From an uncultured Christensenellaceae bacterium (GTDB lineage: Bacteria; Bacillota; Clostridia; Christensenellales; CAG-314): a DNA stretch of 64,000 nt. Of this stretch, positions 1 through 64,000 are shown one piece after another; the first letter of the stretch is position 1, and each line of letters begins with the position of its first letter. The notes beneath the pieces are model-generated. The model made no database searches and was not told the origin of the DNA. It saw nothing but the letters and a program-made list of their open reading frames with translations. The translations under genes and the position numbers were made by a program. The stretch spans positions 67,346 to 131,345 of the forward strand of contig CAJUNH010000002.1 in assembly GCA_910587795.1 (NCBI GenBank), in the 5' to 3' direction.

Positions 1-1346
1 TCCAGCCCCGCGGCAGTAGTCGGCGCATAACCTTCGGCACTGTCGTTTACAAGATCTTTTGCCCCAACGTGTGCGCTAACCACCACTACGTCGCAATTTT
101 GCTCACCGCGCAATTCCGTTGCCAAATCTTTTATTATGGGCAGCGGATTTTTAAACCCGATATTTTGCACCAAATTAGAGGCTATGGACGTAATTTGATC
201 TTGCCCAATAACGCCGATTATACCAACCTTTAATCCGTTAGGCAAGGTTTTAATTACATACTTTTGCGCAAGTTCGTCGGCAAAGCTGCCCCATGTTTTT
301 GTAGACGGATTCCAATGATAAATATTTGCGCCTAAAAACGGTGTTTTACCCGAAGACGCCAACGTCTGCATTTTTTCCAAACCCCAGTCAAACTCGTGAT
401 TGCCGTATGTAAACGCATCAAATCCTATTGCGTCCATACAATCGGTAAGCAGCTTGCCGTAGTTGGAGTTAGACTCCATCGACCCCTGAAACATATCTCC
501 GGAATTTACAAACACGGTATTTGCATTTTGATTTTTTTGCGATTTGAGATATCCGCCGAAAGTGGAAATGCGTTCTACCGTGCCGTGGAAATCGTTAATT
601 GCATACAGATCCACCGTGCGCGTTTCGGTACCGATTTGAGGAATCGTTTCGGTTTGCAAAACTTTTTCGCAAACAACGCATTCCTTATGCCTTAGCCCCG
701 TTTCCGTTGCGGTGGCATCTTTGTCCGTAATCCAGCCCGATGCCGTATGTATGTCAAAATCCGCAACGCTGCCGCATCCGCTGCATTTGCGCCAATGGCT
801 GTCCGCATCGTACGAATATATATTTGAATAATTATGAGTATGCCCAAGCATAGGCACCGTACGCGTAAGCTGCGCTTCACAAACGTTGCAAACGCCTTTT
901 TCCGTACCGTTGCTTGTTTCGGTGGCGGGCTTAACCGTCGTCCATTCTGCAACCTCGTGCTCGTTTGATTGCTCAATCTGCTGACAGGTTGCGCAGCGCT
1001 TAAAATGTACGTAATCGTTATACAGATAATCGCCGCTAAAATCGTGAATATGCTGCTGTTGAGGGATTGTTTCCGCAACGTTGTAATCGCACGCAACACA
1101 TTTGCCGTGGCGCGAACCTGCCGACGTTTCGCTTGCGGGAACGTCCGTTATCCATTCTGTTACAACATGCGGTCTTGTCTGCCCTATTTTTTTTCCGCAC
1201 GAGCAAACTTCCCAATGCCCGCTGCCGTCGCTTTTGCGCTCGGCAATTGCGTGGACGTGAACTTTTCCGCAAGCGACAAGCGCGATACTAAGCGCAACAA
1301 CGCTTGCCAAAACCATTATTAAAATTATTTTACGCAGTCTTGTCAT
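1..1346 (-). CDS. 5'-nucleotidase / calcineurin-like metallophosphoesterase family lipoprotein; the 3' end runs off the window
   Basis: I translated the minus strand from ATG 1346..1344 (GGAGGG just upstream) and it stays open to position 1. It is absent from the ORF track because it is truncated by the window edge. It has a signal peptide with lipobox LVAC and phosphoesterase motifs DLYAINDFHG, GDMFQG and GNHEFD. Confidence 0.8.
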   Translation of the reverse strand, partial: MTRLRKIILIMVLASVVALSIALVACGKVHVHAIAERKSDGSGHWEVCSCGKKIGQTRPHVVTEWITDVPASETSAGSRHGKCVACDYNVAETIPQQQHIHDFSGDYLYNDYVHFKRCATCQQIEQSNEHEVAEWTTVKPATETSNGTEKGVCNVCEAQLTRTVPMLGHTHNYSNIYSYDADSHWRKCSGCGSVADFDIHTASGWITDKDATATETGLRHKECVVCEKVLQTETIPQIGTETRTVDLYAINDFHGTVERISTFGGYLKSQKNQNANTVFVNSGDMFQGSMESNSNYGKLLTDCMDAIGFDAFTYGNHEFDWGLEKMQTLASSGKTPFLGANIYHWNPSTKTWGSFADELAQKYVIKTLPNGLKVGIIGVIGQDQITSIASNLVQNIGFKNPLPIIKDLATELRGEQNCDVVVVSAHVGAKDLVNDSAEGYAPTTAAGL

Positions 1347-1516
1347 TTTGCCCTCCAAAATAAAATTACATAATAATGCATATTATCTCGGCAACATTAT
1401 ACCACATTATTTTGCTGTTTAAAATATTATTTTTTTAAGAAATTTTATATTAAAATACTAGATAAATTCGAGCAAGACGAAGCTGCAAAATTTAAGTTTT
1501 GACCCCTTTTTAAAAA

Positions 1517-1552
1517 GCCACTTATTTTGCCACTAAATTTGCCACTTATTTT
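1517..1552. repeat. Three tandem 12-nt units: GCCACTTATTTT / GCCACTAAATTT / GCCACTTATTTT
   Basis: Read directly. It lies in the spacer between tRNA-Pro and the nucleotidase gene, about 170-205 nt upstream of ATG 1346. Confidence 0.9.
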
Positions 1553-1606
1553 GACCGAAAAACATTGAAAACGAAAAATTTGTGGTTAGAAAATCCTAAA
1601 TTACAG

Positions 1607-1636
1607 CAAAAAAGCACCGTTTTTACGGTGCTTTTG
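1607..1636 (-). terminator. Rho-independent terminator after tRNA-Pro (bidirectional shape)
   Basis: 8-bp stem AGCACCGT/ACGGTGCT with a TTTT loop, flanked by an A-run and a T-run. On the minus strand it is followed by TTTTTT. Confidence 0.7.
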
Positions 1637-1643
1637 GTTAATA

Positions 1644-1720
1644 TGGTCTGAGTGACTGGACTTGAACCAGCGACCCCAAGACCCCCAGTCTTGTGCGCTA
1701 CCAAACTGCGCTACACCCAG
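1644..1720 (-). tRNA. tRNA-Pro (anticodon GGG), CCA encoded
   Basis: The reverse complement folds as a cloverleaf. Acceptor stem CTGGGTG/CACTCAG, D arm GCGC-AGTTTGGTA-GCGC, anticodon stem CAAGA/TCTTG with loop CTGGGGG, T arm GCTGG-TTCAAGT-CCAGT, then A-CCA. Confidence 0.85.
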
Positions 1721-1730
1721 ATGCTTATAT

Positions 1731-1769
1731 ATAATACTACATTTTAAAAAAAATTGCAACACCTTGCAA
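1731..1769 (-). promoter_or_regulatory. Candidate sigma-A promoter(s) for tRNA-Pro
   Basis: Two overlapping matches on the minus strand: TTGCAA-17-TAAAAT (1769..1741) and TTGCAA-17-TATTAT (1759..1731). The latter ends 10 nt before the tRNA 5' end. Confidence 0.4.
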
Positions 1770-1802
1770 GCAAGTCGCAAAAAAAATGTTTACTTTAAAC
1801 AA

Positions 1803-1838
1803 TATAAAAGCAAGCTTTCCAAACGGAAAACCTGCTTT
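1803..1838 (-). terminator. Rho-independent terminator after the 177-aa lipoprotein gene
   Basis: Minus-strand hairpin GCAGGTTTTCC-GTTT-GGAAAGCTTGC (11 bp including G-U pairs) followed by TTTTATATT. Confidence 0.6.
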
Positions 1839-1879
1839 TAAATCATTTAAAATATTTCAGTTAGAAAATTTTGCGTTAA

Positions 1880-2413
1880 TTAAAACGTATAAGCCGTTGT
1901 AACCGTAACGTTGTTTCCGTTTGCCGTTGCATAGCTTACAGTAAGGCTTGCAAAACTGCCGTCCGTATTTAACGCAAACACCACCGTTACGTTTCCGCTT
2001 AACGTACCGTCTGCGCCAAGCAATGTCTTTGCATTTTCGGCAGACATCGCGCCTGTTAAAGTCCTTGCCTGTTCGTTTTCGGTAAGTTCCGTAAAGCTGT
2101 CCGCCTTTAAAACGACCGTCAGCTTAGCTTTGTCAAAGTCCTTAGTTGTCGTTACGGGAGCTGCGGAGTCCACCGTTACGGTAGTTTCGGCGGCTTTTCC
2201 GCTTGCCATATCGTAAACAATATCCGTTTTGCAAAGTTCTTCGGTTCCGCTTTTTACAACAAGCGTTTGCTTAATTTGCTTTGATTGCGTAACTTTACCG
2301 TACGCGTCAAATACTTTTGCGGTAAAACTGTCGTCCTTACACGCCGATAAAACCAATACCGTAGCCAAGCAAACTACAATCGCCAAAAATATCGCTGATT
2401 TTTTAAATTTCAT
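1880..2413 (-). CDS. Small lipoprotein (177 aa), function unknown; paralog of the 200-aa lipoprotein at 23985..24587
   Basis: Signal peptide with lipobox LSAC. AGGAGG sits 8 nt upstream. Its ATG overlaps the TAA of the upstream 1384-aa gene (TAATG). Confidence 0.8.
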   Translation of the reverse strand: MKFKKSAIFLAIVVCLATVLVLSACKDDSFTAKVFDAYGKVTQSKQIKQTLVVKSGTEELCKTDIVYDMASGKAAETTVTVDSAAPVTTTKDFDKAKLTVVLKADSFTELTENEQARTLTGAMSAENAKTLLGADGTLSGNVTVVFALNTDGSFASLTVSYATANGNNVTVTTAYTF

Positions 2414-5400
2414 TAAAACATCCTCCTTTTAGCAATCCAAGCGGCAAATGCAAGCATAGCCGCTGTCGCAGTAACGGAAAACACCACACTGTTTGCCACT
2501 TTGCGCGCGCCTTCCAAGTCCGCCTTTGCACCGTTAACTTTTGCTTCTACTTCCGCAATCTTTACATTAAATGCCGTCAGGTCGAGCTGCTCCTTTTGTT
2601 CTGCGGTCAATTTCTCTATCGCGGCTTGTGCCTTTGCAATTTTGTCGATAGCGTCCTTAACACCGCTTGCGTTTATCGCCGCCGTTACCGCCGCTTTCGC
2701 CTGCGTAACTTCTTTGTCCTCATCAGGGGTAGGCGTTAAACTTCCGGCAAGACGGTCTATTTCCGCTTTGCCTGCCGTTAACGCTTCCGCCACGGCTTGT
2801 TTAGTGGCAGCCTTGTCGATTGCCTCCGCCAGACTTGCCGGAGCGGAAACTTTCTTTTCCGCCGCGTATGCACTAAGCTCGGCTTTTGCGTCTGCCTTGG
2901 CTTTATTTAGCGCTATCTCGGCAAGCGCAGCCGCTTTTATTTCGTTAACTTCATCAATCGTAGCCGCCTCGTCAATTTGCGCGTTTACGTCGGGTGCTTC
3001 TACTCCGTTTTCGGTTGCCGCAGCCTCTATTGCCGCTTTTGCATCCGCCTTTGCAGCCGCAAGAACCCTTATATCCACAAGCGATTTGAGCAACGCTTTT
3101 TGTTCGTCGGCGGCAGTTTTATCTTTTGCGTCTCTTAAAGCAAAAGTTTCGCTAGCCGTCAGCGTGATATTAAATCTCTGCGCGTACGCGTTAACTTCAT
3201 CAAGAACAGCCGCTTTGTAGTCGATAATTTCTATAACGTCGGCATAAATTTTACGAATTTTTGCTTCGGTGTCCGTAGCAGGCTTATCCATATCGTTTAA
3301 AGGCACTTCCACGCCCTTTTCGCGTGCGTATGCCGTCATTGCCGCGGTAAGTTCTTCTTTAAGCGCAACACGGTTTTCGTGGTTGAGTTCCCAAACGGCA
3401 ACCAACGTATTAGTGCCTCCGGGCATTGTTCCGTAATACGTTTCGGTTGTGTCCGCCTTCGTCCAACGGTATTCTTCGCCGTTTAAAGTCCAACATACAA
3501 AATCGTATCCTTCCTTTACGGGGTTTGCGGGTTTATCGAATCTTTCCGCGCTGTTTAAAGTAATGTCCGTCAAATAAGCTGCTCCGTCGGCGGTAGTACC
3601 GCCGTTTAAATCGAATTTAAGCGTACTGGGCAATGCCTTCCAAATACCGACAAGAGAAATGTTTTTACCCGGCATCGTAGTCCAATCGAACACTTTACCT
3701 TCTAAGTTCCAACTAATAAATTCATAGCCTGCGCGTACAGGGTCTGCAGGTTTTAATCCGCTGATGTCCGCACCGAATTTTGCCTGAATAGACTCTATCG
3801 GTTTATCGCCCGGCTGTTCAAACTTAATCGTGTACAGTTTGTCCGTAATCGTTACGCGCAACGTAACAAATTTATCCTCGCCCGTTTGCTCGTCCTTACC
3901 CGCAGGATAAGTTATTTTGTCCGTTGCGGAAATTTCGCGCATATCCGCAGTGTTTACCCATTTTGCAGTACGGTGTTCGCTTACGGCAAACAATTCCTTT
4001 TGTGCGTCGGTTAGCTCCGTTAAAACCTCGTCTAACGTAAACTGCGTTTTGTCGCGCATTAATACTTCTGTATCGATTATTTCGGTTTTACCGTCGTTTA
4101 CAACCTCTATTACAACTTTTTTGTAATCGTAACGCCATACGGCATACAAAGTGCATTCGTGGTCGACCGTTACTCCGTACTTAGCTTCGTACTCCACGAC
4201 AGCGCCGCCTTCCGCGGACGTCCAACCCATAAACGTATAACGTTCACGTCTGGTTTTTTCGCCGTCGTACGGAACCGCAACGGGGTTACGCTCCGTTCCG
4301 CTGCGTGTATCGTCATCAACTCCCGTACCGTACACAAACGTAACGGTGTAGGATTGAACAACCACTGCGTAATAATGAGTGTCCTCGCTTATAATTTTCC
4401 AGCCGTTGCTGACAAACGTACCTGTCAGTTCGGGATTTGTCGCCCATCCTTCAAATCTATCACCGTATTCCTTCCAGTCGGAGAAATACGTATCAACGCT
4501 TTGCAAATTGAAATTCGTCGAAGTTGTGCTTTTTTCGATTTCTACCGTTTCCGTTTTAGTTCCAAGGTGGAAAATAACGTTGACATACTCTATCTTTTCG
4601 AATTGTGCAACAAGAGTTCCCTCTTCGTTGTCTAGTTTTTCTAAGGTAGAGCGATAAATAATGCCGCCTTTCTTTAAATACGTCGTACCGTTATCCAACA
4701 GCCAGCCCAGGAACTTGTAGCCTTCTTTAACAGGATCGTTAACGTCTATCGAATAGGAAGTACTTGTCCTTGCTATTTCCGCAGTGTGCACCGTTTCTCC
4801 CTCTACGACAAAGTGTAACGAATATCCGTCAAATTTCCACTGAGCCGTAATTACGGTGTCTGCCGTAATATCGATAGTAGAGCCGCAAGAAACAATCGTT
4901 TCATCTTGCCCGACGGTAAATCCCTTCAAAACGTAACCTTGCTTTGCTGCGCTGCTTTGACTAGGCAATCTGTATTTTTGTCCTACGCCGCCTTTAATAT
5001 CGTTTTTATACGTATCGCTGTTAAATTCGCCGCCGTTAGCATCAAAGCGAATAGTAACGGACTGCGTCAATTCCGCCGTTAATACAAGGTTATCCTTAAT
5101 GTTTGTAGAATTACCTGCGACGTATAAAGTATCGCCGCTTTTCCATCCAAGAAAATACTCGTCTTCGCCGACTTGATAATCGGTAAAAATTTCGCTTACA
5201 TCGGGTGCTTTCCAATAATTAAGTCCGCTGCTGTTTTTCGTATAAGATTTTACAACGTCTTCTTTGCCGTCCATTCGATAAGTAACGTCAATACAGTTGT
5301 AATCCCACACCGCTTTTAACGTAATGTTTTCCGTTAGGTTAATAGCTGCACCGACAGGAAGAATTTCGCCTTCGCCGTTTACCTGCCAGCCCGCAAACTT

Positions 5401-6567
5401 ATAGTTAGCAAGAGTAAACGCACATACGGGCAAATAATAGTCGCCGTAATCTCGCGTAACGTTTTCCATTACGCCCGCCGCTTCGGTATGTACCTTATCA
5501 AAAGAAACCGTTGCCGTTTCGCCTTGTACGTACTCTGTTAACGCATAAAATTCAAATTGATATTTTGTAGTATCCGTCGGCAGACTTGCCGCCAACTGAA
5601 AGTTAGAACTGCTGAAATAAATATACTTGTTTCCTTTTAAATAAAATCTATAGGGAACGTTTTCTAATGTTGTAAATTGCAAGGACGCAGACGAACTGCT
5701 GCTTTCGGCAGAAATGAAATTTCCGTTTGCGCCAAGATACTTGCCTTTGGCTTTATCGCCTACAAAGCAAAAGTTAATTTGGTTTGCTGAAGTACGCGTA
5801 GCCGTCCACACAACAAGGGCTTCATTGGTATTTTTAACCTCTAGGTCCAAATATTTGCCGTCGCTAAAAATATCGTATGCCGCGCCGAAACCGCCGGAAC
5901 TTGTAGCACCCAGCGCAGTAAGCTTTGTTCCGGTGTTTCCAACCAAAATACCGGTTACCGATTCACCAACGGTAAGCTCCGTCAACGAAGTCTTTGTGTA
6001 GCGCATTTCGGCTCCGCCTGTCGCCGCTTGCCGTACAAAAATTAAAAACTTCGTAGAATCCCAATCATCCATAGCATATCCGGAATTACTTCCAACAACC
6101 GCTCTGCCGTTAGTTGCATATAAATAGTTAGTGCTGCCGTCCAACGTACTTGCCGAATTACTTAAAGATACGCTGTTGTATGCATAAAGCTTATTATAGC
6201 TTGCGGAAGCAAGCGATTCGATCTCAACGTCGGTATCGCCGGCACTTACGATTTTCCACAGCAATTTATTGTCAACGTTGGTTTTTGACGCGTCGATTTT
6301 AGTATCGTTATCCTGCAAATAAACTTCCGTAACAGTAACAGAACTGCCCGACGCCGTCATAGCATAATAGCCAGTGCCTGATTTATGCACTATCATCGCT
6401 ACGTCGGCAGCAGGAATATTTTTTTCCGCGGACAACACGTAATCGTACATTTCCGCGGCTTGCGCAGGGGGGGGCGTTGCAGCGGACAGCGCAACGGCAA
6501 GCAGCAACGCGGAAAAACAAACTACTGCCAATGTTACTTTTAGCAATAGGTTTATTTTCTTTGCCAT
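2413..6567 (-). CDS. Large surface protein (1384 aa): signal peptide, beta-rich N-terminal region, about nine Listeria-Bacteroides (Flg_new-type) repeats, Ala/Lys/Glu-rich helical repeats, C-terminal TM tail anchor
   Basis: AGGAGG 7 nt upstream of the ATG. Signal peptide ending AQA. Recurrent G(Y/F)xFxGW...(L/V)xAxW repeat endings. C-terminus LTAEQKEQL...VVFSVTATAAMLAFAAWIAKRRMF. No LPXTG. Confidence 0.85.
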   Translation of the reverse strand: MAKKINLLLKVTLAVVCFSALLLAVALSAATPPPAQAAEMYDYVLSAEKNIPAADVAMIVHKSGTGYYAMTASGSSVTVTEVYLQDNDTKIDASKTNVDNKLLWKIVSAGDTDVEIESLASASYNKLYAYNSVSLSNSASTLDGSTNYLYATNGRAVVGSNSGYAMDDWDSTKFLIFVRQAATGGAEMRYTKTSLTELTVGESVTGILVGNTGTKLTALGATSSGGFGAAYDIFSDGKYLDLEVKNTNEALVVWTATRTSANQINFCFVGDKAKGKYLGANGNFISAESSSSSASLQFTTLENVPYRFYLKGNKYIYFSSSNFQLAASLPTDTTKYQFEFYALTEYVQGETATVSFDKVHTEAAGVMENVTRDYGDYYLPVCAFTLANYKFAGWQVNGEGEILPVGAAINLTENITLKAVWDYNCIDVTYRMDGKEDVVKSYTKNSSGLNYWKAPDVSEIFTDYQVGEDEYFLGWKSGDTLYVAGNSTNIKDNLVLTAELTQSVTIRFDANGGEFNSDTYKNDIKGGVGQKYRLPSQSSAAKQGYVLKGFTVGQDETIVSCGSTIDITADTVITAQWKFDGYSLHFVVEGETVHTAEIARTSTSYSIDVNDPVKEGYKFLGWLLDNGTTYLKKGGIIYRSTLEKLDNEEGTLVAQFEKIEYVNVIFHLGTKTETVEIEKSTTSTNFNLQSVDTYFSDWKEYGDRFEGWATNPELTGTFVSNGWKIISEDTHYYAVVVQSYTVTFVYGTGVDDDTRSGTERNPVAVPYDGEKTRRERYTFMGWTSAEGGAVVEYEAKYGVTVDHECTLYAVWRYDYKKVVIEVVNDGKTEIIDTEVLMRDKTQFTLDEVLTELTDAQKELFAVSEHRTAKWVNTADMREISATDKITYPAGKDEQTGEDKFVTLRVTITDKLYTIKFEQPGDKPIESIQAKFGADISGLKPADPVRAGYEFISWNLEGKVFDWTTMPGKNISLVGIWKALPSTLKFDLNGGTTADGAAYLTDITLNSAERFDKPANPVKEGYDFVCWTLNGEEYRWTKADTTETYYGTMPGGTNTLVAVWELNHENRVALKEELTAAMTAYAREKGVEVPLNDMDKPATDTEAKIRKIYADVIEIIDYKAAVLDEVNAYAQRFNITLTASETFALRDAKDKTAADEQKALLKSLVDIRVLAAAKADAKAAIEAAATENGVEAPDVNAQIDEAATIDEVNEIKAAALAEIALNKAKADAKAELSAYAAEKKVSAPASLAEAIDKAATKQAVAEALTAGKAEIDRLAGSLTPTPDEDKEVTQAKAAVTAAINASGVKDAIDKIAKAQAAIEKLTAEQKEQLDLTAFNVKIAEVEAKVNGAKADLEGARKVANSVVFSVTATAAMLAFAAWIAKRRMF

Positions 6568-6779
6568 AATAATTCCTCCTTAAATAAATCTTCTTCCTCA
6601 TGTTTAACGCAATAAATGCGGTAAATTAAATAATAAAAAATACGCCTTGCAAAACAGCCGATATATTTAGCCATTTCAACAAAGCGATACTATTTTTAGT
6701 ATATTACTAATGTTGAGTATTAAAAAATACTCGCTCATTTTAATATTTTTTTATTACGTTATAGGCTAAATCTATACTA

Positions 6780-6809
6780 ATTTTACTACACAGACGGAAA
6801 GATTGTCAA
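6780..6809 (-). promoter_or_regulatory. Candidate promoter for the 1384-aa gene
   Basis: Minus strand TTGACA (6809..6804), 18 nt, TAAAAT (6785..6780). Motif match only, and it would give a leader of about 200 nt. Confidence 0.3.
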
Positions 6810-7275
6810 ATATTATTTAAAAAAAGTAAAGTTTTTTTAAAATAAATTGCCGATATATCGCACAATTATGTTTTTTTGTACTATTTGCGCAGAATAAGCG
6901 ATCTAAAAACAACGAAATAAAATTTGCGGCATCACTATTAGGACTTGAATACAAACGGAAGTCAAATTATTTTTTACAGCTTGACGGCTTACTTTTTATT
7001 ACAGGACGTTTCGTCTGCGCTTTAAGTTCAGCATTATAGTAACGCCATCGGCTGACGGCATTTAAAGCGTTACATTCGGCAAAATACGTAAGTTTTAAAA
7101 ACAAATAAGTTAACTTCCGCAATAATTAAAAGATAACCTGCGTTTTTTTTTATAACTATTTGCAGTTATCTGTTTTTTGAAAATAATATACTTAATATTA
7201 AAATTTTAAAAAAGCTTACCTTATTGCAAACGAAATACCCGACAGACAGATTTAGAAATAAACTTACGCTTTTGC

Positions 7276-7310
7276 AAAAAAACCCGTGCGGGATGCACAG
7301 GTTTTTTTTA
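7276..7310 (-). terminator. Rho-independent terminator ending the long S8/Opp/lipoprotein transcription unit
   Basis: Stem CCTGTGC/GCACGGG (one mismatch), 5-nt loop, flanked by A7 and T8. On the minus strand it is followed by TTTTTTTGC, 13 nt after the stop of the 1484-aa gene. Confidence 0.75.
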
Positions 7311-7322
7311 TTGCTGTTAAAA

Positions 7323-10300
7323 CTAATCTTCTACAAAGGTTACTTGACGGGACAAGTCTTTTCCAAAGTCTTCCAAACGATACCTAAACGCATACGTATT
7401 GCCGTCTTCGTCGTAGGCAATCATCATCAATGCGTTTTCCACTGCGTAAGCGTCGTTGATGATACCTGTAGAACTATCCTTATTGTGCGCCACTTGTACG
7501 CGTAACGAAGCAAACGTCAGTTTTTTGCCCGTAATTAATCCGTAGAAATTTGTATTGTTGAGGATTGTTTGAACCTGAGGATTATTTATATCGGTGTACT
7601 CGTAAATCAATCCGCGGTAATCGCCTATATCTCCGCCTACTTCTGCAAACTTAGTAAAGTCCAACTTAGACAATAAGCTAAACGGCAAGTCCATTGTAAA
7701 TGCCTTTTTGCTAACGCCTGCGGGCGTTGTGGTAACAAGAGTGCCCGAAAGCTTTCCTAGCTGTACTTTAAACGTAAACACGTATTTTTCCAAGATGTCC
7801 GTATCGTTAGAGGACATACCGTCGGGTTTGTACAGCGCAAAACGGAATTTGCCCGTGTTGGTATTCTTATCGTACTTAAAGTTAAGGCTTGCAAGCGCGC
7901 TTGCCAAATCCTTATTTTGATTGCGCGTGTTTTCGTAAAGCGTTTCGGGAGTGACCTCGTTGCCGTTAATGACGTAGCACAGATCCACCGACTGCGTGTT
8001 AAAGCTCATACCAAAGGATTGTTCAAAAGTTATTTGGTTAAGCAAACGCTTTACGTAGCTTTCGCCGACGTACGGAGTGTACGTAACTTCCGCGGCGCGG
8101 CTGTCCAACATTGTGCTGCCGCCCTTTGCGTAAACGCGTACAAGATACGTGCGTCCGACAGGGAAATCGCTTGCGGCAAAAGTAAGCGTTTGAGATGAGA
8201 TGTCGTAAACCTTTGTTGCTACGTCTGCCGGTTTGGTATTAGTAACCGCATACACTTCCACACGGTAATTGCTGCTGTCTCCCGTAATGGTCAGCGTGCT
8301 TGCCGCAAGGTCTATTGTAACTTGCGGAGTTGCCACGCGGGAAAGCTTGCACAATTCGATATCCAGTTTTGCCGACTCGGGGGCGTTAATCCAGTTAACG
8401 TTGTCGCCCACGGCAACAAGAGATATTGTGTAATTGTACAGCTGATCGTCGAGAACAAGCGTTGCGTCGAGCTCTTTAAGATTGGTTCCGCTTGTTACGT
8501 TGGGATACGACTTAATAAGTTCGCAGTCCAGTCCGTTTTTGCGGTAAACGTTAAGAATGTAGCCGGATGCGTTTGCAATATCGTCAAAGACCAAAACGCC
8601 GTTGTCGTCCACGCTGAAATAATAGTTGTTGCTTAGTTGATGTTTAAGCGTAGAGGGACGCTCTGCGTCCGGATTTTTAATTACGGAAGGCAACGTGAAG
8701 GAAACCGTATCGTAATTAAATCGGGAATATCCGCTAAACGGCTTGTAGTGTTCGCCGCCGGAACCTCTTACGTGAATATTTCCGGAATAGTAAATTTCGT
8801 ACAGCTTACCCGATGAAAGTTCCACCGAAACAAATTCCAGTTCCACCGTCCAACGGTAAGAGTTGTTAAACCCTAAGCTGCTGCCCGCCTGACGTTCCAA
8901 ATAATTTTCCGATCCGGAATAACGCGCTATTACCGCAGAAAGCTGTTCCATATAATCCGCTTTGCCGTAGTATTTGCCGTCCTTTCCTTCGTAGAACCAG
9001 TTTGCGCTGAGCATTTGGTTAATGGGCAGAATCCAACTTATCCATTCGTTGTATTTTTCCACGTCGTCGTCGACAAACGCGCTGTCTAACGGATATACCG
9101 TGTACGTACCGTTACTGCCCTTGTATGCAACGTACGGATTACCGCCTACAAAATATATATAATGGTCGCCCGTAATCCAGGTTACGTTATTTGTATGTTT
9201 GTAAACGTCGGCATGTTCGCCGAACACTCCGCCTAACTCGTCGTAGTCGTCGTAAACAAATTTGTCGGTGTAAGTAAAGTTACTGCCCGTGGCTGTAAGC
9301 GCAGCGCTAAGTCTGTCCAAACTTCCGTCCGTCTTTGCTTCGCCGGGGGCGATAAACTGTTCCTGAGCTTTTTGCGGAATTGCAACTTCGTTAGGATTTT
9401 GATTAAGAATAACGACTTCCTTGACGTAGTATTCCAACCAACCGTCATAGTCCTCGATATAGCTTGCCGCAACAACCTTAACAACCTTGCCGCCGTTCAT
9501 ATAAATACGGATATAGGCGTACGTTTCGGTTTCTTCCGCTTCGGGATACACTAAGTCCAAATCGCCGAAAATCAACTGTCCCAAAGCCTTAGTTGCAGCA
9601 GCCGTACCGTTAAACTCAAAGTATCCGCCCGTTGCACTGAACTCAAACTTATCTACGTATTCCGCCATCAGTTTAAGCAACGGAGCAGGTTGCGTGCAGT
9701 TGTAAAGTATTGCTCCGCCCGCTTCGATACCTAACAAATACTGATTGTAGTTATAATTGTTTTTGTAACTGTACAGATTGCAATATACGTCGTAGCCGTA
9801 ATTGCTGTTGGGTACTGCCAAGAACAATGCGCCCGTTGCAGAATCGTACTGATAGTAGCAGGTTTTGTTATCTATTACAACACTGCCGAAATTATCGTGA
9901 TTGTGCATTGTGTGAATAATTGAGGACGTTTGACCGTAGAAATTACTTGCCATTGTGTAATAACCTGTAAATACGGTTAAATCCCTTAATGCCTGCGCAA
10001 GCTGCTCTTTGGTGTATGCCACGCCGTCGCTCACGACGTTGTTACGGTTGGGGTCGTTGGGGTCCAGTATAGGATATAACGACGCGGCGCCGGGGTCTTC
10101 TTTATCCAAAAGTTCTTTAAATTCCGTTTTAAGATTTTTTAATACCGTCACGTCGCCGATACCGCTGACGGAAATACTATGCTTGTAGTAATAGTACGTA
10201 ACAGCAACGCCCGTACCGCCGATAGAGGTTGTGTCCGTAACTACGGAATCCGCCTCGATACCGATTAATACGCCTTGTTCGTTAAAGATAAGCGCAAAAG

Positions 10301-11777
10301 ACGTGTACGTACAATCGAAATCGCCCGTATAGCCTGACGTATTACCCAAAACAAGCTGTCCGGCTTCGTCGGCATAATTTATTTCGTCATTGTTAATTGC
10401 GTTCCATTTGCCGTCGTAATAATAGAATTTGGACGGGTCCAAAGTTGCAATTTTGTTTGCGGTAATAATATAAAAGTAGTCCGCAAGTTTACTTTCGGCA
10501 ATCGTGTTAAACGAGTATCCGCCTGACGGCGTTTGTTGGAAAATAGTAAAACTGCCTTCGTCGTAGGAAAACGCATAAGTATTTAACAGCAGCAACTCTC
10601 CGGTAGAAGAATCGACATAAAAATTACCGTCCTCGTCCTGTGCGGGTCCGCGCATACCGATAGATTCGCCGTCGTATGCAAGACCGTTTTTCATTGCCCA
10701 AACAAGATGTTCCGCGTCGTTTTCGTCCAGTACGGTTACACGCGTATTGTACAAAGCATTAAAATTTACAAAGTTTACTTTTTCCATTAAAGCTTTAATC
10801 TGCGCTTTGCTGTCTTCCGTAATATTAAATTGCGGAGTCCATTTTGCGTATAAAGTAACGTTATTCGTAGGCTCGTACGGGAAAGTTACCGCTTTGCCTG
10901 TTAAAGCTTCGTTGGCGAACCAACCTTCAAACGTAGCGTTTTCCTTAGTAGTTACGGGAGACTCAGCTATTACGTCCTCCGCTTTTACCGTTATATCCGC
11001 TACCGGCGTACCGCCGTTGGTGTTAAACGTAACGGTAAATTCTTCCTGTTCCACCACCCTCCATTTAGCGTACAGAGTACAGTCGCTCTGCGGATAAAAC
11101 GGGAACGTTACGGGGGAACCCTCACATTGTTCAGTCAAATACCAACCCGCAAATTCGTAATCCGCACGAACGGTTACGGGAGAAGTTTCTATTACCGAAA
11201 CGGTTTGAGCGACAACCGTAGTACCGCCCATAACGTTAAACCTTACGGTGTACTTCTGCGCGGGCGTTTCTCCCAAGCTCCACTTTGCATACAGCGTTAC
11301 ATCTTTTGTTACAGCGTAGGGAAAGGCAATAGCTTTGCCGCTTAATTCTTCATTTTCAAACCATCCCTCAAACGTATAACCCTCGCGCTCGGTTTTGGGC
11401 TCGGCGGTAATTTCCGCCGTATTCTGTGCGGGAACACGGGTGCCGCCGTTTGTTTCAAATTCTACAATGTGTTTTTCCGCAGGATTAGGAGACGTGCCTA
11501 CGGGAGACCATTTTGCGTACAAAGTTATATCCGCCGTTACAACGTACGGGAAAGTAACCGGACTGCCAGCCAATGCCTTGTTGTCGAACCAGCCTTCAAA
11601 CATATAACCTTCGCGCTCGGTTTCGGGCGTTATGCTGATAAGTCCCGTCTTTTGCGCTTCCACAGCGGTACCGCCGTTTGTTTCAAACGTGACTGTATAA
11701 ACGGCATTGCACGCCGCAATAACAAGCGACAGACACATAACGACAGTCAAAACCGCAATTAGTAATTTTTTATTCAT
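7323..11777 (-). CDS. Large lipoprotein (1484 aa): four N-terminal Listeria-Bacteroides repeats followed by about 1150 aa of repeated modules of unknown fold
   Basis: AGGAGG RBS and lipobox IAAC. Four repeats of the form ...TNGGT...REGY(T/M)FEGWF...TLYAKW. Later modules end in motifs such as SRFNYDTVSFTLP. Confidence 0.85.
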   Translation of the reverse strand: MNKKLLIAVLTVVMCLSLVIAACNAVYTVTFETNGGTAVEAQKTGLISITPETEREGYMFEGWFDNKALAGSPVTFPYVVTADITLYAKWSPVGTSPNPAEKHIVEFETNGGTRVPAQNTAEITAEPKTEREGYTFEGWFENEELSGKAIAFPYAVTKDVTLYAKWSLGETPAQKYTVRFNVMGGTTVVAQTVSVIETSPVTVRADYEFAGWYLTEQCEGSPVTFPFYPQSDCTLYAKWRVVEQEEFTVTFNTNGGTPVADITVKAEDVIAESPVTTKENATFEGWFANEALTGKAVTFPYEPTNNVTLYAKWTPQFNITEDSKAQIKALMEKVNFVNFNALYNTRVTVLDENDAEHLVWAMKNGLAYDGESIGMRGPAQDEDGNFYVDSSTGELLLLNTYAFSYDEGSFTIFQQTPSGGYSFNTIAESKLADYFYIITANKIATLDPSKFYYYDGKWNAINNDEINYADEAGQLVLGNTSGYTGDFDCTYTSFALIFNEQGVLIGIEADSVVTDTTSIGGTGVAVTYYYYKHSISVSGIGDVTVLKNLKTEFKELLDKEDPGAASLYPILDPNDPNRNNVVSDGVAYTKEQLAQALRDLTVFTGYYTMASNFYGQTSSIIHTMHNHDNFGSVVIDNKTCYYQYDSATGALFLAVPNSNYGYDVYCNLYSYKNNYNYNQYLLGIEAGGAILYNCTQPAPLLKLMAEYVDKFEFSATGGYFEFNGTAAATKALGQLIFGDLDLVYPEAEETETYAYIRIYMNGGKVVKVVAASYIEDYDGWLEYYVKEVVILNQNPNEVAIPQKAQEQFIAPGEAKTDGSLDRLSAALTATGSNFTYTDKFVYDDYDELGGVFGEHADVYKHTNNVTWITGDHYIYFVGGNPYVAYKGSNGTYTVYPLDSAFVDDDVEKYNEWISWILPINQMLSANWFYEGKDGKYYGKADYMEQLSAVIARYSGSENYLERQAGSSLGFNNSYRWTVELEFVSVELSSGKLYEIYYSGNIHVRGSGGEHYKPFSGYSRFNYDTVSFTLPSVIKNPDAERPSTLKHQLSNNYYFSVDDNGVLVFDDIANASGYILNVYRKNGLDCELIKSYPNVTSGTNLKELDATLVLDDQLYNYTISLVAVGDNVNWINAPESAKLDIELCKLSRVATPQVTIDLAASTLTITGDSSNYRVEVYAVTNTKPADVATKVYDISSQTLTFAASDFPVGRTYLVRVYAKGGSTMLDSRAAEVTYTPYVGESYVKRLLNQITFEQSFGMSFNTQSVDLCYVINGNEVTPETLYENTRNQNKDLASALASLNFKYDKNTNTGKFRFALYKPDGMSSNDTDILEKYVFTFKVQLGKLSGTLVTTTPAGVSKKAFTMDLPFSLLSKLDFTKFAEVGGDIGDYRGLIYEYTDINNPQVQTILNNTNFYGLITGKKLTFASLRVQVAHNKDSSTGIINDAYAVENALMMIAYDEDGNTYAFRYRLEDFGKDLSRQVTFVED
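10832..11705 (-). repeat. Four tandem intragenic Flg_new-type repeat units (about 70-90 codons each)
   Basis: Protein repeats are VYTVTFETNGG..LYAKWSP, HIVEFETNGG..LYAKWSL, KYTVRFNVMGG..LYAKWRV and EFTVTFNTNGG..LYAKWTP. DNA-level similarity is visible around the LYAKW-coding ends. Confidence 0.8.
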
Positions 11778-11785
11778 AATTCCTC

Positions 11786-14692
11786 CTAAGCAACCGCTTC
11801 GTCCGCAGTAAGCACGGTTGTACCGTAATCGCTAAACGTTGCGCTGACAGACATTTCGTCTGCATACAAAGTTACCTTTGTTACTTTTCCGTCCTCTACC
11901 GTAACGGAAACTCCTTTAAAACCGCCGAACTCTATTTGTGTGGATTCCTTATACAAATCTGCAAAATTATAGTAGTATTGTGCAAATTCCAAAATCTGTT
12001 CGTTGGTCAGTTTCCAACTATAACTGCCGTTTAAAGTATTGTATTTTGCGCTAGACACGTCCAGTTTTGTAAAATCGAACGTAAGCACAAGCTGTTCAAA
12101 CGCCTGAGTCAAATTTTCCGTTTCCTGTCCTAATTTTTTAAACCAAGCGCCGTCTTTAAATATATAGTCGGTTTGCACGTATTGATATTGGTTTTCCAAA
12201 TGTTCCAATGCCGCAGCTCCGTCGCCGTCAAACTTAAAGATAGATTCGCTTACCGATTCCGTAATAGTAACGTTAGCAAAGTTTTCCGATTTAAGCGCGT
12301 TGTTAAGTTCCGTAGTTTGGTCTGCGGTTAAGTTTTCCAACTGTTCGTCCACTGGCAGCGTTACCGCAGCGGTATCGAAATCCTTATACGTCAGCGTGCA
12401 TTGCTTGTAAACCTCTTTGTCTTTTGCTGTTGTTCCGTGTAAAACAAAGTATATTTCGGTAACGTTATTGTCTGCGTCCAAAGTTACTACACAGGTTTGC
12501 AGAGTTACGTTTAAAAAGTCGCTGCCTTCCAAAGACATTATTTGATTGATAAGCGCGTAAGCTTCGGCAAGTTTATCCGCTTTGACAATGTATTTATCGC
12601 CGAGTTTGCCGAACAAGTCCGCCTTTAATGCGATTGAAGCAACGGATATATAATTACCGTTTTGCCAACTTATATAATCAACGTCCGTAGCTGTGCCGTA
12701 GATATAGTCCGTACCGACCATTTGATACGTTGCCAGCGAGCCTTGAAGCTGCTTTATGTAATACTCCGCCGACTCGTAAATCCATTCTTCTTCTACAGTT
12801 TCGCCGGTAACAGGATCTTTACCGCTTAAAATTGCCCACTCCTTATAGTTGTGATATCCCTTTTGAGAGGTACTGTCGAACACGCCGAAGTAAGTATTTA
12901 TAAAGTAAGCCGCACCGCTGTCGATGTTGTAACCGTAGCTTATTTTGTCATAAGTTTTTGCCAACGCCGACGTTAAATTCGCCGTTTCGTCCGCCGTTAA
13001 GTCGGTTGCCTGCGAAGGATCGGGAAAATCGGGTTTTTCCGCCGGAGCAACGTATTTTTCCGCTTCGGGGATTTCCACCGCGGTATTATTAAAGTCCTCC
13101 CAATTATAGGTTACGATAACTCTAAAATCGCCTTGATCGTCCGTATCCGTATATGTAATTTTTAGCTCGGTGATGTTTGTTCCGTCGGTTTTAATTATAA
13201 CGCTTTCGGGAGAAGCGGTTTGTAAATCCAAAAATTCTCCAGCGACGGTGTTAAGATAGCGATTGCTGGCTTTGTAGGTGTTTTCGCCTGCTTTTTCAAA
13301 CATACCGTAAGTTAAAGCGCTTGATACGTCCGCCATTGTAAACATATATGGAGCTATATCGTCCTTTATGGCTTGATCGAAATCCGTAATTTGATAGTAC
13401 CATTTGCTGTTTTCAGTGTTTTGGTACACTATACGTATGGTCTGTGCAGCCGCGTCTACATCCAGATAGTAATTTTCGTCTACGTCCGGTTCGCTTAGCG
13501 ACGGAATATGATACGCGTGACGTACAAAGTAACTTGAACCCTGAACGGACTCCTCTTGCAATATCCAAGCTCCGTCTTCGGGGACTTCGTACTTATATGT
13601 AAATTTAAGCGAAGCGTATTGCTTTTTAAACATTGCTTCCAGCGCTTTGCCTTCCGTCTCGTTAAGATTAGGTGAATTTACGTATGTTACGGTTGCCTCG
13701 CATGTATAATCGCGCGATTGATATTTAAAAGTAAGCTTATATTTACATTCGCCCTCGGCAGAAGGGTTTCCGCTTATAAGCTCCGCCGTAATTTGCGGAT
13801 TAGACACCGTACTGCCGTTTACAATGGGGATTGCTTTTGCCGCCCAGTCGATATCCTGACCGATATAAGCCGTAAACGGGTCGCAGCCGAACAAAACCTT
13901 TGATTCCTCTACATATTGAACTTTTACGGACTGTGTATATTCCGTACCTTCGTACTTAAAGGTAAGTACGTACTCCGCCACGCCCGATACGGATTCGCTG
14001 CCGACATCCAGTTTCGCAGTAATCTGCGGGTTAGATACGGGAACGCCGTTTACCGTAACCGTCACGTTAGCCGCCCAGTCGGGAGTTGTTCCCAACTGCA
14101 CCGTTAAAACGGGACAGGATATTACTACTGCGGGATTGCTTGCAGAGGAAGTGTAAGTTACGGCGATATTGCCAGAAGTATACGTTTGTCCGTCTATTTG
14201 TACGCTCAGTCTGTACGTACATTGTCCCGCAACGGCAGGGTCTCCGCCGACAAGTTTAGAGGTAAATTGCAAACCCGACGTTACCGTTCCGTCCACCGTT
14301 ACCGTTACAAAGTTAGACCAATCTATATTTTGACCGACGTTAACTTGTATCGTCGCCGCGTCAAACCGTACATCGTGGGTTGCAATGAAAAATTCCACCG
14401 AAGCGGTTGTAGTATAAGATTGGTTATTGTAGACGTAAGTTAATATATACGTCGCTTTGCCCGCTTTAGAAGGATCGCCGCTTTTAAGGTCGGCGGAAAT
14501 TTCGGGGTTATCCGCTTTGACGTCGTCCACCGTTACCGTTACGTAATCTTTCCAGTTTACGTCAGCGCCGACAGGCAATTTTATTTCGTCGCAAGTTATC
14601 TTTACTTTGTGTATTTCTTCCGTACACGCCGCAAAACACAATGCCGCGCACAGCAACATAACCAACAATACGATTATCAGTTTTTTCTTCAT
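11786..14692 (-). CDS. Large lipoprotein (968 aa): four Ig-like repeats followed by three modules of about 200 aa of unknown fold
   Basis: GGAGAGG RBS and lipobox FAAC. The three distal modules end TYNWEDFNNTAVEIP, TYKDFDTAAVTLP and TFSDYGTTVLT. Confidence 0.85.
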   Translation of the reverse strand: MKKKLIIVLLVMLLCAALCFAACTEEIHKVKITCDEIKLPVGADVNWKDYVTVTVDDVKADNPEISADLKSGDPSKAGKATYILTYVYNNQSYTTTASVEFFIATHDVRFDAATIQVNVGQNIDWSNFVTVTVDGTVTSGLQFTSKLVGGDPAVAGQCTYRLSVQIDGQTYTSGNIAVTYTSSASNPAVVISCPVLTVQLGTTPDWAANVTVTVNGVPVSNPQITAKLDVGSESVSGVAEYVLTFKYEGTEYTQSVKVQYVEESKVLFGCDPFTAYIGQDIDWAAKAIPIVNGSTVSNPQITAELISGNPSAEGECKYKLTFKYQSRDYTCEATVTYVNSPNLNETEGKALEAMFKKQYASLKFTYKYEVPEDGAWILQEESVQGSSYFVRHAYHIPSLSEPDVDENYYLDVDAAAQTIRIVYQNTENSKWYYQITDFDQAIKDDIAPYMFTMADVSSALTYGMFEKAGENTYKASNRYLNTVAGEFLDLQTASPESVIIKTDGTNITELKITYTDTDDQGDFRVIVTYNWEDFNNTAVEIPEAEKYVAPAEKPDFPDPSQATDLTADETANLTSALAKTYDKISYGYNIDSGAAYFINTYFGVFDSTSQKGYHNYKEWAILSGKDPVTGETVEEEWIYESAEYYIKQLQGSLATYQMVGTDYIYGTATDVDYISWQNGNYISVASIALKADLFGKLGDKYIVKADKLAEAYALINQIMSLEGSDFLNVTLQTCVVTLDADNNVTEIYFVLHGTTAKDKEVYKQCTLTYKDFDTAAVTLPVDEQLENLTADQTTELNNALKSENFANVTITESVSESIFKFDGDGAAALEHLENQYQYVQTDYIFKDGAWFKKLGQETENLTQAFEQLVLTFDFTKLDVSSAKYNTLNGSYSWKLTNEQILEFAQYYYNFADLYKESTQIEFGGFKGVSVTVEDGKVTKVTLYADEMSVSATFSDYGTTVLTADEAVA
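13672..14611 (-). repeat. Four tandem Ig-like repeat units (about 78-85 codons each) in the 968-aa lipoprotein
   Basis: Each unit has the pattern ..G..(I/V)(D/N)W...V(T/P)(V/I)(T/V)V(D/N)G..V..P(Q/E)I(T/S)A.L..G.....G...Y.L(T/S)..Y....Y. Confidence 0.7.
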
Positions 14693-14702
14693 AACCTCTC
14701 CT

Positions 14703-14963
14703 TTACCTCATCAGCAAATACAATATTACGGCGGCTATACCGAAAGCAACAACGAATATCAATAAAATAGGCAGATAAACTCTGTACGCCGCGCCTATCA
14801 TAGCGCGTTTTTCTTTGCGCGTTAGTTTTACGCGTTTTTTGCGTTCCTCGGCGCGCTGTTCGGCTTGTTCGGGAGTTAACCCTTCCAAACCCGCCATAGA
14901 GTATATCGTTTCGCCGTCGTCTTCGCGGTACACTGCTTTAATTTTTTTGTTTTTCTTTTTCAT
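14703..14963 (-). CDS. Small membrane protein (86 aa): basic N-terminus, single C-terminal TM helix
   Basis: The ORF overlaps the oppF 3' end by 26 nt. TM segment YLPILLIFVVAFGIAAVILYLLM. The RBS is weak (GGTAG), so coding status is less certain. Confidence 0.5.
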   Translation of the reverse strand: MKKKNKKIKAVYREDDGETIYSMAGLEGLTPEQAEQRAEERKKRVKLTRKEKRAMIGAAYRVYLPILLIFVVAFGIAAVILYLLMR

Positions 14964-15975
14964 TATCTACCGTATCAAACTTGTGGCAAGCCACGTAGTG
15001 ACCTGCGCTTACCTCGAAATACTGCGGAGGCTGTTTTTTGCATTGTTCGGTACAATATTTACAGCGTGTGTGAAATTTGCAGCCCTCGGGCGGATTTGCA
15101 GGACTGGGAAGTTCGCCCTCCAACGCTTCGGGATTGGACTTTTTATGCGGATTTGCAATGGGAACGGCGGAAAACAAGGCTTGCGTATACGGGTGAGACG
15201 CATGATTGCAAATATCGTCCGTTGTCCCGATTTCCACGATATTACCCAAATACATTACCGCTATTGTGTCCGAAATATATTTTACTACGGACAAGTCGTG
15301 CGAAATAAACATATAGGACATGTTTTCTTCGCGCTGTAACTTTTTAAGCAGATTTATCACCTGCGCCTGAATAGAAACGTCCAAAGCGGAAACAGGCTCG
15401 TCGCAGATAACCAACCTGGGCTTAACCGCAAGAGCGCGCGCAATACAAATACGCTGACGCTGACCGCCGCTGAACTCGTGCGGGTAACGGTCAAAATAAT
15501 GTTCCTGCAATCCGCAGCGTTTCATAACGCCTATTACGTATTCTCTCACTTCTCCTTTGGGTACGATATTGTGAGTTCTAACGCCTTCGCTGATTATTTC
15601 GCCCACAGTCATACGGGGAGGCAGCGACGAATACGGATCCTGAAAAACATATTGCAAATGCGTGCGCAGCGGCTGTAAGTCTTTGCGTTTGATAGTTGCC
15701 AGTTCGTGCTCGAAACCGTCCTGTTCGACGTAAACAGCCGAACCTTCGGTAATATCGTACAAGCGCAATATAGTACGCCCCAAAGTAGTTTTACCGCAAC
15801 CGGACTCGCCTACGATACCTATCGTTTTGCCGCGTTCCAAATTAAACGTAACGCCGTCAACTGCGCGCAAATATCCGGCGGGCTTGCCGAACATACTTTT
15901 ACCGACGGGAAAGTATTGCTTTAAGTTGGAAACTTTTAATATGTAATCCTTGTTTTGATTGTTTCGTTCGCTCAT
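14938..15975 (-). CDS. oppF: Oligopeptide/dipeptide ABC transporter ATP-binding protein (OppF-type)
   Basis: Walker A GESGCGKT, signature FSGGQRQR, Walker B LVICDEPVSALD, H-loop ISHDL, and a Cys-rich C-terminal oligopeptide-type domain (CKFHTRCKYCTEQC). Confidence 0.9.
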   Translation of the reverse strand: MSERNNQNKDYILKVSNLKQYFPVGKSMFGKPAGYLRAVDGVTFNLERGKTIGIVGESGCGKTTLGRTILRLYDITEGSAVYVEQDGFEHELATIKRKDLQPLRTHLQYVFQDPYSSLPPRMTVGEIISEGVRTHNIVPKGEVREYVIGVMKRCGLQEHYFDRYPHEFSGGQRQRICIARALAVKPRLVICDEPVSALDVSIQAQVINLLKKLQREENMSYMFISHDLSVVKYISDTIAVMYLGNIVEIGTTDDICNHASHPYTQALFSAVPIANPHKKSNPEALEGELPSPANPPEGCKFHTRCKYCTEQCKKQPPQYFEVSAGHYVACHKFDTVDNEKEKQKN

Positions 15976-15992
15976 TGTTTTCTCGTAATATA

Positions 15993-17312
15993 TTATTTTT
16001 TATACAAATGACAAAATACGCTGTGAGTATCGGTCACTTTTATTTCCTGAGGATATTCCCCTTCGCATTTACCGCAGCGGCGGTTGCATCTATCCTTAAA
16101 CAAACACTCGTTAGGCATATTTATAGGGTTAGGCACGTTGCCGGGTATACTGTACAAATCCGCGCCGATATCCGATTCGAACGTGGGCTTTGCCTTTTGT
16201 ATACCCATTGTGTACGGATGCAACGGGTTATCGAAAATTTCGTAAACCGTACCCTTTTCCACAATTTTTCCCGCATACATAACCACAACGTAATCCGCCA
16301 TTTCGGCGACAACGCCCAAATCGTGGGTAATAAGCAGCACCGACGCGTTACATTGTTTCTGCACGTTTTTTATAAGCTGCAATATCTGGCTTTGAATGGT
16401 AACGTCCAACGCCGTAGTCGGTTCGTCGGCAATAATCAGTTTGGGGTTGCCCGTTAAGGCTATCGCTATCATTACTCTCTGGCGCATACCTCCCGACAGC
16501 TGATGAGGATAATAGTCTATTATCGTTTCCGGCATAGGAATACCCACAAGTTTAAGCATTTTAATTGCTTTTGCGCGGGCTTGCTCCTTAGTTGCCAAAG
16601 GATGCAGCAAGTACACCACTTCCTCTATTTGATAGCCGATTGTGAACACGGGGTTAAGACTGGTCATCGGCTCTTGGAATATCATAGAAATATCCTTACC
16701 GCGTACGCGCGCCATATCCTCCGTGGGCATTTTTGCAATGTCGTAGACCGTTTCCGCCGTCTCGTAAACAAACATACCGTCGTCGTTTACCTCGCGTATC
16801 GGCTCGGTTACGGGCTTGCCTTCTTTATTCAAAACGGGATTGCCGTGTTTGTCTAATTTAGGCTGTGTAATAATTTCGCCGTTTTCGTTCCGTTTGTACA
16901 CAGGTATACGTTTGCCGCGGTCGTCCGTTCGGTAATCGTTTGCCGCAAATCGGATTTCGCCGTCCACAACCTGACCTTGCGGAGCCTGCACGAGCTGCAT
17001 AATAGACAAACTCGTAACGCTTTTGCCGCAGCCCGATTCGCCTACTAAGCCCACTATGGAATTTTGCGGAATATCAAAACTTATGCCGTTGACGGACTTG
17101 ACTACGCCGTTATCCGTAAAGAAATAGGTGTGCAGATTTTCCACTTCCAACACGTTGTCGGGGTTTTTCATCTGCGCGGTAAAGTGTTCCGCCGATACGC
17201 GCTTGCGTTTGATTTTTTCCAAACGTTTCATTTCGCGCATATTGCTTTTTAATATGGCGCGGCTTTCCTTTATAGTTAAATTGTAAGGATTTTTTGCTTT
17301 TTCGTTTTTCAT
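15993..17312 (-). CDS. oppD: Oligopeptide ABC transporter ATP-binding protein (OppD-type) with an N-terminal extension and an internal insertion
   Basis: Walker [34 protein letters not shown]. About 118 aa separate Walker A from the MIFQEP Q-loop. Confidence 0.9.
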
Positions 17313-17318
17313 CGCGTT

Positions 17319-18707
17319 TTACCTTTTCATTTTGGGGTCCATTGCGTCGCGCAAACCGTCACCGACAAAATTGAAGCCCAAAACGGCAATTACAATTAAG
17401 ATACCTGCGGGAATCCACAGATTTGGATAGTTCTGCATGGTAATGGGATTTGTAGATGCGGATATCATAGTACCCCACGCCGCATAAGGGATAGGAACGC
17501 CCAAACCCAAATAGCTTAACGTTGACTCGTACAAAATTACGCTGCCAAGTCCTAACGTCATGGACACAATAAGCTGAGGCATAATGTTGGGAACAAGGTG
17601 CTTAAATATTCTGCGCCAAGTGGGAGTCCCCATAACCTCGCACGCAACGATATATTCCTGCTCCCGCAAATACAAAATCTGTCCGCGAACCATACGGGCG
17701 ATTCCGCTCCAACCGAATACGGTCAAAATTATCATAAGATAATAGATATTGAACTGAGGGTCTACTTCCCAAGATTCCAGTACGGCGGAAGCGATAAGCA
17801 AAATAGGCAATGTGGGTATACAGTTAAGCACATCCACGACGCGCATTATAACCTGATCTACCCAACCGCCGAAATAGCCTGCCAGTCCGCCCATCAGTAC
17901 GCCCAAAAGCGTTTCCAAAATAACGACGACGAATCCCAGCGTCAACGACACCCTGCCGCCGTACATCAAGCGGATAAATACGTCCATACCCTTTTCGTCG
18001 GTGCCCAGCCAGTGGTTTCCGTCGGGAGAAGCATATTGGTTAAAATCTACAAGTCTGTCGTTATACTGATAAACGCTGTGCTTTTCTCCTTTAGCGTCGA
18101 TGTACTCCACCCACTCGCCCGCTCTGCGCCAAGTGGGAGAATAATCGGGGTCGATTTCGCCCCATTGATAGCCGCCCCACTTCATAAAAACGGGACCTAA
18201 GAAAGCAAATAAAAACAGTACTATTAACATTACCAAGCCCACAAGCGACAGCCGCGAACGGAAAAATCTGCGCGCAACCATAAGCGCGGGAGATAATTGT
18301 TTGTAGTGTACTTGCTGCTCTACATTGTCGTCGGTAATTTTCTCGGTGACGGTAAATTCTTCTGCCGTTACAGTTTCCAACGTCGGTTCGGCTATTGCCG
18401 CAGACTTTGCTTCTTCCGTTTTTTGTTTTTTAATTCCGTGAGTATCTTTTATATTAGCCTCGTCATTTTTAACAGCAGACATTGTTTTGGTGGATTTTTT
18501 ATCCGTTGTTCCTCCGGATTTTTTTGCTACCGTTTTAACCGCCGTAGCGCCGGTTTTTTTAGCCGACGCTGTTGCGGTTGTGCCCGTCGTTTTTTTAGAC
18601 GTTGTTTTGGATGTCTTTGCCGTTTGCTGTTTTTCCGCAGCTTTTACATCCGCAGACGTTGTTGCGGTAGTTTCGGTAATATTTTCTATATTTTCTTTTT
18701 TACTCAT
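17319..18707 (-). CDS. oppC: Oligopeptide ABC transporter permease (OppC-type) with a Lys/Thr/Ala-rich N-terminal extension of about 150 aa
   Basis: Conserved core GTDEKGMDVF, EYIVACEVMGTPTWRRIFKHLVPN and six TM segments. 462 aa against about 300 for a typical OppC. Confidence 0.85.
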   Translation of the reverse strand: MSKKENIENITETTATTSADVKAAEKQQTAKTSKTTSKKTTGTTATASAKKTGATAVKTVAKKSGGTTDKKSTKTMSAVKNDEANIKDTHGIKKQKTEEAKSAAIAEPTLETVTAEEFTVTEKITDDNVEQQVHYKQLSPALMVARRFFRSRLSLVGLVMLIVLFLFAFLGPVFMKWGGYQWGEIDPDYSPTWRRAGEWVEYIDAKGEKHSVYQYNDRLVDFNQYASPDGNHWLGTDEKGMDVFIRLMYGGRVSLTLGFVVVILETLLGVLMGGLAGYFGGWVDQVIMRVVDVLNCIPTLPILLIASAVLESWEVDPQFNIYYLMIILTVFGWSGIARMVRGQILYLREQEYIVACEVMGTPTWRRIFKHLVPNIMPQLIVSMTLGLGSVILYESTLSYLGLGVPIPYAAWGTMISASTNPITMQNYPNLWIPAGILIVIAVLGFNFVGDGLRDAMDPKMKR

Positions 18708-18717
18708 AATATCACCG

Positions 18718-20115
18718 TCACTTTGTCAGTTTTACGCGCGGGTCTACCACGGCGTACATAATATCGCTAAGCAACGTTCCTATTACCGTAAGAATAGCAA
18801 GGAACATATTGTAACCCATAATAAACGGTATATCTCCGTTACGCAGCGCTTTGTAAGCAAGCCGCCCTATACCGTCGATACTGAAAACTTCCTCTGTAAT
18901 CATCGCTCCGCCGAACAAGCTGGGCAAGATACCTGCCATTAACGTCATTAGCGGAATCATAGTATTGCGGAACGCGTGCACGTATACTACGCGCTTTTCG
19001 GACAAGCCTTTTGCGCGGGCTGTACGGATATAGTCGGAGTTTAAAACTTCCAGCATATTCGTACGCGTATAACGCATCATACCGCCTATGGACAGCACTA
19101 CAAGCACCGTCATAGGCAGTACCAAGTGCCACAGCATATCGGGCAGGTTTTGCCATACGTTTACCGCGCTGCTGCCGCCGCTTACAAGTCCCGAAGCGGG
19201 GAACCAGCCCAAAGTTGTAGCAAACAGTTTTATAAGCAATGCCGCAAAGAAGAAAGACGGCAGAGATATACCCATAAGCGTGACAACCGTAACTATATAG
19301 TCCGCTGCGGAATACTGGTGCGTTGCGCTTACAATACCCAAAGGAATTGCGATTGCAAATTCCAAAATCATTGCAACAAAGGATAGTGCAAAGGATATCC
19401 ACATATTTTCCGCAATAACCTGCGTTACGGGCAGCTGATGGTCGAACGATTCGCCCAAATCGAATTTCAAGGCGTTACCCAACCACTTAAAATAACCGCC
19501 CAGCACTGCGCCCAGTTTATCGCCGAAGTTGGAATTACGGTACGATACGGCGCAGAATTCGCCGTTTGTAATAATATCGAAATCCAAAGTAAGGTTGTAA
19601 ACGCCGTTTTCGTCGCGCTCGTTTATAACAAAGTATCCGCTTTTTAAAACCGTTTTCTTTTCTTCGTTTTTGCCTGTTTCCTCATCTTTTACCGTTTCGC
19701 GCAAACTGATTTCGTACTCGCCGCTTTCTTTAAGAATCATCATATACGTTATTCCGTTTATAGTAGCGTCGAACTCGTTAATTTGTTTTACGTACCATTC
19801 CTCGACAGACAGCAATTCGTTTTGAGCGTCCTCGTAATCGCGGTCGGAGGAGTTACCCACAAAAGTAACTTCCCCTCGCACGCCCGGCACGTCGCTTACT
19901 TTAACGTCCACATATGATTCCGGCATAAACAAACCGTATTTTTGACGGAATTCATTTAACTTTGCGCGCGTCATTGTACCCTGCTGCAACTGAGAATGAA
20001 ATTTTGTTTCCAAGTAGTCGGTAGGCATCAAACGCACCAAAGTATAAATAATTATCGATACGCCCAGCAAGATGACTATTGCAAGACCTATTCTTTTGAG
20101 AATATATTTAACCAT
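18718..20115 (-). CDS. oppB: Oligopeptide ABC transporter permease (OppB-type) with an insertion of about 130-150 aa in the first external loop
   Basis: Typical start MVKYILKRIGLAIVILLGVSIIIY and EAA-type loop YIRTARAKGLSEKRVVYVHAFRN. 465 aa against about 310 for a typical OppB. Confidence 0.85.
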   Translation of the reverse strand: MVKYILKRIGLAIVILLGVSIIIYTLVRLMPTDYLETKFHSQLQQGTMTRAKLNEFRQKYGLFMPESYVDVKVSDVPGVRGEVTFVGNSSDRDYEDAQNELLSVEEWYVKQINEFDATINGITYMMILKESGEYEISLRETVKDEETGKNEEKKTVLKSGYFVINERDENGVYNLTLDFDIITNGEFCAVSYRNSNFGDKLGAVLGGYFKWLGNALKFDLGESFDHQLPVTQVIAENMWISFALSFVAMILEFAIAIPLGIVSATHQYSAADYIVTVVTLMGISLPSFFFAALLIKLFATTLGWFPASGLVSGGSSAVNVWQNLPDMLWHLVLPMTVLVVLSIGGMMRYTRTNMLEVLNSDYIRTARAKGLSEKRVVYVHAFRNTMIPLMTLMAGILPSLFGGAMITEEVFSIDGIGRLAYKALRNGDIPFIMGYNMFLAILTVIGTLLSDIMYAVVDPRVKLTK

Positions 20116-20134
20116 TTAATTTTCCTATAAGTGT

Positions 20135-22738
20135 TTATTTGGATTCCTTAAGACTAACTTCCCATAATCTTGCAAGAGGTCCGTTATATGCCGTCAAATC
20201 AGCTCCGTGCTGCAACGTATCGGCGTCTATAATGCTTGTGTTAAATGCAAACAAGTCGCTGCGTTGATATGTAGGCAATTCTACCGCCAAATCCATAACC
20301 AAATCCAAAGCTTCCGCGTAACGTTCCTTACGTTCGTTTTGGTCGGTTGTTTCGCGCGCTTCGTCGATTAAAACTGACAGCTGCTGTACAATGCCGTATT
20401 CGTAATCGTACTTGCCGCCTGCGTTACGCAGAATCGCTCTGTAACCCCAGTTGGAGGTAGACCCGGCAGTGGAGTCCTTATGATAAACCTGATACATATC
20501 GGGGTCGATTGCCGCGCCCCAAGCAGCCGCCCATACGGTCAAGTCGCCGCTGCTGAGTTTACTTAACGCACGGATATCGGTTGCTACGTTAACTTTAAAA
20601 CCTACGCCGTTAAGGATTGCCGCCGCTTTTGTAAGAGCCATATATGCGGGGTGGTCGGTGGATTCGCCGGCAATGGTAAACGTAAACTTTAATACCGTGT
20701 TGCCCTTTTGCAAAATGCCCTGAGCGTTTAACGAATAATCTTTTACAAGTTCCTTAATAATTGTCGCTTCGGGGTCAAATTCGTAGTAGTGTTCGTCCTT
20801 CTTTTGACTGCCTTCGGCATGCATATCGTTTACTTCGTCGGGATACGCCCAAGAAACGCGCGTCATAGGACGGTAAATAGCCTGAGAATATCCGTGATAG
20901 TAGTCTACGCACAGCTGAGTGTTAATTGCGTGCATAATAGCTCTGCGCACGTTTACGTCGGGGATTTTTTCCGCATTGATACCTACGTATCCGTAGCCGT
21001 TGGTTTCCACCTTGTCGTAGTCGATTGCCGTACCGTTTTGCTTATGTGCCTCGATATCGTTAATGATATCCTGCGTGCAGGACGGCTCTACAAAGTGAAC
21101 GTCGCCGCTGTATAACGTATCCAGCATAGAGTTAGTGGAAACCACCTGATAGTTTACGTACTTGATTTTTGCGGGGAACATAAAGTGTTCGTTACGTTCA
21201 AAATATACAACGCCGTGACTGCGGAACGTACCTGCCTGTACGTTACTGCTGTCGCCCGACTGCGTAGTAGCTTTGTAGGGACCTGCGCCTACGGGCACGC
21301 CTATTTTAGAAGAATCCTTTATGACTTTATCTTGGAAATCGGGCGAACCGAAATCTATACCGAAGTTCTTTTCGTAATCGAATTTAGCGATTTGGTCGCT
21401 GTTGGAGTAATAATACATTGGCGCAACGGTAAAAGCAAAGTTCCAAATTGCTTTGGGGTCGACCTTTTCGATAGTTATTTCCAAAACCTCGTGGCACGTC
21501 GTTACCACCGAGCCGTCGGCGTTGTATGCCGTAACGGGAGCGTATGTATTGCCGTTTACTTCCACCGCCTCGGTACGGTTAATAAACTTAATACCGCTGA
21601 TGTTCTGTATACGTTCGTCTTCGTTCATATTGTCGAAGTATTCTTTTTTAAGTTTGTTGGCAAGGTACTGTCTAAGTTCGTTACCCGTGTTCCACATATT
21701 GATAACTTCGTCGATACTGTTGGGGACATAACTGTCGTACATACGCTGTACCGCTTCTTCTCTCGTCCAGTTTTTGCTTGCTTCGCCGAAGGAGTACTCG
21801 AATTTGTGATTTTTTTCGTCCCAGGTAATTTTACCTTCGTTATAAAGAAAAGCTTCCGTGTCGGTTGTCAAGCAAACTTCCGTAACGCCGTCTGCCGCCA
21901 TAAACTTAATATCTTTTGCCGTGTCTACGCTGTTGGTGTAGTCCGTTTCCAACTCCTTACGGAAATACGCCTTAGCGTAGCCGTAGTCCTCTACAACGTG
22001 CTGCGACAGCGGGCTTGTATGTTCCTGTTGCCACGCTTTAAGCAATTCTGTCATTTCGGCATCGGTTAAAGACCTGTTGCTTGTATCGTCGCGGATATCG
22101 TTGATTGCGTCGATTGTTAATTGCTCAATACGTGACAAAGCTTCGGAATCGAATCTTTCGTTAAACTTATCCTGTTCGCGCTGAGAACGCGTCTGCGTTT
22201 GATATTCCTTTAAACCTACAATCTCGGTAGAGTAAATCGTTGCGCTTCCGTAATAAGCGGGATCGAGATACTCGTACAAATTGAACAGCACGTCTTTCAT
22301 CGTAAGGGGAGAACCGTTACTGAATTTAACGTTATTTTTAAGCACAAATCTGTATCGAGTAAACTGATCTCCGTTTTCGGTATACGTATACTCGTCGTAA
22401 TCGTATACAACGCACGGTTCCGCCGCAAGAGCGGCTATACGCGTTTGCGGAGTTGTATACCCGATAATATTACCGTTTTTATCTGCCGCCAACATAGAAA
22501 TCTGCGTCATACCTACAATATTGCTGTCTGCCGCAGCCGACGAATAAAACGGATTAAATACGCCGTCCATTTCGGCAGTGGACAATACCAGACGGGTCGT
22601 TTCGTTGTTTATACCGGTGGGTCCCGTCGGGGTATTCGGATCTACGGGATCGTCGCACGCGACAAATCCAAACGTCATGGTAAAGACCATCGCCGCAAGT
22701 ACCAAACATGTTAAAAATGTTTTTAATTTTGTTTTCAT
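20135..22738 (-). CDS. oppA: Family-5 (peptide/nickel type) ABC substrate-binding lipoprotein, oversized at 867 aa
   Basis: GAGGAG RBS and lipobox FVAC. SBP family-5-like core (e.g. GVPVGAGPYK, ETNGYGYVGIN). It sits directly upstream of oppBCDF. Confidence 0.8.
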   Translation of the reverse strand: MKTKLKTFLTCLVLAAMVFTMTFGFVACDDPVDPNTPTGPTGINNETTRLVLSTAEMDGVFNPFYSSAAADSNIVGMTQISMLAADKNGNIIGYTTPQTRIAALAAEPCVVYDYDEYTYTENGDQFTRYRFVLKNNVKFSNGSPLTMKDVLFNLYEYLDPAYYGSATIYSTEIVGLKEYQTQTRSQREQDKFNERFDSEALSRIEQLTIDAINDIRDDTSNRSLTDAEMTELLKAWQQEHTSPLSQHVVEDYGYAKAYFRKELETDYTNSVDTAKDIKFMAADGVTEVCLTTDTEAFLYNEGKITWDEKNHKFEYSFGEASKNWTREEAVQRMYDSYVPNSIDEVINMWNTGNELRQYLANKLKKEYFDNMNEDERIQNISGIKFINRTEAVEVNGNTYAPVTAYNADGSVVTTCHEVLEITIEKVDPKAIWNFAFTVAPMYYYSNSDQIAKFDYEKNFGIDFGSPDFQDKVIKDSSKIGVPVGAGPYKATTQSGDSSNVQAGTFRSHGVVYFERNEHFMFPAKIKYVNYQVVSTNSMLDTLYSGDVHFVEPSCTQDIINDIEAHKQNGTAIDYDKVETNGYGYVGINAEKIPDVNVRRAIMHAINTQLCVDYYHGYSQAIYRPMTRVSWAYPDEVNDMHAEGSQKKDEHYYEFDPEATIIKELVKDYSLNAQGILQKGNTVLKFTFTIAGESTDHPAYMALTKAAAILNGVGFKVNVATDIRALSKLSSGDLTVWAAAWGAAIDPDMYQVYHKDSTAGSTSNWGYRAILRNAGGKYDYEYGIVQQLSVLIDEARETTDQNERKERYAEALDLVMDLAVELPTYQRSDLFAFNTSIIDADTLQHGADLTAYNGPLARLWEVSLKESK

Positions 22739-22743
22739 TATTG

Positions 22744-23874
22744 TTACTCCTCTGTTGACTTAGTTGTTAAACTGCAAGTAAAATCGGTTATTTCCGCATT
22801 TTCCTGCTGATTGTAAATTATAACGATGTTGTCTCCAACAAGATTATTTAATTGGACGTCTTTATTTAAAGTTTCCGCAACGCCTTCTATTTGTACGTTA
22901 TGTATCTTTGCCGCGCCGCAGTTTTGAGCCATTACCGCTATTTGAATACGGACGGACGCGGTTTCCTTTATTCTGTAAGTTACGTCGGCAAACTTTATAT
23001 TTTGCAGCACCGCTTTGTCGCGCAAAGTACCGAACATACTGATTGTACCCGACGAATAGTTTTCTACCACAAAATTCTTTACGGTATAGTTGTTGCCTTC
23101 CCATATTCCGCTGTACGAATTAATGTACAAAGTGTCCGCCTCGCAATCCACATCGTTTAACAAATAAATGTTTTTATTGCCGCGGTATGCCGTGTACAAA
23201 TCGTCGTAATTACGCACCAAACTCCATTCGCCTTCGATATAAGTAACGTAAATCGGCACGTCCAAAGTCTGCTCGTTTGCGGGATGGACAAAATTATCGT
23301 CCCACTCTACGGTGCAAGTTATATCGCTGTAATACCCCAGCGCCGTGTATCCCGCCCGTTTTGCCGTTCTTTCGCGGTTGTTCTTGCTGATTTTTGCGCC
23401 TAAACTGATTTGCTCCTGCGAGGGAGTGTAGCTGTTTACGGCAACGGGTTTTCCTCCGTCCAAGTAATATACGGTAAACGTATATTTTATTTGCTTTTCC
23501 CAACCGGCGTATAAAATCAGTTCGTCCTGTTCCAGTCTGTCCTTTGCAAAATCCCACTTTTGGGTGCACGCTTCGTCTTTATACCAACCCGTAAAGTCGT
23601 AACCGCTGCGCCTTATCGCGTCCGTCGTACCTTCCTTAGAATAGTACTCAACCGGATCCAGTATCAGCACGCCCTTTTCCTCGTATGCGTAGCCGTAGGA
23701 TGAGGAGTCGTCCACGCTGGACGTAGACATCGTCAGCGACCCGCCGTTAAACTTAAATTTTACAATATACTTACCGTCCAGTACGTCGTCGCCTGTTTTA
23801 CAAGCGGCAAAACATATGACGCTTGCCAACAGCACTACGGCAAGCAATAACAGTAGTTTGCTTTTATGCTTCAT
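22744..23874 (-). CDS. Lipoprotein (376 aa) with two Listeria-Bacteroides repeats and a C-terminal beta-rich domain
   Basis: GAGG RBS and lipobox FAAC. Repeats end SGYDFTGWYKD...LILYAGW and AGYTALGYYSD...VTYIEGEW. Confidence 0.8.
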   Translation of the reverse strand: MKHKSKLLLLLAVVLLASVICFAACKTGDDVLDGKYIVKFKFNGGSLTMSTSSVDDSSSYGYAYEEKGVLILDPVEYYSKEGTTDAIRRSGYDFTGWYKDEACTQKWDFAKDRLEQDELILYAGWEKQIKYTFTVYYLDGGKPVAVNSYTPSQEQISLGAKISKNNRERTAKRAGYTALGYYSDITCTVEWDDNFVHPANEQTLDVPIYVTYIEGEWSLVRNYDDLYTAYRGNKNIYLLNDVDCEADTLYINSYSGIWEGNNYTVKNFVVENYSSGTISMFGTLRDKAVLQNIKFADVTYRIKETASVRIQIAVMAQNCGAAKIHNVQIEGVAETLNKDVQLNNLVGDNIVIIYNQQENAEITDFTCSLTTKSTEE

Positions 23875-23984
23875 CGTTACCTCTAAAATCGTTACTTCTA
23901 AATTTGATTGTTACGTTAACAGCCTTTACGTTACCGAAAACGCTGTCCGCAGATAATTTGCCGACATTATTACCGGCTGCGACG

Positions 23985-24587
23985 TTATGCGGTAAAATCG
24001 TACGTAAACACAACCTGATAGCCGCTGCGTTCAAAACTTATTTCCACCGACTGTATTGCGTCTTCTGTGTACTTTGCAACAACCCTGCCGTTTTGTCCTT
24101 CGGTGTCGCTGCCCATTAACTTGGACAAGTCTTTTACGTTTGCGGAAAATACTCCGTCCTTATCTTCAACTTTATCCAAGTTGGATTTATTAAAGTTAAG
24201 AGCAACCGCCGTTATTTGAGTCAAATCCAAGTTGGGTTTTGCTCCGTCCTGCGTTTCCACCTGCGTTACGCCGTCAACCGACGTAATTTTCATAGAACCG
24301 CTGTACGTGGTTATTCTTTCATCGGGAACTTCGTACGAGCCGTTATCGGTTATAATTTCGTTTAAAACCTGATAGCTATACTGTACCGATACGGAGTCGT
24401 CCGCTTGTTTTACCGCGGTGTACGTTCCTTTTAGTTCTACATTGCCGTCAGTAACGTTAACCGTAAGTTTTACGTTTTCGTGAGGATCTTTACAAAGGTC
24501 GTCCAAGCGGCCGAACATTTTGTTACAGCCGCACAGCGACAGGCAAACAATCAACGCCAAAACAATAAGTATTATTTTCTTTTTCAT
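23985..24587 (-). CDS. Small lipoprotein (200 aa), function unknown; paralog of the 177-aa lipoprotein at 1880..2413
   Basis: AGGAGG RBS and lipobox LCGC. Its ATG overlaps the TGA of the 2617-aa gene (ATGA at 24584..24587). Confidence 0.8.
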   Translation of the reverse strand: MKKKIILIVLALIVCLSLCGCNKMFGRLDDLCKDPHENVKLTVNVTDGNVELKGTYTAVKQADDSVSVQYSYQVLNEIITDNGSYEVPDERITTYSGSMKITSVDGVTQVETQDGAKPNLDLTQITAVALNFNKSNLDKVEDKDGVFSANVKDLSKLMGSDTEGQNGRVVAKYTEDAIQSVEISFERSGYQVVFTYDFTA

Positions 24588-27500
24588 AGTTTGCCTCCTA
24601 ACAGATTTTTGAGTGCTACCGCTACTATTGCCAACAGCGACAAAATTCCCGCCACCTGCAAAGTAACGTTGGTTGCCGTTTTTGTCACCTCCGCATTAAC
24701 GGTGTTTATTGTTTTTACCAAAGTATTGTAAGACGTAACCGCCGCTTGCAGCTTATCGCTGTTTGTTACGTATGCCTTTTCTTCGGCAGTCAAAGCGTTA
24801 AATACGTTTAGCGCCTGCGATAGCCTGTCAAAACAGCTCTGCGCCGACGATACTTCGCCTATTGCGTCGATTGCGTCTATGGCAGCCTGAGCCGCCTTTT
24901 TGCGTTCGGCTTCTAACTCTTCGTTTCTTTCCTTAATTGCTTTTTCCAAGTCCGCGTTTGCTTTTACAAGTTTGTCGTAATTGGTTATTAAATCTTTTTC
25001 CTCTGCAGACAGTACGTTGTACGCGCTGTTTGCTTTTTCCACAAGGTTGATACTGCGGTCTGTACTGTCGATACCGACAAGCTTATTTATAGCGTTGATT
25101 GCCACGTCCACGTTATACGCGCTAAGCGCGGTTTGATAACGGTCGACAACCGATTTGTCTACCGCTGCAAGCTCGTCCGTATGACGCTGCAGCGCGTTGT
25201 ATGCCGTTATTGCATCGCCCATACTCTTTGCGGCAAATCTGTCTACGACGTCGGGCAAATTGTTTACCGCGTTAATAAACGCAATTGCGTATCCGCCCAT
25301 AGGGGTAAACTGCGACTTTGTTATCGTGTTGAAATATGCCGTGTAAAGCGCAGAGTCGTAACCTTCGCTGTTAACGGGCAGTACGGCTTGTAAATTAGAA
25401 GCCTTTTTACTTGTTACAAAATCCACAAACGTTGCGTAATACAACGGATACGGAACACCGAACGAAGGTTTATAGTCGGGATTTGCCAACAGTTGCAGCA
25501 GTTGAGTGTAGTAATAGTAATCGTACTTGTACAGTTTGTCGAACCCGGGGAATCTATCCTTTAAGTCGCTGCCGGGCAGGATATCCAACTCGCCGCTCAT
25601 CGTGCCTTCCAAAACGGGCGCATAATACGAACGGAACTCCACCGTAGCAAGCTTATCGCAGGAGTAGAACGACATATTACCTATGTTCGTCAGTGTTTGA
25701 GGCAACACGATCTTTGTGATGTTTTTGTTTCCGTATGCCGCCAAAAACTCGATGCGCACAACTCCTTCGGGAACTGCGTATTCCGCATCCGTCTTTGCCG
25801 CGGGATAGGACGATAACATATAGCCTTTATTCGTGGACGTGTACAAAACTCCTTTATCCAACATAACGTTGCTAAACGTAACGTCAAACACCTTTTGTCC
25901 GTTTACCGTCGCATAGAAAGTTTCAAATTTTTCTGCGTAAGTAAACGCGCCGTAATCTACAAACCTTAAATTGTCTGTAACTTCAAACTCTGTAATAAGC
26001 GAATCGACAAACACCATACTGCCGATTTCTTCCAGTTTGGGAGCGTTAAATTGCTGCAAAGCTCCGCTGCCGTAAAACGCGTTTTCCAACAAAAATCTAA
26101 GTTCGGGTGCGTTTACCGTTTTTAGGTGCGGGTTTTTAACGGGAACAAACTGCAATCCCTGAGATGTTTGCACCAACTCCGCCTCACAAAACGCTTGTAC
26201 GTCGATAGATTCGACTTTCGGCAACGTCAACGTTTCGGGCACCTGCGTCCCCAAGAAAGACATTTTGCCTACCTTTGTGATGTTATCAAAATCAAACTCG
26301 GCAAGATTCAGCGACGAGCATCCGTAAAATACGCCGTCGTTAATTACGCTTAGCTTGCTGCCGAACGTAATGTTTTGCAATTTTTCGCAGAATTCAAACG
26401 CGCCTTCGCCTATTGTTTCAACCTCGGGCAAACTTACCGTTTCAAGATCCATACATCCGTAAAACGCGTATTCGCCTATTTCTATTGCCTTAGGTAAAAT
26501 TATAATTACAATAGCGGGTCCTTCGTAAACAAACTGCTGTCCTCCGGAAACCAACTCGAATTGCGCAAACGCGTCGTGTTCCACTTTTTCCGCGTTGTCC
26601 GCAGTAACGTTTACCAATGACGCGCAGCCGCTGAAACATCCTTCGGGAATAACGGCAATATTGCCCAAGTCTACGCTTGCAAGCTTACTGCACATTGCAA
26701 ACGAGTATGCGCTTAGTTCCGTTGCTTTCGTAAGATCGATACGTACCAAAGAACTGCTGTTAAAGAACGCGTACTGTCCTATAACAACGCCGCCATCTGC
26801 AGGCATTTCCACCGTTGCAACAGCCGTGTTGGCAAATGCGTAATCGCCTATCTTGGCGTTTTTACCTAAATACAAATTTATAAGTTTACTTGTATACGTA
26901 GCGTTCAGTACGGTGGATTTTCCTACCGAAAACGCCCTGTATCCTACCGTTGCGCCGTCGCCTACGGTTACCGCTGTAAGTGCCGTATTGTAGAAAGCGA
27001 ATTCGCCTATGGACGGACACTTGCTTAAATCGATATTTTTAAGATTTACCGCTTCGGTAAACGCGCGGTCGTCTATTGCTACCGCATTGTCCCCCAACTT
27101 AACCGCCGTAAGGTTTGCGCAGTACGCGAATGCGGAATTTCCTATTTTTTCCAGTTGACTGACGGAAGCGTCCAATACGTTAAGGTTACGGTTTCCGGAA
27201 AACGCGCCGTCCGCAATTACTTTGACGTTTTCGGGCAATACGTATATACCGCCGTCAAAAGTTTTGTTAGTAAGCGCCAAAATCAATTCCGTGCCGTCTT
27301 TGCTGAACAAAATTCCGTCTTTAACGCTGTAATGGTTGGAGTTTGCCGCGCTAAAAGCAACGTTTGTTCCGCCCAGCGCGTTAAACATCAATGCGCCCAC
27401 TTCGTTAATTACCGTGTTTGCGTTTAATATCAACGTTGTAAGGGACGCGCAATTGCCGAATACGTTATCGCCAAAGGACGTTATACCGTCGGGCAGCACT

Positions 27501-35401: not shown

Positions 35402-37624
35402 TTATTTTTTGTCCTTACGGCTGCGCATAACGGCGGCAACGGTTTGAAGCAAAAGCGGGATATCTACGGGCTTTGTTAAATGTGCGTCCATTCCGTATTC
35501 CATCGACAGCTTTTTATCGCTTTCAAAAGCGTTTGCAGACAATGCCACAATAGGTACGGCGGCAACGCTCTTATCGGGCAATTCGCGTATCAGTTTGGTT
35601 GCGGTGCGTCCGTCCATTGTGGGCATTTGTACGTCCATAATAATAAGCGCGTATTCGTCGGGTTTTGCCGCCGCCATTTTGTCTACGGCAAAGTTGCCGT
35701 CCATAGCGGTATCTGTTTCAAAGCCTAAGTCCTGCAAAATCTCCGTTTCTATTTCCAAATTGATTTCGTTGTCGTCCACGACCAAAATCTTTTTGCCCGT
35801 AAGCATAGATACCAAATCGTCGGTTGTTTCGCTAAGAGACTCTTGCAAGGAACGCACGCATAAGTTAAGCGTTATAGTAAACTTACTGCCAACTCCGCGT
35901 TTACTTTGAGCTGCAATTTTACCGTCCATCGCGTCTACGTATTTTTTTGCTATCGTAAGACCCAACCCCGTGCCGAATTCGCCGCTTAGGGTTGTATTGC
36001 GGATACGTTCAAACGGCTCGAAGATGTGGGCAAGGTTATCCTCGTCCATACCTATACCGCTATCTTCTACGCTTATTTCGTAAACGGAGTATCCGTTGGG
36101 CAGTTCCTGAGTTTCGCGCGCCGCAACCGCAACCCTGCCGCCGACGTCGGTGTACTTGACCGCATTATTTACAATATGCGTAAGCACCTGAGATACTTTG
36201 TCGGTATCGCACACCACCTTAGAGTGGTTTATACTTTTAACATCCAAAACAAAGTCCATATTTTTGCGGTTTGCGGCAGAAAGATTGTCGTCGTATACTT
36301 TGGTAACGATAGCTACGATATCGCTTTCCTCTTCGTTAAGTTCTATTTCGCTGGATTCGATTTTAGACGCTTCCAAAACCTTGTCTATAAGGTTAAGCAG
36401 CTGCTGACCCGCGCCGTCGATTTTTTCCAAATAGCTCAGCGTTACGTCGTCTTTATTGTGTTTAGCAAGCGCGGTATAACCGAAAATTGCGTTTAACGGC
36501 GTGCGCATATCGTGCGACATATTAGACAAAAACGTATTTTTTGCAATGTTTGCAAGCTTAGCGTTGGACAAAGCTTCTTCCAGCACTTGAGTTTGCTTCA
36601 TATCGCGTTTGATTTCTTCTTCGATATTCCGCGCGCCCCATACAACCTGCGATACGTGATTGTCGCTGCCGACGTTTACGATACGCAACTGCATATGAAT
36701 TACGATATCGTCCTCTATCTCGCGGTAATTTATGTAATACGTTTTGTTTTCGGCAAGCTGACGGCGCATATATCCAACGTCCGTTTCCTTAGCGACAACT
36801 TCCCTGTCCTCAGGATGAACCTTTGTGCGGATATAACGCATTACGTACGCGCGGTATTCGCGCGGTTGATACATTTTTTCAAATTCCGTTTCGGAATTAT
36901 CGTTAACGCGGTACGGCAAAACCTTATTAGAATCTAAATCTATGTACAAAATCGTATCGTAGTTTACGCTTAAACCTTCGATTACTTCCAAACGGCGCAG
37001 ATGTTCCTGATTGACCAAACGGCGTTCGCGGTTATATTTATCGATAAGATTTTGTATCTTACGTTCCTTTTCGTTAAGCATTTCCGCGGCTTCGTCCAAA
37101 CGGCGTGTTTTTTCTTCCGAAACGTCGTTTATAAACACATAGAAGATATCGCCCACTTTTTCGCTATGGAAACATCTGCCGTAATTTTCCACCCAACGCA
37201 CAACTCCGTCCTTACGGCGTATACGGTATTCCACATAATCCAAATTTTCGTCGCTGTCGCCTAGATGCTTTTTAATGCTCATTTCGACGGAAACAAGATC
37301 CCGCGGATGGACGATTCCTTTAAAAGAGTTGCCTGTATACTCTCTAAACTCTTTCAGCGTTTTGCAGCAAAACAGTTTTATCAATGCGCGGTTGGCATAC
37401 AAAATTTCTTCGTTGCCGTTTGCGCGGTATATAAGAAAACCTCCCGGAAGTTCGTCCATAAAATTGATAAACTCCGTAACCGCCTCGACATATTTTTTGT
37501 CTACCTTAGCGGCGGCGCTTAGCGATATATTGTCAAAATCGAACAAATCTCCGTCGCCGTTAGACACGCTGTTAAGATAACCGAGTACGTTTTCGATAAT
37601 GTTTCCTTGTTTGTTAATAGGCAT
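35402..37624 (-). CDS. Cytoplasmic hybrid sensor histidine kinase (PAS + second sensory region + HisKA + HATPase_c + receiver)
   Basis: H-box SNMSHDMRTPLNAIFGY, N-box HIVNNAVKYT, G-boxes DSGIGM and GTGLGL. Receiver motifs ILVVDDNEINLEI, IIMDVQMPTMDG and LTKP. No TM helices. Confidence 0.9.
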   Translation of the reverse strand: MPINKQGNIIENVLGYLNSVSNGDGDLFDFDNISLSAAAKVDKKYVEAVTEFINFMDELPGGFLIYRANGNEEILYANRALIKLFCCKTLKEFREYTGNSFKGIVHPRDLVSVEMSIKKHLGDSDENLDYVEYRIRRKDGVVRWVENYGRCFHSEKVGDIFYVFINDVSEEKTRRLDEAAEMLNEKERKIQNLIDKYNRERRLVNQEHLRRLEVIEGLSVNYDTILYIDLDSNKVLPYRVNDNSETEFEKMYQPREYRAYVMRYIRTKVHPEDREVVAKETDVGYMRRQLAENKTYYINYREIEDDIVIHMQLRIVNVGSDNHVSQVVWGARNIEEEIKRDMKQTQVLEEALSNAKLANIAKNTFLSNMSHDMRTPLNAIFGYTALAKHNKDDVTLSYLEKIDGAGQQLLNLIDKVLEASKIESSEIELNEEESDIVAIVTKVYDDNLSAANRKNMDFVLDVKSINHSKVVCDTDKVSQVLTHIVNNAVKYTDVGGRVAVAARETQELPNGYSVYEISVEDSGIGMDEDNLAHIFEPFERIRNTTLSGEFGTGLGLTIAKKYVDAMDGKIAAQSKRGVGSKFTITLNLCVRSLQESLSETTDDLVSMLTGKKILVVDDNEINLEIETEILQDLGFETDTAMDGNFAVDKMAAAKPDEYALIIMDVQMPTMDGRTATKLIRELPDKSVAAVPIVALSANAFESDKKLSMEYGMDAHLTKPVDIPLLLQTVAAVMRSRKDKK

Positions 37625-37886
37625 AAGGCGATACCTCTTTGTTATTTGTTAATAAGATTGTAATATATATGCGGTATTCTTGTCAATGTATGTTTGGCAC
37701 ATTTTTTGCTTTTTATAATGTTAAATTTATCAACTCAATGCAACTCAATATACATTTTTGCGCGGCACAACGCAATAGCGAACGGTAAGCGGCGGCTAAT
37801 TGCTGTTAAGAACGCCGCCTGTAATTATACCAATCAATAAGTATTGTTATTGCTTTTTTGACATAAACTATACGTGAGAGGTATAT

Positions 37887-38585
37887 ATGCGAAAACTGGC
37901 AGAAAAAGTGGCACTTATAGCGCAAATTTGCATTACGCTCGTATTTGCGATAACCACGCTAATAAATTTAACAACTATAATAAACCCTGACGGCGGTTAC
38001 GAAAACGGAAACGCCGCGGCGCCAACGGTATGGCAGGAAAACAGCGTACTGACGTCTCTTATGCTGGTTCTGTTTATTGCATACCTGGGCTTATCCGCCT
38101 ATATGATTTATGCAAACTTTGCCGAAAGGGAAAATTTAAAACGAGTATTGCTGTTTTGCGACAGCGAAAGCGCAACGCGTACCAACGTAAAAGTAGTAAA
38201 CAAAATTATTAACGGCTGTGCAAAGCAGGCGGAAGGCATTACAGTAAAAAAGATTCGCGTACGCGAAGGAACAAACAAAGGATTTAACCTTAACTTAAAA
38301 GTCCACGTAAACGCGGACGACGTTTCGCAAACCATAGACACGTTTAGATGTTTGCTTACCGACTGTTTCGACAGCATTTTGGGGCTGAAATTTACGGAGA
38401 TTAACTTTGAGGTGGCAAAACTCAACACACGGTACGCCCCAAACGTGGTTAAGGCGGAACAGCAAGCGGACAAACTGGGCGGACAAAGAGAGGTTGTGGA
38501 CGAAATATATAACGAACCTATCGACAATAACGTTGCCCTGCCTGCCGACACAAACGACGCGGAACAAAAAGGCGACGTACAGTAA
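37887..38585 (+). CDS. Membrane protein of unknown function (232 aa). The C-terminal part is faintly reminiscent of Asp23/AmaP-type alkaline-shock proteins
   Basis: GAGAGG RBS and two N-terminal TM helices. The family assignment is only an impression from the ...ITVKKIRVREG...LNLKVHVNADDVSQ... segment. Confidence 0.55.
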   Translation: MRKLAEKVALIAQICITLVFAITTLINLTTIINPDGGYENGNAAAPTVWQENSVLTSLMLVLFIAYLGLSAYMIYANFAERENLKRVLLFCDSESATRTNVKVVNKIINGCAKQAEGITVKKIRVREGTNKGFNLNLKVHVNADDVSQTIDTFRCLLTDCFDSILGLKFTEINFEVAKLNTRYAPNVVKAEQQADKLGGQREVVDEIYNEPIDNNVALPADTNDAEQKGDVQ

Positions 38586-38762
38586 AACCTTAATAAAAGG
38601 CCTTACCTCGGCATTCCCGTAAAATATAATTTTAAAAATACAAAACGCCTCTTTACAGACGTCTGCTGCAAAAGGGCGTTTTTAATTTTATTTATAAATT
38701 AAGCGAAAGCAATAAACACTAATATATTTTTATAATTAAAAGTAAAGTTTCTTTAAATAAAA

Positions 38763-38839
38763 GAGAACAACCTCTGCTTTGATGCGAACCTCAAAAGCTA
38801 GACACTTTTGTAGGTGCATTTCACTTTGCGGTTATCCTC
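38763..38839 (-). repeat. Long-hairpin element copy A (conserved 40-nt core + T-rich tail); acts as a bidirectional terminator between convergent genes
   Basis: Closing stem GAGGATAACC/GGTTGTTCTC encloses the core AGTGAAATGCACCTACAAAAGTGTCTAGCTTTTGAGGTTC (minus strand), followed by TTTTATTT. It starts 7 nt after the tadA stop. Confidence 0.7.
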
Positions 38840-38846
38840 TTTAATT

Positions 38847-39311
38847 TTAACTTTTAGTATTTCTCTTAGACTTAAAATATTCGGTCAAAATCTGCGAGCA
38901 TTCGCCGTCTAAAATTCCGCCGCGTATTAAAAGCTCGTGGTTTAACGTGCGCCCCACCATTTCCGCAATAGGAACACATCCGTTACCGCTGACGTCGTAC
39001 GCACCGAAGTACAAATTAGATATTCGCGCATTGTAGCACGCACCAAGACACATAACGCAAGGTTCCAGCGTTACGTACAAATCGCAGCCCGTAAGCCGCC
39101 AGTCGTTAAGTTTACGGCAAGCGCGCCGTATTGCCGTAAGTTCCGCGTGTTCCGCGGCATTGCGCGATTTATTGCGGGCGTTGCGGGCGCGTGCAATCAC
39201 TGCGCCGTCTTTTACCACCACTGCGCCTATCGGCACCTCGTCGTACCTTTGCGCAATCCGCGCTTGCTTTAACGCCTCGCGCATAAATTTTTCCCGTTCC
39301 GTTGCTGCCAT
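38847..39311 (-). CDS. tadA: tRNA-specific adenosine deaminase
   Basis: CDA zinc motifs HAELTAIR and LEPCVMCLGA. 154 aa. Its ATG shares a base with the GH2 stop (TAATG). Confidence 0.9.
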   Translation of the reverse strand: MAATEREKFMREALKQARIAQRYDEVPIGAVVVKDGAVIARARNARNKSRNAAEHAELTAIRRACRKLNDWRLTGCDLYVTLEPCVMCLGACYNARISNLYFGAYDVSGNGCVPIAEMVGRTLNHELLIRGGILDGECSQILTEYFKSKRNTKS

Positions 39312-41044
39312 TATAATTTGATTTTTTTATTTAATTCCCTGATCATATCGGGATCTGCCTTTAAAATTTTTCTGTCGTACGTGTACAAACCGTTTACTTC
39401 GTCCTCCACGTCGCTTACCTGCGTGTATACCGCTGCCGACAAACCTTTGTCTATCCAGTTGATTACGTCGCGTTGATACAGTTGGTAAATACCGTCGTTA
39501 AACGCGTCTAGACTGTCAAACCTTTTGTAACTGAAAGTACGGTCGGGATTAAAACTGTGAGCCGTATCCTTATAGCTGTAACCGCCGAACTCCGTAAGAC
39601 ACACGGCGCGGTTTTTGTCCTTGTTTAAATGCACCTTTTTAAAATAAACGTGCATACTGTTGATATCGCCGCCCCCCTGATCGTGCCATCCGCTGGCGTG
39701 GTCGACGGTACGGGTCGGGTCGATATCTCGGGTTAAAGCTGCAATTTTGTTTGCGTCGAATTGCCCCCAGGCTTCGTTAAACGGCACCCACATAGCAATA
39801 CTGACGCAATTATAAAGCTGATCTAACATCTCGGTGTATTCGGCGACAAACGTATCGCGGCTTTGCTCGCTCTTGCGGGAAAACCTTGCGTAATTGCTGT
39901 CCTTTAAGCGATTTACGCCGATATTAGGCAAAATCAACGTAACCCATTTATGCTGTTTTGTTCCGCCGCTGGGCATATCCTGCCAAACAAGCATGCCAAG
40001 TCTGTCGCAATGATAATACCAGCGCATAGGCTCCACCTTAATATGTTTACGCAGCATATTAAAGCCTAAATCTTTCATTGCTTTTATGTCGAAAGCCAAC
40101 GCCTCGTCGCTGGGTGCGGTATAAAGTCCGTCGCTGTAATAGCCTTGATCCAACAGTCCGTTGTGAAAATACGGCGCGTTATTTAACATTAAACGGTGAT
40201 ATCTGCCCGCTTTTTCGCAAGCAAACTTACGCATACCGAAATAACTTTTAACTGCGTCCCTGCGGGAAATAATCTTTAAATCGTACAGAAACGGATCTTC
40301 GGGAGACCAAAGCCTAAACGCCTCGTTGGGAAAGATCAGTTTAATAGCCCCCTTTCCGTCGGCGCGGATAATCTCCTTATCGCCGTCCAGCACTTTTACG
40401 GTGACAGGTTCGTCAAAGTTTGTCATTGCTTCCACAGTGACCGACGCGTCGTCTATATTAGGAGTAATGCGCAAACCCTGAATATACTGTGCGGGGACGC
40501 TTTCCAACCATACCGTTTGCCAAATTCCGCTTTGCGGAGTGTACCACATACCGCCGCGCTTTAAAGACTGTTTTCCGTTGGCGTAGTACTTTGTATCGGT
40601 ATAGTCGCGTACTTTTACAATCAACTCGTTTGTTTCGGCAAGAGCTTGGGTTATATCCACGCTGAAAGCGTTGTAACCTCCTTCGTGACGGCATAAGTGC
40701 ATTTTGTTAACGTATACGTCGCAAATGCAATCCACCGCGCCGAAATTAAGCAGAACAACGTCTTTTACAAAACTTTTAGCCAGCGAAAAGTTTGTACGGT
40801 AGTACAAAAATTCGTTGGGTTTAAGCACGCGGTTTACGCCCGACAGCGTTGTTTCGGGCGAAAACGGCACTAAAATTTTGCCGTCAAATTTTGTGGGGAT
40901 ATCGTCGCGCTTGGTTATTGCGTATTCCCACCATCCGTTAAGATTTACGTAACTGTTACGCACAAATTGCGGACGGGGATATTCCTGCAAAGGTTTATCC
41001 GTTATTTTTTCGCCCCATACGGTTGTAAGTTGCTGCAATGCCAT
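39311..41044 (-). CDS. Glycoside hydrolase family 2 (beta-galactosidase/beta-glucuronidase-like)
   Basis: GH2-type N-terminal sugar-binding region (YPRPQFVRNSYVNLNGWWEY), TIM-barrel segment NMLRKHIKVEP...LGMLVWQDMP and acid/base region WVPFNEAWG. I moved the start to ATG 41044 (GGAGG 8 nt upstream); the track's 41053 start is a GTG inside the RBS. Confidence 0.8.
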   Translation of the reverse strand: MALQQLTTVWGEKITDKPLQEYPRPQFVRNSYVNLNGWWEYAITKRDDIPTKFDGKILVPFSPETTLSGVNRVLKPNEFLYYRTNFSLAKSFVKDVVLLNFGAVDCICDVYVNKMHLCRHEGGYNAFSVDITQALAETNELIVKVRDYTDTKYYANGKQSLKRGGMWYTPQSGIWQTVWLESVPAQYIQGLRITPNIDDASVTVEAMTNFDEPVTVKVLDGDKEIIRADGKGAIKLIFPNEAFRLWSPEDPFLYDLKIISRRDAVKSYFGMRKFACEKAGRYHRLMLNNAPYFHNGLLDQGYYSDGLYTAPSDEALAFDIKAMKDLGFNMLRKHIKVEPMRWYYHCDRLGMLVWQDMPSGGTKQHKWVTLILPNIGVNRLKDSNYARFSRKSEQSRDTFVAEYTEMLDQLYNCVSIAMWVPFNEAWGQFDANKIAALTRDIDPTRTVDHASGWHDQGGGDINSMHVYFKKVHLNKDKNRAVCLTEFGGYSYKDTAHSFNPDRTFSYKRFDSLDAFNDGIYQLYQRDVINWIDKGLSAAVYTQVSDVEDEVNGLYTYDRKILKADPDMIRELNKKIKL

Positions 41045-41339
41045 AATATGCACCTCCGCTTGCCTGCAAAATACCGCGATAATAGCTTAACAAGCGCAGA
41101 CGCAGTACTTTGTTACGATATATTTTAACACAAGTTTTTAATAATGTAAACAGTAACGCGGAAACAGATTGACGTCAGCTTACAAATAAACTCGTGTTCC
41201 TCAAAAAACTTTTATAATCATTAAACGATTTATTTTATTAAAAAACTCGCTGATTTTTAACGCTGCGTTTTAAACCGCATATGCATTTTATAATCGCAAC
41301 AACTTTACAAAATATTTTCCGTAGAAATTCTGCTAATAT

Positions 41340-41382
41340 AAAAAGTCCTTTCTCGGCTTTATCTGCAAGAAAGGACGTTTTT
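41340..41382 (-). terminator. Rho-independent terminator after the ABC ATPase gene (bidirectional shape)
   Basis: 9-bp stem GTCCTTTCT/AGAAAGGAC flanked by an A-run and a T-run. Confidence 0.8.
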
Positions 41383-41400
41383 ATTCAAGTTATTGCAATC

Positions 41401-42990
41401 TTACTTTTTTGCTTTGGCAGTCGTTTTGGCGGTTGAGGTTTTTGCCGTTGTTTTTTTAACGGGAGTTTTTTTCTCTGCGGCGGAAGCCGTCTTTTCCTTA
41501 CTTGCCGCTTTTTCCTCTCCGGCAACGGTTACGCTGCCGATGGCAATGCGCTTTGCAGACGCTTTATCAAACAGTATAATTCCCTTGCCGACAATTTCGT
41601 AATGCAAATCGCTGTTTACGGGATAGTCCACGCCGCCGAATACGACTGCGGTTAAGATATCCTTACCGATAACCAGTTTGACGGTCGTTTCCATACCGGT
41701 AGGCAGCGTAGCGTAAACTTTACCTACCATACTGCCCTGTTCCACGCGTAAAAATTCCGGACGGACGCCTACCACGACAGGTATTTCGCCTTCCCCTTCG
41801 ATTGCATCGTTTGAATGGAAAGTAAACTTTGCGCCCAACACATCTAATTCTGCGGCAGCGCCGTTTATTTTAGCGGTACCGTTAATAAAGTTCATTGTAG
41901 GATTGCCTACAAAGTCCGCAACAAACAAATTGTTGGGGTAGTTGTATGTGTCGAGAGGGGGATCGTACTGTTGAAGATGACCCATACTCATAAGGCAAAC
42001 CTTCGTTGCCAAAGTCATGGCTTCCAACTGGTCGTGAGTAACGTATACAAAGGTAGAATCGGTTTCGGCGTGCAGACGTTTAAGTTCGGTACGCATTTCC
42101 AAACGCAGTTTTGCGTCCAAGTTACTTAACGGTTCGTCCATAAACAGCACTTTGGGACTGGTTGCAAGGGTACGCGCAATAGCCACGCGCTGCTGCTGTC
42201 CGCCCGAAAGTTCGGCAGGATAACGGTGCATAAATATACCGATTTTAAGTATACGCGCCACTCTGCGGACTTCTATGTCCATTTCTTCTTTGCACAGTTT
42301 GCGTTCCTTTTCCACTACCGCGCCGTCTTTGACGTACTCAAACTTTTCGTTAAGTTCCATACCGTCTTTCGCAGCTGCCGCCTTAGCGCTTTCGATAGTC
42401 GCTTTTAAGTCGTCTACGGCTTTTGCAACTACTTCTTCCGGGTTCGGAACGGTATGTAAGTTGTAGCCGTAAACCTTTTTTGCAGTATACATAGAAATTG
42501 TATAACTGTCTATAAGATCAAGCATCAAGGCTTTTGAATCGAACTTACCTTCGTCGTCCTTTGCGGAATTAACTTTTTCTACAATTTCCCGCCAATTATC
42601 CAACAGTTCGATAATGCGAGCGGCAACGCGTGCCTCGTGCGCGACAACGGGCTTTTTTTCTTTAACGTTTTCCAAACCGAAATGTATGTTTTGGTAAACG
42701 GTCATATGCGGCCACAAAGCGTAGTTTTGAAACAGGAAACCGATATCGCGCTTGCCGGGAGCAACGCTGATACCTTTTTCGCTGTCAAATACTACGGTAT
42801 CGCCGATTGTAATACGTCCCTCGGTGGGAGTTTCCAAACCGGCAATCATACGCAGCGTAGTGGTTTTACCGCAGCCGGACGGACCTAATAACGTTACAAA
42901 GTCGCGGTCTTCGATTACCATATTAAGATCTTCTACCGCAACAAATTTATCAAATCTTTTTGTTACATGCTCTAATACAATTTTTGGCAT
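41401..42990 (-). CDS. ABC importer ATP-binding protein (MalK/UgpC/FbpC-like with TOBE-type C-domain), carrying an insertion of about 120 aa and a Lys/Thr/Ala-rich tail
   Basis: Walker A GPSGCGKT, Q-loop FLFQNY, LSGGQQQRVAIARTL, LFMDEPLSNLD, VTHDQ. The Q-loop to signature distance is about 173 aa (about 52 in MalK). Tail ...KKTPVKKTTAKTSTAKTTAKAKK. Confidence 0.85.
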   Translation of the reverse strand: MPKIVLEHVTKRFDKFVAVEDLNMVIEDRDFVTLLGPSGCGKTTTLRMIAGLETPTEGRITIGDTVVFDSEKGISVAPGKRDIGFLFQNYALWPHMTVYQNIHFGLENVKEKKPVVAHEARVAARIIELLDNWREIVEKVNSAKDDEGKFDSKALMLDLIDSYTISMYTAKKVYGYNLHTVPNPEEVVAKAVDDLKATIESAKAAAAKDGMELNEKFEYVKDGAVVEKERKLCKEEMDIEVRRVARILKIGIFMHRYPAELSGGQQQRVAIARTLATSPKVLFMDEPLSNLDAKLRLEMRTELKRLHAETDSTFVYVTHDQLEAMTLATKVCLMSMGHLQQYDPPLDTYNYPNNLFVADFVGNPTMNFINGTAKINGAAAELDVLGAKFTFHSNDAIEGEGEIPVVVGVRPEFLRVEQGSMVGKVYATLPTGMETTVKLVIGKDILTAVVFGGVDYPVNSDLHYEIVGKGIILFDKASAKRIAIGSVTVAGEEKAASKEKTASAAEKKTPVKKTTAKTSTAKTTAKAKK

Positions 42991-43020
42991 AATTATAATC
43001 TCCTAATTGTCAGTGTGGTT

Positions 43021-44898
43021 TTAACCGCCTACGCCCTTATCGATCGACGCGCCGGTAAGTTTATTCGCGGCAAAGTTGATTATAAGAACGGTAACGATAA
43101 TCAACAAGTTTAACGCGTTTGCAGACTGTGTCCACCAAGCCGTCCACTCATCGAGCAACGTTGCGAGTAATTGCGTTCCGGGAGCGACCAATAAAACGAA
43201 CAGCGACAATTCTCTCATACAAGACGTAAAAGGAAGCAGATATCCCGACATAAACGTCGATTTTTGTATGGGGAAAATAATGCGTACCATACGTTTCCAC
43301 CAAGGAACGTTCATCATTACCGCCGCTTCCTCTATTTCTCCGCTTAACTGTAACATCGCGTTTATACCGCTGCGCGAAGCAAACGGCAAGTATTTAACCG
43401 CGCCTACAAGGACAAGTATTAGGAAGGAATTTGTCAAGCCGAAGGTTGTTGCCATTGTTAAGAAAGCTCCGCCCAATGCCAGCGACGGTAACAGGTACGG
43501 CACAAACGCCAACGTATCTACAGATTTTGAAAGCACGCTTCCGCGCCGTTTTGCAACCGCATAACCGATTAGAATACCGCTTGTACCGGCTATTATCGCG
43601 CACAACACGGACAGCAGCAAACTGTTACCGAAAGCGCTCCAAATTTTATCTTCGAAGAACAAGCCTTTCAACCCGTTTTCCGAACCCGTCATTTCGCGCG
43701 AAATCCAATAATCCAACGTCATTTGACTGTAATCGCCGGGGTGTACGCAGCAGGATTCCAAAGCGAAGGTTACTAACGGCATTACCGCAAAGAATAGGCT
43801 TAAAAAACAAATTACAATACAGGCGGCCCATTTGCCCCATTTAAGATCGATATAGGAAATCTGTCCCGATTTGCCTGATACCGTCGTAAAGGACTTACGC
43901 TTGCCTGTAATATATTGGTTAACCATCAATATTGCAATACCGAAGATAATCATTACCAAGCCCATAATATAGCTTTGTCCGTACAGCTGTTTACCGATAA
44001 AGCTCTTCATGTACGTTGTAATAAAATATCTTACGCTTCCGTCGCCGGTTGTACCCGCCAAATATCTGGGTACGGCATATGCGCTCATACTGCTGGAAAA
44101 TACCAACAAAAACGTTGATACCAATGCGGGAAGCACGATAGGAATCGTAATTCTTCTAATAATTTTTGCTCGGTTCGCCTTTAATACGGTTGCCGCTTCT
44201 TCCAAGTTTGCGTCCATATTACGTAAAGTACCGCCGATAAGGATATACGCGAAAGGCGCGTAATGCAATCCTAAAACGATAGCGCAGGGAATAACTCCGT
44301 AAACAAAACCTTCGGAAACTTTTATTCCAAGCAAATTGTACATCATTCCGCCCGTACCCGTGCCGATATCGGGGTTTTGCCAAAAGTTTTGCCAAAACGT
44401 AGCCAACGTCCAACTGGGCATTATGTACGGAAAGATAAAAACGGTAGAGATGATTTTTTTACCCTTCATATTTGTACGGGTAATAAAAAACGCCACTACG
44501 CCGCCATATATAATAGCAATTATGCTTGCCAGCATTGCCATTAAAACCTGCCTGCCGAGCGGAGTCCAAAAGTACATATCCGCGTAATCGGAAACAATTA
44601 GACGATTCCACCATTTGGTAGTAAAAGAACCTACGGGTTTGCCGGGGTCATAGATACCTTCCGACGGGGAATTTATCATAAACGTTTCCACAATCATTGT
44701 GAATAACGGATAAAAAATCAAAAATGCCAACGCCAATGCAAACACAACCAAAATAACGTTTGCCGGACTGGAAAAAAATCTTTTTGTGGTATACCACATT
44801 TTTTGACCTGCTGTGGCTTTACGTTCAAAACCACCGTCTAAAATTTCATTTGGAATCTGCGGAATATCGTTTTTAGGAGAATTTTTTTCTTTTTTCAT
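43021..44898 (-). CDS. Fused ABC importer permease (625 aa, two tandem type-1 transmembrane domains, about 12 TM helices)
   Basis: AGGAGG RBS. Two internally similar halves, each with a multi-TM core. Positioned between the binding-protein and ATPase genes. Confidence 0.8.
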   Translation of the reverse strand: MKKEKNSPKNDIPQIPNEILDGGFERKATAGQKMWYTTKRFFSSPANVILVVFALALAFLIFYPLFTMIVETFMINSPSEGIYDPGKPVGSFTTKWWNRLIVSDYADMYFWTPLGRQVLMAMLASIIAIIYGGVVAFFITRTNMKGKKIISTVFIFPYIMPSWTLATFWQNFWQNPDIGTGTGGMMYNLLGIKVSEGFVYGVIPCAIVLGLHYAPFAYILIGGTLRNMDANLEEAATVLKANRAKIIRRITIPIVLPALVSTFLLVFSSSMSAYAVPRYLAGTTGDGSVRYFITTYMKSFIGKQLYGQSYIMGLVMIIFGIAILMVNQYITGKRKSFTTVSGKSGQISYIDLKWGKWAACIVICFLSLFFAVMPLVTFALESCCVHPGDYSQMTLDYWISREMTGSENGLKGLFFEDKIWSAFGNSLLLSVLCAIIAGTSGILIGYAVAKRRGSVLSKSVDTLAFVPYLLPSLALGGAFLTMATTFGLTNSFLILVLVGAVKYLPFASRSGINAMLQLSGEIEEAAVMMNVPWWKRMVRIIFPIQKSTFMSGYLLPFTSCMRELSLFVLLVAPGTQLLATLLDEWTAWWTQSANALNLLIIVTVLIINFAANKLTGASIDKGVGG

Positions 44899-44973
44899 TC
44901 TTTTCCTCCTTTTAAAAATATCGGGGGAGCGGGACTGTCTCGCTCCCCCTGGTTTTATACAACTTAATTTTTC

Positions 44974-46494
44974 TTATTTGCCGGAAAGTTTTTTATTGAT
45001 CCAGTCTTCAACGTCAGCTTTAACCGAAAGGATATAAGCACCGTCTTCAACTACAAGATTTTCCGTCCAGAAAGACAATTCGGAGTCTTTAATAGTAGAG
45101 ATAGTAGCCGTCTTTACAGAAGCTTTAAAATCTTTTTGAGCATCGCCTACCGTGATTTGAGTCGCTTTTCCAGTTTCACGGTCAATATCAGTGATAGTTG
45201 TTCCGTCTGCAAGATATTTGTAAGTTTTAATCGTTACGTCCTTGCCGCCGATAGAAACTTTTTCGCTCTTGATATAGCTCATTTCTTTTTTATTGTTATC
45301 AAGATAAACAAATCCGTCTTTCGATCCGTCTTTTTGATCTGCGGGCAATTCAACGGGTTTTGTCAGTTCGCCGGAGTAAACGGGAACGTCTTTATTGGCA
45401 GAATAACCGCCGAGAGATTTCCAAGGAGTAAATCCTTCTTCCGTCATCAAGTAATTGATAAACAGCATTGCCGTATAAGGACGGGGACCGTTGGTTGCAA
45501 GCTGAGCGTAAATGGAATACATAAATCCTGCAAACGGATCGATCTTCGTGAAATTGGTTGCTCCTTCTTCTTTGTCCCATGCGGAAACTTGAAGGTTATC
45601 TCCGTAAACAGAACTGTCGCGAAGCTTAGAAAGAACGAACAAACCCATCTTATCTTGGTTGTCGGCAGTAGAAAGCTTTTGTGCAATAGTTGTGTCGCTG
45701 TTGATAGAGAAGTTACAATTAGCTATAAATTCCGCAATCCATTTATAACCGTAGTTTGTGTATGTTTTACCTTTGCCTACGTCTTCGGCGGCTTTACCGT
45801 TGTTAAACGTTTTATAAGCCGTTTCGAGCTTCTTAGACCAATCTTCGCTTGTCAGCATAATTAAGAAGTTCATGTTTACTTGCTCTGAAGTAGGATCTTT
45901 AAAGAAAATTTTTCCTTTGTAATCCTCTTGAGTAAGCTGCCATACGTTTGAGAACTTACGGTTTGTATCTCCCGTTGTGTTATACATAAACAACTTGTTG
46001 ATAAATTGATGTGCAAGAGGCATCAAATTTGCTTCGTCGACTTTTTTGTCCATTCCCATGGGGATATAGTTGGTCAACATAGAGGTTGTGTTACGGTATT
46101 GCATTAACGTAGCGCTGTCCTGAATAAGTACGATGGAAGCGTTGCTGCTTTTGTTGGCGGCTTTCGATTCGGTATCCAACTTCTTATAAATATCGCCGTC
46201 GGAAAGTTTAGACGCCTTATTACCGCTAAGTCCCAAATCCTTACCGTACTTCGCGATAAAGTTGTCCATAGCGGTTGTAATACGGGAAGTATTTCCGTAA
46301 GCTACGAAATCGCCGCTTTCCTTTTTAGCTTCTTCTAGCAGCTGCTCCGTTGTCATTTTTTGTCCGGCTTCAACCGCTGCTTTTAAAATAGTATCATCTG
46401 TGCCGGGTCCGTTATTGCAGGCAACTAATAAGAATATTGCCGACAGAATCATGACCGAAGCAAGAATGATACTGAATACTTTTGTTTTTTTCAT
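44974..46494 (-). CDS. ABC transporter substrate-binding lipoprotein (506 aa), ligand unknown
   Basis: I moved the start to ATG 46494 (GGAG 7 nt upstream), giving MKKTKVFSIILASVMILSAIFLLVAC with a lipobox. The track's longer start lacks an RBS. Confidence 0.75.
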   Translation of the reverse strand: MKKTKVFSIILASVMILSAIFLLVACNNGPGTDDTILKAAVEAGQKMTTEQLLEEAKKESGDFVAYGNTSRITTAMDNFIAKYGKDLGLSGNKASKLSDGDIYKKLDTESKAANKSSNASIVLIQDSATLMQYRNTTSMLTNYIPMGMDKKVDEANLMPLAHQFINKLFMYNTTGDTNRKFSNVWQLTQEDYKGKIFFKDPTSEQVNMNFLIMLTSEDWSKKLETAYKTFNNGKAAEDVGKGKTYTNYGYKWIAEFIANCNFSINSDTTIAQKLSTADNQDKMGLFVLSKLRDSSVYGDNLQVSAWDKEEGATNFTKIDPFAGFMYSIYAQLATNGPRPYTAMLFINYLMTEEGFTPWKSLGGYSANKDVPVYSGELTKPVELPADQKDGSKDGFVYLDNNKKEMSYIKSEKVSIGGKDVTIKTYKYLADGTTITDIDRETGKATQITVGDAQKDFKASVKTATISTIKDSELSFWTENLVVEDGAYILSVKADVEDWINKKLSGK

Positions 46495-46543
46495 TTTTAT
46501 CTCCTTTTTATTTGGTTTTATAATTACGTCGTCTGCGGCGTAG

Positions 46544-47377
46544 TTACCTAAATTCAATACCGCTTTTTTGCATTTGCTCGGTTAGTCTGCGGTAAGACTT
46601 TTCCAAAAATTCCTCAACGGAAATCTTGTTAAAATAAATGCTGGTTTCGTTGCAGTAACTTTCTAAATTTAAACGCGGAACGTTATATTTTTTAAGTTTT
46701 GCAAACACTGCGTCGTAATTTATATTGCCTTCGCCCATTATATGGTGCTGATCCTGCGGCGTTCCCGAAGGTCCCTCGTTATCGTGAATGTGCGTTGTTA
46801 CCAGCATGCTTCCGTACTTGTCCAGCGGCTGTTCGTTAGGAGTATATGCATTGTGATGTCCGCTATCATAACAAAAACCTATATTAGGGCAGTTGGGAAA
46901 ATTTTCAAGAATAAAATCGTTATACCTTAAAAAACGTGTGTTTTCTATTGCGATTACAACGTTATTTTGCTGCGCCGCTTCCAACATTTCTGCAAAATTG
47001 ACCACGCCGTACCCGTTAGGTTCGGGCGTGACCGTCTTGCGCGTAAGGTGCAAAACCAAATTGCGTATGCCGCGTTCGCCGCACTCCTTGCACGCCGCAG
47101 CAAAATGCTCAACATATTTTTTGCCGCGTTCGCCGCCGTACCACAAATCGTCGGCGTTAGTCGACGGAAAGTGACAGGTATTTACTCCCAGTCCCAGTTC
47201 GGCTGCCAAATCAAACAATTCAAACCTTGTTCCGTCCGTTTGCTCGAATTCGTCGCCCCACCAAAACATAGTTTCGTCAAATCCCGCTTTTTTAATTGCG
47301 GCCATTCGTCTGCGAGGAGAAACCTCGTAAAACCCGCATCTAAAATTTTGTCCGGTTGTCGCCTTTTGTGTATTCAT
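46544..47377 (-). CDS. Sugar phosphate isomerase/epimerase-like protein (xylose isomerase-like TIM barrel family)
   Basis: Family-like segments VLHLTRK, VIAIENT, GFCYDSGHHN and THIHDNEG. Confidence 0.7.
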   Translation of the reverse strand: MNTQKATTGQNFRCGFYEVSPRRRMAAIKKAGFDETMFWWGDEFEQTDGTRFELFDLAAELGLGVNTCHFPSTNADDLWYGGERGKKYVEHFAAACKECGERGIRNLVLHLTRKTVTPEPNGYGVVNFAEMLEAAQQNNVVIAIENTRFLRYNDFILENFPNCPNIGFCYDSGHHNAYTPNEQPLDKYGSMLVTTHIHDNEGPSGTPQDQHHIMGEGNINYDAVFAKLKKYNVPRLNLESYCNETSIYFNKISVEEFLEKSYRRLTEQMQKSGIEFR

Positions 47378-47407
47378 TTCGGTAAATTTTTCCCACTTTA
47401 CTCAAAG

Positions 47408-47437
47408 AGTATACCCCCCCCCGTGGCTTGATGTCAA
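47408..47437 (-). promoter_or_regulatory. Candidate promoter of the TIM-barrel/ABC operon with a G9 tract inside the spacer
   Basis: Minus strand TTGACA (47437..47432), 18-nt spacer TCAAGCCACGGGGGGGGG, TATACT (47413..47408). ATG 47377 lies 30 nt downstream. Confidence 0.5.
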
Positions 47438-47538
47438 TAGCCGTTTGAAAAAATGAAAAAAACTACTAAAATTTTGCTATTGACAAAAATACAACAAAAT
47501 GAGTCATGTCGAAAACAGATTGAAAATTGATAAAAAGG

Positions 47539-47567
47539 TTGAAAAAAACGAAATAAAGTGATAAAAT
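47539..47567 (+). promoter_or_regulatory. Candidate sigma-A promoter of dut
   Basis: TTGAAA, 17 nt, TAAAAT, with extended -10 (gTGaTAAAAT). AAGGAG RBS and ATG 47589 follow. Confidence 0.5.
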
Positions 47568-47588
47568 AAAGCGTAAAGGAGACGTAAT

Positions 47589-48068
47589 ATGAAAATCGAC
47601 GCTCAGTTTAAAAAAGTAAGTTATACGCAGTTTGCCGAATACGGCGACAAGCAAACGTACATGGACATAAATCTTCCCAAACGCGCCACAAAGCTAAGCG
47701 CGGGCTACGATTTTTTTGCGCCGAGCGATATGGTTTTAGACGCAGGGCAAACCGTAACGGCAGCAACCGGCATAAGAGCGGAAATGCCCGACGGATTTTT
47801 TTTGATGATAGTACCCCGCAGCGGATTGGGATTTAAATATAAGCTGCGGCTAAACAATACCGTGGGCATTATCGACGCCGACTATAAAGACGCTCCCAAC
47901 GAAGGACACATTTTTATCCGCATGACGAACGAAAGCGACAAAAGCTTGGAAATAAAAAAAGGCGAAGCGTTTGCGCAGGGTATATTTTTGCAATACTGCA
48001 CTACCGCCGACGACAGAGTTACCGAACAGCGCAGCGGAGGACTTGGTTCGACAACAAAAAAAATTTAA
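47589..48068 (+). CDS. dut: dUTP diphosphatase (trimeric dUTPase family)
   Basis: Motifs AGYDFFAP, VPRSGLG, GIIDADYKD and the C-terminal RSGGLGST. Confidence 0.9.
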   Translation: MKIDAQFKKVSYTQFAEYGDKQTYMDINLPKRATKLSAGYDFFAPSDMVLDAGQTVTAATGIRAEMPDGFFLMIVPRSGLGFKYKLRLNNTVGIIDADYKDAPNEGHIFIRMTNESDKSLEIKKGEAFAQGIFLQYCTTADDRVTEQRSGGLGSTTKKI

Positions 48069-48097
48069 AGTATATATTTATCTAAATTAAATAAAAA

Positions 48098-48172
48098 GAC
48101 TGGCGTTAGTGAAATGCGCCTCCAAAAGTGTCCAACTTATGGGGTTCATTGCATAGACGTCAGCCTTTTTTT
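48098..48172 (+). repeat. Long-hairpin element copy B (conserved 40-nt core + T7); bidirectional terminator between dut and uvrC
   Basis: Closing stem GACTGGCGT/ACGTCAGCC encloses the core AGTGAAATGCGCCTCCAAAAGTGTCCAACTTATGGGGTTC, followed by TTTTTTT. Confidence 0.7.
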
Positions 48173-48206
48173 CATTAAAAGATACAGGCTTTTAAAATGT
48201 TATATA

Positions 48207-50030
48207 TTATTTTTCGTGTAAATACCCGTACAGTTTTTCCGCTGCGGTACGGCTCATACCTTTTACCGAGGCTATCTCTTCCACCGTTGCCGCGCGGAGG
48301 TTGTCCATAGATTTAAAATGGCGGTGCAATTCGATACGGCGCTTTTCACCTATGCCTTCCACGTCCTGCAAAACCGATTTTACGCTGTTGCGGTTATGCA
48401 ATTTACGAAAATAAGTTATTGCAAACCTATGCGACTCGTCACGGATATTGATTAACAGATTCAGCGCATAACTGTTACGGGGAAGTATAATAGGGTCTTT
48501 GCCGTTTAAAGTATAAACAAGTTCTTCCCTTTTTGCAAGCGACACCAGCTGAACGTTTACGCCGCACTCCTCCATAGCCCGGCGGGCGTAATCCAGCTGC
48601 CCCAAACCGCCGTCTACTACAATCAAGTCGGGGGTTTTGCCGAATACGCCGTCGTCCGCCTTCATCCGCTCGAAACGGCGGGTTAGAACCTCCTTCATAC
48701 TGGCAAAGTCGTTTGCGCCTTCTACGGTGCGGATTTTAAAACGGCGGTACTGCGACGCGTCTTTCTGCCCGTTGGTAAAGACTACCATACTAGCTACCTT
48801 GTCCACACCCTGAACATTGGAAATATCGTAACATTCCACACGCTTAGGCATTACGCTTAAATGCAGCAGCTCTTTCAGCTGAAGCACCGCGCCGTGCGTA
48901 GTGTTAAATTTTTTGTCCAAATCGGTTTGACTCTTTGTTAAATACTCTACCGCGTTTCGGTAAGCCATATCCACAAGCCGTTTTTTATCCTGCTTCTGCG
49001 GACAGTAAACAGACGTTTTGGTACCGCTTTTCTGCGTGATTAAACGCGACAGTTCATCCGCGTCGGGCAAGGGCAAATTTGTGTAAATTTCGCCCGACAG
49101 TTTTACTACGTCGCAATACTCCGCCAAAAAACTGGATAACGTCTGCGCTTCGTCTATACCTGCGTCGCTTACTGCGTTATTTTGCGAAAACACCACTTTA
49201 CCGGAGCGTATCATAGTGTGGTTAACAACACAGCTTGCCCCGTTAGACGCAACGGCAAACATATCGTAATCCACTAACTTGCTTAACACCACAATGCGCT
49301 GCTGCGAAATTTTGTCGATAATTTCCAAATAACGTTTAAACGTAAGCGCCTGCTCGTACTGCATTTTTTCGCTTGCGGACATCATTTTGTCCGTTAGCAC
49401 CTGTCTTACTTCGGTATCGTCGCCCGATAAAAACGCTACGGCGCGGTCGACGATTTTGCGGTAGTCCGCTTTACTTATTTTACCGACGCACGGGGCGGGG
49501 CATTTGCCTATATGATAGTTTAAACACGGGCGGAAATTTTTGGGAAGTTTGTTAAAATTGAAATTGCACGTAACGGTGGGAAACGCCGCCGACAAAATAT
49601 CCATATACGTTTTTATTCCGCCCTGCGTAAAAGGTCCGAAATATCTGTACTTGTCTTTTGCCAACTTGCGGGTTCCTATAAACTTCGGAAAATCCGCCGA
49701 CAGGTTTACTTTTACGTACGGATATTGTTTATCGTCCTTTAACAAAATATTATAAGGCGGCGTGTGTTTTTTTATCAACGTGTTTTCCAGACTTAACGCA
49801 TCCGCTTCGCTTGAGGTGATAATATACCTGAAATCCGCTACGTGCGAAAGCATAGCCAACACTTTTTCCGTTTTGTTGGACGAAGCGTGAAAATACTGAC
49901 GTACGCGGTTTTTAAGGACTTTGGCTTTGCCTACGTACAAAATATTGCCGTCGGCGTCGTACATTATATATACGCCCGGTTCGTCGGGTAAATTTTTAAG
50001 TTTTGTCTGTATATCCACTTGCTGTAACAT
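48207..50030 (-). CDS. uvrC: Excinuclease ABC subunit C
   Basis: GIY-YIG N-terminus (PGVYIMYDADGNILYVGKAKVLKNRVRQYF), UvrBC-interaction region, and a C-terminal endonuclease plus (HhH)2 (VEGIGEKRRIELHRHF). Confidence 0.95.
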   Translation of the reverse strand: MLQQVDIQTKLKNLPDEPGVYIMYDADGNILYVGKAKVLKNRVRQYFHASSNKTEKVLAMLSHVADFRYIITSSEADALSLENTLIKKHTPPYNILLKDDKQYPYVKVNLSADFPKFIGTRKLAKDKYRYFGPFTQGGIKTYMDILSAAFPTVTCNFNFNKLPKNFRPCLNYHIGKCPAPCVGKISKADYRKIVDRAVAFLSGDDTEVRQVLTDKMMSASEKMQYEQALTFKRYLEIIDKISQQRIVVLSKLVDYDMFAVASNGASCVVNHTMIRSGKVVFSQNNAVSDAGIDEAQTLSSFLAEYCDVVKLSGEIYTNLPLPDADELSRLITQKSGTKTSVYCPQKQDKKRLVDMAYRNAVEYLTKSQTDLDKKFNTTHGAVLQLKELLHLSVMPKRVECYDISNVQGVDKVASMVVFTNGQKDASQYRRFKIRTVEGANDFASMKEVLTRRFERMKADDGVFGKTPDLIVVDGGLGQLDYARRAMEECGVNVQLVSLAKREELVYTLNGKDPIILPRNSYALNLLINIRDESHRFAITYFRKLHNRNSVKSVLQDVEGIGEKRRIELHRHFKSMDNLRAATVEEIASVKGMSRTAAEKLYGYLHEK

Positions 50031-50036
50031 AGTTTA

Positions 50037-50065
50037 AGTATACCATATTTTATCGTTAGGTACAA
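50037..50065 (-). promoter_or_regulatory. Candidate extended -10 promoter abutting the uvrC start codon
   Basis: Minus strand TTGTAC, 17 nt, TGgTATACT, then only 6 nt (TAAACT) before ATG 50030. No Shine-Dalgarno sequence. Confidence 0.4.
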
Positions 50066-50308
50066 CCGTAAAAACAAAATTAAAGCTAAGTCTAAAATAC
50101 AGAAAAATGATATGAGCATATCGATAAAACAGTCGTCATTTAACTAATGTTATTTATTGCAGTACCATACTTAATTAACGTACTTTTTAACAAAATTCGG
50201 CACGAAGTTTAAAACGCCCGTTTGTTGATAAAAAACAACGGCGTTTATTTATAAAAAACCGTTTAAAGATTTTTTAATCCGTCAATAATTTGAAAAACGG
50301 AGGTCACT

Positions 50309-51040
50309 ATGAACTACATCAACACAATTATGAATTTTTTGACGCAGTACGATTACATTATACTGCCCGTAATTTCCGGTATACTGGTATTGTTTGCAGT
50401 GGTAAACTTTTGCAAAAACGTCTACCGCAAACAAAACAAAAAAATTGTTGCCGTTACGCGTAAGCTGTGCTCGTTTCCGCACAATATGGAGCAGTACTCA
50501 AAAGGCTTGCCCAAGGAATACCGCCGTCAATGGCGCGCATACGTAAACAGCAAAGCAAAACAGCCCTCAACGGTGTTTGAATTTGCACGCATTGCAAACA
50601 GGATATATTTGCTTAGACTTGTAATTTTAGCAGCGTTAATCAACACCGTTTACATTGCGATTTTTGTCCTTAATACTTCGCGTATCGAGTACTTAGTTTA
50701 TCAAATAGTTTTTTGGTTGGCGTTTACGCTTGTTTTGGTTGCGGACAGAGCGATATACAAAACTCACGAACGCAAAGCTAAAAACATATTTGCACGTTTT
50801 GCAAACGAACTCAACCGTATCGTCCCGAAAGAACAAACAAAAGAAGAACGTTTTGACGAAACGATAAAAGAGCTTAAACAACTTAAACGCTGCGAACCTA
50901 CAAACGCCGTATTTGACAGAGCCGCCGACTTATTGCGCGACAAAGGTTTGCACGGCGAGCGTACCGTAGAGGAACAGCGAAAACTTAACGGCGCAATTAA
51001 CGGTCTTTTGCAAAGCTATACAAAACAGCATAACGTATAA
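50309..51040 (+). CDS. Membrane protein of unknown function (243 aa, three TM helices, helical C-terminal tail)
   Basis: GGAGG RBS 7 nt upstream. TM segments are visible. I recognise no family. Confidence 0.6.
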   Translation: MNYINTIMNFLTQYDYIILPVISGILVLFAVVNFCKNVYRKQNKKIVAVTRKLCSFPHNMEQYSKGLPKEYRRQWRAYVNSKAKQPSTVFEFARIANRIYLLRLVILAALINTVYIAIFVLNTSRIEYLVYQIVFWLAFTLVLVADRAIYKTHERKAKNIFARFANELNRIVPKEQTKEERFDETIKELKQLKRCEPTNAVFDRAADLLRDKGLHGERTVEEQRKLNGAINGLLQSYTKQHNV

Positions 51041-51221
51041 AAAAGCCGTCTGCTTTATCCTGTTATAAAACGCAATAATATCGTAAAACAATTATGTTAA
51101 ATCAAATAAATTATTGTTAAGTATTTTACAATGTAATTAATCACAGTTAATTTCCTGTAAACTTTATTAATTGTTTAATTATAGTACAAAATATTGTAAC
51201 GCCTTTTGAAACTTCAAATAC

Positions 51222-51261
51222 AAAAAAAACCCCTTTGCCGTAATTTGACAAAGGGGTTTTT
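51222..51261. terminator. Bidirectional rho-independent terminator between the 243-aa gene and addA
   Basis: 8-bp stem CCCCTTTG/CAAAGGGG flanked by A8 and T6. Confidence 0.85.
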
Positions 51262-51263
51262 AA

Positions 51264-54200
51264 TTACATTTTAATAAGCTTATTATCCGCTATGGACAAT
51301 ACATAGCAGTCAACGTCGTCTATTCCGCAGATTTTATTGACAGCCAGTTTGTAACTGTTAAGCTGCGCCGAATAGTTCTGCCGTATCCTGTCGCTATGCG
51401 AAGTGTATTTAAAATCTATTACCGCCGCTTTATCGCCGCGTATTACCAAAAGGTCTATTACGCCCTGCAATATTACTTCGTCGGTAAATTGACCGTTCGG
51501 CGACACTTGATTATACGGCGCATACAGCATAAAAGGCATTTCGTGATAAACCTTGCCTTGATACAGCAGTTTGACTAAATCCGGATTATGCAGCGTGGCA
51601 AAAATCAAATCTACGTCAAGCTTGTCCGCTATGCTCTGTTCTATCTGTCCGTCTGCTACAAGGCTTGCTATTGTTTTGCAGATTTCCGCTCTGTCCGCCG
51701 AATAATCTGCATATTGGTAAACCTTGTGATATGCCGTACCGACATAATTGCGTTCGCCGTCCTGCGCAAGCGCGGGTTCGGGATGTTCGTGCAAGCCTAT
51801 ATACGCTTTGTCCAAAGCGGAGCTTACCACTTTGCAGGGCATATCTCTCTGCTTCGCATACGGATACTCGTAGTTTATTCTGTCGGTAACGGCTTTTTCG
51901 TCCTTCTCCTGCGGGCAAATCTGCACAGTCGGTTCTTTACTGCCGTATTCGAATTCCAAATTTTCGCCGTAAATTTTTACGCTGAGTTTATCGCCAAGTT
52001 CTTTTGCAATTTGACCGGCATTATAGTTGATAGCAGCAAGAATCCAGTCCAAATGACTGTTGGCGTTTTGAGGCAGCTTTGCAAATCCGTTAATCTGTTC
52101 TTCGGTAGCGCAAGCCACTAAATTTAACGCGTATTTTGCTCGGGTCATAGCCACGTACAGCAAACGCATTTCTTCTTCGCGCTGTTTTGTAACGTTGCAC
52201 ATACCGTACGCCGCTGTTGCAAGAGTAGGCGAATACGTCATAGTATCGAAGTCGTAGTACTTCATTGCAAGTCCCATATCAAAGTTGCAGTTAACCGAGT
52301 CCGTATCTTTGTGGAAGCCGTGTTCCAAATCGGCAATGATAACGACGGGGAATTCCAAGCCTTTTGATGCGTGCATAGTCATCATCCGCACCGCGTTGGA
52401 ATTGCCTGTTCCTGCGTCCAGCTCGTTGTTTTCCGCCTCGTCAACATAGGACAAAAACTTATCTATGCTTTGGGCGTACGGCGCGTCCTTTACGCTATCC
52501 GCAAAATTGTACAATTTGCGCAGTCTAAGCCCGCTGTTGGGCAGTCCCTGCACATACAGCTGATACTGAGTTAATTCCATTGTCTTTAATACAACTTCGC
52601 TTACGGACGCGCTGCGGGAGTAAAAACGCAATTCTTCCAACAAATCGAATAATTTGTTTACTTTTGCAGTCAGCGCGCTGTCGCCGCCGTTTTGGACGTA
52701 TTTTTTCAGTCTGTCGTAAAACGGCATTCTGCCGCCTGTACTCAAGCGAATTTCGCCCAATTCGCTTTCGCAAAAACCTCCCAAACAGCTAAGACACACG
52801 CCTACAAGATATACGTCGTTATACGGATTATCCAATACGCGCAAAAGATTGATTAGGTCCTTTATTTCTTTTGTGGCATAACCGTCCACGTTAAAACCCG
52901 CAACAACCGGAATATTTGCGGAAATTAAATCATTGTAAATAGCAAGCGCCTTTTTTTGCAAAGTCCTGAACAGTATAACGATATCGCCGTACTGTATTCT
53001 GCGCGTTTCGCCGTTTTTTAAAGTATATGTTTTGCCTACGTATTGACGGATACGCTTGACAATCATTGCGCCCTGTCGGTTAAAGGAGTTAGACTCGGCG
53101 TCTTCAGTGATGTCGTATATGCTGTCTATTTCCTTTTTGATTTTAGGCGAGGGCAAAACAAAATCTATCCTTGCAGACGGCACAGACAAAACGGGAGGAT
53201 TAACGCCGTTTAGCCGCGCCGTTCCTTTGTAGTCCACCTTACCGAAACCGTCGGTCATTATAAGCCCGAACACCGCGTTTACAAAGTCCAGCACTTCGCC
53301 GTTACTGCGGAAATTATCGTTAAGCTCCACCACGTATCCGCTGCCGTTCTCCTTAAACTTTGCGCATTTATCTACAAAGATAGACGGTTCGCATCCGCGG
53401 AAGCCGTAAATAGACTGTTTGACGTCGCCTACCATAAACAGATTGCCGCCGCTTGCCAGTTTGGAAATTATCTCTTCCTGCACGGGGTTTGTATCCTGAT
53501 ATTCGTCTACAAATATCAGTTTGTATTTACCGCGTACGGAATCAAACGCTTCGTTATCCATCAAAATCTTTAACGTCAAGTGTTCCAAATCGTTAAAGTC
53601 CACGCCTCCGCGCTCTTTTTTTAGACTGTAATACTCTTTGTCGAAACGCGTGATGATTTCCGCAAGCTTATCCAAATACACCACGGTTTGCCTTGTTTGC
53701 CGCTGCAATTCCGCATAACTTTGCCCGCGGCTCAATTCATTATATTTTTTTGCAAATTTGCCGAACTCCTCCGTAATCTGCTCGTAGTCGTAACGGATTT
53801 GTTCCTCCGCTTCCTTGTCCGTTAAGTCGAATACGGAAAAACTGCGGTTTTTGTTACGGGCGGGCAGCGAAACCATTTTAAAAGAAAACAAGTCTCCGAG
53901 CGCGTGTTCCGGATTGTCTGTTCGTATTGCGTTAAGCATTTCCTCGTCTTGGGCAAATGCCTCGGCAAAAACCCAGCCGAAATTTTGCGCGCGCACTTTT
54001 AGCGCGCTTACCGCCTCGGTAAAATATTTTACGTTTTGTTTTATATTGTTAAGCAGCGTGGTTATAATCGGGTTATCGTTTCCGTCCAAGTTTATTAAAT
54101 TCTTCCGTTTGGACTGATACCAGTCGTAAAAATTCGGTATACAGCGTGAAAAATCGTACAGCTGAAACAGCAAGCCGTAAAAGTTGGACTGCTGACGTGA

Positions 54201-54674
54201 TTTGCAGAATATTTTGTACGCTCTGTTAAACACGTCGTCGTTTTCTGCAAAGTATTGCAAAAACACTTTGTCCATTGCGCTTTTTCGCAGATTGTTTACT
54301 ACGTTTGTGTCCAACACCGTATATGACGGATCGATATCGACAACATAAAAATAATTACGCAGAATTTCGCTGCAAAATGAGTGCAGCGTACATATACTTG
54401 CCGTTTCTATCCTTTCCAACTGGTCGACAATATGCTTGTCGTTCCGTTTTTGGGCAAGCTTAGAGGCAAGGCGGTTTTTCATTTCGGCGGCGGCAAGGTT
54501 TGTAAACGTTACCACTACTATTTGAGATATATCCGCGCCCTCGCTTAGCAGCTGCGCAATGCGTTCTATCATAACGGTTGTTTTGCCCGTGCCTGCCGAG
54601 GCGGAAACCAACATATCCTGCCCGCGCAGATTTATTACGCTTTGCTGCGCCGATGTGTATTTGTTTTCGCTCAT
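51264..54674 (-). CDS. addA: ATP-dependent helicase/nuclease subunit A (AddA/RexA; UvrD-like helicase + RecB-type nuclease)
   Basis: Walker A ASAGTGKT, Walker B FVDEYQDT, C-terminal nuclease motif AAVIDFKYT. It overlaps the addB stop by 4 nt. Confidence 0.9.
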   Translation of the reverse strand: MSENKYTSAQQSVINLRGQDMLVSASAGTGKTTVMIERIAQLLSEGADISQIVVVTFTNLAAAEMKNRLASKLAQKRNDKHIVDQLERIETASICTLHSFCSEILRNYFYVVDIDPSYTVLDTNVVNNLRKSAMDKVFLQYFAENDDVFNRAYKIFCKSRQQSNFYGLLFQLYDFSRCIPNFYDWYQSKRKNLINLDGNDNPIITTLLNNIKQNVKYFTEAVSALKVRAQNFGWVFAEAFAQDEEMLNAIRTDNPEHALGDLFSFKMVSLPARNKNRSFSVFDLTDKEAEEQIRYDYEQITEEFGKFAKKYNELSRGQSYAELQRQTRQTVVYLDKLAEIITRFDKEYYSLKKERGGVDFNDLEHLTLKILMDNEAFDSVRGKYKLIFVDEYQDTNPVQEEIISKLASGGNLFMVGDVKQSIYGFRGCEPSIFVDKCAKFKENGSGYVVELNDNFRSNGEVLDFVNAVFGLIMTDGFGKVDYKGTARLNGVNPPVLSVPSARIDFVLPSPKIKKEIDSIYDITEDAESNSFNRQGAMIVKRIRQYVGKTYTLKNGETRRIQYGDIVILFRTLQKKALAIYNDLISANIPVVAGFNVDGYATKEIKDLINLLRVLDNPYNDVYLVGVCLSCLGGFCESELGEIRLSTGGRMPFYDRLKKYVQNGGDSALTAKVNKLFDLLEELRFYSRSASVSEVVLKTMELTQYQLYVQGLPNSGLRLRKLYNFADSVKDAPYAQSIDKFLSYVDEAENNELDAGTGNSNAVRMMTMHASKGLEFPVVIIADLEHGFHKDTDSVNCNFDMGLAMKYYDFDTMTYSPTLATAAYGMCNVTKQREEEMRLLYVAMTRAKYALNLVACATEEQINGFAKLPQNANSHLDWILAAINYNAGQIAKELGDKLSVKIYGENLEFEYGSKEPTVQICPQEKDEKAVTDRINYEYPYAKQRDMPCKVVSSALDKAYIGLHEHPEPALAQDGERNYVGTAYHKVYQYADYSADRAEICKTIASLVADGQIEQSIADKLDVDLIFATLHNPDLVKLLYQGKVYHEMPFMLYAPYNQVSPNGQFTDEVILQGVIDLLVIRGDKAAVIDFKYTSHSDRIRQNYSAQLNSYKLAVNKICGIDDVDCYVLSIADNKLIKM

Positions 54675-57600
54675 TTTATCTTCACCGTTTTATCTATAGT
54701 GTTTTTGTTAACAGTATCGGTTACTTTACGCGCGTCGTATGAGTAAACGTCGTTAAAATAACATATATCTTTGTAATCGCAGTAATCACACGCTCCCTCG
54801 TAAGGTTTTACCGCGGCGTACCCCTCCGTCATAAGTCTGCCCGCAGCTGCAATCAATTCAAACGCATACTTTACCTGATTGTCAAACTGTTCGTCGCTAA
54901 GTAAGTTTCCGCCTATTTTGCTGAGTTCGCCGTTGCTTTTAAGCCTTAGACCCAACGTCGCGCTTTTGCCCTGCCTTAACTTTGTATCGATTGCGCACGC
55001 TATGTCTGCGTCGTCCAGCGTACGTCCGTTGTAAAAGTACACCTTTTCCGCGCCCGCCTGCGAAAAATTATTGTGAATATTAAAGTAATAAAATCCCGCG
55101 GGACGCAGTTCGGGGTACAAGTTTTTAACAGCCTTTACATACACCAAAAGCTGCATTTTGTGTCCTAAGTACAAGTCCTTTTCGCCGTAATGCGCCGCGC
55201 CCGCACCGCTTTTGTAGTCTATTACAATAAATCTGTTGCCGCATACGTCGACGCGGTCGATTTTGCCGACAAGGTTAAATTGTCCGTCCTTAAATTTTAC
55301 CTGCACGGGAGGCAAATCTCCGTCGCCGAAAGAAAGCTCGGTTGCAAGGTTGTCAAACGCCGAAGAAGACAGCTGTTCCTTTACTACTTGACACAGACGT
55401 ATGCTTTCCGTTTGCAGCTGGGTAATTGCCCCCTGCATTTGCGGATCGGCGCGCAAACCTTTATAAAAGTCGTCCGCAAGCGCGTTTTCAAAACATTTTT
55501 TTGCTTTTTCGCATGTTATTTCATTAGTTTCGCGCACGTCCGTTTCTCTTACGTACGTTTCCAGCACGGAGTGCAGTATATTTCCCAAATCCGCCGTTTT
55601 AAGTTCCGCCACGTCGCGCGGCTTTACGTTTAAGCCGTACTGAATGTAAAACCTGTACGGACATTTAAAAAAGTCCGTCAGTTGGCTGACGCTGGTGCGG
55701 GCGTTTTTAAAATACATTTCTCCGCCGCGGCGTACTTTTACGTTTTTGCCGTCTTTTGCAAATACGTAACGGTTTGTAATATCTCTGTATTTTTCCGCAA
55801 GTACGGCATACGCAGGCATATTAACAACCTGACAGTCTCTTATTTTTCGGGTATTAAGTATCACTTTGGAAATCGCCTGCTTTTTCGTATATACATTTTC
55901 ATCCGCCGTATCCGTAGGCGCAAGAGGCGTTTTGCCGTCAACGGAAAAAAGATTGCACAGCTCGTCCACAAAGGGCGATCTCGTCAATGCGTTCCCTCCG
56001 TCCGTTTCGGCATAAGATACGTACAGTTTTTCCGAAGGTTCCTGCAACAACTGAAAAAGACTGAATCGCTCCCGCTTGTTTTCGGTAAATATCTGCGGTT
56101 CGACGTTTATTCCGCCTTTTATCAAATCTTTTAAATTAGCGTCGGTTAGTAATTTACAGTCCTTTTTGATTATTGGCATTGCTCCGTAGTTTGCACCCAG
56201 CAAAGCTAAAAACTTTACGTCGTGTTTACGCGCTTTTGCCATATTTGCAAAAATAACGCAATCGTTCATAATCGGCAGTACCGACATCTTGACGGCGTCT
56301 ACGCCCATGCTTAAAGTTTTAATAAATTCGTCCAGCTTAACGTATCTGTCGCCCAAAGTTTTTTCCGCTTGGACAAAAACCTGCTCTAACTTATCGCTTG
56401 CCTGCCGTGTAACCTTGCATTCAAAACCGAATTTTCGCTTTTCCTGCTCGTCGGCAAATTTTTCATTCAGCACTTTTAAGTTTGTCTGCTCTATTAACCG
56501 TCTTGCCAAACTTACATAATTAGATACGGTATCCGCATTTGGAATAACAACCGATTTATAAAGCGCGCTGAATTTTTCTCTAAATCTGTCGGCGCGTTCA
56601 AAATAAGGCTCGTTTCTGCCTAAATTAAATTCGTCGTAGCGGTAATTGACGTTATACTTTAAACAATAATTTTCAAACAAATACACGTCGTCGGTATTTC
56701 CGCAAAACAAGTGATTTTTTACAAAAGACAGAACGTTGTCCAAACGTCCGTTGCTGCGCCAAACGGCAAAGTAATCTAACACGAAACGCGCGTACGGATG
56801 CGCAGACAAAACAAACTGCCTGTCGCAAAAATACGGAATATCAAACTCCGTAAAAACGGTATTTACCGCATTATAGTATTTATTAACGTCGCTGGTTACG
56901 ACGTACACGTCTTTAAACCTACCGCCCTGACGGACGTAATTTTGTATACGGCAGGCAAGAGAATATACTTCCTGCACTCGTGTGGAACCTTGGAAAATCT
57001 CCGCAAAGCCGTCGGCAAGCATCGGCTTAGCTTCGGTATAGCGATATAAATTCCGCCCTATATGCCCCGTGTGAGATTCGGGAAAGTCCGCCCCTTCCAC
57101 TATATTCGGCGTTATTCCGTTTTTTGCGCAAAGCGCCACAACGCCCTGATAAATATCGTCTAAATACAAATACTTATCCGCTCCGCCGCGGCCCGTACAG
57201 CACGCAACCGTAAGCCCTTTGCCGTATAACATAAGCTGCTCCGCAACGGCAAGTTCCTGCACGGACAGGTTGTCGAAATCGTAAATATAAAAATAGCTGT
57301 TTGCAACGGTTTGCGACGAAGAAACGCTGTCTTTAAGCAACTCCATTTTATCCGCAGAATCCACAAAGCGGTTTTCGCAATAGTCCAAATACCCTTGATA
57401 CAAAACGGCAATATCGTGCGCTTTATCGGCAACGCTGCGTGGCAAGCCGTCGGCAAGCAGCATACGCGGAGCAATGCGGCAGTACTTCATCATACTTATG
57501 GTATCGTACATATCCGTCACAAAGCCCGAAGTATCGAACCCTTTTGTATAACAAGTCAGTTTATCGCGGTTATCGCGTATAATACCGCTTAACGCCATTA

Positions 57601-57850
57601 TCCCTGCCTGTTTGGATAAATAATCGAACTTTGGAAGTATATCGGCGGCGAGCCTTCTAAACGTGCGTACTTGCACGTTAAAACTACCGCCCAGCGCCGC
57701 CAACACTTGGCGTTCCGCTTCCAGCGATGCGCGGTCGGGGACGATTACCGTGTGCATTACAGACAAGTTACGTTTGTCAACGTACTTTAAAGATTCCGTA
57801 ACAAACCGCGAGGCGTCTTTCATTGTCCTTGATTTGTAAATTGTAACCAT
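54671..57850 (-). CDS. addB: ATP-dependent helicase/nuclease subunit B (AddB/RexB) with an Fe-S cluster nuclease domain
   Basis: Position upstream of addA. C-terminal nuclease (VIDYKSG) flanked by Cys ligands: CPYRFY upstream and CDYCDYKDIC (CxxCx5C) downstream. The N-terminal Walker A is absent. Confidence 0.85.
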   Translation of the reverse strand: MVTIYKSRTMKDASRFVTESLKYVDKRNLSVMHTVIVPDRASLEAERQVLAALGGSFNVQVRTFRRLAADILPKFDYLSKQAGIMALSGIIRDNRDKLTCYTKGFDTSGFVTDMYDTISMMKYCRIAPRMLLADGLPRSVADKAHDIAVLYQGYLDYCENRFVDSADKMELLKDSVSSSQTVANSYFYIYDFDNLSVQELAVAEQLMLYGKGLTVACCTGRGGADKYLYLDDIYQGVVALCAKNGITPNIVEGADFPESHTGHIGRNLYRYTEAKPMLADGFAEIFQGSTRVQEVYSLACRIQNYVRQGGRFKDVYVVTSDVNKYYNAVNTVFTEFDIPYFCDRQFVLSAHPYARFVLDYFAVWRSNGRLDNVLSFVKNHLFCGNTDDVYLFENYCLKYNVNYRYDEFNLGRNEPYFERADRFREKFSALYKSVVIPNADTVSNYVSLARRLIEQTNLKVLNEKFADEQEKRKFGFECKVTRQASDKLEQVFVQAEKTLGDRYVKLDEFIKTLSMGVDAVKMSVLPIMNDCVIFANMAKARKHDVKFLALLGANYGAMPIIKKDCKLLTDANLKDLIKGGINVEPQIFTENKRERFSLFQLLQEPSEKLYVSYAETDGGNALTRSPFVDELCNLFSVDGKTPLAPTDTADENVYTKKQAISKVILNTRKIRDCQVVNMPAYAVLAEKYRDITNRYVFAKDGKNVKVRRGGEMYFKNARTSVSQLTDFFKCPYRFYIQYGLNVKPRDVAELKTADLGNILHSVLETYVRETDVRETNEITCEKAKKCFENALADDFYKGLRADPQMQGAITQLQTESIRLCQVVKEQLSSSAFDNLATELSFGDGDLPPVQVKFKDGQFNLVGKIDRVDVCGNRFIVIDYKSGAGAAHYGEKDLYLGHKMQLLVYVKAVKNLYPELRPAGFYYFNIHNNFSQAGAEKVYFYNGRTLDDADIACAIDTKLRQGKSATLGLRLKSNGELSKIGGNLLSDEQFDNQVKYAFELIAAAGRLMTEGYAAVKPYEGACDYCDYKDICYFNDVYSYDARKVTDTVNKNTIDKTVKIK

Positions 57851-57856
57851 ATTTTT

Positions 57857-57885
57857 ATTGTAGCATTTTTTGACGGCGTTTTCAA
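57857..57885 (-). promoter_or_regulatory. Candidate promoter abutting the addB start codon (leaderless configuration)
   Basis: Minus strand TTGAAA (57885..57880), 17 nt, TGcTACAAT (-10 at 57862..57857), then 6 nt (AAAAAT) before ATG 57850. No Shine-Dalgarno sequence. Confidence 0.5.
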
Positions 57886-58001
57886 CAAAATTGCCGAAAC
57901 GAATTTCAACTTTTATCTTGCGGACGGTTTTACAATACCGTTTGCGGTATTTAGGATAATAAACCGGATTTATATTGCTTTTACAAAAACTTTCAAAAAT
58001 G

Positions 58002-58034
58002 CAAAACGCCCGAATAAAAATTCGAGCGTTTTTA
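58002..58034 (-). terminator. Probable terminator after the 369-aa lipoprotein gene
   Basis: Minus-strand hairpin ACGCTCGAA-TTTTTA-TTCGGGCGT (9 bp, one G-U), followed by a short interrupted T-run (TTTGCATTTTT). Confidence 0.5.
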
Positions 58035-58042
58035 TATCTCAG

Positions 58043-59152
58043 TTATTTTTCTTCCTTAGCCGTAAGGGCGTCTATAATACCGTTTTCCACAGAATCGTAG
58101 TCGGCTATCTCGTACGAATACCAACCGCGGCGGAACTTAACAGTCGTAAACTTGCTTAGTTTACTCTCTGCCGAGCTTGTAGCTATCACGTCAAAACCTT
58201 CGCCTACGTTTGCAAGTCTGTCGGGCAGGTTAAACTGCGATAAAAACGGAGTGGAACCGATTATTACGCCGACGGAATCTACTTTTGTATAAACCTCCGT
58301 TCCTTTATTATTTAGGATTGCGTTAAAGTTACGGGTAAGACCGAACGTAGCGGTTGCAAGAGTGTCGCTAATAGGGTCGTAGACCGCAACCGAGGGACTA
58401 TCCTGGAAAGCAACGGAAGACTTGTCCAAACTGCGCAAATACACCAACAGCTGGCTTGCATCCAAACACGCCGCACCCTTGCTCAGTTTTAATTTACGTT
58501 CCTCGGCTTCGCCGTTATCTACCGTTACGGTTGCCGTTTGATTTTCAAAGTCGTAAACGGTTTTGTAATCGTGCTTAAATACGTTTTGATGTGTTTTACC
58601 CAGATAATATCCGTCCGTTTGATTGAGAGAATTTAGCGGATACTGCGATTCCTTTTCGGAAAACTCCACTTCGGTATGGTTTGTACTGCGCAATGTAGTA
58701 CGTCCTTCGTTTTCACTGAACGGATTTTCCTCATCAGTAGGGGCGACGACATAATCTTTGAAAAGCGCAAGACAGTCAATCTGTTGCAAAGTTTCCGTTT
58801 CGTACTGACTGTACAAAACCTGATCCGTTATAAGTTTGTATGTTGTAGTGTTAATCAACGTCAAACTCATAGTATATGTACCTGCCGCGGCAACGGGACG
58901 CACTTCGTCGGTTGAAGCGAAAATATTTGCTTCCTGCAACGTTACGGCAGTGTCCTTGTAGTAAACCGCGTCGCTGTAATTATACGAATTAAACGCGTTA
59001 TCTCTGCCCAAGTCCGCCAAAGTAATATTAAAAGTATATTTTTGATTTTCGACCCAGCGTTTGGCTCGAGTTGTCGGCGTTGTGGAACATGCGGCAAAAA
59101 CAGCCGTCATTAAAACTAATACTCCCAAAAGGAGAGCGATTTTCTTTTTCAT
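58043..59152 (-). CDS. Lipoprotein of unknown function (369 aa)
   Basis: I moved the start to ATG 59152 (GGAG 5 nt upstream), giving MKKKIALLLGVLVLMTAVFAAC with lipobox FAAC. Confidence 0.75.
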   Translation of the reverse strand: MKKKIALLLGVLVLMTAVFAACSTTPTTRAKRWVENQKYTFNITLADLGRDNAFNSYNYSDAVYYKDTAVTLQEANIFASTDEVRPVAAAGTYTMSLTLINTTTYKLITDQVLYSQYETETLQQIDCLALFKDYVVAPTDEENPFSENEGRTTLRSTNHTEVEFSEKESQYPLNSLNQTDGYYLGKTHQNVFKHDYKTVYDFENQTATVTVDNGEAEERKLKLSKGAACLDASQLLVYLRSLDKSSVAFQDSPSVAVYDPISDTLATATFGLTRNFNAILNNKGTEVYTKVDSVGVIIGSTPFLSQFNLPDRLANVGEGFDVIATSSAESKLSKFTTVKFRRGWYSYEIADYDSVENGIIDALTAKEEK

Positions 59153-59281
59153 AAATACTCCGTTAAGCAAAATTACACATAACTCTGTAAATTGCAGATT
59201 TCTTATTGTTTATATATTGTAACACACTTTTACGTTAGTGCCAACCTTTATTTTATATGCCTTTATTAGCTCGATATGGCT

Positions 59282-59314
59282 AAGGACGTCCTTATAAATA
59301 CTTAGGGACGTCCC
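59282..59314. promoter_or_regulatory. Twin palindromes AAGGACGTCCTT and GGGACGTCCC (shared GGACGTCC core)
   Basis: Read directly. The centres are 22 bp apart. They sit between the ftsH stop (59330) and the start of the lipoprotein gene (59152). Confidence 0.6.
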
Positions 59315-59329
59315 GTTGTAATTTTTCGA

Positions 59330-61387
59330 CTAATCGTCTTTTTTATCTGTTTTTGACGTTTTTTCCGCACTGTCCGTTTTAGACTTAGACGCTTTTTTCT
59401 TTCCGTCGGCTTTTTCCGCTTTATTTTCGCCCTCGGCATTAACTTCGTGTTTTTCCTCGGCGTTTGCTTCCGCTTCCAGTTCGTCAAATGTTTTGTGCGA
59501 TTCCTCGGGCAGTTTGTACTCGTCCGCTTTGGCTTCCGCTTTATCCATATACGCGATAACCTCGTCCACCGACTTTCCCGCCATAAGCATATTTACTTCG
59601 TCCGTATGGATAGTTTCCTTTTCAAACAGAATGCGCGCCATATTATGCAAAACATCGATTTTTTCCGTTAATATTTCGGTAGCGCGTTTATGGCAGCTCT
59701 CTACGATAGCGCGCACTTCCTCGTCGATTACGTTGGCAAGCTCGTCGCTGTAACCTTTTTCCTGCTGATAACTGCGCCCTACGAATATTTCGCCGTCGCT
59801 GCCGTAAAACAACGGTCCTATTCTGTCGCTCATACCCCATTCCGTAACCATTTGATGAGCCGTTTGCGTCAGCGACTTGATATCTCCGCTTGCGCCGCTG
59901 GAAACGTTTTTGATTATCAATTCTTCGGCAACGCGTCCGCCCAACGTCATTGTAATATCGTCTAGCAGCTGCTGCTTTGTAACGTGGTTGTTGTCGTTTT
60001 CCGGACGGGTCATTGTGTAACCTGCCGCCATTCCTCTGGGAATAATGGTAACTTCGTGCACGGGATTGCAATATTTAAGACTGCAAGCAAGTATTGCATG
60101 TCCCGATTCGTGATAGGCAGTAATGCGCTTATCCGGCTCGGTTACTAAGCGAGACTTCTTTTGCGGTCCCATAATAACCTTGTTGATACCTTCGTTTACG
60201 TCCGCCATAGTTATAACTCTGCGCCCTTCGCGTACGGCAAGTATCGCCGCCTCGTTAAGCAGGTTTTCTAAATCTGCGCCCGTAAAGCCCGCTGTTATAC
60301 GCGCAACGGTGCGGAAGTTCACGTCTGGCCCTATCGGCTTTTGACGTGCGTGAACTTTTAAAATCGCCTCTCTGCCGCGTACGTCGGGACGGTTGACGTA
60401 AACCTGTCTGTCAAAACGTCCGGGACGGAGCAATGCAGGGTCCAAAATATCCGCGCGGTTGGTTGCCGCCATTACTATAATACTGGTGCTTGTTTCAAAA
60501 CCGTCCATTTCCACAAGCAGTTGGTTTAGAGTTTGTTCGCGTTCGTCGTGACCGCCGCCGAGTCCTGCTCCGCGCTGACGGCCGACGGCGTCTATTTCGT
60601 CTATAAAGATAATGCAGGGCATATTCTTTTTGGCTTGGTCAAACAAGTCGCGCACACGGCTTGCGCCCACGCCGACAAACATTTCTACAAAGTCCGATCC
60701 GCTCATAGAAAAGAACGGGACTCCCGCTTCGCCTGCAACCGCTTTTGCAAACAACGTTTTACCTGTTCCCGGAGGACCTACAAGCAACACACCCTTAGGT
60801 ACGCGCGCGCCCATATCGCTGAATTTTTTGGGGTCTTTAAGGAAGTCGATAATCTCGGCAAGTTCCTCTTTTTCCTCTTCCGCGCCGGCAACGTCGGTAA
60901 ATCGCACTTTGATATTTTGCACCGCCTTAGCGCGTGAACGGCCGAAATCGATGTTTTGGTTGTTTTGCTTAGCTATTTGACGGAACATTACCACCGCCAT
61001 TAAGATTATCAAACCTATCCATAAAACGGGTACGATGTAATCCGTCCAGCTTGTGGCGTTAGGGTCGGCTACAATATAGTTTGTTTCCTTATGCGCAATA
61101 AGTTCGGGGTTGGCAAGATTTTCTTTTATAGCCTCTTGCACAAACGCGTCAAACTGATTGCGGTCTACTACCACAAACGTATAAGTACGTCCTTGCGCGT
61201 CCTGACAGATTACGCTGTAAATATTAAGTTTAATTTTAGTATATTCGTTAATATGCTCCTTAAAATAAGGCTCGCTTATTTGCACGGTGCGATTGCCCAA
61301 CGTTGTCCACAAAATAAAAAACAACGCTATTAAACACAGCACCGCCAACACGGAGTATATTATACTTTTGCGTTTTTGACTGTTCAA
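59330..61387 (-). CDS. ftsH: ATP-dependent zinc metalloprotease FtsH with an acidic/basic low-complexity C-terminal tail
   Basis: Two N-terminal TM helices, Walker A GPPGTGKT, Walker [32 protein letters not shown], zinc motif HESGHA. Confidence 0.95.
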
Positions 61388-61507
61388 ATCTATTCTCCTT
61401 TGCTTAACAAACCTTTCCGTCCGTTATGCTTTATCAATTTATTACCGTATTTTTATTTGCGCTATAATCATTTTATACCGTTACCGACGCAAACTATGTT
61501 ATTGTAC

Positions 61508-61536
61508 ATTGTATCACAAGTTATATGCGCTGTCAA
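61508..61536 (-). promoter_or_regulatory. Candidate sigma-A promoter of ftsH
   Basis: Minus strand TTGACA, 17 nt, TACAAT, with extended -10 (gTGaTACAAT). About 115 nt upstream of the ATG. Confidence 0.55.
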
Positions 61537-61677
61537 TTTTGTGCATAGTGGTAGTATTTGTAATTTTGACGGCTTTATTTGCGATATTTATCGTTTATAG
61601 CTTTTGTAACTGGTGTGAGGGTATTATAATTGCGTTCGCTTGAAGATTGCTTAAAAAATAAAAATATTTTTAAAACT

Positions 61678-62205
61678 TTACACTGCTGCCGAATTTGCTT
61701 TTTCCGCGTACAGTATGGCGTCGGCGATAAACTGCGCAACCTCGCCCACAAGCTTATCCTTAGATGAGTTTAACGTATAAAAATCTGCCATTCCGCGCTC
61801 GGCTACAATACCTACAATGCCAACGTCGCCTATTTGCGGCAGATTTTTGTTTGTTGCCGCACCCGGAAGTATGCCTCCGTCGCACAGCTGTACTTTGCCA
61901 AGCTGCATTTCTTCGCCTACTCCTGCGTCTACGACTACGATTTTACTGTCGGGATGCATTGTACGGATAAAATCGTAGCTTTCGCACAGATTTTCCGCAG
62001 TTATATTTTGATCGCACAGTCCGTATACAAACAACGGCGAACTCATTTGCAGATTAAGCAGTGTGCCTACACGCGGACCGAGACTGTCGCTGAACACTTT
62101 GTCGGTGCCTATACACATATAAACGTTGTTTGCGTTTGTTTTTTGACGGAATGCATCGGCAAACAGCTGCTTGTCGTGCGGGTTACGGATATTTACTTCT
62201 AACAT
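61678..62205 (-). CDS. yyaC: Spore protease YyaC-family protein
   Basis: Pattern VYMCIGTDKVFSDSLGPRVGTLL ... IVVVDAGVG ... GILPGAATNKNLPQIGDVGIVGIV, typical of YyaC. AGGAG RBS. Confidence 0.75.
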   Translation of the reverse strand: MLEVNIRNPHDKQLFADAFRQKTNANNVYMCIGTDKVFSDSLGPRVGTLLNLQMSSPLFVYGLCDQNITAENLCESYDFIRTMHPDSKIVVVDAGVGEEMQLGKVQLCDGGILPGAATNKNLPQIGDVGIVGIVAERGMADFYTLNSSKDKLVGEVAQFIADAILYAEKANSAAV

Positions 62206-62670
62206 TTTTGTATCTCCTTTTGTCTTTTTGTAGAGTGTTACCTTTGCATATAATTTTTAGATGTCGCATTTTGCAATAATTTGTATTAAACGATGTTATT
62301 TTGTCTACAATTAAATACCGACATTTTCTTATGCGGCGGCAATTAAAAAGCGACGGTAGATGCGTTTCCGCAAATCCGTGCTTTTAGTGCAGTTTATAGC
62401 AAAATTGTCTTTTTTTGCATAAGCTTTTAAAACACTTTATTTTTGACGCTTTTTGTGATAAGATTAAAAAGATATATGTATACATTTGGGACGCCAATTT
62501 CGTCTATTGCTCTGCAAGTCGGATATAAGAGAGTGCGGACAATCGAATTAATATATTGTTTTTGACAGACAATATATTTAGCGTAATTACATATATTACA
62601 ACTGAATTTCTTTAATTGAGGCTGATTTTGTAAGACAAACGTGAACGCTGTTCATTTTTAGGAGGTATGA

Positions 62671-63396
62671 ATGGCAATTTATATAGATATAGGTTTAAGC
62701 GCTATATTGCTTTTATCGCTGATAATAGGTTTAATAAAAGGTTTTGCTAAACAATTTACAAAAGGCTTTTGCGGATTGATAGGCTTCGTCGGTGCGGCGG
62801 CATTGACGCTATTGATAGTTCCTGCGCTGCACAAAGCGGGAACTTTAAACGGGTTTGCTAACGCCGCGGCAGGTTGGTTTAAAGACGAGGCATTTACTAC
62901 GTCTGTCTCCGGAGCCGAAGAATTAGCCTCCGTAATGTCCGGCGGAGTATTAAAAATTCTTTCGGGACTGGCTCCGCGAATGTGGTTATCGATGGAAAGT
63001 ATGCAATTATCTACTTTGGGAGCTCTTTTTGGAGATATTTGCGCAAGGTTTATCGTAGGCTTTGTTATTTGGTTAATATTACTGCTTTTAATCAAATTTG
63101 CATTTTTCGGCGTAAAAAAGCTGTTAGATAAGCTGGCGCAACTACCCGTATTGCATACGTTAGACCGTGTGTTCGGTGCAATTTGGTCGTTTGGTATCTC
63201 GCTGATATTTATCTTCTTGATTATCAGCGCAGTCGAAATAGTAATTGTAAAATGGGTTCCCGGCGCGCAGCCCGAATTGCAAAATTTGGTTTCCAATTCC
63301 AGCGTATATCAAATTTTGCATAATTTAAATCTTTTAGGCGGTTATATCGGTCAGCTTGTGGGCGTAGATCTAAGCACATTGTCCCCCATTATATAA
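62671..63396 (+). CDS. cvpA: CvpA-family (colicin V production protein-like) membrane protein
   Basis: AGGAGG RBS. N-terminus IDIGLSAILLLSLIIGLIKGFAKQF and a four-TM layout typical of CvpA. Confidence 0.7.
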   Translation: MAIYIDIGLSAILLLSLIIGLIKGFAKQFTKGFCGLIGFVGAAALTLLIVPALHKAGTLNGFANAAAGWFKDEAFTTSVSGAEELASVMSGGVLKILSGLAPRMWLSMESMQLSTLGALFGDICARFIVGFVIWLILLLLIKFAFFGVKKLLDKLAQLPVLHTLDRVFGAIWSFGISLIFIFLIISAVEIVIVKWVPGAQPELQNLVSNSSVYQILHNLNLLGGYIGQLVGVDLSTLSPII

Positions 63397-63410
63397 AACA
63401 TTTGATTACA

Positions 63411-63442
63411 AAGAAACGCAGATGCTCGCGTTTCTTTTTTTT
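63411..63442 (+). terminator. Rho-independent terminator after cvpA
   Basis: Stem GAAACGC/GCGTTTC followed by T8. Confidence 0.85.
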
Positions 63443-63550
63443 GGCGCGAGTAGTTCGTCCATAAAATTTTATTTTTAATTGCAAAGCAGCGTTTTGTTTT
63501 TATTGCAATTTTTTTTGCTTTATTAATGATTTTACTGCCGAAATCGCTGT

Positions 63551-63601
63551 TTTTCCATATTTTCCCCACATTTTATCCACTTTTTATTTCACTTATCCAC
63601 C
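63551..63601. promoter_or_regulatory. Cluster of four same-orientation DnaA-box-like 9-mers
   Basis: TTTTCCATA (63551), TTCCCCACA (63562), TTATCCACT (63573), TTATCCACC (63593), compared with the consensus TTATCCACA. Start-to-start spacings are 11, 11 and 20 bp. A fifth weak box, TTTTCCACT, lies at the window end. Confidence 0.6.
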
Positions 63602-63688
63602 TTGCATATGCTTTTTAGTCATTTTTTTAGCTTTTTCTATTGAAAAACTGCACATTTTTTGGTAGAATCAGTTATTTAATAAGCAATT

Positions 63689-63704
63689 TGTTTCACGTGG
63701 AACA
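63689..63704. promoter_or_regulatory. parS (ParB/Spo0J binding site)
   Basis: TGTTTCACGTGGAACA is the exact reverse complement of the B. subtilis parS TGTTCCACGTGAAACA. Confidence 0.8.
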
Positions 63705-63760
63705 TTTAATATTAAATACATACACGCCGCAGTATCATTTTCGGTGCAACACACTCAATT

Positions 63761-63776
63761 GGTTTCACGTGAAACA
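63761..63776. promoter_or_regulatory. parS (ParB/Spo0J binding site), second copy
   Basis: GGTTTCACGTGAAACA has one mismatch to the palindromic consensus TGTTTCACGTGAAACA. It lies 72 bp from the first site. Confidence 0.7.
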
Positions 63777-64000
63777 GAATTATGCTCAACGCATCCAAGC
63801 GGCAGAAAGCATGCTTCGCAAACAGTCCCCGTAGCGGTATTAAACACTATTTATGCCATAATTGACAATTACACCTAAATATATCATTAACTTTAAGCAA
63901 AACACGTTTTGCACTATACAAAACATTTAAAAATATAATTTTTAAAAATGCATAGACTAAAAGACAAACCCTGTCGTCACTTAAAAAACTTTTTTCCACT

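Follow-up and report, generated by a model that had tools for sequence, protein, structure and literature searches.

The 64,000-nucleotide stretch of a mouse-gut Clostridia genome analyzed here (the window) encodes two giant surface proteins, each followed directly on its 3' side by a small open reading frame for a lipoprotein whose translation appears coupled to that of the giant. Since one of the two types of pair is present in all the related bacteria examined, gene linkage leads us to infer that the lipoprotein probably serves the membrane anchor of the giant as a dedicated partner.

Both pairs lie on the reverse strand. In the first, the gene for a 1384-residue protein, g1 (2413..6567), is followed by that for a 177-residue lipoprotein (1880..2413) through a TAATG overlap (2411..2415), in which the stop codon TAA (2415..2413) shares one base with the start codon ATG (2413..2411). 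In the second, the gene for a 2617-residue protein, g2 (24584..32437), is followed by that for a probable lipoprotein of 200 residues (23985..24587), and the start codon ATG (24587..24585) overlaps the stop codon TGA (24586..24584) in an ATGA at 24584..24587. The open reading frames, their sizes and both overlaps had been reported in an earlier note on this DNA and proved exact on recheck. At both junctions an AGGAGG ribosome-binding site sits within the last codons of the giant. The Shine-Dalgarno sequence of the 177-residue protein's gene, AAAAGGAGG (2422..2430), also encodes the K-R-R of the g1 cytoplasmic tail; AGG makes up 7.3% of arginine codons in the window, yet g1-type tails read AGG AGG, and it is these rare codons that make up the lipoprotein gene's ribosome-binding site. 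At the second junction the AGGAGG (24594..24599) is read in the g2 frame as part of L-G-G (TTA GGA GGC). Promoter-like sites, identified by consensus match only, lie upstream of g1 (TTGACA-18-TAAAAT, 11/12; 6780..6809) and of g2 (TTTACA-17-TAAAAT with a TG-extended -10; 32564..32592), and a terminator-like hairpin with a 16 bp stem and T-rich tail (1805..1840) begins 40 nt past the stop codon of the 177-residue protein. The first pair thus reads as a two-gene unit, with a promoter-like site at one end and a strong terminator-like hairpin at the other.

The g1 protein consists of a signal peptide (..AQA/AE), Listeria-Bacteroides repeats (Pfam Flg_new, 6e-31, and Flg_new_2, 4e-12), a helical stalk rich in Ala, Lys and Glu, and a C-terminal anchor module; Pfam detects no catalytic or toxin domain in it. 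In g2, a signal peptide is followed by a Peptidase_S8 domain with an inserted PA domain and then fn3_5 (PF00082, 1.4e-43; PF02225, 3.5e-17; PF06280, 3.7e-15), the arrangement of cell-envelope S8 proteases of the lactocepin/C5a-peptidase type, and by Big_2, BspA-type LRR_5 repeats, a helical stalk and an anchor module. The g2 match to NF040553 reaches 273 bits, far under the full-length cut-off of 1400, and its matches to NCBIfam LPXTG peptidase families are restricted to the protease region. An Opp peptide-uptake operon adjoins the gene. Both giants begin with a basic n-region and a hydrophobic signal peptide (MAKKINLLLKVTLAVVCFSALLLAVALSAATPPPAQA/AE in g1, MTKKKIRFSIVVWILAVVMALSVVCAAF.. in g2), and no other large protein in the window combines an N-terminal signal peptide with a C-terminal transmembrane (TM) helix. 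They are therefore type I single-pass membrane proteins; they had previously been called tail-anchored, a term whose strict definition excludes an N-terminal signal sequence.

The g1 anchor module (about residues 1295-1384; 2416..2685) comprises a helical hairpin carrying LTAEQKEQL..FN, the juxtamembrane segment ADLEGARKVANSVV, a TM helix rich in Ala, Ser and Thr, and a K-R-R-M-F tail, and is kept in all g1-type partners. That of g2 (about residues 2528-2617; 24587..24856) comprises a hairpin carrying LTAEEKAYV..YN, followed by a TM helix and by a tail, ..KNLLGGKL, that is not strongly basic. The proposal that the giants have a common C-terminal layout is borne out at the profile level, where the two modules align over 43 columns of the LTxEEK hairpin (Prob 90%, P=1.7e-6; nulls 9-11, max 22). 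A plain HMM of the g1-type module did not detect g2 at E<=1, and composition-corrected BLASTP found no significant match between the giants; we discounted an uncorrected BLASTP E-value of 2e-6, which is inflated by the Ala/Lys/Glu-rich helices.

The 177-residue protein belongs to a tiny family of about 13 sequence-distinct lineages of Christensenellales-like gut Clostridia (28-99% identity), and all members recovered by exhaustive HMMER searches are lipoproteins of 172-191 residues. Word-indexed homologue searches gave 3, 2 and 6 clusters; four matches of the exhaustive search (P0007, P0009, P0012 and P0017), long proteins aligned over many short stretches, were set aside as presumed low-complexity matches, and a pattern search of genome contigs with alignment A1 returned 90 pattern matches, 0 of them confirmed. 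In all 13 of the 13 lineages with any upstream DNA, the lipoprotein gene lies directly 3' of a large or partial protein that ends in a conserved module of helical hairpin, D-L-x-x-A-E-like juxtamembrane motif, TM helix and basic tail (mostly K-R-R), and the spacing from giant stop to lipoprotein start ranges from -4 to +5 nt. The 200-residue family forms a coupled pair in both lineages known, the window and L007; a synteny search beside the neighbouring aminoacyl-tRNA synthetase found no g2-type pair in any other species, so this pair is confirmed in one other lineage only. The earlier note had described the coupled pair as recurring within this DNA, and it is found in 13/13 lineages of the first family and 2/2 of the second; the note also asked whether the small lipoprotein always stands behind a large protein with an LTAE(E/Q)K helix and a TM anchor, and the hairpin and TM helix were present there in 13/13 lineages. 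Among lineages with upstream DNA, we found no member of the 177-residue family lacking an adjacent giant.

These loci were sampled through lipoprotein matches, so module-bearing giants were counted only there. Moreover, all contexts come from one narrow clade, in which the asparaginyl-tRNA synthetases (AsnRS) of the closest relatives are 77-94% identical, so that conservation is partly vertical inheritance and adjacency may be in part inherited rather than selected. Nor is a lipoprotein partner a general requirement for C-terminal anchoring, since two loci of related genomes (L020 and L074) encode other large C-terminally anchored proteins without a coupled small lipoprotein.

A hint as to the part of the giant that the lipoprotein serves comes from a natural domain-swap variant. 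In about 10 of the 20 contigs read, an in-frame natural deletion of 26.1 kb (window 3597..29721) joins residues 1-907 of g2 to residues 991-1384 of g1, placing the S8 protease N-terminus on the g1 anchor module; the g1-type lipoprotein is kept, and the 200-residue protein is gone. The possibility that the fusion in L002 is an assembly chimera was rejected, since the junction has only ~12 bp of imperfect microhomology and the same junction occurs in several samples. Because the fusion retains the g1-type lipoprotein, the lipoprotein tracks the anchor module and not the passenger domain.

By pattern reading, the 177-residue protein has a signal peptide and the lipobox LSAC with Cys25, a cysteine invariant in 11/11 aligned members, and the 200-residue protein has a signal peptide and LCGC with Cys21, the atypical Cys at -2 being kept in homologues. 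Judged against the lipobox pattern [LVI][ASTVI][GAS]C, both read as lipoproteins, the 200-residue protein as a probable one with an atypical -2 position. Both genes are under purifying selection (dN/dS about 0.25 for the 177-residue protein and 0.21 for the 200-residue protein). Neither protein matches a Pfam, NCBIfam or PDB sequence family; curated Pfam models of the LolA clan (LolA, LolB, LppX_LprAFG, MucB_RseB, DUF4367 and others) gave no match at E<=1 for both proteins and all 11 family members, and a profile search against PDB sequences gave nothing below E=0.43. The mature lipoprotein of the 177-residue family has no conserved Cys/His/Ser/Asp set and is therefore probably not an enzyme.

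AlphaFold (AF2) models were obtained from alignments of 4 sequences for the 177-residue protein (pLDDT 77, pTM 0.72) and 3 for the 200-residue protein (pLDDT 70, pTM 0.68). In Foldseek searches of the PDB, the best match of the 177-residue model is LprG (3mh8; E 4.6e-5, TM 0.43), with LolA also matched, while the 200-residue model matches 4eg9 (TM 0.40), LolA, LolB and RseB; entries 4mxt, 8t5t and 7tpm are common to both. Overall the matches have a probability of 0.96-1.00, E-values of 5e-5 to 5e-3 and TM-scores of 0.31-0.43, modest values that are due in part to the disordered signal peptide in the models. With moderate confidence, given the shallow alignments, we assign both predicted structures to the LolA-like (PLLLF) superfamily of half-barrels, which includes LolA, LolB, LprG/LppX, RseB and GerS and is recognized by an unclosed antiparallel beta-barrel with an N-terminal helix and short lid helices: the 177-residue protein with a LolA/LprG-like fold, and the 200-residue protein with a LolA-like fold plus one extra beta-hairpin.

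We propose that each pair is a two-part cassette in which the giant's anchor module is served by a cognate LolA-like lipoprotein acting as its dedicated, non-enzymatic partner, a model to which we give roughly an even chance of being correct. The first part would be the anchor module of a Sec-exported type I giant, with its L-T/S-x-E-E/Q-K hairpin, juxtamembrane motif, small-residue-rich TM helix and short tail (K-R-R in the g1 type), and the second the small lipoprotein of an unannotated family, with its predicted LolA/LprG-like (PLLLF) half-barrel. Ribosomes that finish the giant would start again on the lipoprotein's reading frame at a time when the mRNA is still tethered to the membrane through the giant's nascent chain, and such coupled translation would produce the lipoprotein in fixed proportion beside the giant's anchor. 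On the outer surface of the membrane, the lipoprotein with its lipid anchor may bind the giant's membrane-proximal hairpin or juxtamembrane segment, and so stabilize, orient or retain the anchor without enzymatic activity.

A precedent for such a role is GerS of C. difficile, a LolA-like lipoprotein that is the 1:1 protein partner of CwlD and has a LolA-like fold without sequence similarity to LolA (bioRxiv 10.1101/2025.01.13.632879). As in that system, a small lipoprotein of LolA-like fold in a Clostridia-class monoderm is here proposed to be the stoichiometric partner of one extracytoplasmic protein. The two systems also differ: we detected no sequence relation between GerS-CwlD and the window lipoproteins, the GerS-CwlD entry 7RAG falls outside the best 50 fold matches listed for either model, and the partner there is an amidase with a link to sporulation, whereas here it would be the part that anchors a giant adhesin or protease, with no sporulation link. 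A further possible analogy is with RseB: this protein of LolA fold contacts the single-pass membrane protein RseA on its extracytoplasmic portion, in a manner resembling the binding we propose.

The alternative that we take most seriously, while still doubting it, is that giant and lipoprotein are co-transcribed without being physical partners, the lipoprotein being a LolA/LprG-type carrier of hydrophobic ligands with a surface job of its own and the operon serving co-regulation only. The best fold matches are lipid or lipoprotein carriers, namely LolA and LprG, the latter in complex with PIM or triacylglyceride; LprG and LppX of mycobacteria are likewise lipoproteins of ~200 aa, and their small operons also encode a partner membrane protein. 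A shared operon alone is no proof of contact, and short gene overlaps are common elsewhere in this genome (for example at 39311 and 54671..54674). However, the role of LprG is to move glycolipids through a diderm-like envelope, and neither an envelope of that kind nor a lipid cargo is evident in the present case; structural alignment gives a sequence identity of 13-14%, and the small proteins have no Pfam LppX_LprAFG match. Likewise, both models match LolA, and the 200-residue model LolB and RseB too, but these matches (TM 0.31-0.40) come without sequence-family membership and in a Clostridia-class organism without Lol machinery context. A carrier would also leave several features of the pairs to be explained: the strict 1:1 occurrence with the anchor module in 13/13 lineages, the ribosome-binding site embedded in the giant's tail codons, the retention of the module's own lipoprotein in the fusion, and the presence of a separate, diverged copy for each giant in place of a shared one. 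Finally, the monoderm PLLLF proteins characterized so far are protein partners, not carriers (bioRxiv 10.1101/2025.01.13.632879).

It is improbable that the two small proteins are unrelated and that the pairs are independent coincidences among many lipoprotein genes, of which the window holds at least seven. Simpler comparisons would allow this: pairwise BLASTP of the two proteins is not significant (E=1.7), hhalign with shallow profiles (4 versus 3 sequences) aligned the signal peptides alone, exhaustive phmmer from the 177-residue protein did not retrieve the 200-residue family, and a plain HMM between the families gave E=0.036 one way and 1.3-2.5 the other way. With an 11-sequence profile, however, hhalign aligns residues 101-171 of the 177-residue protein with residues 131-194 of the 200-residue protein (Prob 78%, P=1.8e-5), at a score of 25.4 compared with 11.9 +/- 2.3 (max 22.9) for column shuffles, 0/200 of which reach it, and 10-12 for reversed sequences. 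The best non-self match of the 200-residue (A2) profile among 2,540 ORFs is a member of the 177-residue (A3) family, a reciprocal though weak match. The hhalign register agrees with the predicted strands and helices in both models, whose secondary-structure elements follow the same order and which share a fold superfamily and the three PDB entries named above. The upstream anchor modules are related too, and of the nine junctions in this gene island only the two between giant and lipoprotein overlap.

The alignment of C-terminal halves drawn by eye in the earlier note is thus recovered in its register, above chance, by the deep profile and missed by pairwise BLASTP, and its term "paralogous" finds weak support, in remote profile similarity, a common order of predicted elements and a common fold superfamily, with sequence alone marginal. 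The pairing itself stands, given profile similarity above chance and no giant-less family member found. The two proteins are most likely remote homologues, and probably arose by duplication of a module-plus-lipoprotein cassette that then came to serve different passengers.

We consider it decidedly improbable that the C-terminal motif, TM helix and basic tail form a cleavable signal of sortase or exosortase type, acted on by an enzyme encoded elsewhere, with the lipoprotein as adaptor or acceptor. LPXTG and PEP-CTERM-type sorting signals consist of a motif, a hydrophobic helix and a basic C-terminal tail, and the same tripartite architecture (D-L-x-x-A-E-like motif, hydrophobic helix, terminal K-R-R), with a motif conserved across lineages, is found here where the large surface proteins end. 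Yet the last 60 residues of g1, g2 and every orthologue contain no LPXTG-like motif, and the tails no other known CTERM motif; a sortase-anchored LPXTG reading was dropped because no such motif precedes the C-terminal hydrophobic helix. The K-R-R is at least partly explained by the embedded ribosome-binding site, so that the g1-type tail doubles as a signal for the next gene, the g2 tail is not strongly basic, and the loci examined contain no candidate sorting enzyme. Sorting systems usually employ one enzyme for many targets, whereas each target here has its own small non-enzymatic lipoprotein.

Scarcely credible, and largely refuted by the fusion variant, is a passenger-specific role for the lipoprotein, as a PrtM/PrsA-like foldase or as an inhibitor or immunity protein for an enzymatic or toxic domain: g2, with its S8, PA and fn3_5 domains beside an Opp operon, does resemble PrtP, and small immunity genes often overlap the 3' ends of giant toxin genes, but neither small protein has a rotamase/PPIase or other Pfam domain, g1 lacks any catalytic or toxin domain, and the common fusion keeps the S8 domain with a g1-type lipoprotein in place of the 200-residue protein. 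The analogy to PrtM, a PrsA-type parvulin PPIase, that had been drawn for these proteins extends to a lipoprotein gene placed beside that of an S8 cell-envelope protease, with an Opp operon nearby, and to the logic of a dedicated accessory; it has no structural basis, since the window lipoproteins have no PPIase domain and a predicted all-beta LolA-like half-barrel fold. They differ from PrtM also in following the C-terminal anchor and not the protease, and one of the two giants is no protease. A PrsA/PrtM maturation lipoprotein was rejected because the Pfam and NCBIfam results of the small proteins contain no rotamase, SurA_N or PrsA domain, and a polymorphic toxin/immunity pair because the C-termini of the giants carry no variable toxin domain, with a helical stalk and TM anchor in its place.

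To our knowledge, the surface retention of very large adhesins and proteases by means other than LPXTG and sortase is poorly described in monoderm gut anaerobes. Our analysis defines an unannotated lipoprotein family of predicted LolA-like fold whose genes are locked to one particular type of C-terminal anchor module, and offers a candidate second case, after GerS-CwlD, of Clostridia LolA-fold lipoproteins acting as dedicated protein partners and not as lipid carriers. The g1-type pair is, in addition, a clean case of the same bases encoding a ribosome-binding site and a basic membrane-anchor tail. The practical value is modest, as the family has very few members, all within a narrow, mostly uncultured clade. 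A bolder version of the cassette model, which we put forward tentatively and think unlikely to hold in full, is that module and lipoprotein together form a portable, sortase-independent anchoring device, in which the lipoprotein's hydrophobic groove would clamp the juxtamembrane or TM helix of its cognate giant to create a two-point anchor (TM plus lipid); the cassette could then be recombined onto other passengers, as the natural protease-adhesin fusion suggests. If true, giant surface proteins of gut Clostridia would have dedicated anchoring partners of a new class, and the LolA fold would gain a new function.

The two surface giants encoded in the window are each followed by a small lipoprotein gene, and this pairing is real and more than chance. 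On the minus strand, the 1384-aa giant (g1; 2413..6567) precedes a 177-aa lipoprotein (1880..2413) and the 2617-aa giant (g2; 24584..32437) precedes a 200-aa lipoprotein (23985..24587), exactly at the positions claimed in the earlier note. The start/stop overlaps it described can be read directly at both junctions: in pair 1 (AAAAGGAGGATGTTTTAATG), the g1 stop codon TAA (2415..2413) and the ATG of the 177-aa gene (2413..2411) have one base in common, while in pair 2 (TTAGGAGGCAAACTATGA) the ATG of the 200-aa gene (24587..24585) overlaps the g2 stop codon TGA (24586..24584). An AGGAGG ribosome-binding site lies 7-8 nt 5' of each lipoprotein start, within the giant's last codons, and these two junctions are the only overlapping ones among the nine same-strand junctions of the gene island. 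Both small proteins begin with a signal peptide followed by a lipobox cysteine (LSAC in the 177-aa protein; LCGC in the 200-aa protein, where position -2 is atypical yet conserved), and both genes evolve under purifying selection, with dN/dS (0.21-0.25) close to that of g1. Since pair 1 lies between the best promoter-like site in the region (6809..6780, minus strand) and a 16-bp terminator-like hairpin (1840..1805, minus strand), it has the look of an independent two-gene unit; a promoter-like site (32592..32564, minus strand) precedes pair 2 as well, and no terminator was found ahead of the next gene.

The giants themselves are built from different passenger domains. g1 combines Listeria-Bacteroides (Flg_new) repeats with a helical stalk, and g2 comprises, in order, Peptidase_S8, PA and fn3_5 domains (a cell-envelope protease architecture), Big_2, BspA-type LRR_5 repeats and a helical stalk. 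Both carry an ordinary N-terminal signal peptide and are therefore type I single-pass surface proteins, so that the label 'tail-anchored' should be dropped. The stretch between the pairs encodes a 376-aa Flg_new lipoprotein, an Opp-type peptide ABC transporter with unusually large parts (14938..22738; its SBP_bac_5 lipoprotein has 867 aa, its permeases 462 and 465 aa, and its ATPase 439 aa) and two giant lipoproteins (7323..14692). In the 1484-aa giant lipoprotein the Flg_new repeat occurs four times, alongside a Shr-like HID match below threshold, and a Pfam search found no domain in the 968-aa one; both have an N-terminal lipid anchor in place of the C-terminal module, and the locus thus combines two different anchoring strategies. 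The placement of the transporter between the S8 protease and the giant lipoproteins suggests a proteolysis and peptide-uptake island. The source organism is a mouse-gut Christensenellales-like Clostridia MAG; the neighboring aminoacyl-tRNA synthetase shares 94% identity with its MGBC159553 counterpart and 86% with the enzyme of Anaerocaecibacter muris, a cultured bacterium.

Searched exhaustively with HMMER against 1.84 billion representatives, the mature 177-aa protein turned out to belong to a very small family of lipoproteins of 172-186 aa (E 1e-22 to 7e-5, 29-41% identity); the 200-aa protein was not among the hits. We took the genomic context of every lineage of this family with any upstream DNA, 13 in all: the window and P0001, P0002 (L001, L003), P0003 (L098), P0006 (L008), P0008 (L009), P0010 (L010), P0011 (L102), P0013 (L011), P0014 (L012), P0015 (L015), P0016 (L100), and two metagenome loci (L096, L097). 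The pair recurs in all 13, with the lipoprotein start lying from 4 nt inside to 5 nt past the stop of an upstream gene that ends in the anchor module and that, where complete, encodes a Flg_new protein of 1123-1609 aa. The 200-aa family has a single other lineage (L007, 71% identity), which shows this arrangement too, downstream of a 2615-aa S8/LRR giant. As all contexts fall within one narrow clade, shared descent explains part of this conservation, and because loci were sampled lipoprotein-first, any module-bearing giants without a lipoprotein would escape. In the related genomes, other large C-terminally anchored proteins that lack the module (L020, L074) have no coupled small lipoprotein. 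At L044, the gene for a 930-aa protein (16622..19414) that ends in a TM helix and a basic tail (..SQKKRS), and also lacks the module, lies 1 nt ahead of one for a 492-aa lipoprotein; this may be an analogous but unrelated pairing. Separately, the g1 orthologue is broken into two or three ORFs in the MAG contigs L004 (2129..5997) and L005 (5813..10001), which could be frameshifts, pseudogenisation or assembly errors. Two records labeled 'Corallococcus sp.' (L009, GCA_023663205.1, and L036) are probably mislabeled, since their genes, including an aminoacyl-tRNA synthetase 84% identical to the window's, group with Christensenellales-like Clostridia.

The g1-type upstream proteins always end in the same module: a helical hairpin that contains L-(T/S/N)-x-(E/D)-E-K...Y-N, a juxtamembrane motif resembling D-L-x-x-A-(E), a TM helix and a tail that is basic, usually K-R-R-x-F. 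Ala, Gly, Ser and Thr are abundant in the TM helices (2431..2490 and orthologues), as in SVTATAAMLAFAAWIA and GAVAAAMAAVALVALL; such small-residue patterns are a frequent means of helix-helix packing, making oligomerisation or a TM partner possible. The cytoplasmic-tail codons AAA-AGG-AGG (K-R-R; 2422..2430) are at the same time the Shine-Dalgarno site of the lipoprotein gene, as they are in L001, L008, L009, L011, L015, L096-L098 and L100. Because AGG makes up only 7.3% of the window's Arg codons, this codon choice reflects the ribosome-binding role; in g2, AGGAGG is read in a different frame, as L-G-G. That both giants have the same C-terminal layout, as had been proposed by eye, holds only profile-to-profile: the g2 module can be aligned to a profile built from nine g1-type modules, over the 43 columns of the hairpin (Prob 90%, P=1.7e-6; score 36.8 versus 9-11, maximum 22, for shuffle nulls), whereas a plain HMM of the g1-type module misses g2 and composition-corrected BLASTP of the giants is not significant.

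A natural deletion separates the anchor module from the passenger domains. In about half of the contigs carrying P0002, an 85%-identical lipoprotein (~10 of 20 examined; L002, L006 and eight similar places), the preceding gene lies directly after the tRNA synthetase gene and encodes a 1294-aa protein in which g2 residues 1-907 (98% identical) are joined in frame to g1 residues 991-1384 (95% identical), the C-terminal 394 aa. At the DNA level, 26.1 kb are absent (3597..29721), and the junction (about 8818..8829 in L002/L006) shows only ~12 bp of imperfect microhomology, which argues for a real deletion and rules out an assembly chimera. With it go the LRR-bearing half of g2 together with its 200-aa lipoprotein, the complete Opp operon and the two giant lipoproteins. 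What remains is the protease with an intact signal peptide, plus g1's anchor module and its g1-type lipoprotein. The lipoprotein stays with the anchor module, not with the passenger domains. Moreover, the fusion keeps the S8 protease without the 200-aa protein, indicating that the S8 domain does not need it; this counts against a PrtM-like or inhibitor role, and we abandon the PrtM analogy. A second strain-level indel lies 3' of the lipoprotein, where L002, L003, L005 and L006 carry a 4.3-kb sbcD-sbcC gene pair (1382..1644 in the window versus 10788..15138 in L002) that is absent from the window and L001, in which a 5'-nucleotidase/metallophosphatase gene directly follows.

The two small proteins are probably remote homologues with a common LolA-like fold. 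Pairwise BLASTP between them is not significant (E=1.7), and hhalign with only close homologues in each profile aligned the signal peptides alone. With an 11-sequence profile, hhalign pairs residues 101-171 of the 177-aa protein with residues 131-194 of the 200-aa protein (Prob 78%, P=1.8e-5), reproducing the C-terminal register first drawn by eye; the score of 25.4 exceeds 200 of 200 column shuffles (mean 11.9, sd 2.3, maximum 22.9) and reversed-sequence controls (10-12). Against 2,540 ORFs, the best non-self match of the 200-aa-family HMM is a lipoprotein of the 177-aa-family alignment A3 (E=0.036). Separate AlphaFold models, both built on shallow alignments (pLDDT 77 and pTM 0.72 for the 177-aa protein; 70 and 0.68 for the 200-aa protein), predict a common order of helix, three strands, short helices, two strands, helix and three strands, with one additional hairpin in the 200-aa model, and the hhalign register places strands on strands and helices on helices. 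In the PDB, both models find structures of the LolA/LprG/LolB/RseB superfamily, three of them shared, at modest TM-scores (0.31-0.43). Neither protein falls into a Pfam, NCBIfam or PDB sequence family, the only source name found for them is 'hypothetical protein', and the 177-aa-family alignment has no conserved catalytic residue set, giving the lipoprotein a non-enzymatic look. The description of the two small proteins as paralogous is plausible at the level of fold and profile.

Monoderm members of the LolA-like superfamily have specialised roles, and one of them, the C. difficile lipoprotein GerS, binds the amidase CwlD in a 1:1 complex (bioRxiv 10.1101/2025.01.13.632879). GerS-CwlD is the closest functional precedent for the partnership we propose between lipoprotein and giant. 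A further analogy is RseB, which binds the single-pass protein RseA. In our model, ribosomes finishing the giant would re-initiate on the lipoprotein gene, so that lipoprotein would be made in proportion from an mRNA tethered to the membrane; the half-barrel, held by its lipid anchor, would then bind its own giant close to the membrane, at the hairpin or the juxtamembrane segment, and may thereby stabilise or organise the giant's anchor. The best-supported reading is that the small lipoprotein would be a dedicated partner of its giant: a very small new lipoprotein family, predicted to have a LolA-like fold, that would act in a partnership of a new kind.

Follow-up and report, generated by a model that had tools for sequence, protein, structure and literature searches.

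A conserved gene neighbourhood combining a giant S8 protease and an Opp-type importer: a putative protein-feeding locus of uncultured gut Firmicutes

The window analysed here, a 64,000-nt stretch of DNA from an uncultured Christensenellaceae bacterium, carries eleven minus-strand genes in series between positions 7323 and 32437. In gene order they encode a 2617-aa S8 protease resembling cell envelope proteinases, a 200-aa lipoprotein, a 376-aa lipoprotein, the OppA, OppB, OppC, OppD and OppF components of an ABC importer, an 86-aa membrane protein, and lipoproteins of 968 and 1484 aa. On re-check, the open reading frames, strand and order given in the original prediction were matched exactly (11/11 genes, all minus). 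Junctions recomputed from the coordinates were −4 (overlap), 110, 5, 19, 10, 6, 17, −26 (overlap), 10 and 8 nt, that is, overlaps or gaps of 5–19 nt plus the single 110-nt gap. Lipoboxes were readable in the 200-, 376-, 867-, 968- and 1484-aa products and the protease ends in a hydrophobic C-terminal tail, in agreement with the proposal that the extracellular parts are lipid- or tail-anchored.

Scanning for transcription signals placed a promoter-like site (TTTACA-17-TG-n-TAAAAT; 32564..32592, minus strand) ~125 nt upstream of the protease start codon. Its −35 element CTTTACAT and −10 element TAAAAT are invariant in the window and in the related loci L087, L086 and L006, which belong to three other species, within surrounding DNA that is only ~60% identical. 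Overall, the scanners returned 31 promoter-like sites against 29.9 expected, i.e. chance level, and 34 terminator-like sites against 26.2 expected, which we also regard as chance level. Because scanner sites occur at this frequency, the claim that the locus has only one good promoter holds in terms of intergenic position and conservation: the site is present, intergenic and conserved, but other promoter-like sites that match at 10/12 positions fall within coding sequence. At the opposite end, the last gene is followed by an intrinsic terminator (7276..7310, minus strand; AAAAAACCUGUGC-AUCCC-GCACGGGUUUUUUU, then a U-run) with a folding energy of −19.9 kcal/mol (z = −3.95; 0/200 shuffles fold equally well), which bears out the strong terminator described there before. 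Beyond it, on the 3′ side, lie a 755-nt AT-rich spacer and then a separate promoter-like site belonging to the next gene, while asnS, the gene upstream of the cluster, has its own terminator (32820..32795). The 110-nt gap between the 200- and 376-aa genes contains no significant hairpin (z = −1.17), as had been stated, and its counterpart in relatives measures only 9–51 nt. Judged from these signals, all eleven genes in the window species are most likely read as one transcript, starting from the promoter-like site at 32564–32592 and ending at the terminator at ~7276–7310.

None of the eleven products (0/11) contains a DNA-binding or sensor domain recognisable by Pfam or NCBIfam, and no intracellular peptidase is encoded in the cluster. 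An Rfam scan of the window detected one tRNA alone, with no leader and no riboswitch before the cluster. CodY control of the type known from lactic acid bacteria was considered and is unsupported: a search for the CodY box (AATTTTCWGAAAATT, ≤3 mismatches) gave 9 matches versus 6.5 expected, none of them in the promoter region. A hybrid histidine kinase is encoded at 35402–37624, past asnS and a SIMPL gene; homologues of these two intervening genes were absent from all 85 loci examined.

The protease gene (24584..32437, minus strand) specifies a catalytic S8 domain with a PA insert, followed by Fn3-like and Big_2 domains, ~800 aa of BspA-type leucine-rich repeats (LRR), a helical C-terminal region and a C-terminal membrane anchor. 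Pfam profiles matched Peptidase_S8 (1.4e-43), an inserted PA domain (3.5e-17), fn3_5 (aa 724–838), Big_2 and LRR_5 (3.4e-120, eight stretches), and across the cluster every Pfam domain named in the original prediction was recovered by profile searches. The S8 domain occupies aa 213–688 (30374..31801, minus strand), and the PA domain lies inside it at aa 484–559 (30761–30988, minus strand). The motifs VAVLDTG, HGTHVAG and SGTSMACP are all readable, leaving the catalytic triad intact, and all 63 orthologues have the His and Ser motifs, with the Asp motif retained in 61 of the 63. Residues 206–887 matched the solved structures of C5a peptidase (7edd, 8.6e-69), SpyCEP and a cell envelope proteinase (6vjb), the entries aligned over this range being 7edd, 5xya and 6vjb. 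The protein thus has the S8 triad, the PA domain inside the catalytic domain and the subsequent Fn3-like domains of the cell envelope proteinase (CEP) group, and lacks that group's LPxTG/sortase- or S-layer-type attachment to the cell wall. A search for an LPxTG motif found none in the protease, with hydrophobic segments at the N- and C-terminus instead; the C-terminal one (24605..24658, minus strand, from hydropathy) is a putative tail anchor, and 16 of 18 full-length orthologues have a hydrophobic segment followed by basic residues within their last 45 residues. The NCBIfam model NF040553, built on the LPXTG serine peptidases SGO_0316/SGO_0317, scored 273 bits (5.1e-81); this is far under its 1400-bit cut-off and places the protein outside that subfamily. 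The LRR region (~aa 1426–2250; 25688..28162, minus strand) matched the LRR proteins 4fs7, 4gt6 and TpLRR in the PDB.

The importer genes showed the architecture of the Opp/Dpp-type (PepT family) systems, namely a family-5 solute-binding protein, two BPD_transp_1 permeases, one of them with OppC_N, and two ATPases with oligo_HPY; the five genes stood in identical order in all loci long enough to show them. All are on the minus strand. OppA (20135..22738; 867 aa) is a lipoprotein matched by SBP_bac_5 (2.1e-30) in two stretches, between which ~240 aa match no Pfam profile. Among 2767 homologues, the best 120 measured 822–928 aa. The OppB permease (18718..20115; 465 aa; BPD_transp_1 and BPD_transp_1_N) carries ~170 aa inserted between its N-terminal membrane segment (aa 1–37) and the permease core (from ~aa 205); orthologues range from 335 to 557 aa, the insertion being confined to one clade and other members having 335 aa. 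OppC (17319..18707; 462 aa; OppC_N and BPD_transp_1) is longer than the 341–383 aa of its relatives, with ~80 aa of the excess in a low-complexity, T/K/A-rich N-terminal stretch. The OppD ATPase (15993..17312; 439 aa; ABC_tran in two stretches, and oligo_HPY) has an insertion within its nucleotide-binding domain and, at the N-terminus, a conserved extension with a motif, NPxxLTIKESRxIxKSN, that relatives share, while OppF (14938..15975; 345 aa) comprises ABC_tran and oligo_HPY. The description of the whole importer as oversized therefore applies in part: the size of OppA is a family trait, but the OppB insertion belongs to one clade and the extra length of OppC is absent in relatives.

Sequence does not by itself assign this importer to peptides. 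The best NCBIfam scores came from Opp4A, Opp4B and Opp4C (71.9, 253.6 and 319.1 bits, against cut-offs of 650, 450 and 350), and no Opp, Dpp or Nik equivalog model reached its cut-off, nickel (NikB/C, Opp2) and dipeptide models scoring nearly as well as the peptide ones. OppA is also remote from any solved binding protein, nickel binders being among the closest. These scores, with the segment of OppA that has no Pfam match, would fit an ABC system importing another family-5 substrate (glycopeptides, opines, metal chelates or oligosaccharides) alongside a protease that processes or maintains the surface proteins of the locus. Against this, the top match in the PDB profile search was an OppA (E = 6.5e-10), both ATPases have the oligo_HPY domain typical of the Opp/Dpp group, and the cluster includes no glycosidase or metal-related gene, its sole conserved enzyme being the protease. 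We consider such a non-peptide substrate unlikely.

Two small products, treated as minor parts in the original prediction, proved to be the true conserved partners of the importer (73 loci each). The 376-aa lipoprotein (22744..23874, minus strand; Flg_new, lipobox) consists of two domains of the InlB B-repeat (Flg_new) type and a C-terminal beta-solenoid-like domain, and in the 73 loci its gene is always directly 5′ of oppA. Its AlphaFold model (pLDDT 89.3) gave consistent PDB fold matches only to InlB B-repeats and similar binding modules, and to no enzyme. The gene of the 86-aa tail-anchored membrane protein (14703..14963, minus strand), which in the window overlaps the 3′ end of oppF by 26 nt, is always found directly after oppF, often overlapping it. 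This protein has no Pfam or NCBIfam family; it has a conserved DDGxTxYxM motif within a charged N-terminal part, and a membrane segment in the C-terminal half (71/71 sequences).

We then considered whether the protease and the importer stay together in other genomes. Relatives of OppA are encoded in at least 581 genomic stretches of GTDB species genomes, of which the best-matching subset, 80 species-level genomes with the same ~840-aa OppA, formed our sample. A protease orthologue of ~2500–2700 aa with the S8/PA/Fn3/LRR organisation was present on the same strand within 10 kb of OppA in 63/80. Only 66 loci had flanks long enough for a judgement, so that the linked ones make up 63 of 66; the predicted retention of the linkage in relatives was thus observed, in two gene orders. 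The three remaining informative genomes (L009, L022 and L085) keep the 376-aa gene, the opp genes and the 86-aa gene, with no protease nearby. As the protease lies upstream of opp in 18 loci and downstream in 45, the linkage has outlived a rearrangement. Divergence of the protease correlated with that of OppA (Spearman rho 0.66, p = 6e-9), as expected for joint inheritance, and the complete 11-gene order was kept in at least three related species. On this comparison, the conserved core is the protease, the 376-aa Flg_new lipoprotein, OppABCDF and the 86-aa membrane protein.

A reciprocal metagenome scan with the catalytic domain of the protease was largely swamped by generic subtilases because HGTHVAGI was one search pattern, and only ~9 of its 80 loci were relatives. 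Among the three closest, those with 59% and 46% identity are Opp-linked and L088, at 52%, is not. None of the metagenome S8/LRR proteases found there with ≤43% catalytic-domain identity adjoins Opp, so the linkage is peculiar to this orthologous group and not a property of S8 proteases generally. The linked genomes, at least 63 at species level, all seem to be metagenome-derived assemblies and not cultured isolates; they stem from gut samples of ruminants, rabbits, birds, mice and humans, every named sample source being an animal or human gut. The NCBI names given to the relatives (Clostridia, Christensenellaceae, Bacilli, Mollicutes and even Treponema and Bacteroides) result from binning, and we do not rely on them.

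The adjacency could also be historical, with genes that share ancestry in one lineage remaining neighbours uncoupled and in several transcription units. Promoter- and terminator-like matches within the cluster occur at chance frequency, so internal signals are possible, and in 45 species the block starts with the 376-aa gene instead of the protease gene, so that the 376-aa gene must have its own promoter there. Yet the linkage holds at OppA identities down to 41%, over a GC range of 28 to 59% and in both orders, the protease promoter is conserved, the one long internal gap shrinks in relatives, and start and stop codons overlap at two junctions, all of which makes an uncoupled neighbourhood improbable.

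The other three lipoproteins, which had been counted among the core components, are not core, and in other species unrelated surface proteins stand in their place. The 200-aa product (23985..24587, minus strand; lipobox LSLCGC), whose start overlaps the protease stop by 4 nt, has no Pfam or NCBIfam family above cut-off, a Sigma_reg_N match being dismissed at 18.2 bits versus 26.3. It has homologues only in the nearest relatives (34% in L006, 37% in L086 and 70% in L087); its position is filled by non-homologous small lipoproteins in L016 and L017 and does not exist in L014, L015 and L037. The 968-aa product (11786..14692, minus strand) combines four tandem Ig-like repeats (aa 25–340) with three helix-and-beta-sheet modules (aa 341–548, 560–782 and 785–968). 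A word search gave two homologues, and 1.84 billion proteins yielded only 22 representatives of its family. PDB matches of its AlphaFold model (pLDDT 86.3) arose solely via Ig-like arrays, with no enzyme among them. We do not claim a LolA/LppX-type fold for its helix-plus-curved-sheet modules, as whole-chain Foldseek was dominated by the four Ig-like domains, and a GH127 middle-domain match was dismissed (16.5 bits versus 24.2). The 1484-aa product (7323..11777, minus strand; Flg_new 6.2e-54) has four Flg_new repeats and ~1170 aa matching no assigned family, and its C-terminal part occurs only in the nearest relatives (L001, L006 and L086) and in the same-species contigs L003–L005. A match to an Shr-like HID domain was dismissed, being under threshold (21.7 bits versus 22.3) and not reproduced in the 1706-aa L001 homologue. 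Direct BLASTP between the 968- and 1484-aa proteins gave signal-peptide similarity only; in a nine-protein profile search, residues 820–954 of the 1484-aa protein weakly resembled module B of the 968-aa protein (iE 4e-4), a likeness that is suggestive only. Elsewhere the accessory position is taken by other Flg_new, LRR or thioredoxin-like surface proteins. By their distribution, the 200-, 968- and 1484-aa lipoproteins are fast-evolving accessories restricted to nearest relatives, and the predicted models of the 376- and 968-aa proteins, both of them confident, show binding-type folds only.

This turnover invites a reading in which the locus serves host interaction, the S8/LRR protein acting mainly as an adhesin or immune-evasion protease, the Flg_new and Ig-like lipoproteins as adhesins, and Opp scavenging or being linked for regulation. 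Enzymes of the C5a-peptidase and SpyCEP types, like LRR proteins of the BspA type, also have known roles in interaction with the host rather than in nutrition. The closest solved relatives of the protease are indeed C5a peptidase and SpyCEP, LRR_5 and Flg_new are domains characteristic of adhesins and internalins, the rapid change of the accessory lipoproteins and their exchange from species to species are what host or phage selection would lead one to expect, and all named sources are guts. However, it is not obvious why an adhesin should stay next to an ABC importer, on the same strand and despite a rearrangement, in 63 of 66 species. Of the extracellular parts of the cluster, moreover, the catalytic domain is conserved best, with a median identity of 58% between species, whereas the LRR region is the least conserved of the protease parts compared (median 34%, 57 loci), a pattern indicating that catalysis, rather than recognition of one particular ligand of the host, has been under selection. 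A primary role in host interaction is accordingly rather unlikely in our estimate, though not negligible.

Taken together, these findings suggest, with a probability of roughly 60%, a conserved “cell-envelope proteinase + Opp” feeding locus in a broad group of uncultured monoderm gut Firmicutes. The giant S8/PA/Fn3 protease, held in the membrane by its C-terminal tail anchor, would cut extracellular proteins at the cell surface, with its long BspA-type LRR arm probably capturing protein substrates; the enlarged lipoprotein OppA would catch the peptides and OppBCDF import them. The 376-aa lipoprotein would most plausibly be a surface docking or capture partner, and the 86-aa tail-anchored protein a membrane or cytoplasmic accessory subunit of the transporter, while the 200-, 968- and 1484-aa lipoproteins may be interchangeable, non-catalytic surface binding proteins that probably tune capture. 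That the importer is specific for peptides, that the system serves nutrition and that its parts are in any way physically coupled is what we infer from the sequence. The earlier view of protease and Opp as one functional unit is thus upheld by the linkage and its two orders, but does not extend to the three variable lipoproteins.

Co-location of a protease and an importer would also suit a peptide-signalling module in which a secreted pheromone is brought to its mature form by the protease and taken back up through Opp, on the pattern of the Phr/RNPP systems of Bacillus and Enterococcus; pheromone-type peptides of Firmicutes do enter via Opp. Neither a small precursor peptide gene nor an RNPP-type or other regulator was found in or beside the cluster, the 86-aa product is a conserved membrane protein and not a secreted precursor, and a tail-anchored enzyme that has ~2600 aa and an LRR arm is disproportionate to the task of maturing a pheromone, leaving this reading very improbable. 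More tentatively, the feeding locus could work as an integrated machine, a possibility to which we give limited credence: the protease, the 376-aa lipoprotein, the enlarged OppA and the extracellular OppB insertion might dock for direct hand-over of peptides, the 86-aa protein might regulate the transporter from the cytoplasmic side, and the whole would represent a new class of monoderm locus for protein utilisation, with a conserved core and swappable capture lipoproteins.

Protein breakdown by gut bacteria is far less mapped than glycan breakdown. We found no description of a CEP–Opp operon in the searchable literature, which leaves out most subscription journals and in which absence is not proof, and no monoderm equivalent of a protein-utilisation locus turned up there. 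If true, the feeding reading would supply a marker by which lineages of this group that live by proteolysis and depend on peptides could be recognised from their genomes, hints at culture conditions (proteins or peptides as the source of nitrogen and amino acids), two new candidate Opp accessory subunits and a natural system for how variable surface lipoproteins steer substrate capture. An integrated machine, if real, would occur widely among uncultured gut Firmicutes that probably depend on amino acids, and would likewise inform their culturing.

The nearest functional parallel is the proteolytic system of lactic acid bacteria (PrtP/lactocepin, Opp and intracellular peptidases), in which protease and importer are encoded at separate loci. 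In both systems the S8 enzyme has a PA domain set into its catalytic domain and Fn3-like domains after it, the Opp-type importer has five components, with a lipoprotein as its binding protein, and the logic is one of a protease outside and peptide import inside. In lactobacilli, external proteins are cut by cell envelope proteinases and the products are imported by Opp (PMC6199461). Unlike that system, the locus described here unites protease and importer in one conserved same-strand cluster, has no gene for a PrtM/PrsA-type maturase and contains instead the non-enzymatic 376-aa lipoprotein and the 86-aa membrane protein; its protease has a C-terminal membrane segment in place of an LPxTG or S-layer-type anchor and ~1300 extra residues, including the BspA-type LRR arm, and its OppA is ~300 aa larger. 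The best sequence matches in the catalytic/PA/Fn3 region are the streptococcal C5a peptidases ScpA/ScpB, SpyCEP and the challisin-type SGO_0316/0317, which differ in being LPxTG-anchored, not known to be Opp-linked, without an LRR arm and directed at specific host factors. Surface proteolysis also has lipoprotein partners or a dedicated importer in diderms: the dentilisin of Treponema denticola comprises PrtP with the lipoproteins PrcA and PrcB, and Porphyromonas gingivalis combines gingipains with peptide uptake by RagAB. These systems resemble the present locus in associating a surface protease, S8 or other, with lipoprotein partners and in pairing surface proteolysis with a dedicated peptide importer, whereas their partner proteins are unrelated and their protease and importer genes are not known to share one operon. 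The proposed likeness to polysaccharide-utilisation loci (PULs) stands as one of function and not of homology, because the cluster contains no regulator. There is also no SusC/SusD pair, and the substrate class would be protein, not glycan; as in the PULs of Bacteroidota and Gram-positive bacteria, a surface-anchored degrading enzyme, species-variable non-catalytic binding lipoproteins and a dedicated importer would be brought together in one locus.

All eleven minus-strand open reading frames of the cluster (7323-32437) were present at exactly the coordinates of the original prediction, with junctions, calculated from these coordinates in gene order, of -4 (overlap), 110, 5, 19, 10, 6, 17, -26 (overlap), 10, and 8 nt. 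Pfam searches also confirmed every domain that had been named (S8, PA, Big_2, LRR, Flg_new, SBP, BPD_transp_1, and the Opp C-terminal domain). The 2617-aa product contains a Peptidase_S8 domain (1.4e-43) with a PA domain inserted within it, followed by fn3_5, Big_2, and eight LRR_5 stretches (3.4e-120), and ends in a hydrophobic tail; a search of this protease for an LPxTG motif found none. Its N-terminal 900 residues match C5a peptidase (8.6e-69), SpyCEP, and CEP 6vjb, and belong to the cell-envelope-proteinase group. Lipoboxes are readable in the 200-, 376-, 867-, 968-, and 1484-aa products, and Flg_new repeats occur in the 376- and 1484-aa products. The 86-aa product is charged in its N-terminal part and carries a membrane segment towards the C-terminus; neither it nor the 200-aa product matched any Pfam or NCBIfam family, and the 376- and 968-aa proteins matched none beyond the Flg_new repeat.

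The 867-aa OppA has 2767 homologues, a large family whose members are similarly enlarged (822–928 aa among the best 120 of the 2767). Scanning one genome per GTDB species yielded at least 581 stretches encoding an OppA relative, 80 of which were fetched with 10-kb flanks and searched with all window proteins (tblastn). The predicted joining of protease and importer extended to these related genomes: the protease catalytic domain and OppA lie on the same strand in 63 of the 80 loci, in two gene orders, the protease being either upstream, as in the window (18 loci), or directly downstream of the 86-aa gene (45 loci). Among loci with enough sequence on both sides, the protease was absent from only three (L009, L022, and L085); two of the remainder were informative on one side only, and twelve were too short to judge. 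The gene for the 376-aa lipoprotein was found in 73/80 loci, always immediately 5' of oppA, and the 86-aa gene likewise in 73/80, always immediately 3' of oppF. The compared loci range from 28 to 59% GC, and, with OppA identity to the window as low as 41%, the sample is deep. All eleven genes stand in the window's order in L086, in L087 together with L001 (both from one sample), and in L006. OppABCDF, the protease, the 376-aa lipoprotein, and the 86-aa protein make up the conserved core. Historical adjacency without functional coupling is a possible explanation of this neighbourhood, but the linkage holds in two gene orders, and the retention of protease and importer together across many species and a rearrangement is a classic genomic signature of functional coupling.

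In the three loci that lack a protease within 10 kb, OppABCDF and the 376- and 86-aa genes are all retained. L022 encodes a very large Flg_new protein (1488 aa) after the 86-aa gene, L085 has another (2137 aa) upstream, and L009 has a 1051-aa Big_3 lipoprotein and an LRR protein on the opposite strand.

Full-length protease orthologues measure 2459–2698 aa, and 16 of the 18 show a membrane tail at the C-terminus. The catalytic motifs are retained in nearly all 63 orthologues (His 63/63, Ser 63/63, Asp 61/63), and protease divergence correlates with that of OppA (rho 0.66). It is possible that the cluster combines a host-interaction protease with a scavenging transporter; against this, conservation among the extracellular parts is highest in the catalytic domain and lowest in the LRR arm. 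Searching metagenome contigs reciprocally with the catalytic domain recovered few true relatives: Opp adjoins the protease in loci at 59% and 46% identity, and is missing beside it in one locus at 52% (L088). Six more distant S8 or S8-LRR proteases (36–43% identity) had no adjoining Opp, so linkage to Opp is a property of this orthologous protease group.

The transporter has a complete Opp/Dpp architecture, with a family-5 binding protein, two BPD_transp_1 permeases, one of them with OppC_N, and two ATPases, both with an oligo_HPY domain (Pfam). Its best NCBIfam matches were the Opp4A/B/C models, all under cut-off, with nickel and dipeptide models close behind, and on such scores it cannot be assigned to any characterised equivalog. 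All solved binding proteins are distant from the cluster's OppA, the best profile match being an OppA (6.5e-10). Cargo other than peptides is a possible alternative, but no glycosidase or metal-related gene was found in the cluster with Pfam. The same searches bear on pheromone processing, also possible, as they found no precursor peptide gene or regulator in the cluster.

The description of the importer as oversized held in part, the extra size having a different origin in each of OppA, OppB, and OppC. Enlargement is a family trait for OppA, where about 240 aa match no Pfam profile. In OppB it is an insertion after the first membrane segment, confined to one clade (low-GC members have an OppB of 335 aa), and the window's OppC (17319-18707, minus strand) is longer, at 462 aa versus 341–383 aa in L086 and other relatives. 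OppC residues ~13-90 (~80 aa, N-terminal) form a T/K/A-rich low-complexity stretch. OppD begins with a conserved extension (~55 aa) and has ~80 aa inserted in its nucleotide-binding domain. The C-termini of both ATPases (14938-17312, minus strand) are Cys-rich (OppD, ...FCH; OppF, CKFHTRCKYCTEQC...ACH), reminiscent of the iron-sulfur-binding C-terminal domains described in some Opp ATPases.

The confident model of the 376-aa lipoprotein (pLDDT 89.3) shows two InlB-B-repeat domains of beta-grasp-like form and, at the C-terminus, a beta-solenoid-like domain, and its matches among PDB folds were binding modules only. The 968-aa protein, likewise well modelled (pLDDT 86.3), consists of four Ig-like repeats in tandem (residues 25-340) and three modules combining helix and sheet (341-548, 560-782, 785-968), of which the first two are mutually homologous (E 1e-12 to 1e-16). 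Its Foldseek matches (S-layer Sap, BbgIII, and a SusE-like protein) were driven by the Ig-like arrays and included no enzyme. With two homologues in a word search and 22 representatives among 1.84 billion proteins in an exhaustive HMMER search, it is a near-orphan; for the C-terminal region of the 1484-aa protein (1170 residues) and for the 200-aa protein, homologues were detected in the nearest relatives only. Elsewhere, other large surface proteins, among them lipoproteins of 741–1669 aa rich in Flg_new or LRR_5, follow the 86-aa gene, or, in several species, the slot is empty. In a low-GC subgroup (~29–31% GC) the slot encodes a ~1060-aa protein with an AhpC/TSA-Redoxin (thioredoxin-like) domain (L037:17207-20440; L040:17702-20869), speculatively an extracellular disulfide reductase aiding substrate unfolding.

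Upstream of the protease gene lies a promoter-like site, TTTACA-17-TG-n-TAAAAT (32592..32564, minus strand), preceded by an asnS-like gene (32837-34147) with its own terminator (32820..32795). In an alignment that adds the corresponding region from three further species, neither the -35 nor the -10 element varies, and the remainder is ~60% identical. The strong terminator predicted after the last gene was borne out by a hairpin of -19.9 kcal/mol (z = -3.95) followed by a U-run, as was the lack of a hairpin in the 110-nt gap, where structure was not significant (z = -1.17). This gap is the only long one inside the cluster, its equivalents in relatives being 51, 46, and 9 nt. Because promoter-like and terminator-like matches of the consensus scanner occur within genes at chance frequency, the signals are compatible with one predicted transcript rather than proof of one. 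The gap (23875-23984, minus strand), which precedes the 376-aa gene, contains three exact GTAACG copies, one TTAACG, and a near-direct repeat (AGAAGTAACGAT / AGAGGTAACGAT), the second copy of which overlaps the ribosome-binding site.

Downstream of the terminator, a 755-nt AT-rich spacer (6568-7322) carries a near-consensus promoter-like site (6809..6780, TTGACA-18-TAAAAT, 11/12). Past it (1880-6567, minus strand) are a separate Flg_new protein of 1384 aa and, overlapping it, a 177-aa ORF of no family, a pair found only in same-species contigs (L003-L005), which looks like another variable surface-protein unit beside the cluster. A tRNA gene lies at 1647-1720, and a hybrid PAS histidine kinase with a receiver domain at 35402-37624 (both minus strand). 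A second ABC-type uptake locus (39311-47377, minus strand) encodes a GH2 glycosidase (39311-41053, minus strand), a MalK-like ATPase that is unusually long (529 aa), a fused or enlarged 625-aa BPD_transp_1 permease, a 527-aa protein without a Pfam family, and a TIM barrel protein resembling xylose isomerase; this genome may have a general tendency towards enlarged transporter components. UvrC, an AddA/AddB-like helicase-nuclease, and FtsH (48207-61387, minus strand) form, with the tRNA and the histidine kinase, a housekeeping context, and nothing in the window's gene content pointed to a mobile element surrounding the cluster.

Read most economically, the cluster would form a dedicated surface proteolysis-and-import system, in which the 376-aa lipoprotein and the 86-aa protein would be two new conserved partners and further lipoproteins would supply a variable layer of capture proteins; the four alternatives weighed here are less well supported. 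In lactobacilli, cell envelope proteinases cleave external proteins, and the products enter through Opp (PMC6199461). The full-text literature searched, with incomplete coverage, described neither a proteinase-Opp operon nor a monoderm protein/peptide utilisation locus, which is absence of evidence. The components are of known kinds; what is new is the conserved joining in one locus of Opp and a tail-anchored, LRR-bearing proteinase, the presence there of two conserved, uncharacterised partner proteins, and, as far as seen, the confinement of the locus to assemblies of uncultured gut Firmicutes. In lactic acid bacteria, the protease genes and the importer genes lie at separate loci, whereas the window cluster keeps protease and importer together, and does so across many species.

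Follow-up and report, generated by a model that had tools for sequence, protein, structure and literature searches.

The 64-kb window, i.e., the whole stretch of DNA analysed here, carries on its minus strand an operon whose first gene (window 46544..47377, −) encodes a 277-aa xylose-isomerase-like TIM barrel (PF01261). This protein has a weak likeness to the CbiR phosphodiesterase, IolI, and MJ1311, under the family cut-off in every case. It is followed by a putative lipoprotein substrate-binding protein of 527 aa (44974..46557, −), a 625-aa fused double ABC permease in which PF00528 is found twice (43021..44898, −; its nearest NCBIfam model is of the PhnU2 type and scores below cut-off), and a 529-aa MalK/UgpC-type ABC ATPase (41401..42990, −; PF00005 with MalK OB). 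A sequence-only reading of this DNA had described an operon for an isomerase, a binding protein, a permease, and an ATPase; family matches bear this out for the TIM barrel, the permease, and the ATPase, but not for the "binding protein". Sequence searches of Pfam, NCBIfam, and the PDB returned no relative of the 527-aa lipoprotein, which is putatively called a binding protein from its position and its lipoprotein-type N terminus alone and which possibly represents a new family of substrate-binding proteins. About 350 nt downstream of the ATPase gene there is a gene for a 580-aa GH2 glycosidase (39311..41053, −). It may be part of the uptake operon or may have its own promoter (TTTACA-17-TAAAAT at 41150-41122), and its presence hints at a glycoside as the substrate of the transporter.

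The predicted promoter of this operon is built as follows. Read on the minus strand, the promoter stretch is ctaTTGACAtcaagccacGGGGGGGGGTATACTctttgag, in which window positions 47437-47408 are TTGACA-tcaagccacGGGGGGGGG-TATACT. The −35 hexamer (47437-47432, −) is the consensus TTGACA with TA immediately 5′ of it, and the two together, TATTGACA, are identical throughout the orthologous and look-alike promoters. The spacer of 18 nt (47431-47414, −) is composed of a non-repetitive half, tcaagccac (47423..47431, −), which is 9 nt long in every orthologue with letters that vary by species, and of a G9 homopolymer (47414..47422, −; C9 on the plus strand), which supplies the final nine bases and adjoins the −10 hexamer TATACT (47408..47413, −; five of six positions agree with TATAAT). 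Further upstream, a T-rich block, TTTTTTTCATTTTTT (47448..47462, −; about −42 to −56), is kept in the orthologous promoters and seemingly resembles an UP element. Transcription is predicted to start at the purines 5 to 7 nt past the −10 box (47401..47403, −), and the ATG of the first gene (47377-47375, −) lies 30 nt past that box. A consensus scan puts the TTGACA/TATACT site first in the region (11 of 12 hexamer positions match); in an alignment of seven orthologous or look-alike promoters, the N9 half of the spacer differs and no variation is seen in TATTGACA, the G run, or TATACT. The promoter geometry reported earlier, i.e., TTGACA, an 18-nt spacer with nine G, TATACT, and 30 nt to the ATG, is therefore exact to the nucleotide. 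An Rfam search of the leader between promoter and ATG gave no match at E values up to 1, by which a riboswitch or a known leader RNA before the TIM-barrel ATG is ruled out.

Conspecific assemblies were gathered by exact-identity look-ups of the flanking proteins. Among 12 other assemblies of the same species with identical flanks, the run is G9 in eight (GCA_949089445, GCA_948665865, GCA_948699015, GCA_948698775, GCA_949045105, ERR4129512, ERR4084565, and ERZ14867584) and G8 in four (GCA_948770155, GCA_948740645, GCA_948801975, and SRR27143726). When the ten assemblies of the first look-up are aligned over 3.4 kb, no indel other than the G run recurs. G8 is found on the majority haplotype (L030) and also on two SNP-marked haplotypes (L025, L026), which implies at least two independent events. 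The earlier proposal that the tract is variable in nature is thus substantiated, by G8 and G9 within the species and by G10 in a sister species. Five further runs of the genome were checked by the same look-up approach. The run in a lipoprotein promoter (T5) is G10 in this genome, G9 in eight other assemblies, and G11 in one; that in the promoter of a gene for a DUF5722 protein (T14) is G10 in this genome, G10 in three others, and G9 in two, with G9 and G10 each seen together with either allele of a flanking SNP. The remaining three are G9 here and constant, i.e., T13 (G9 in four others), T1 (G9 in six others), and T10 (G9 in one other). Three of the six runs tested therefore vary in length, on several backgrounds. 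Counted together, with the two later-added assemblies at the operon promoter omitted, non-modal lengths make up 6 of 33 observations of G/C runs and 1 of 120 observations of A/T runs of 7 to 10 nt at the same loci (Fisher p = 4e-4).

Three minor observations belong with these comparisons. The sole length change of an A/T run in the 120 observations is a T7 to T8 change at about position 1572 of one locus (L045), where it splits the ABC-2 permease gene that comes next after the ABC ATPase of T13; either a true frameshift or a mistake of assembly may lie behind it. Contigs often begin or end within about 30 to 150 nt of a G run (the T5 loci L049-L056 and several genus contigs), and one (L053) starts exactly at the 3′ edge of the run; such breaks fit mixed lengths within samples and, equally, poor sequencing or coverage of G runs. 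Along with the homoplasy of run length against the SNPs, they give at most an indirect hint of reversible switching inside a population. A scan of metagenome contigs with both flanks and a free gap of 5 to 15 nt gave no match, in a contig set that may omit records close to this genome.

The run at the operon promoter is one of a class. In this genome of 1.545 Mb and 42% G+C there are 416 G/C runs of length 5, 21 of length 6, none of length 7, and then 6, 10, and 2 runs of lengths 8, 9, and 10, respectively. Extrapolated from the decay over lengths 3 to 6, the expected number of runs of at least 8 is far below one, and 18 were found; the gap at length 7 together with the second mode means that base composition cannot be their source and shows a genome-wide selection for long runs. 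Thirteen of the 18 long runs (8 to 10) are outside long ORFs, and in 11 of these 13 the next two bases, read on the sense strand of the downstream gene, are TA, i.e., they adjoin a −10-like box. The genes behind the promoter runs encode lipoproteins, a GLUG-motif protein, a DUF5722 protein, and two ABC ATPases, in addition to the TIM-barrel/ABC operon. Five runs are coding, in the genes of three large surface proteins, one C5 DNA methylase (PF00145), and one N6/N4 DNA methylase (PF01555). The look-alikes could have arisen from a mobile promoter cassette, but only subsets of them share upstream sequence, and at this genome's other G-run promoters the upstream sequence is unrelated. The cassette was therefore rejected, and common descent does not account for the class.

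Within the 64-kb window, the G9 is the sole C/G run of 9, and the only other run of at least 7 is a G8 at 6467-6474. The latter reads as C8 on the coding strand (+) and lies about 95 nt into a gene for a surface protein of about 1200 aa, in PPP codons just ahead of the signal-peptide cleavage region. Located inside the gene, it would cause a frameshift upon a change of ±1 and is thus a candidate translational on/off switch. Outside the window, two methyltransferase genes 2.3 kb apart carry in-frame G9 runs (C15:17098-17106 and C15:19382-19390), one in motif I (FSGGGG) of the C5 methylase and the other just ahead of the DPFAGSGTT motif of the N6/N4 methylase. Both are candidates for phase-variable methylases of the phasevarion type. 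An exact-identity look-up of the C5 methylase with the in-frame G9 returned no record.

The orthologous promoter was found in eight further species. Five of them have, before the orthologous TIM-barrel gene, TATTGACA-N9-G9-TAT(ACT/CAT), in which N9 differs and the run is kept; G9 is present in six of the nine species. One sister species has G10, one species has an interrupted run, GGGGAGGGG, in a spacer that is likewise 18 nt, and Candidatus Fimimonas merdipullorum, a more distant relative, has a G+C-rich spacer of 18 nt that lacks a run. Across the genus, the pattern TTGACA-N(6-12)-G8-TA was matched 121 times in 24 of 31 genomes (reversed control, 0), and elsewhere in the order in only 4 of 78 genomes. 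The number of such promoters is about 2 to 19 per genome of the genus, and in the relatives the genes behind them encode surface lipoproteins, sugar-uptake functions, and membrane proteins. The 121 runs are G8 (6), G9 (65), G10 (40), G11 (8), G12 (1), and G13 (1). For the 109 distinct promoters, in a search window that permitted 14 to 20 nt, the −35/−10 spacing is 14 nt in 2, 15 in 5, 16 in 11, 17 in 10, 18 in 47, 19 in 30, and 20 in 4. Multi-copy promoters within one genome are mostly equal in length, e.g., 11 copies of G10 in one genome (G043) and 4 copies of G10 in another (G009). The 11 promoters of G043 are near identical, TTGACACG(A/G)..AGAC-G10-TA, and several of them are located about 314 to 396 nt from contig ends, which suggests a multi-copy gene family or a mobile element that carries a G-run promoter.

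We next consider what spacing the polymerase of this organism prefers. The tract-less TTGACA/TATAAT-like promoters of this genome have spacers of 17 nt in 99 cases, 18 nt in 22, and 16 nt in 15 (reversed control, about 8), from which it follows that the polymerase has the usual preference and that G8 gives the canonical spacing. The sequence-only reading had taken 17 nt as the optimum, to be reached by loss of one G. The tract-less promoters of this genome agree with it on both points, but the G-tract promoters of the genus mostly have 18 to 19 nt, and the orthologues with an interrupted run or no run keep 18 nt too. Taken together, the 18 nt of these orthologues and the cluster at 18 to 19 nt in the genus suggest that G9 is probably the normal working state and not a detuned one.

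We consider that the G9 tract is probably a slippage-driven dial of expression. The run forms the 3′ half of the spacer of what would be a sigma-A-type promoter, TTGACA-N9-G9-TATACT, driving the TIM-barrel/ABC-uptake operon of an uncultured gut bacterium of the Christensenellales type (Clostridia). Slipped-strand mispairing during replication would add or remove a G, and the length of the run would set the −35/−10 distance, i.e., 17 nt with G8, 18 nt with G9, and 19 nt with G10. A changed distance would in turn alter the binding of RNA polymerase, and the outcome would be a heritable, reversible, and graded setting of the operon, a rheostat and not an on/off switch. The benefit may be a bet-hedging of nutrient uptake without a nearby regulator gene. 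A slipped-strand rheostat of this kind, in a real promoter and with graded expression of the operon, is in our judgment reasonably probable. It is well supported at the level of the DNA, from which we infer the transcription start, the effect on expression, the reversibility, and the benefit. The conserved promoter and the natural length polymorphism favor the rheostat as first put forward; two of its parts have to be amended, in that G9 does not seem impaired and the run is not a neutral spacer.

As to the mutability, MutS (an 877-aa frame) and MutL (a 652-aa frame) are encoded intact and adjacent in this genome, as in 12 of 13 genomes across the genus. Hypermutability through a loss of mismatch repair is thereby ruled out, and the mutability would rest on the run itself, as in Neisseria. 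Intact mismatch repair and the equal length of the multi-copy promoters together indicate that switching is probably moderate and not Campylobacter-like. Several observations weigh against a rheostat: intact MutS and MutL limit slippage rates; T1, T13, and T10 are invariant in 6, 4, and 1 other assemblies, respectively; the length calls come from short-read assemblies, which are error-prone at G runs; and the 18 nt of the tract-less and interrupted orthologues, together with G9 in six of nine species, may reflect a selection that holds one length.

The last of these leads to the best of the rival explanations, in which the G run is a fixed, sequence-specific element, i.e., a lineage-specific extended −10/spacer motif or a regulator site, whose length is under selection and for which the G8/G9 difference is incidental and slightly deleterious. 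The strand bias fits such an element well. Without exception the run adjoins the −10 box with its G on the sense strand; a search of the 31 genus genomes for the pattern with C in place of G gave no match, against 121 for the G run. With a bias of 121 to 0, the run has to be more than a neutral setter of length, and the notion that any homopolymer will do is ruled out; the orientation shows that the G run, as far as the promoter predictions go, is also a sequence-specific and orientation-specific promoter element. The narrow mode of its length (G9 or G10 in 105 of the 121), the AC dinucleotide directly 5′ of the run in 54 of 109 promoters, the constant lengths of T1 and T13, the equal lengths of the multi-copy promoters, and the 18-nt spacing kept in interrupted and tract-less orthologues all point in the same direction. 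So does the base composition of the tract-less promoters with 17-nt spacers, where C is rare at −13 to −16 (6 to 12 of 99) and position −14 is most often G (36 of 99). A pure run, on the other hand, seems needless for such an element, since one species has the interrupted GGGGAGGGG and another has no run in the same promoter. Equally long runs are found in the coding regions of surface proteins and methyltransferases, where a promoter role is impossible, and the length varies at three of the six tested runs on several backgrounds; the gap at length 7 is moreover the usual mark of contingency loci. On this balance we think it unlikely that the run is a fixed element and nothing else.

The strand bias and the rheostat may be brought together. 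A G run against the −10 box would supply G at −14/−13, a partial extended −10 contact, regardless of its length; it would thus give the favored G at −14 where a C run would give disfavored bases, which may account for the bias. More speculatively, G tracts are A-philic and under-twisted, and an under-twisted G block could give a spacer of 18 to 19 nt the geometry of 17 nt of mixed DNA. One may then envisage a lineage-specific promoter class, in which a block of G9 to G10, read by RNA polymerase in a single orientation, gives the −14 G, moves the working distance from 17 to 18-19 nt, and has spread to about 2 to 19 promoters per genome as the mutable phasome of a non-pathogenic gut commensal proficient in mismatch repair. 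The 121-to-0 bias, the modes at 18-19 nt with a run and at 17 nt without one, and the 18 nt of the G-rich tract-less orthologues are compatible with such a class, which we put forward tentatively and as a possibility with the odds still against it.

It could also be argued that the G8/G9 polymorphism is an artefact of sequencing or assembly and that the true tract is constant. Every length call indeed comes from short-read metagenome assemblies, some of them at 5 to 10x coverage, and the contigs that break at or beside G runs show that assemblers struggle there, although such breaks are equally expected from truly mixed lengths in a sample. We regard an artefact as quite improbable: other G9 runs are constant in the same set of assemblies (4 of 4 and 6 of 6), which makes the effect locus-specific, the four G8 assemblies stem from different pipelines (NCBI MAGs and Logan), and A/T runs of up to 10 nt are stable. 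That the site is not the operon promoter at all, with transcription starting elsewhere and the run having another role or none, finds some room in a start that is predicted, in a leader that would be as short as about 25 nt, and in a weak ribosome-binding site, but it is very improbable, given that other species keep both hexamers and the T-rich upstream block in the same place before the orthologous gene, that the 211-nt intergenic region holds no better candidate in the consensus scan, and that the upstream neighbor is a divergent dUTPase, from which read-through cannot supply the transcript, so that the operon promoter must sit in this intergenic region.

The slippage-driven rheostat, to which we return here, has several known relatives. 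In the phasome of Campylobacter jejuni and Helicobacter, as in this genome, the lengths of G/C runs are bimodal, with a class of 8 to 10 and almost nothing just below it; an excess of long runs with a gap beneath the functional class is found here too. The targets of those phasomes are surface structures, transport, and restriction-modification genes, and the runs of the present genome are tied to the same three kinds. Campylobacter is without MutS/MutL mismatch repair and most of its runs are intragenic, whereas here MutS and MutL are intact, so that the loss of mismatch repair that accompanies a phasome of that type is not seen, and most runs are in promoters; mismatch repair is kept here as it is in Neisseria and Haemophilus. 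A repeat in the −35/−10 spacer is also known from the vlp genes of Mycoplasma hyorhinis (poly-A) and from hifA/B of Haemophilus influenzae (TA repeats). There, length changes set the transcription of surface genes; the repeats are of another type than the G run described here, and those systems are on/off antigen switches in pathogens.

The closest likeness is to porA of Neisseria meningitidis and tp0126 of Treponema pallidum, in which a poly-G between −35 and −10 controls expression via the spacing (PMC7864442). The operon promoter, as predicted, likewise has a homopolymer between −35 and −10, the length of which differs between assemblies of the species far more often than the flanks do, as in genes of this type. 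In porA, as here, a G homopolymer of about 9 to 11 lies in a sigma-70-type spacer in a host proficient in mismatch repair, and slippage shifts the −35/−10 distance with graded expression (PMC7864442), an effect that at the present locus is predicted from the sequence. Comparable cases are opc and fetA, with poly-C. The differences are in the host, here a non-pathogenic, uncultured gut Firmicute; in the target, an uptake operon and not an outer-membrane antigen; and in the geometry, for here the run invariably abuts the −10 box with its G on the sense strand, and the modal spacing is 18 to 19 nt and not 17. The OmpW homologue tp0126 is expressed best at a 17-nt spacing, and tract lengths of 8 to 11 coexist, 9 being the commonest (PMC7864442). 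T. pallidum has, like the present genome, poly-G runs of about 7 to 12 before genes throughout the genome (tp0126, tprE/G/J/L) (PMC7864442); at tprE/G/J/L the run is just upstream of the transcription start, whereas here it is in a canonical spacer. The evidence in T. pallidum comprises fragment lengths and reporters, and here the lengths are known from differences between assemblies alone.

What we describe would therefore be a switch of a known kind, that of porA and tp0126, in a lineage new to it. In host-adapted pathogens such slipped-strand switches of promoters are textbook matter, but for the uncultured Clostridia that abound in the gut there is little documentation; our full-text literature searches found nothing linking such tracts to Christensenellaceae, and one on phase variation through repeats in metagenomes of gut Clostridia was equally empty. 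If the rheostat is real, a 1.5-Mb genome with few regulators near such operons would diversify its uptake and surface functions by mutation and not by sensing, and one-base indels at G runs in metagenomes would have to be read as functional states and not as noise. The strict orientation of the G strand and the shift of the spacing by +1/+2 also pose a clean question on spacer sequence and geometry at sigma-A promoters. The main interest is genus-wide, i.e., the bimodal runs, the 121-to-0 bias, and the +1/+2 shift, to which a lone promoter adds little.

Two features downstream in the operon are also worth recording. A 12-bp G+C-rich hairpin (window 44923-44949, GGGGGAGCGGGA...TCTCGCTCCCCC) is located between the binding-protein and permease genes; by analogy with other ABC operons, it is probably an intercistronic stabiliser or an attenuator that would let the binding protein exceed the other subunits. 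The ABC ATPase has an insertion of about 100 aa in its nucleotide-binding domain, placed after the Walker A/Q-loop part and before the signature motif, with the family models covering residues about 1 to 115 and 228 to 482, and its C terminus is a Lys/Ala/Thr-rich tail some 50 residues long; both the insertion and the tail are unusual for MalK/UgpC-type subunits.
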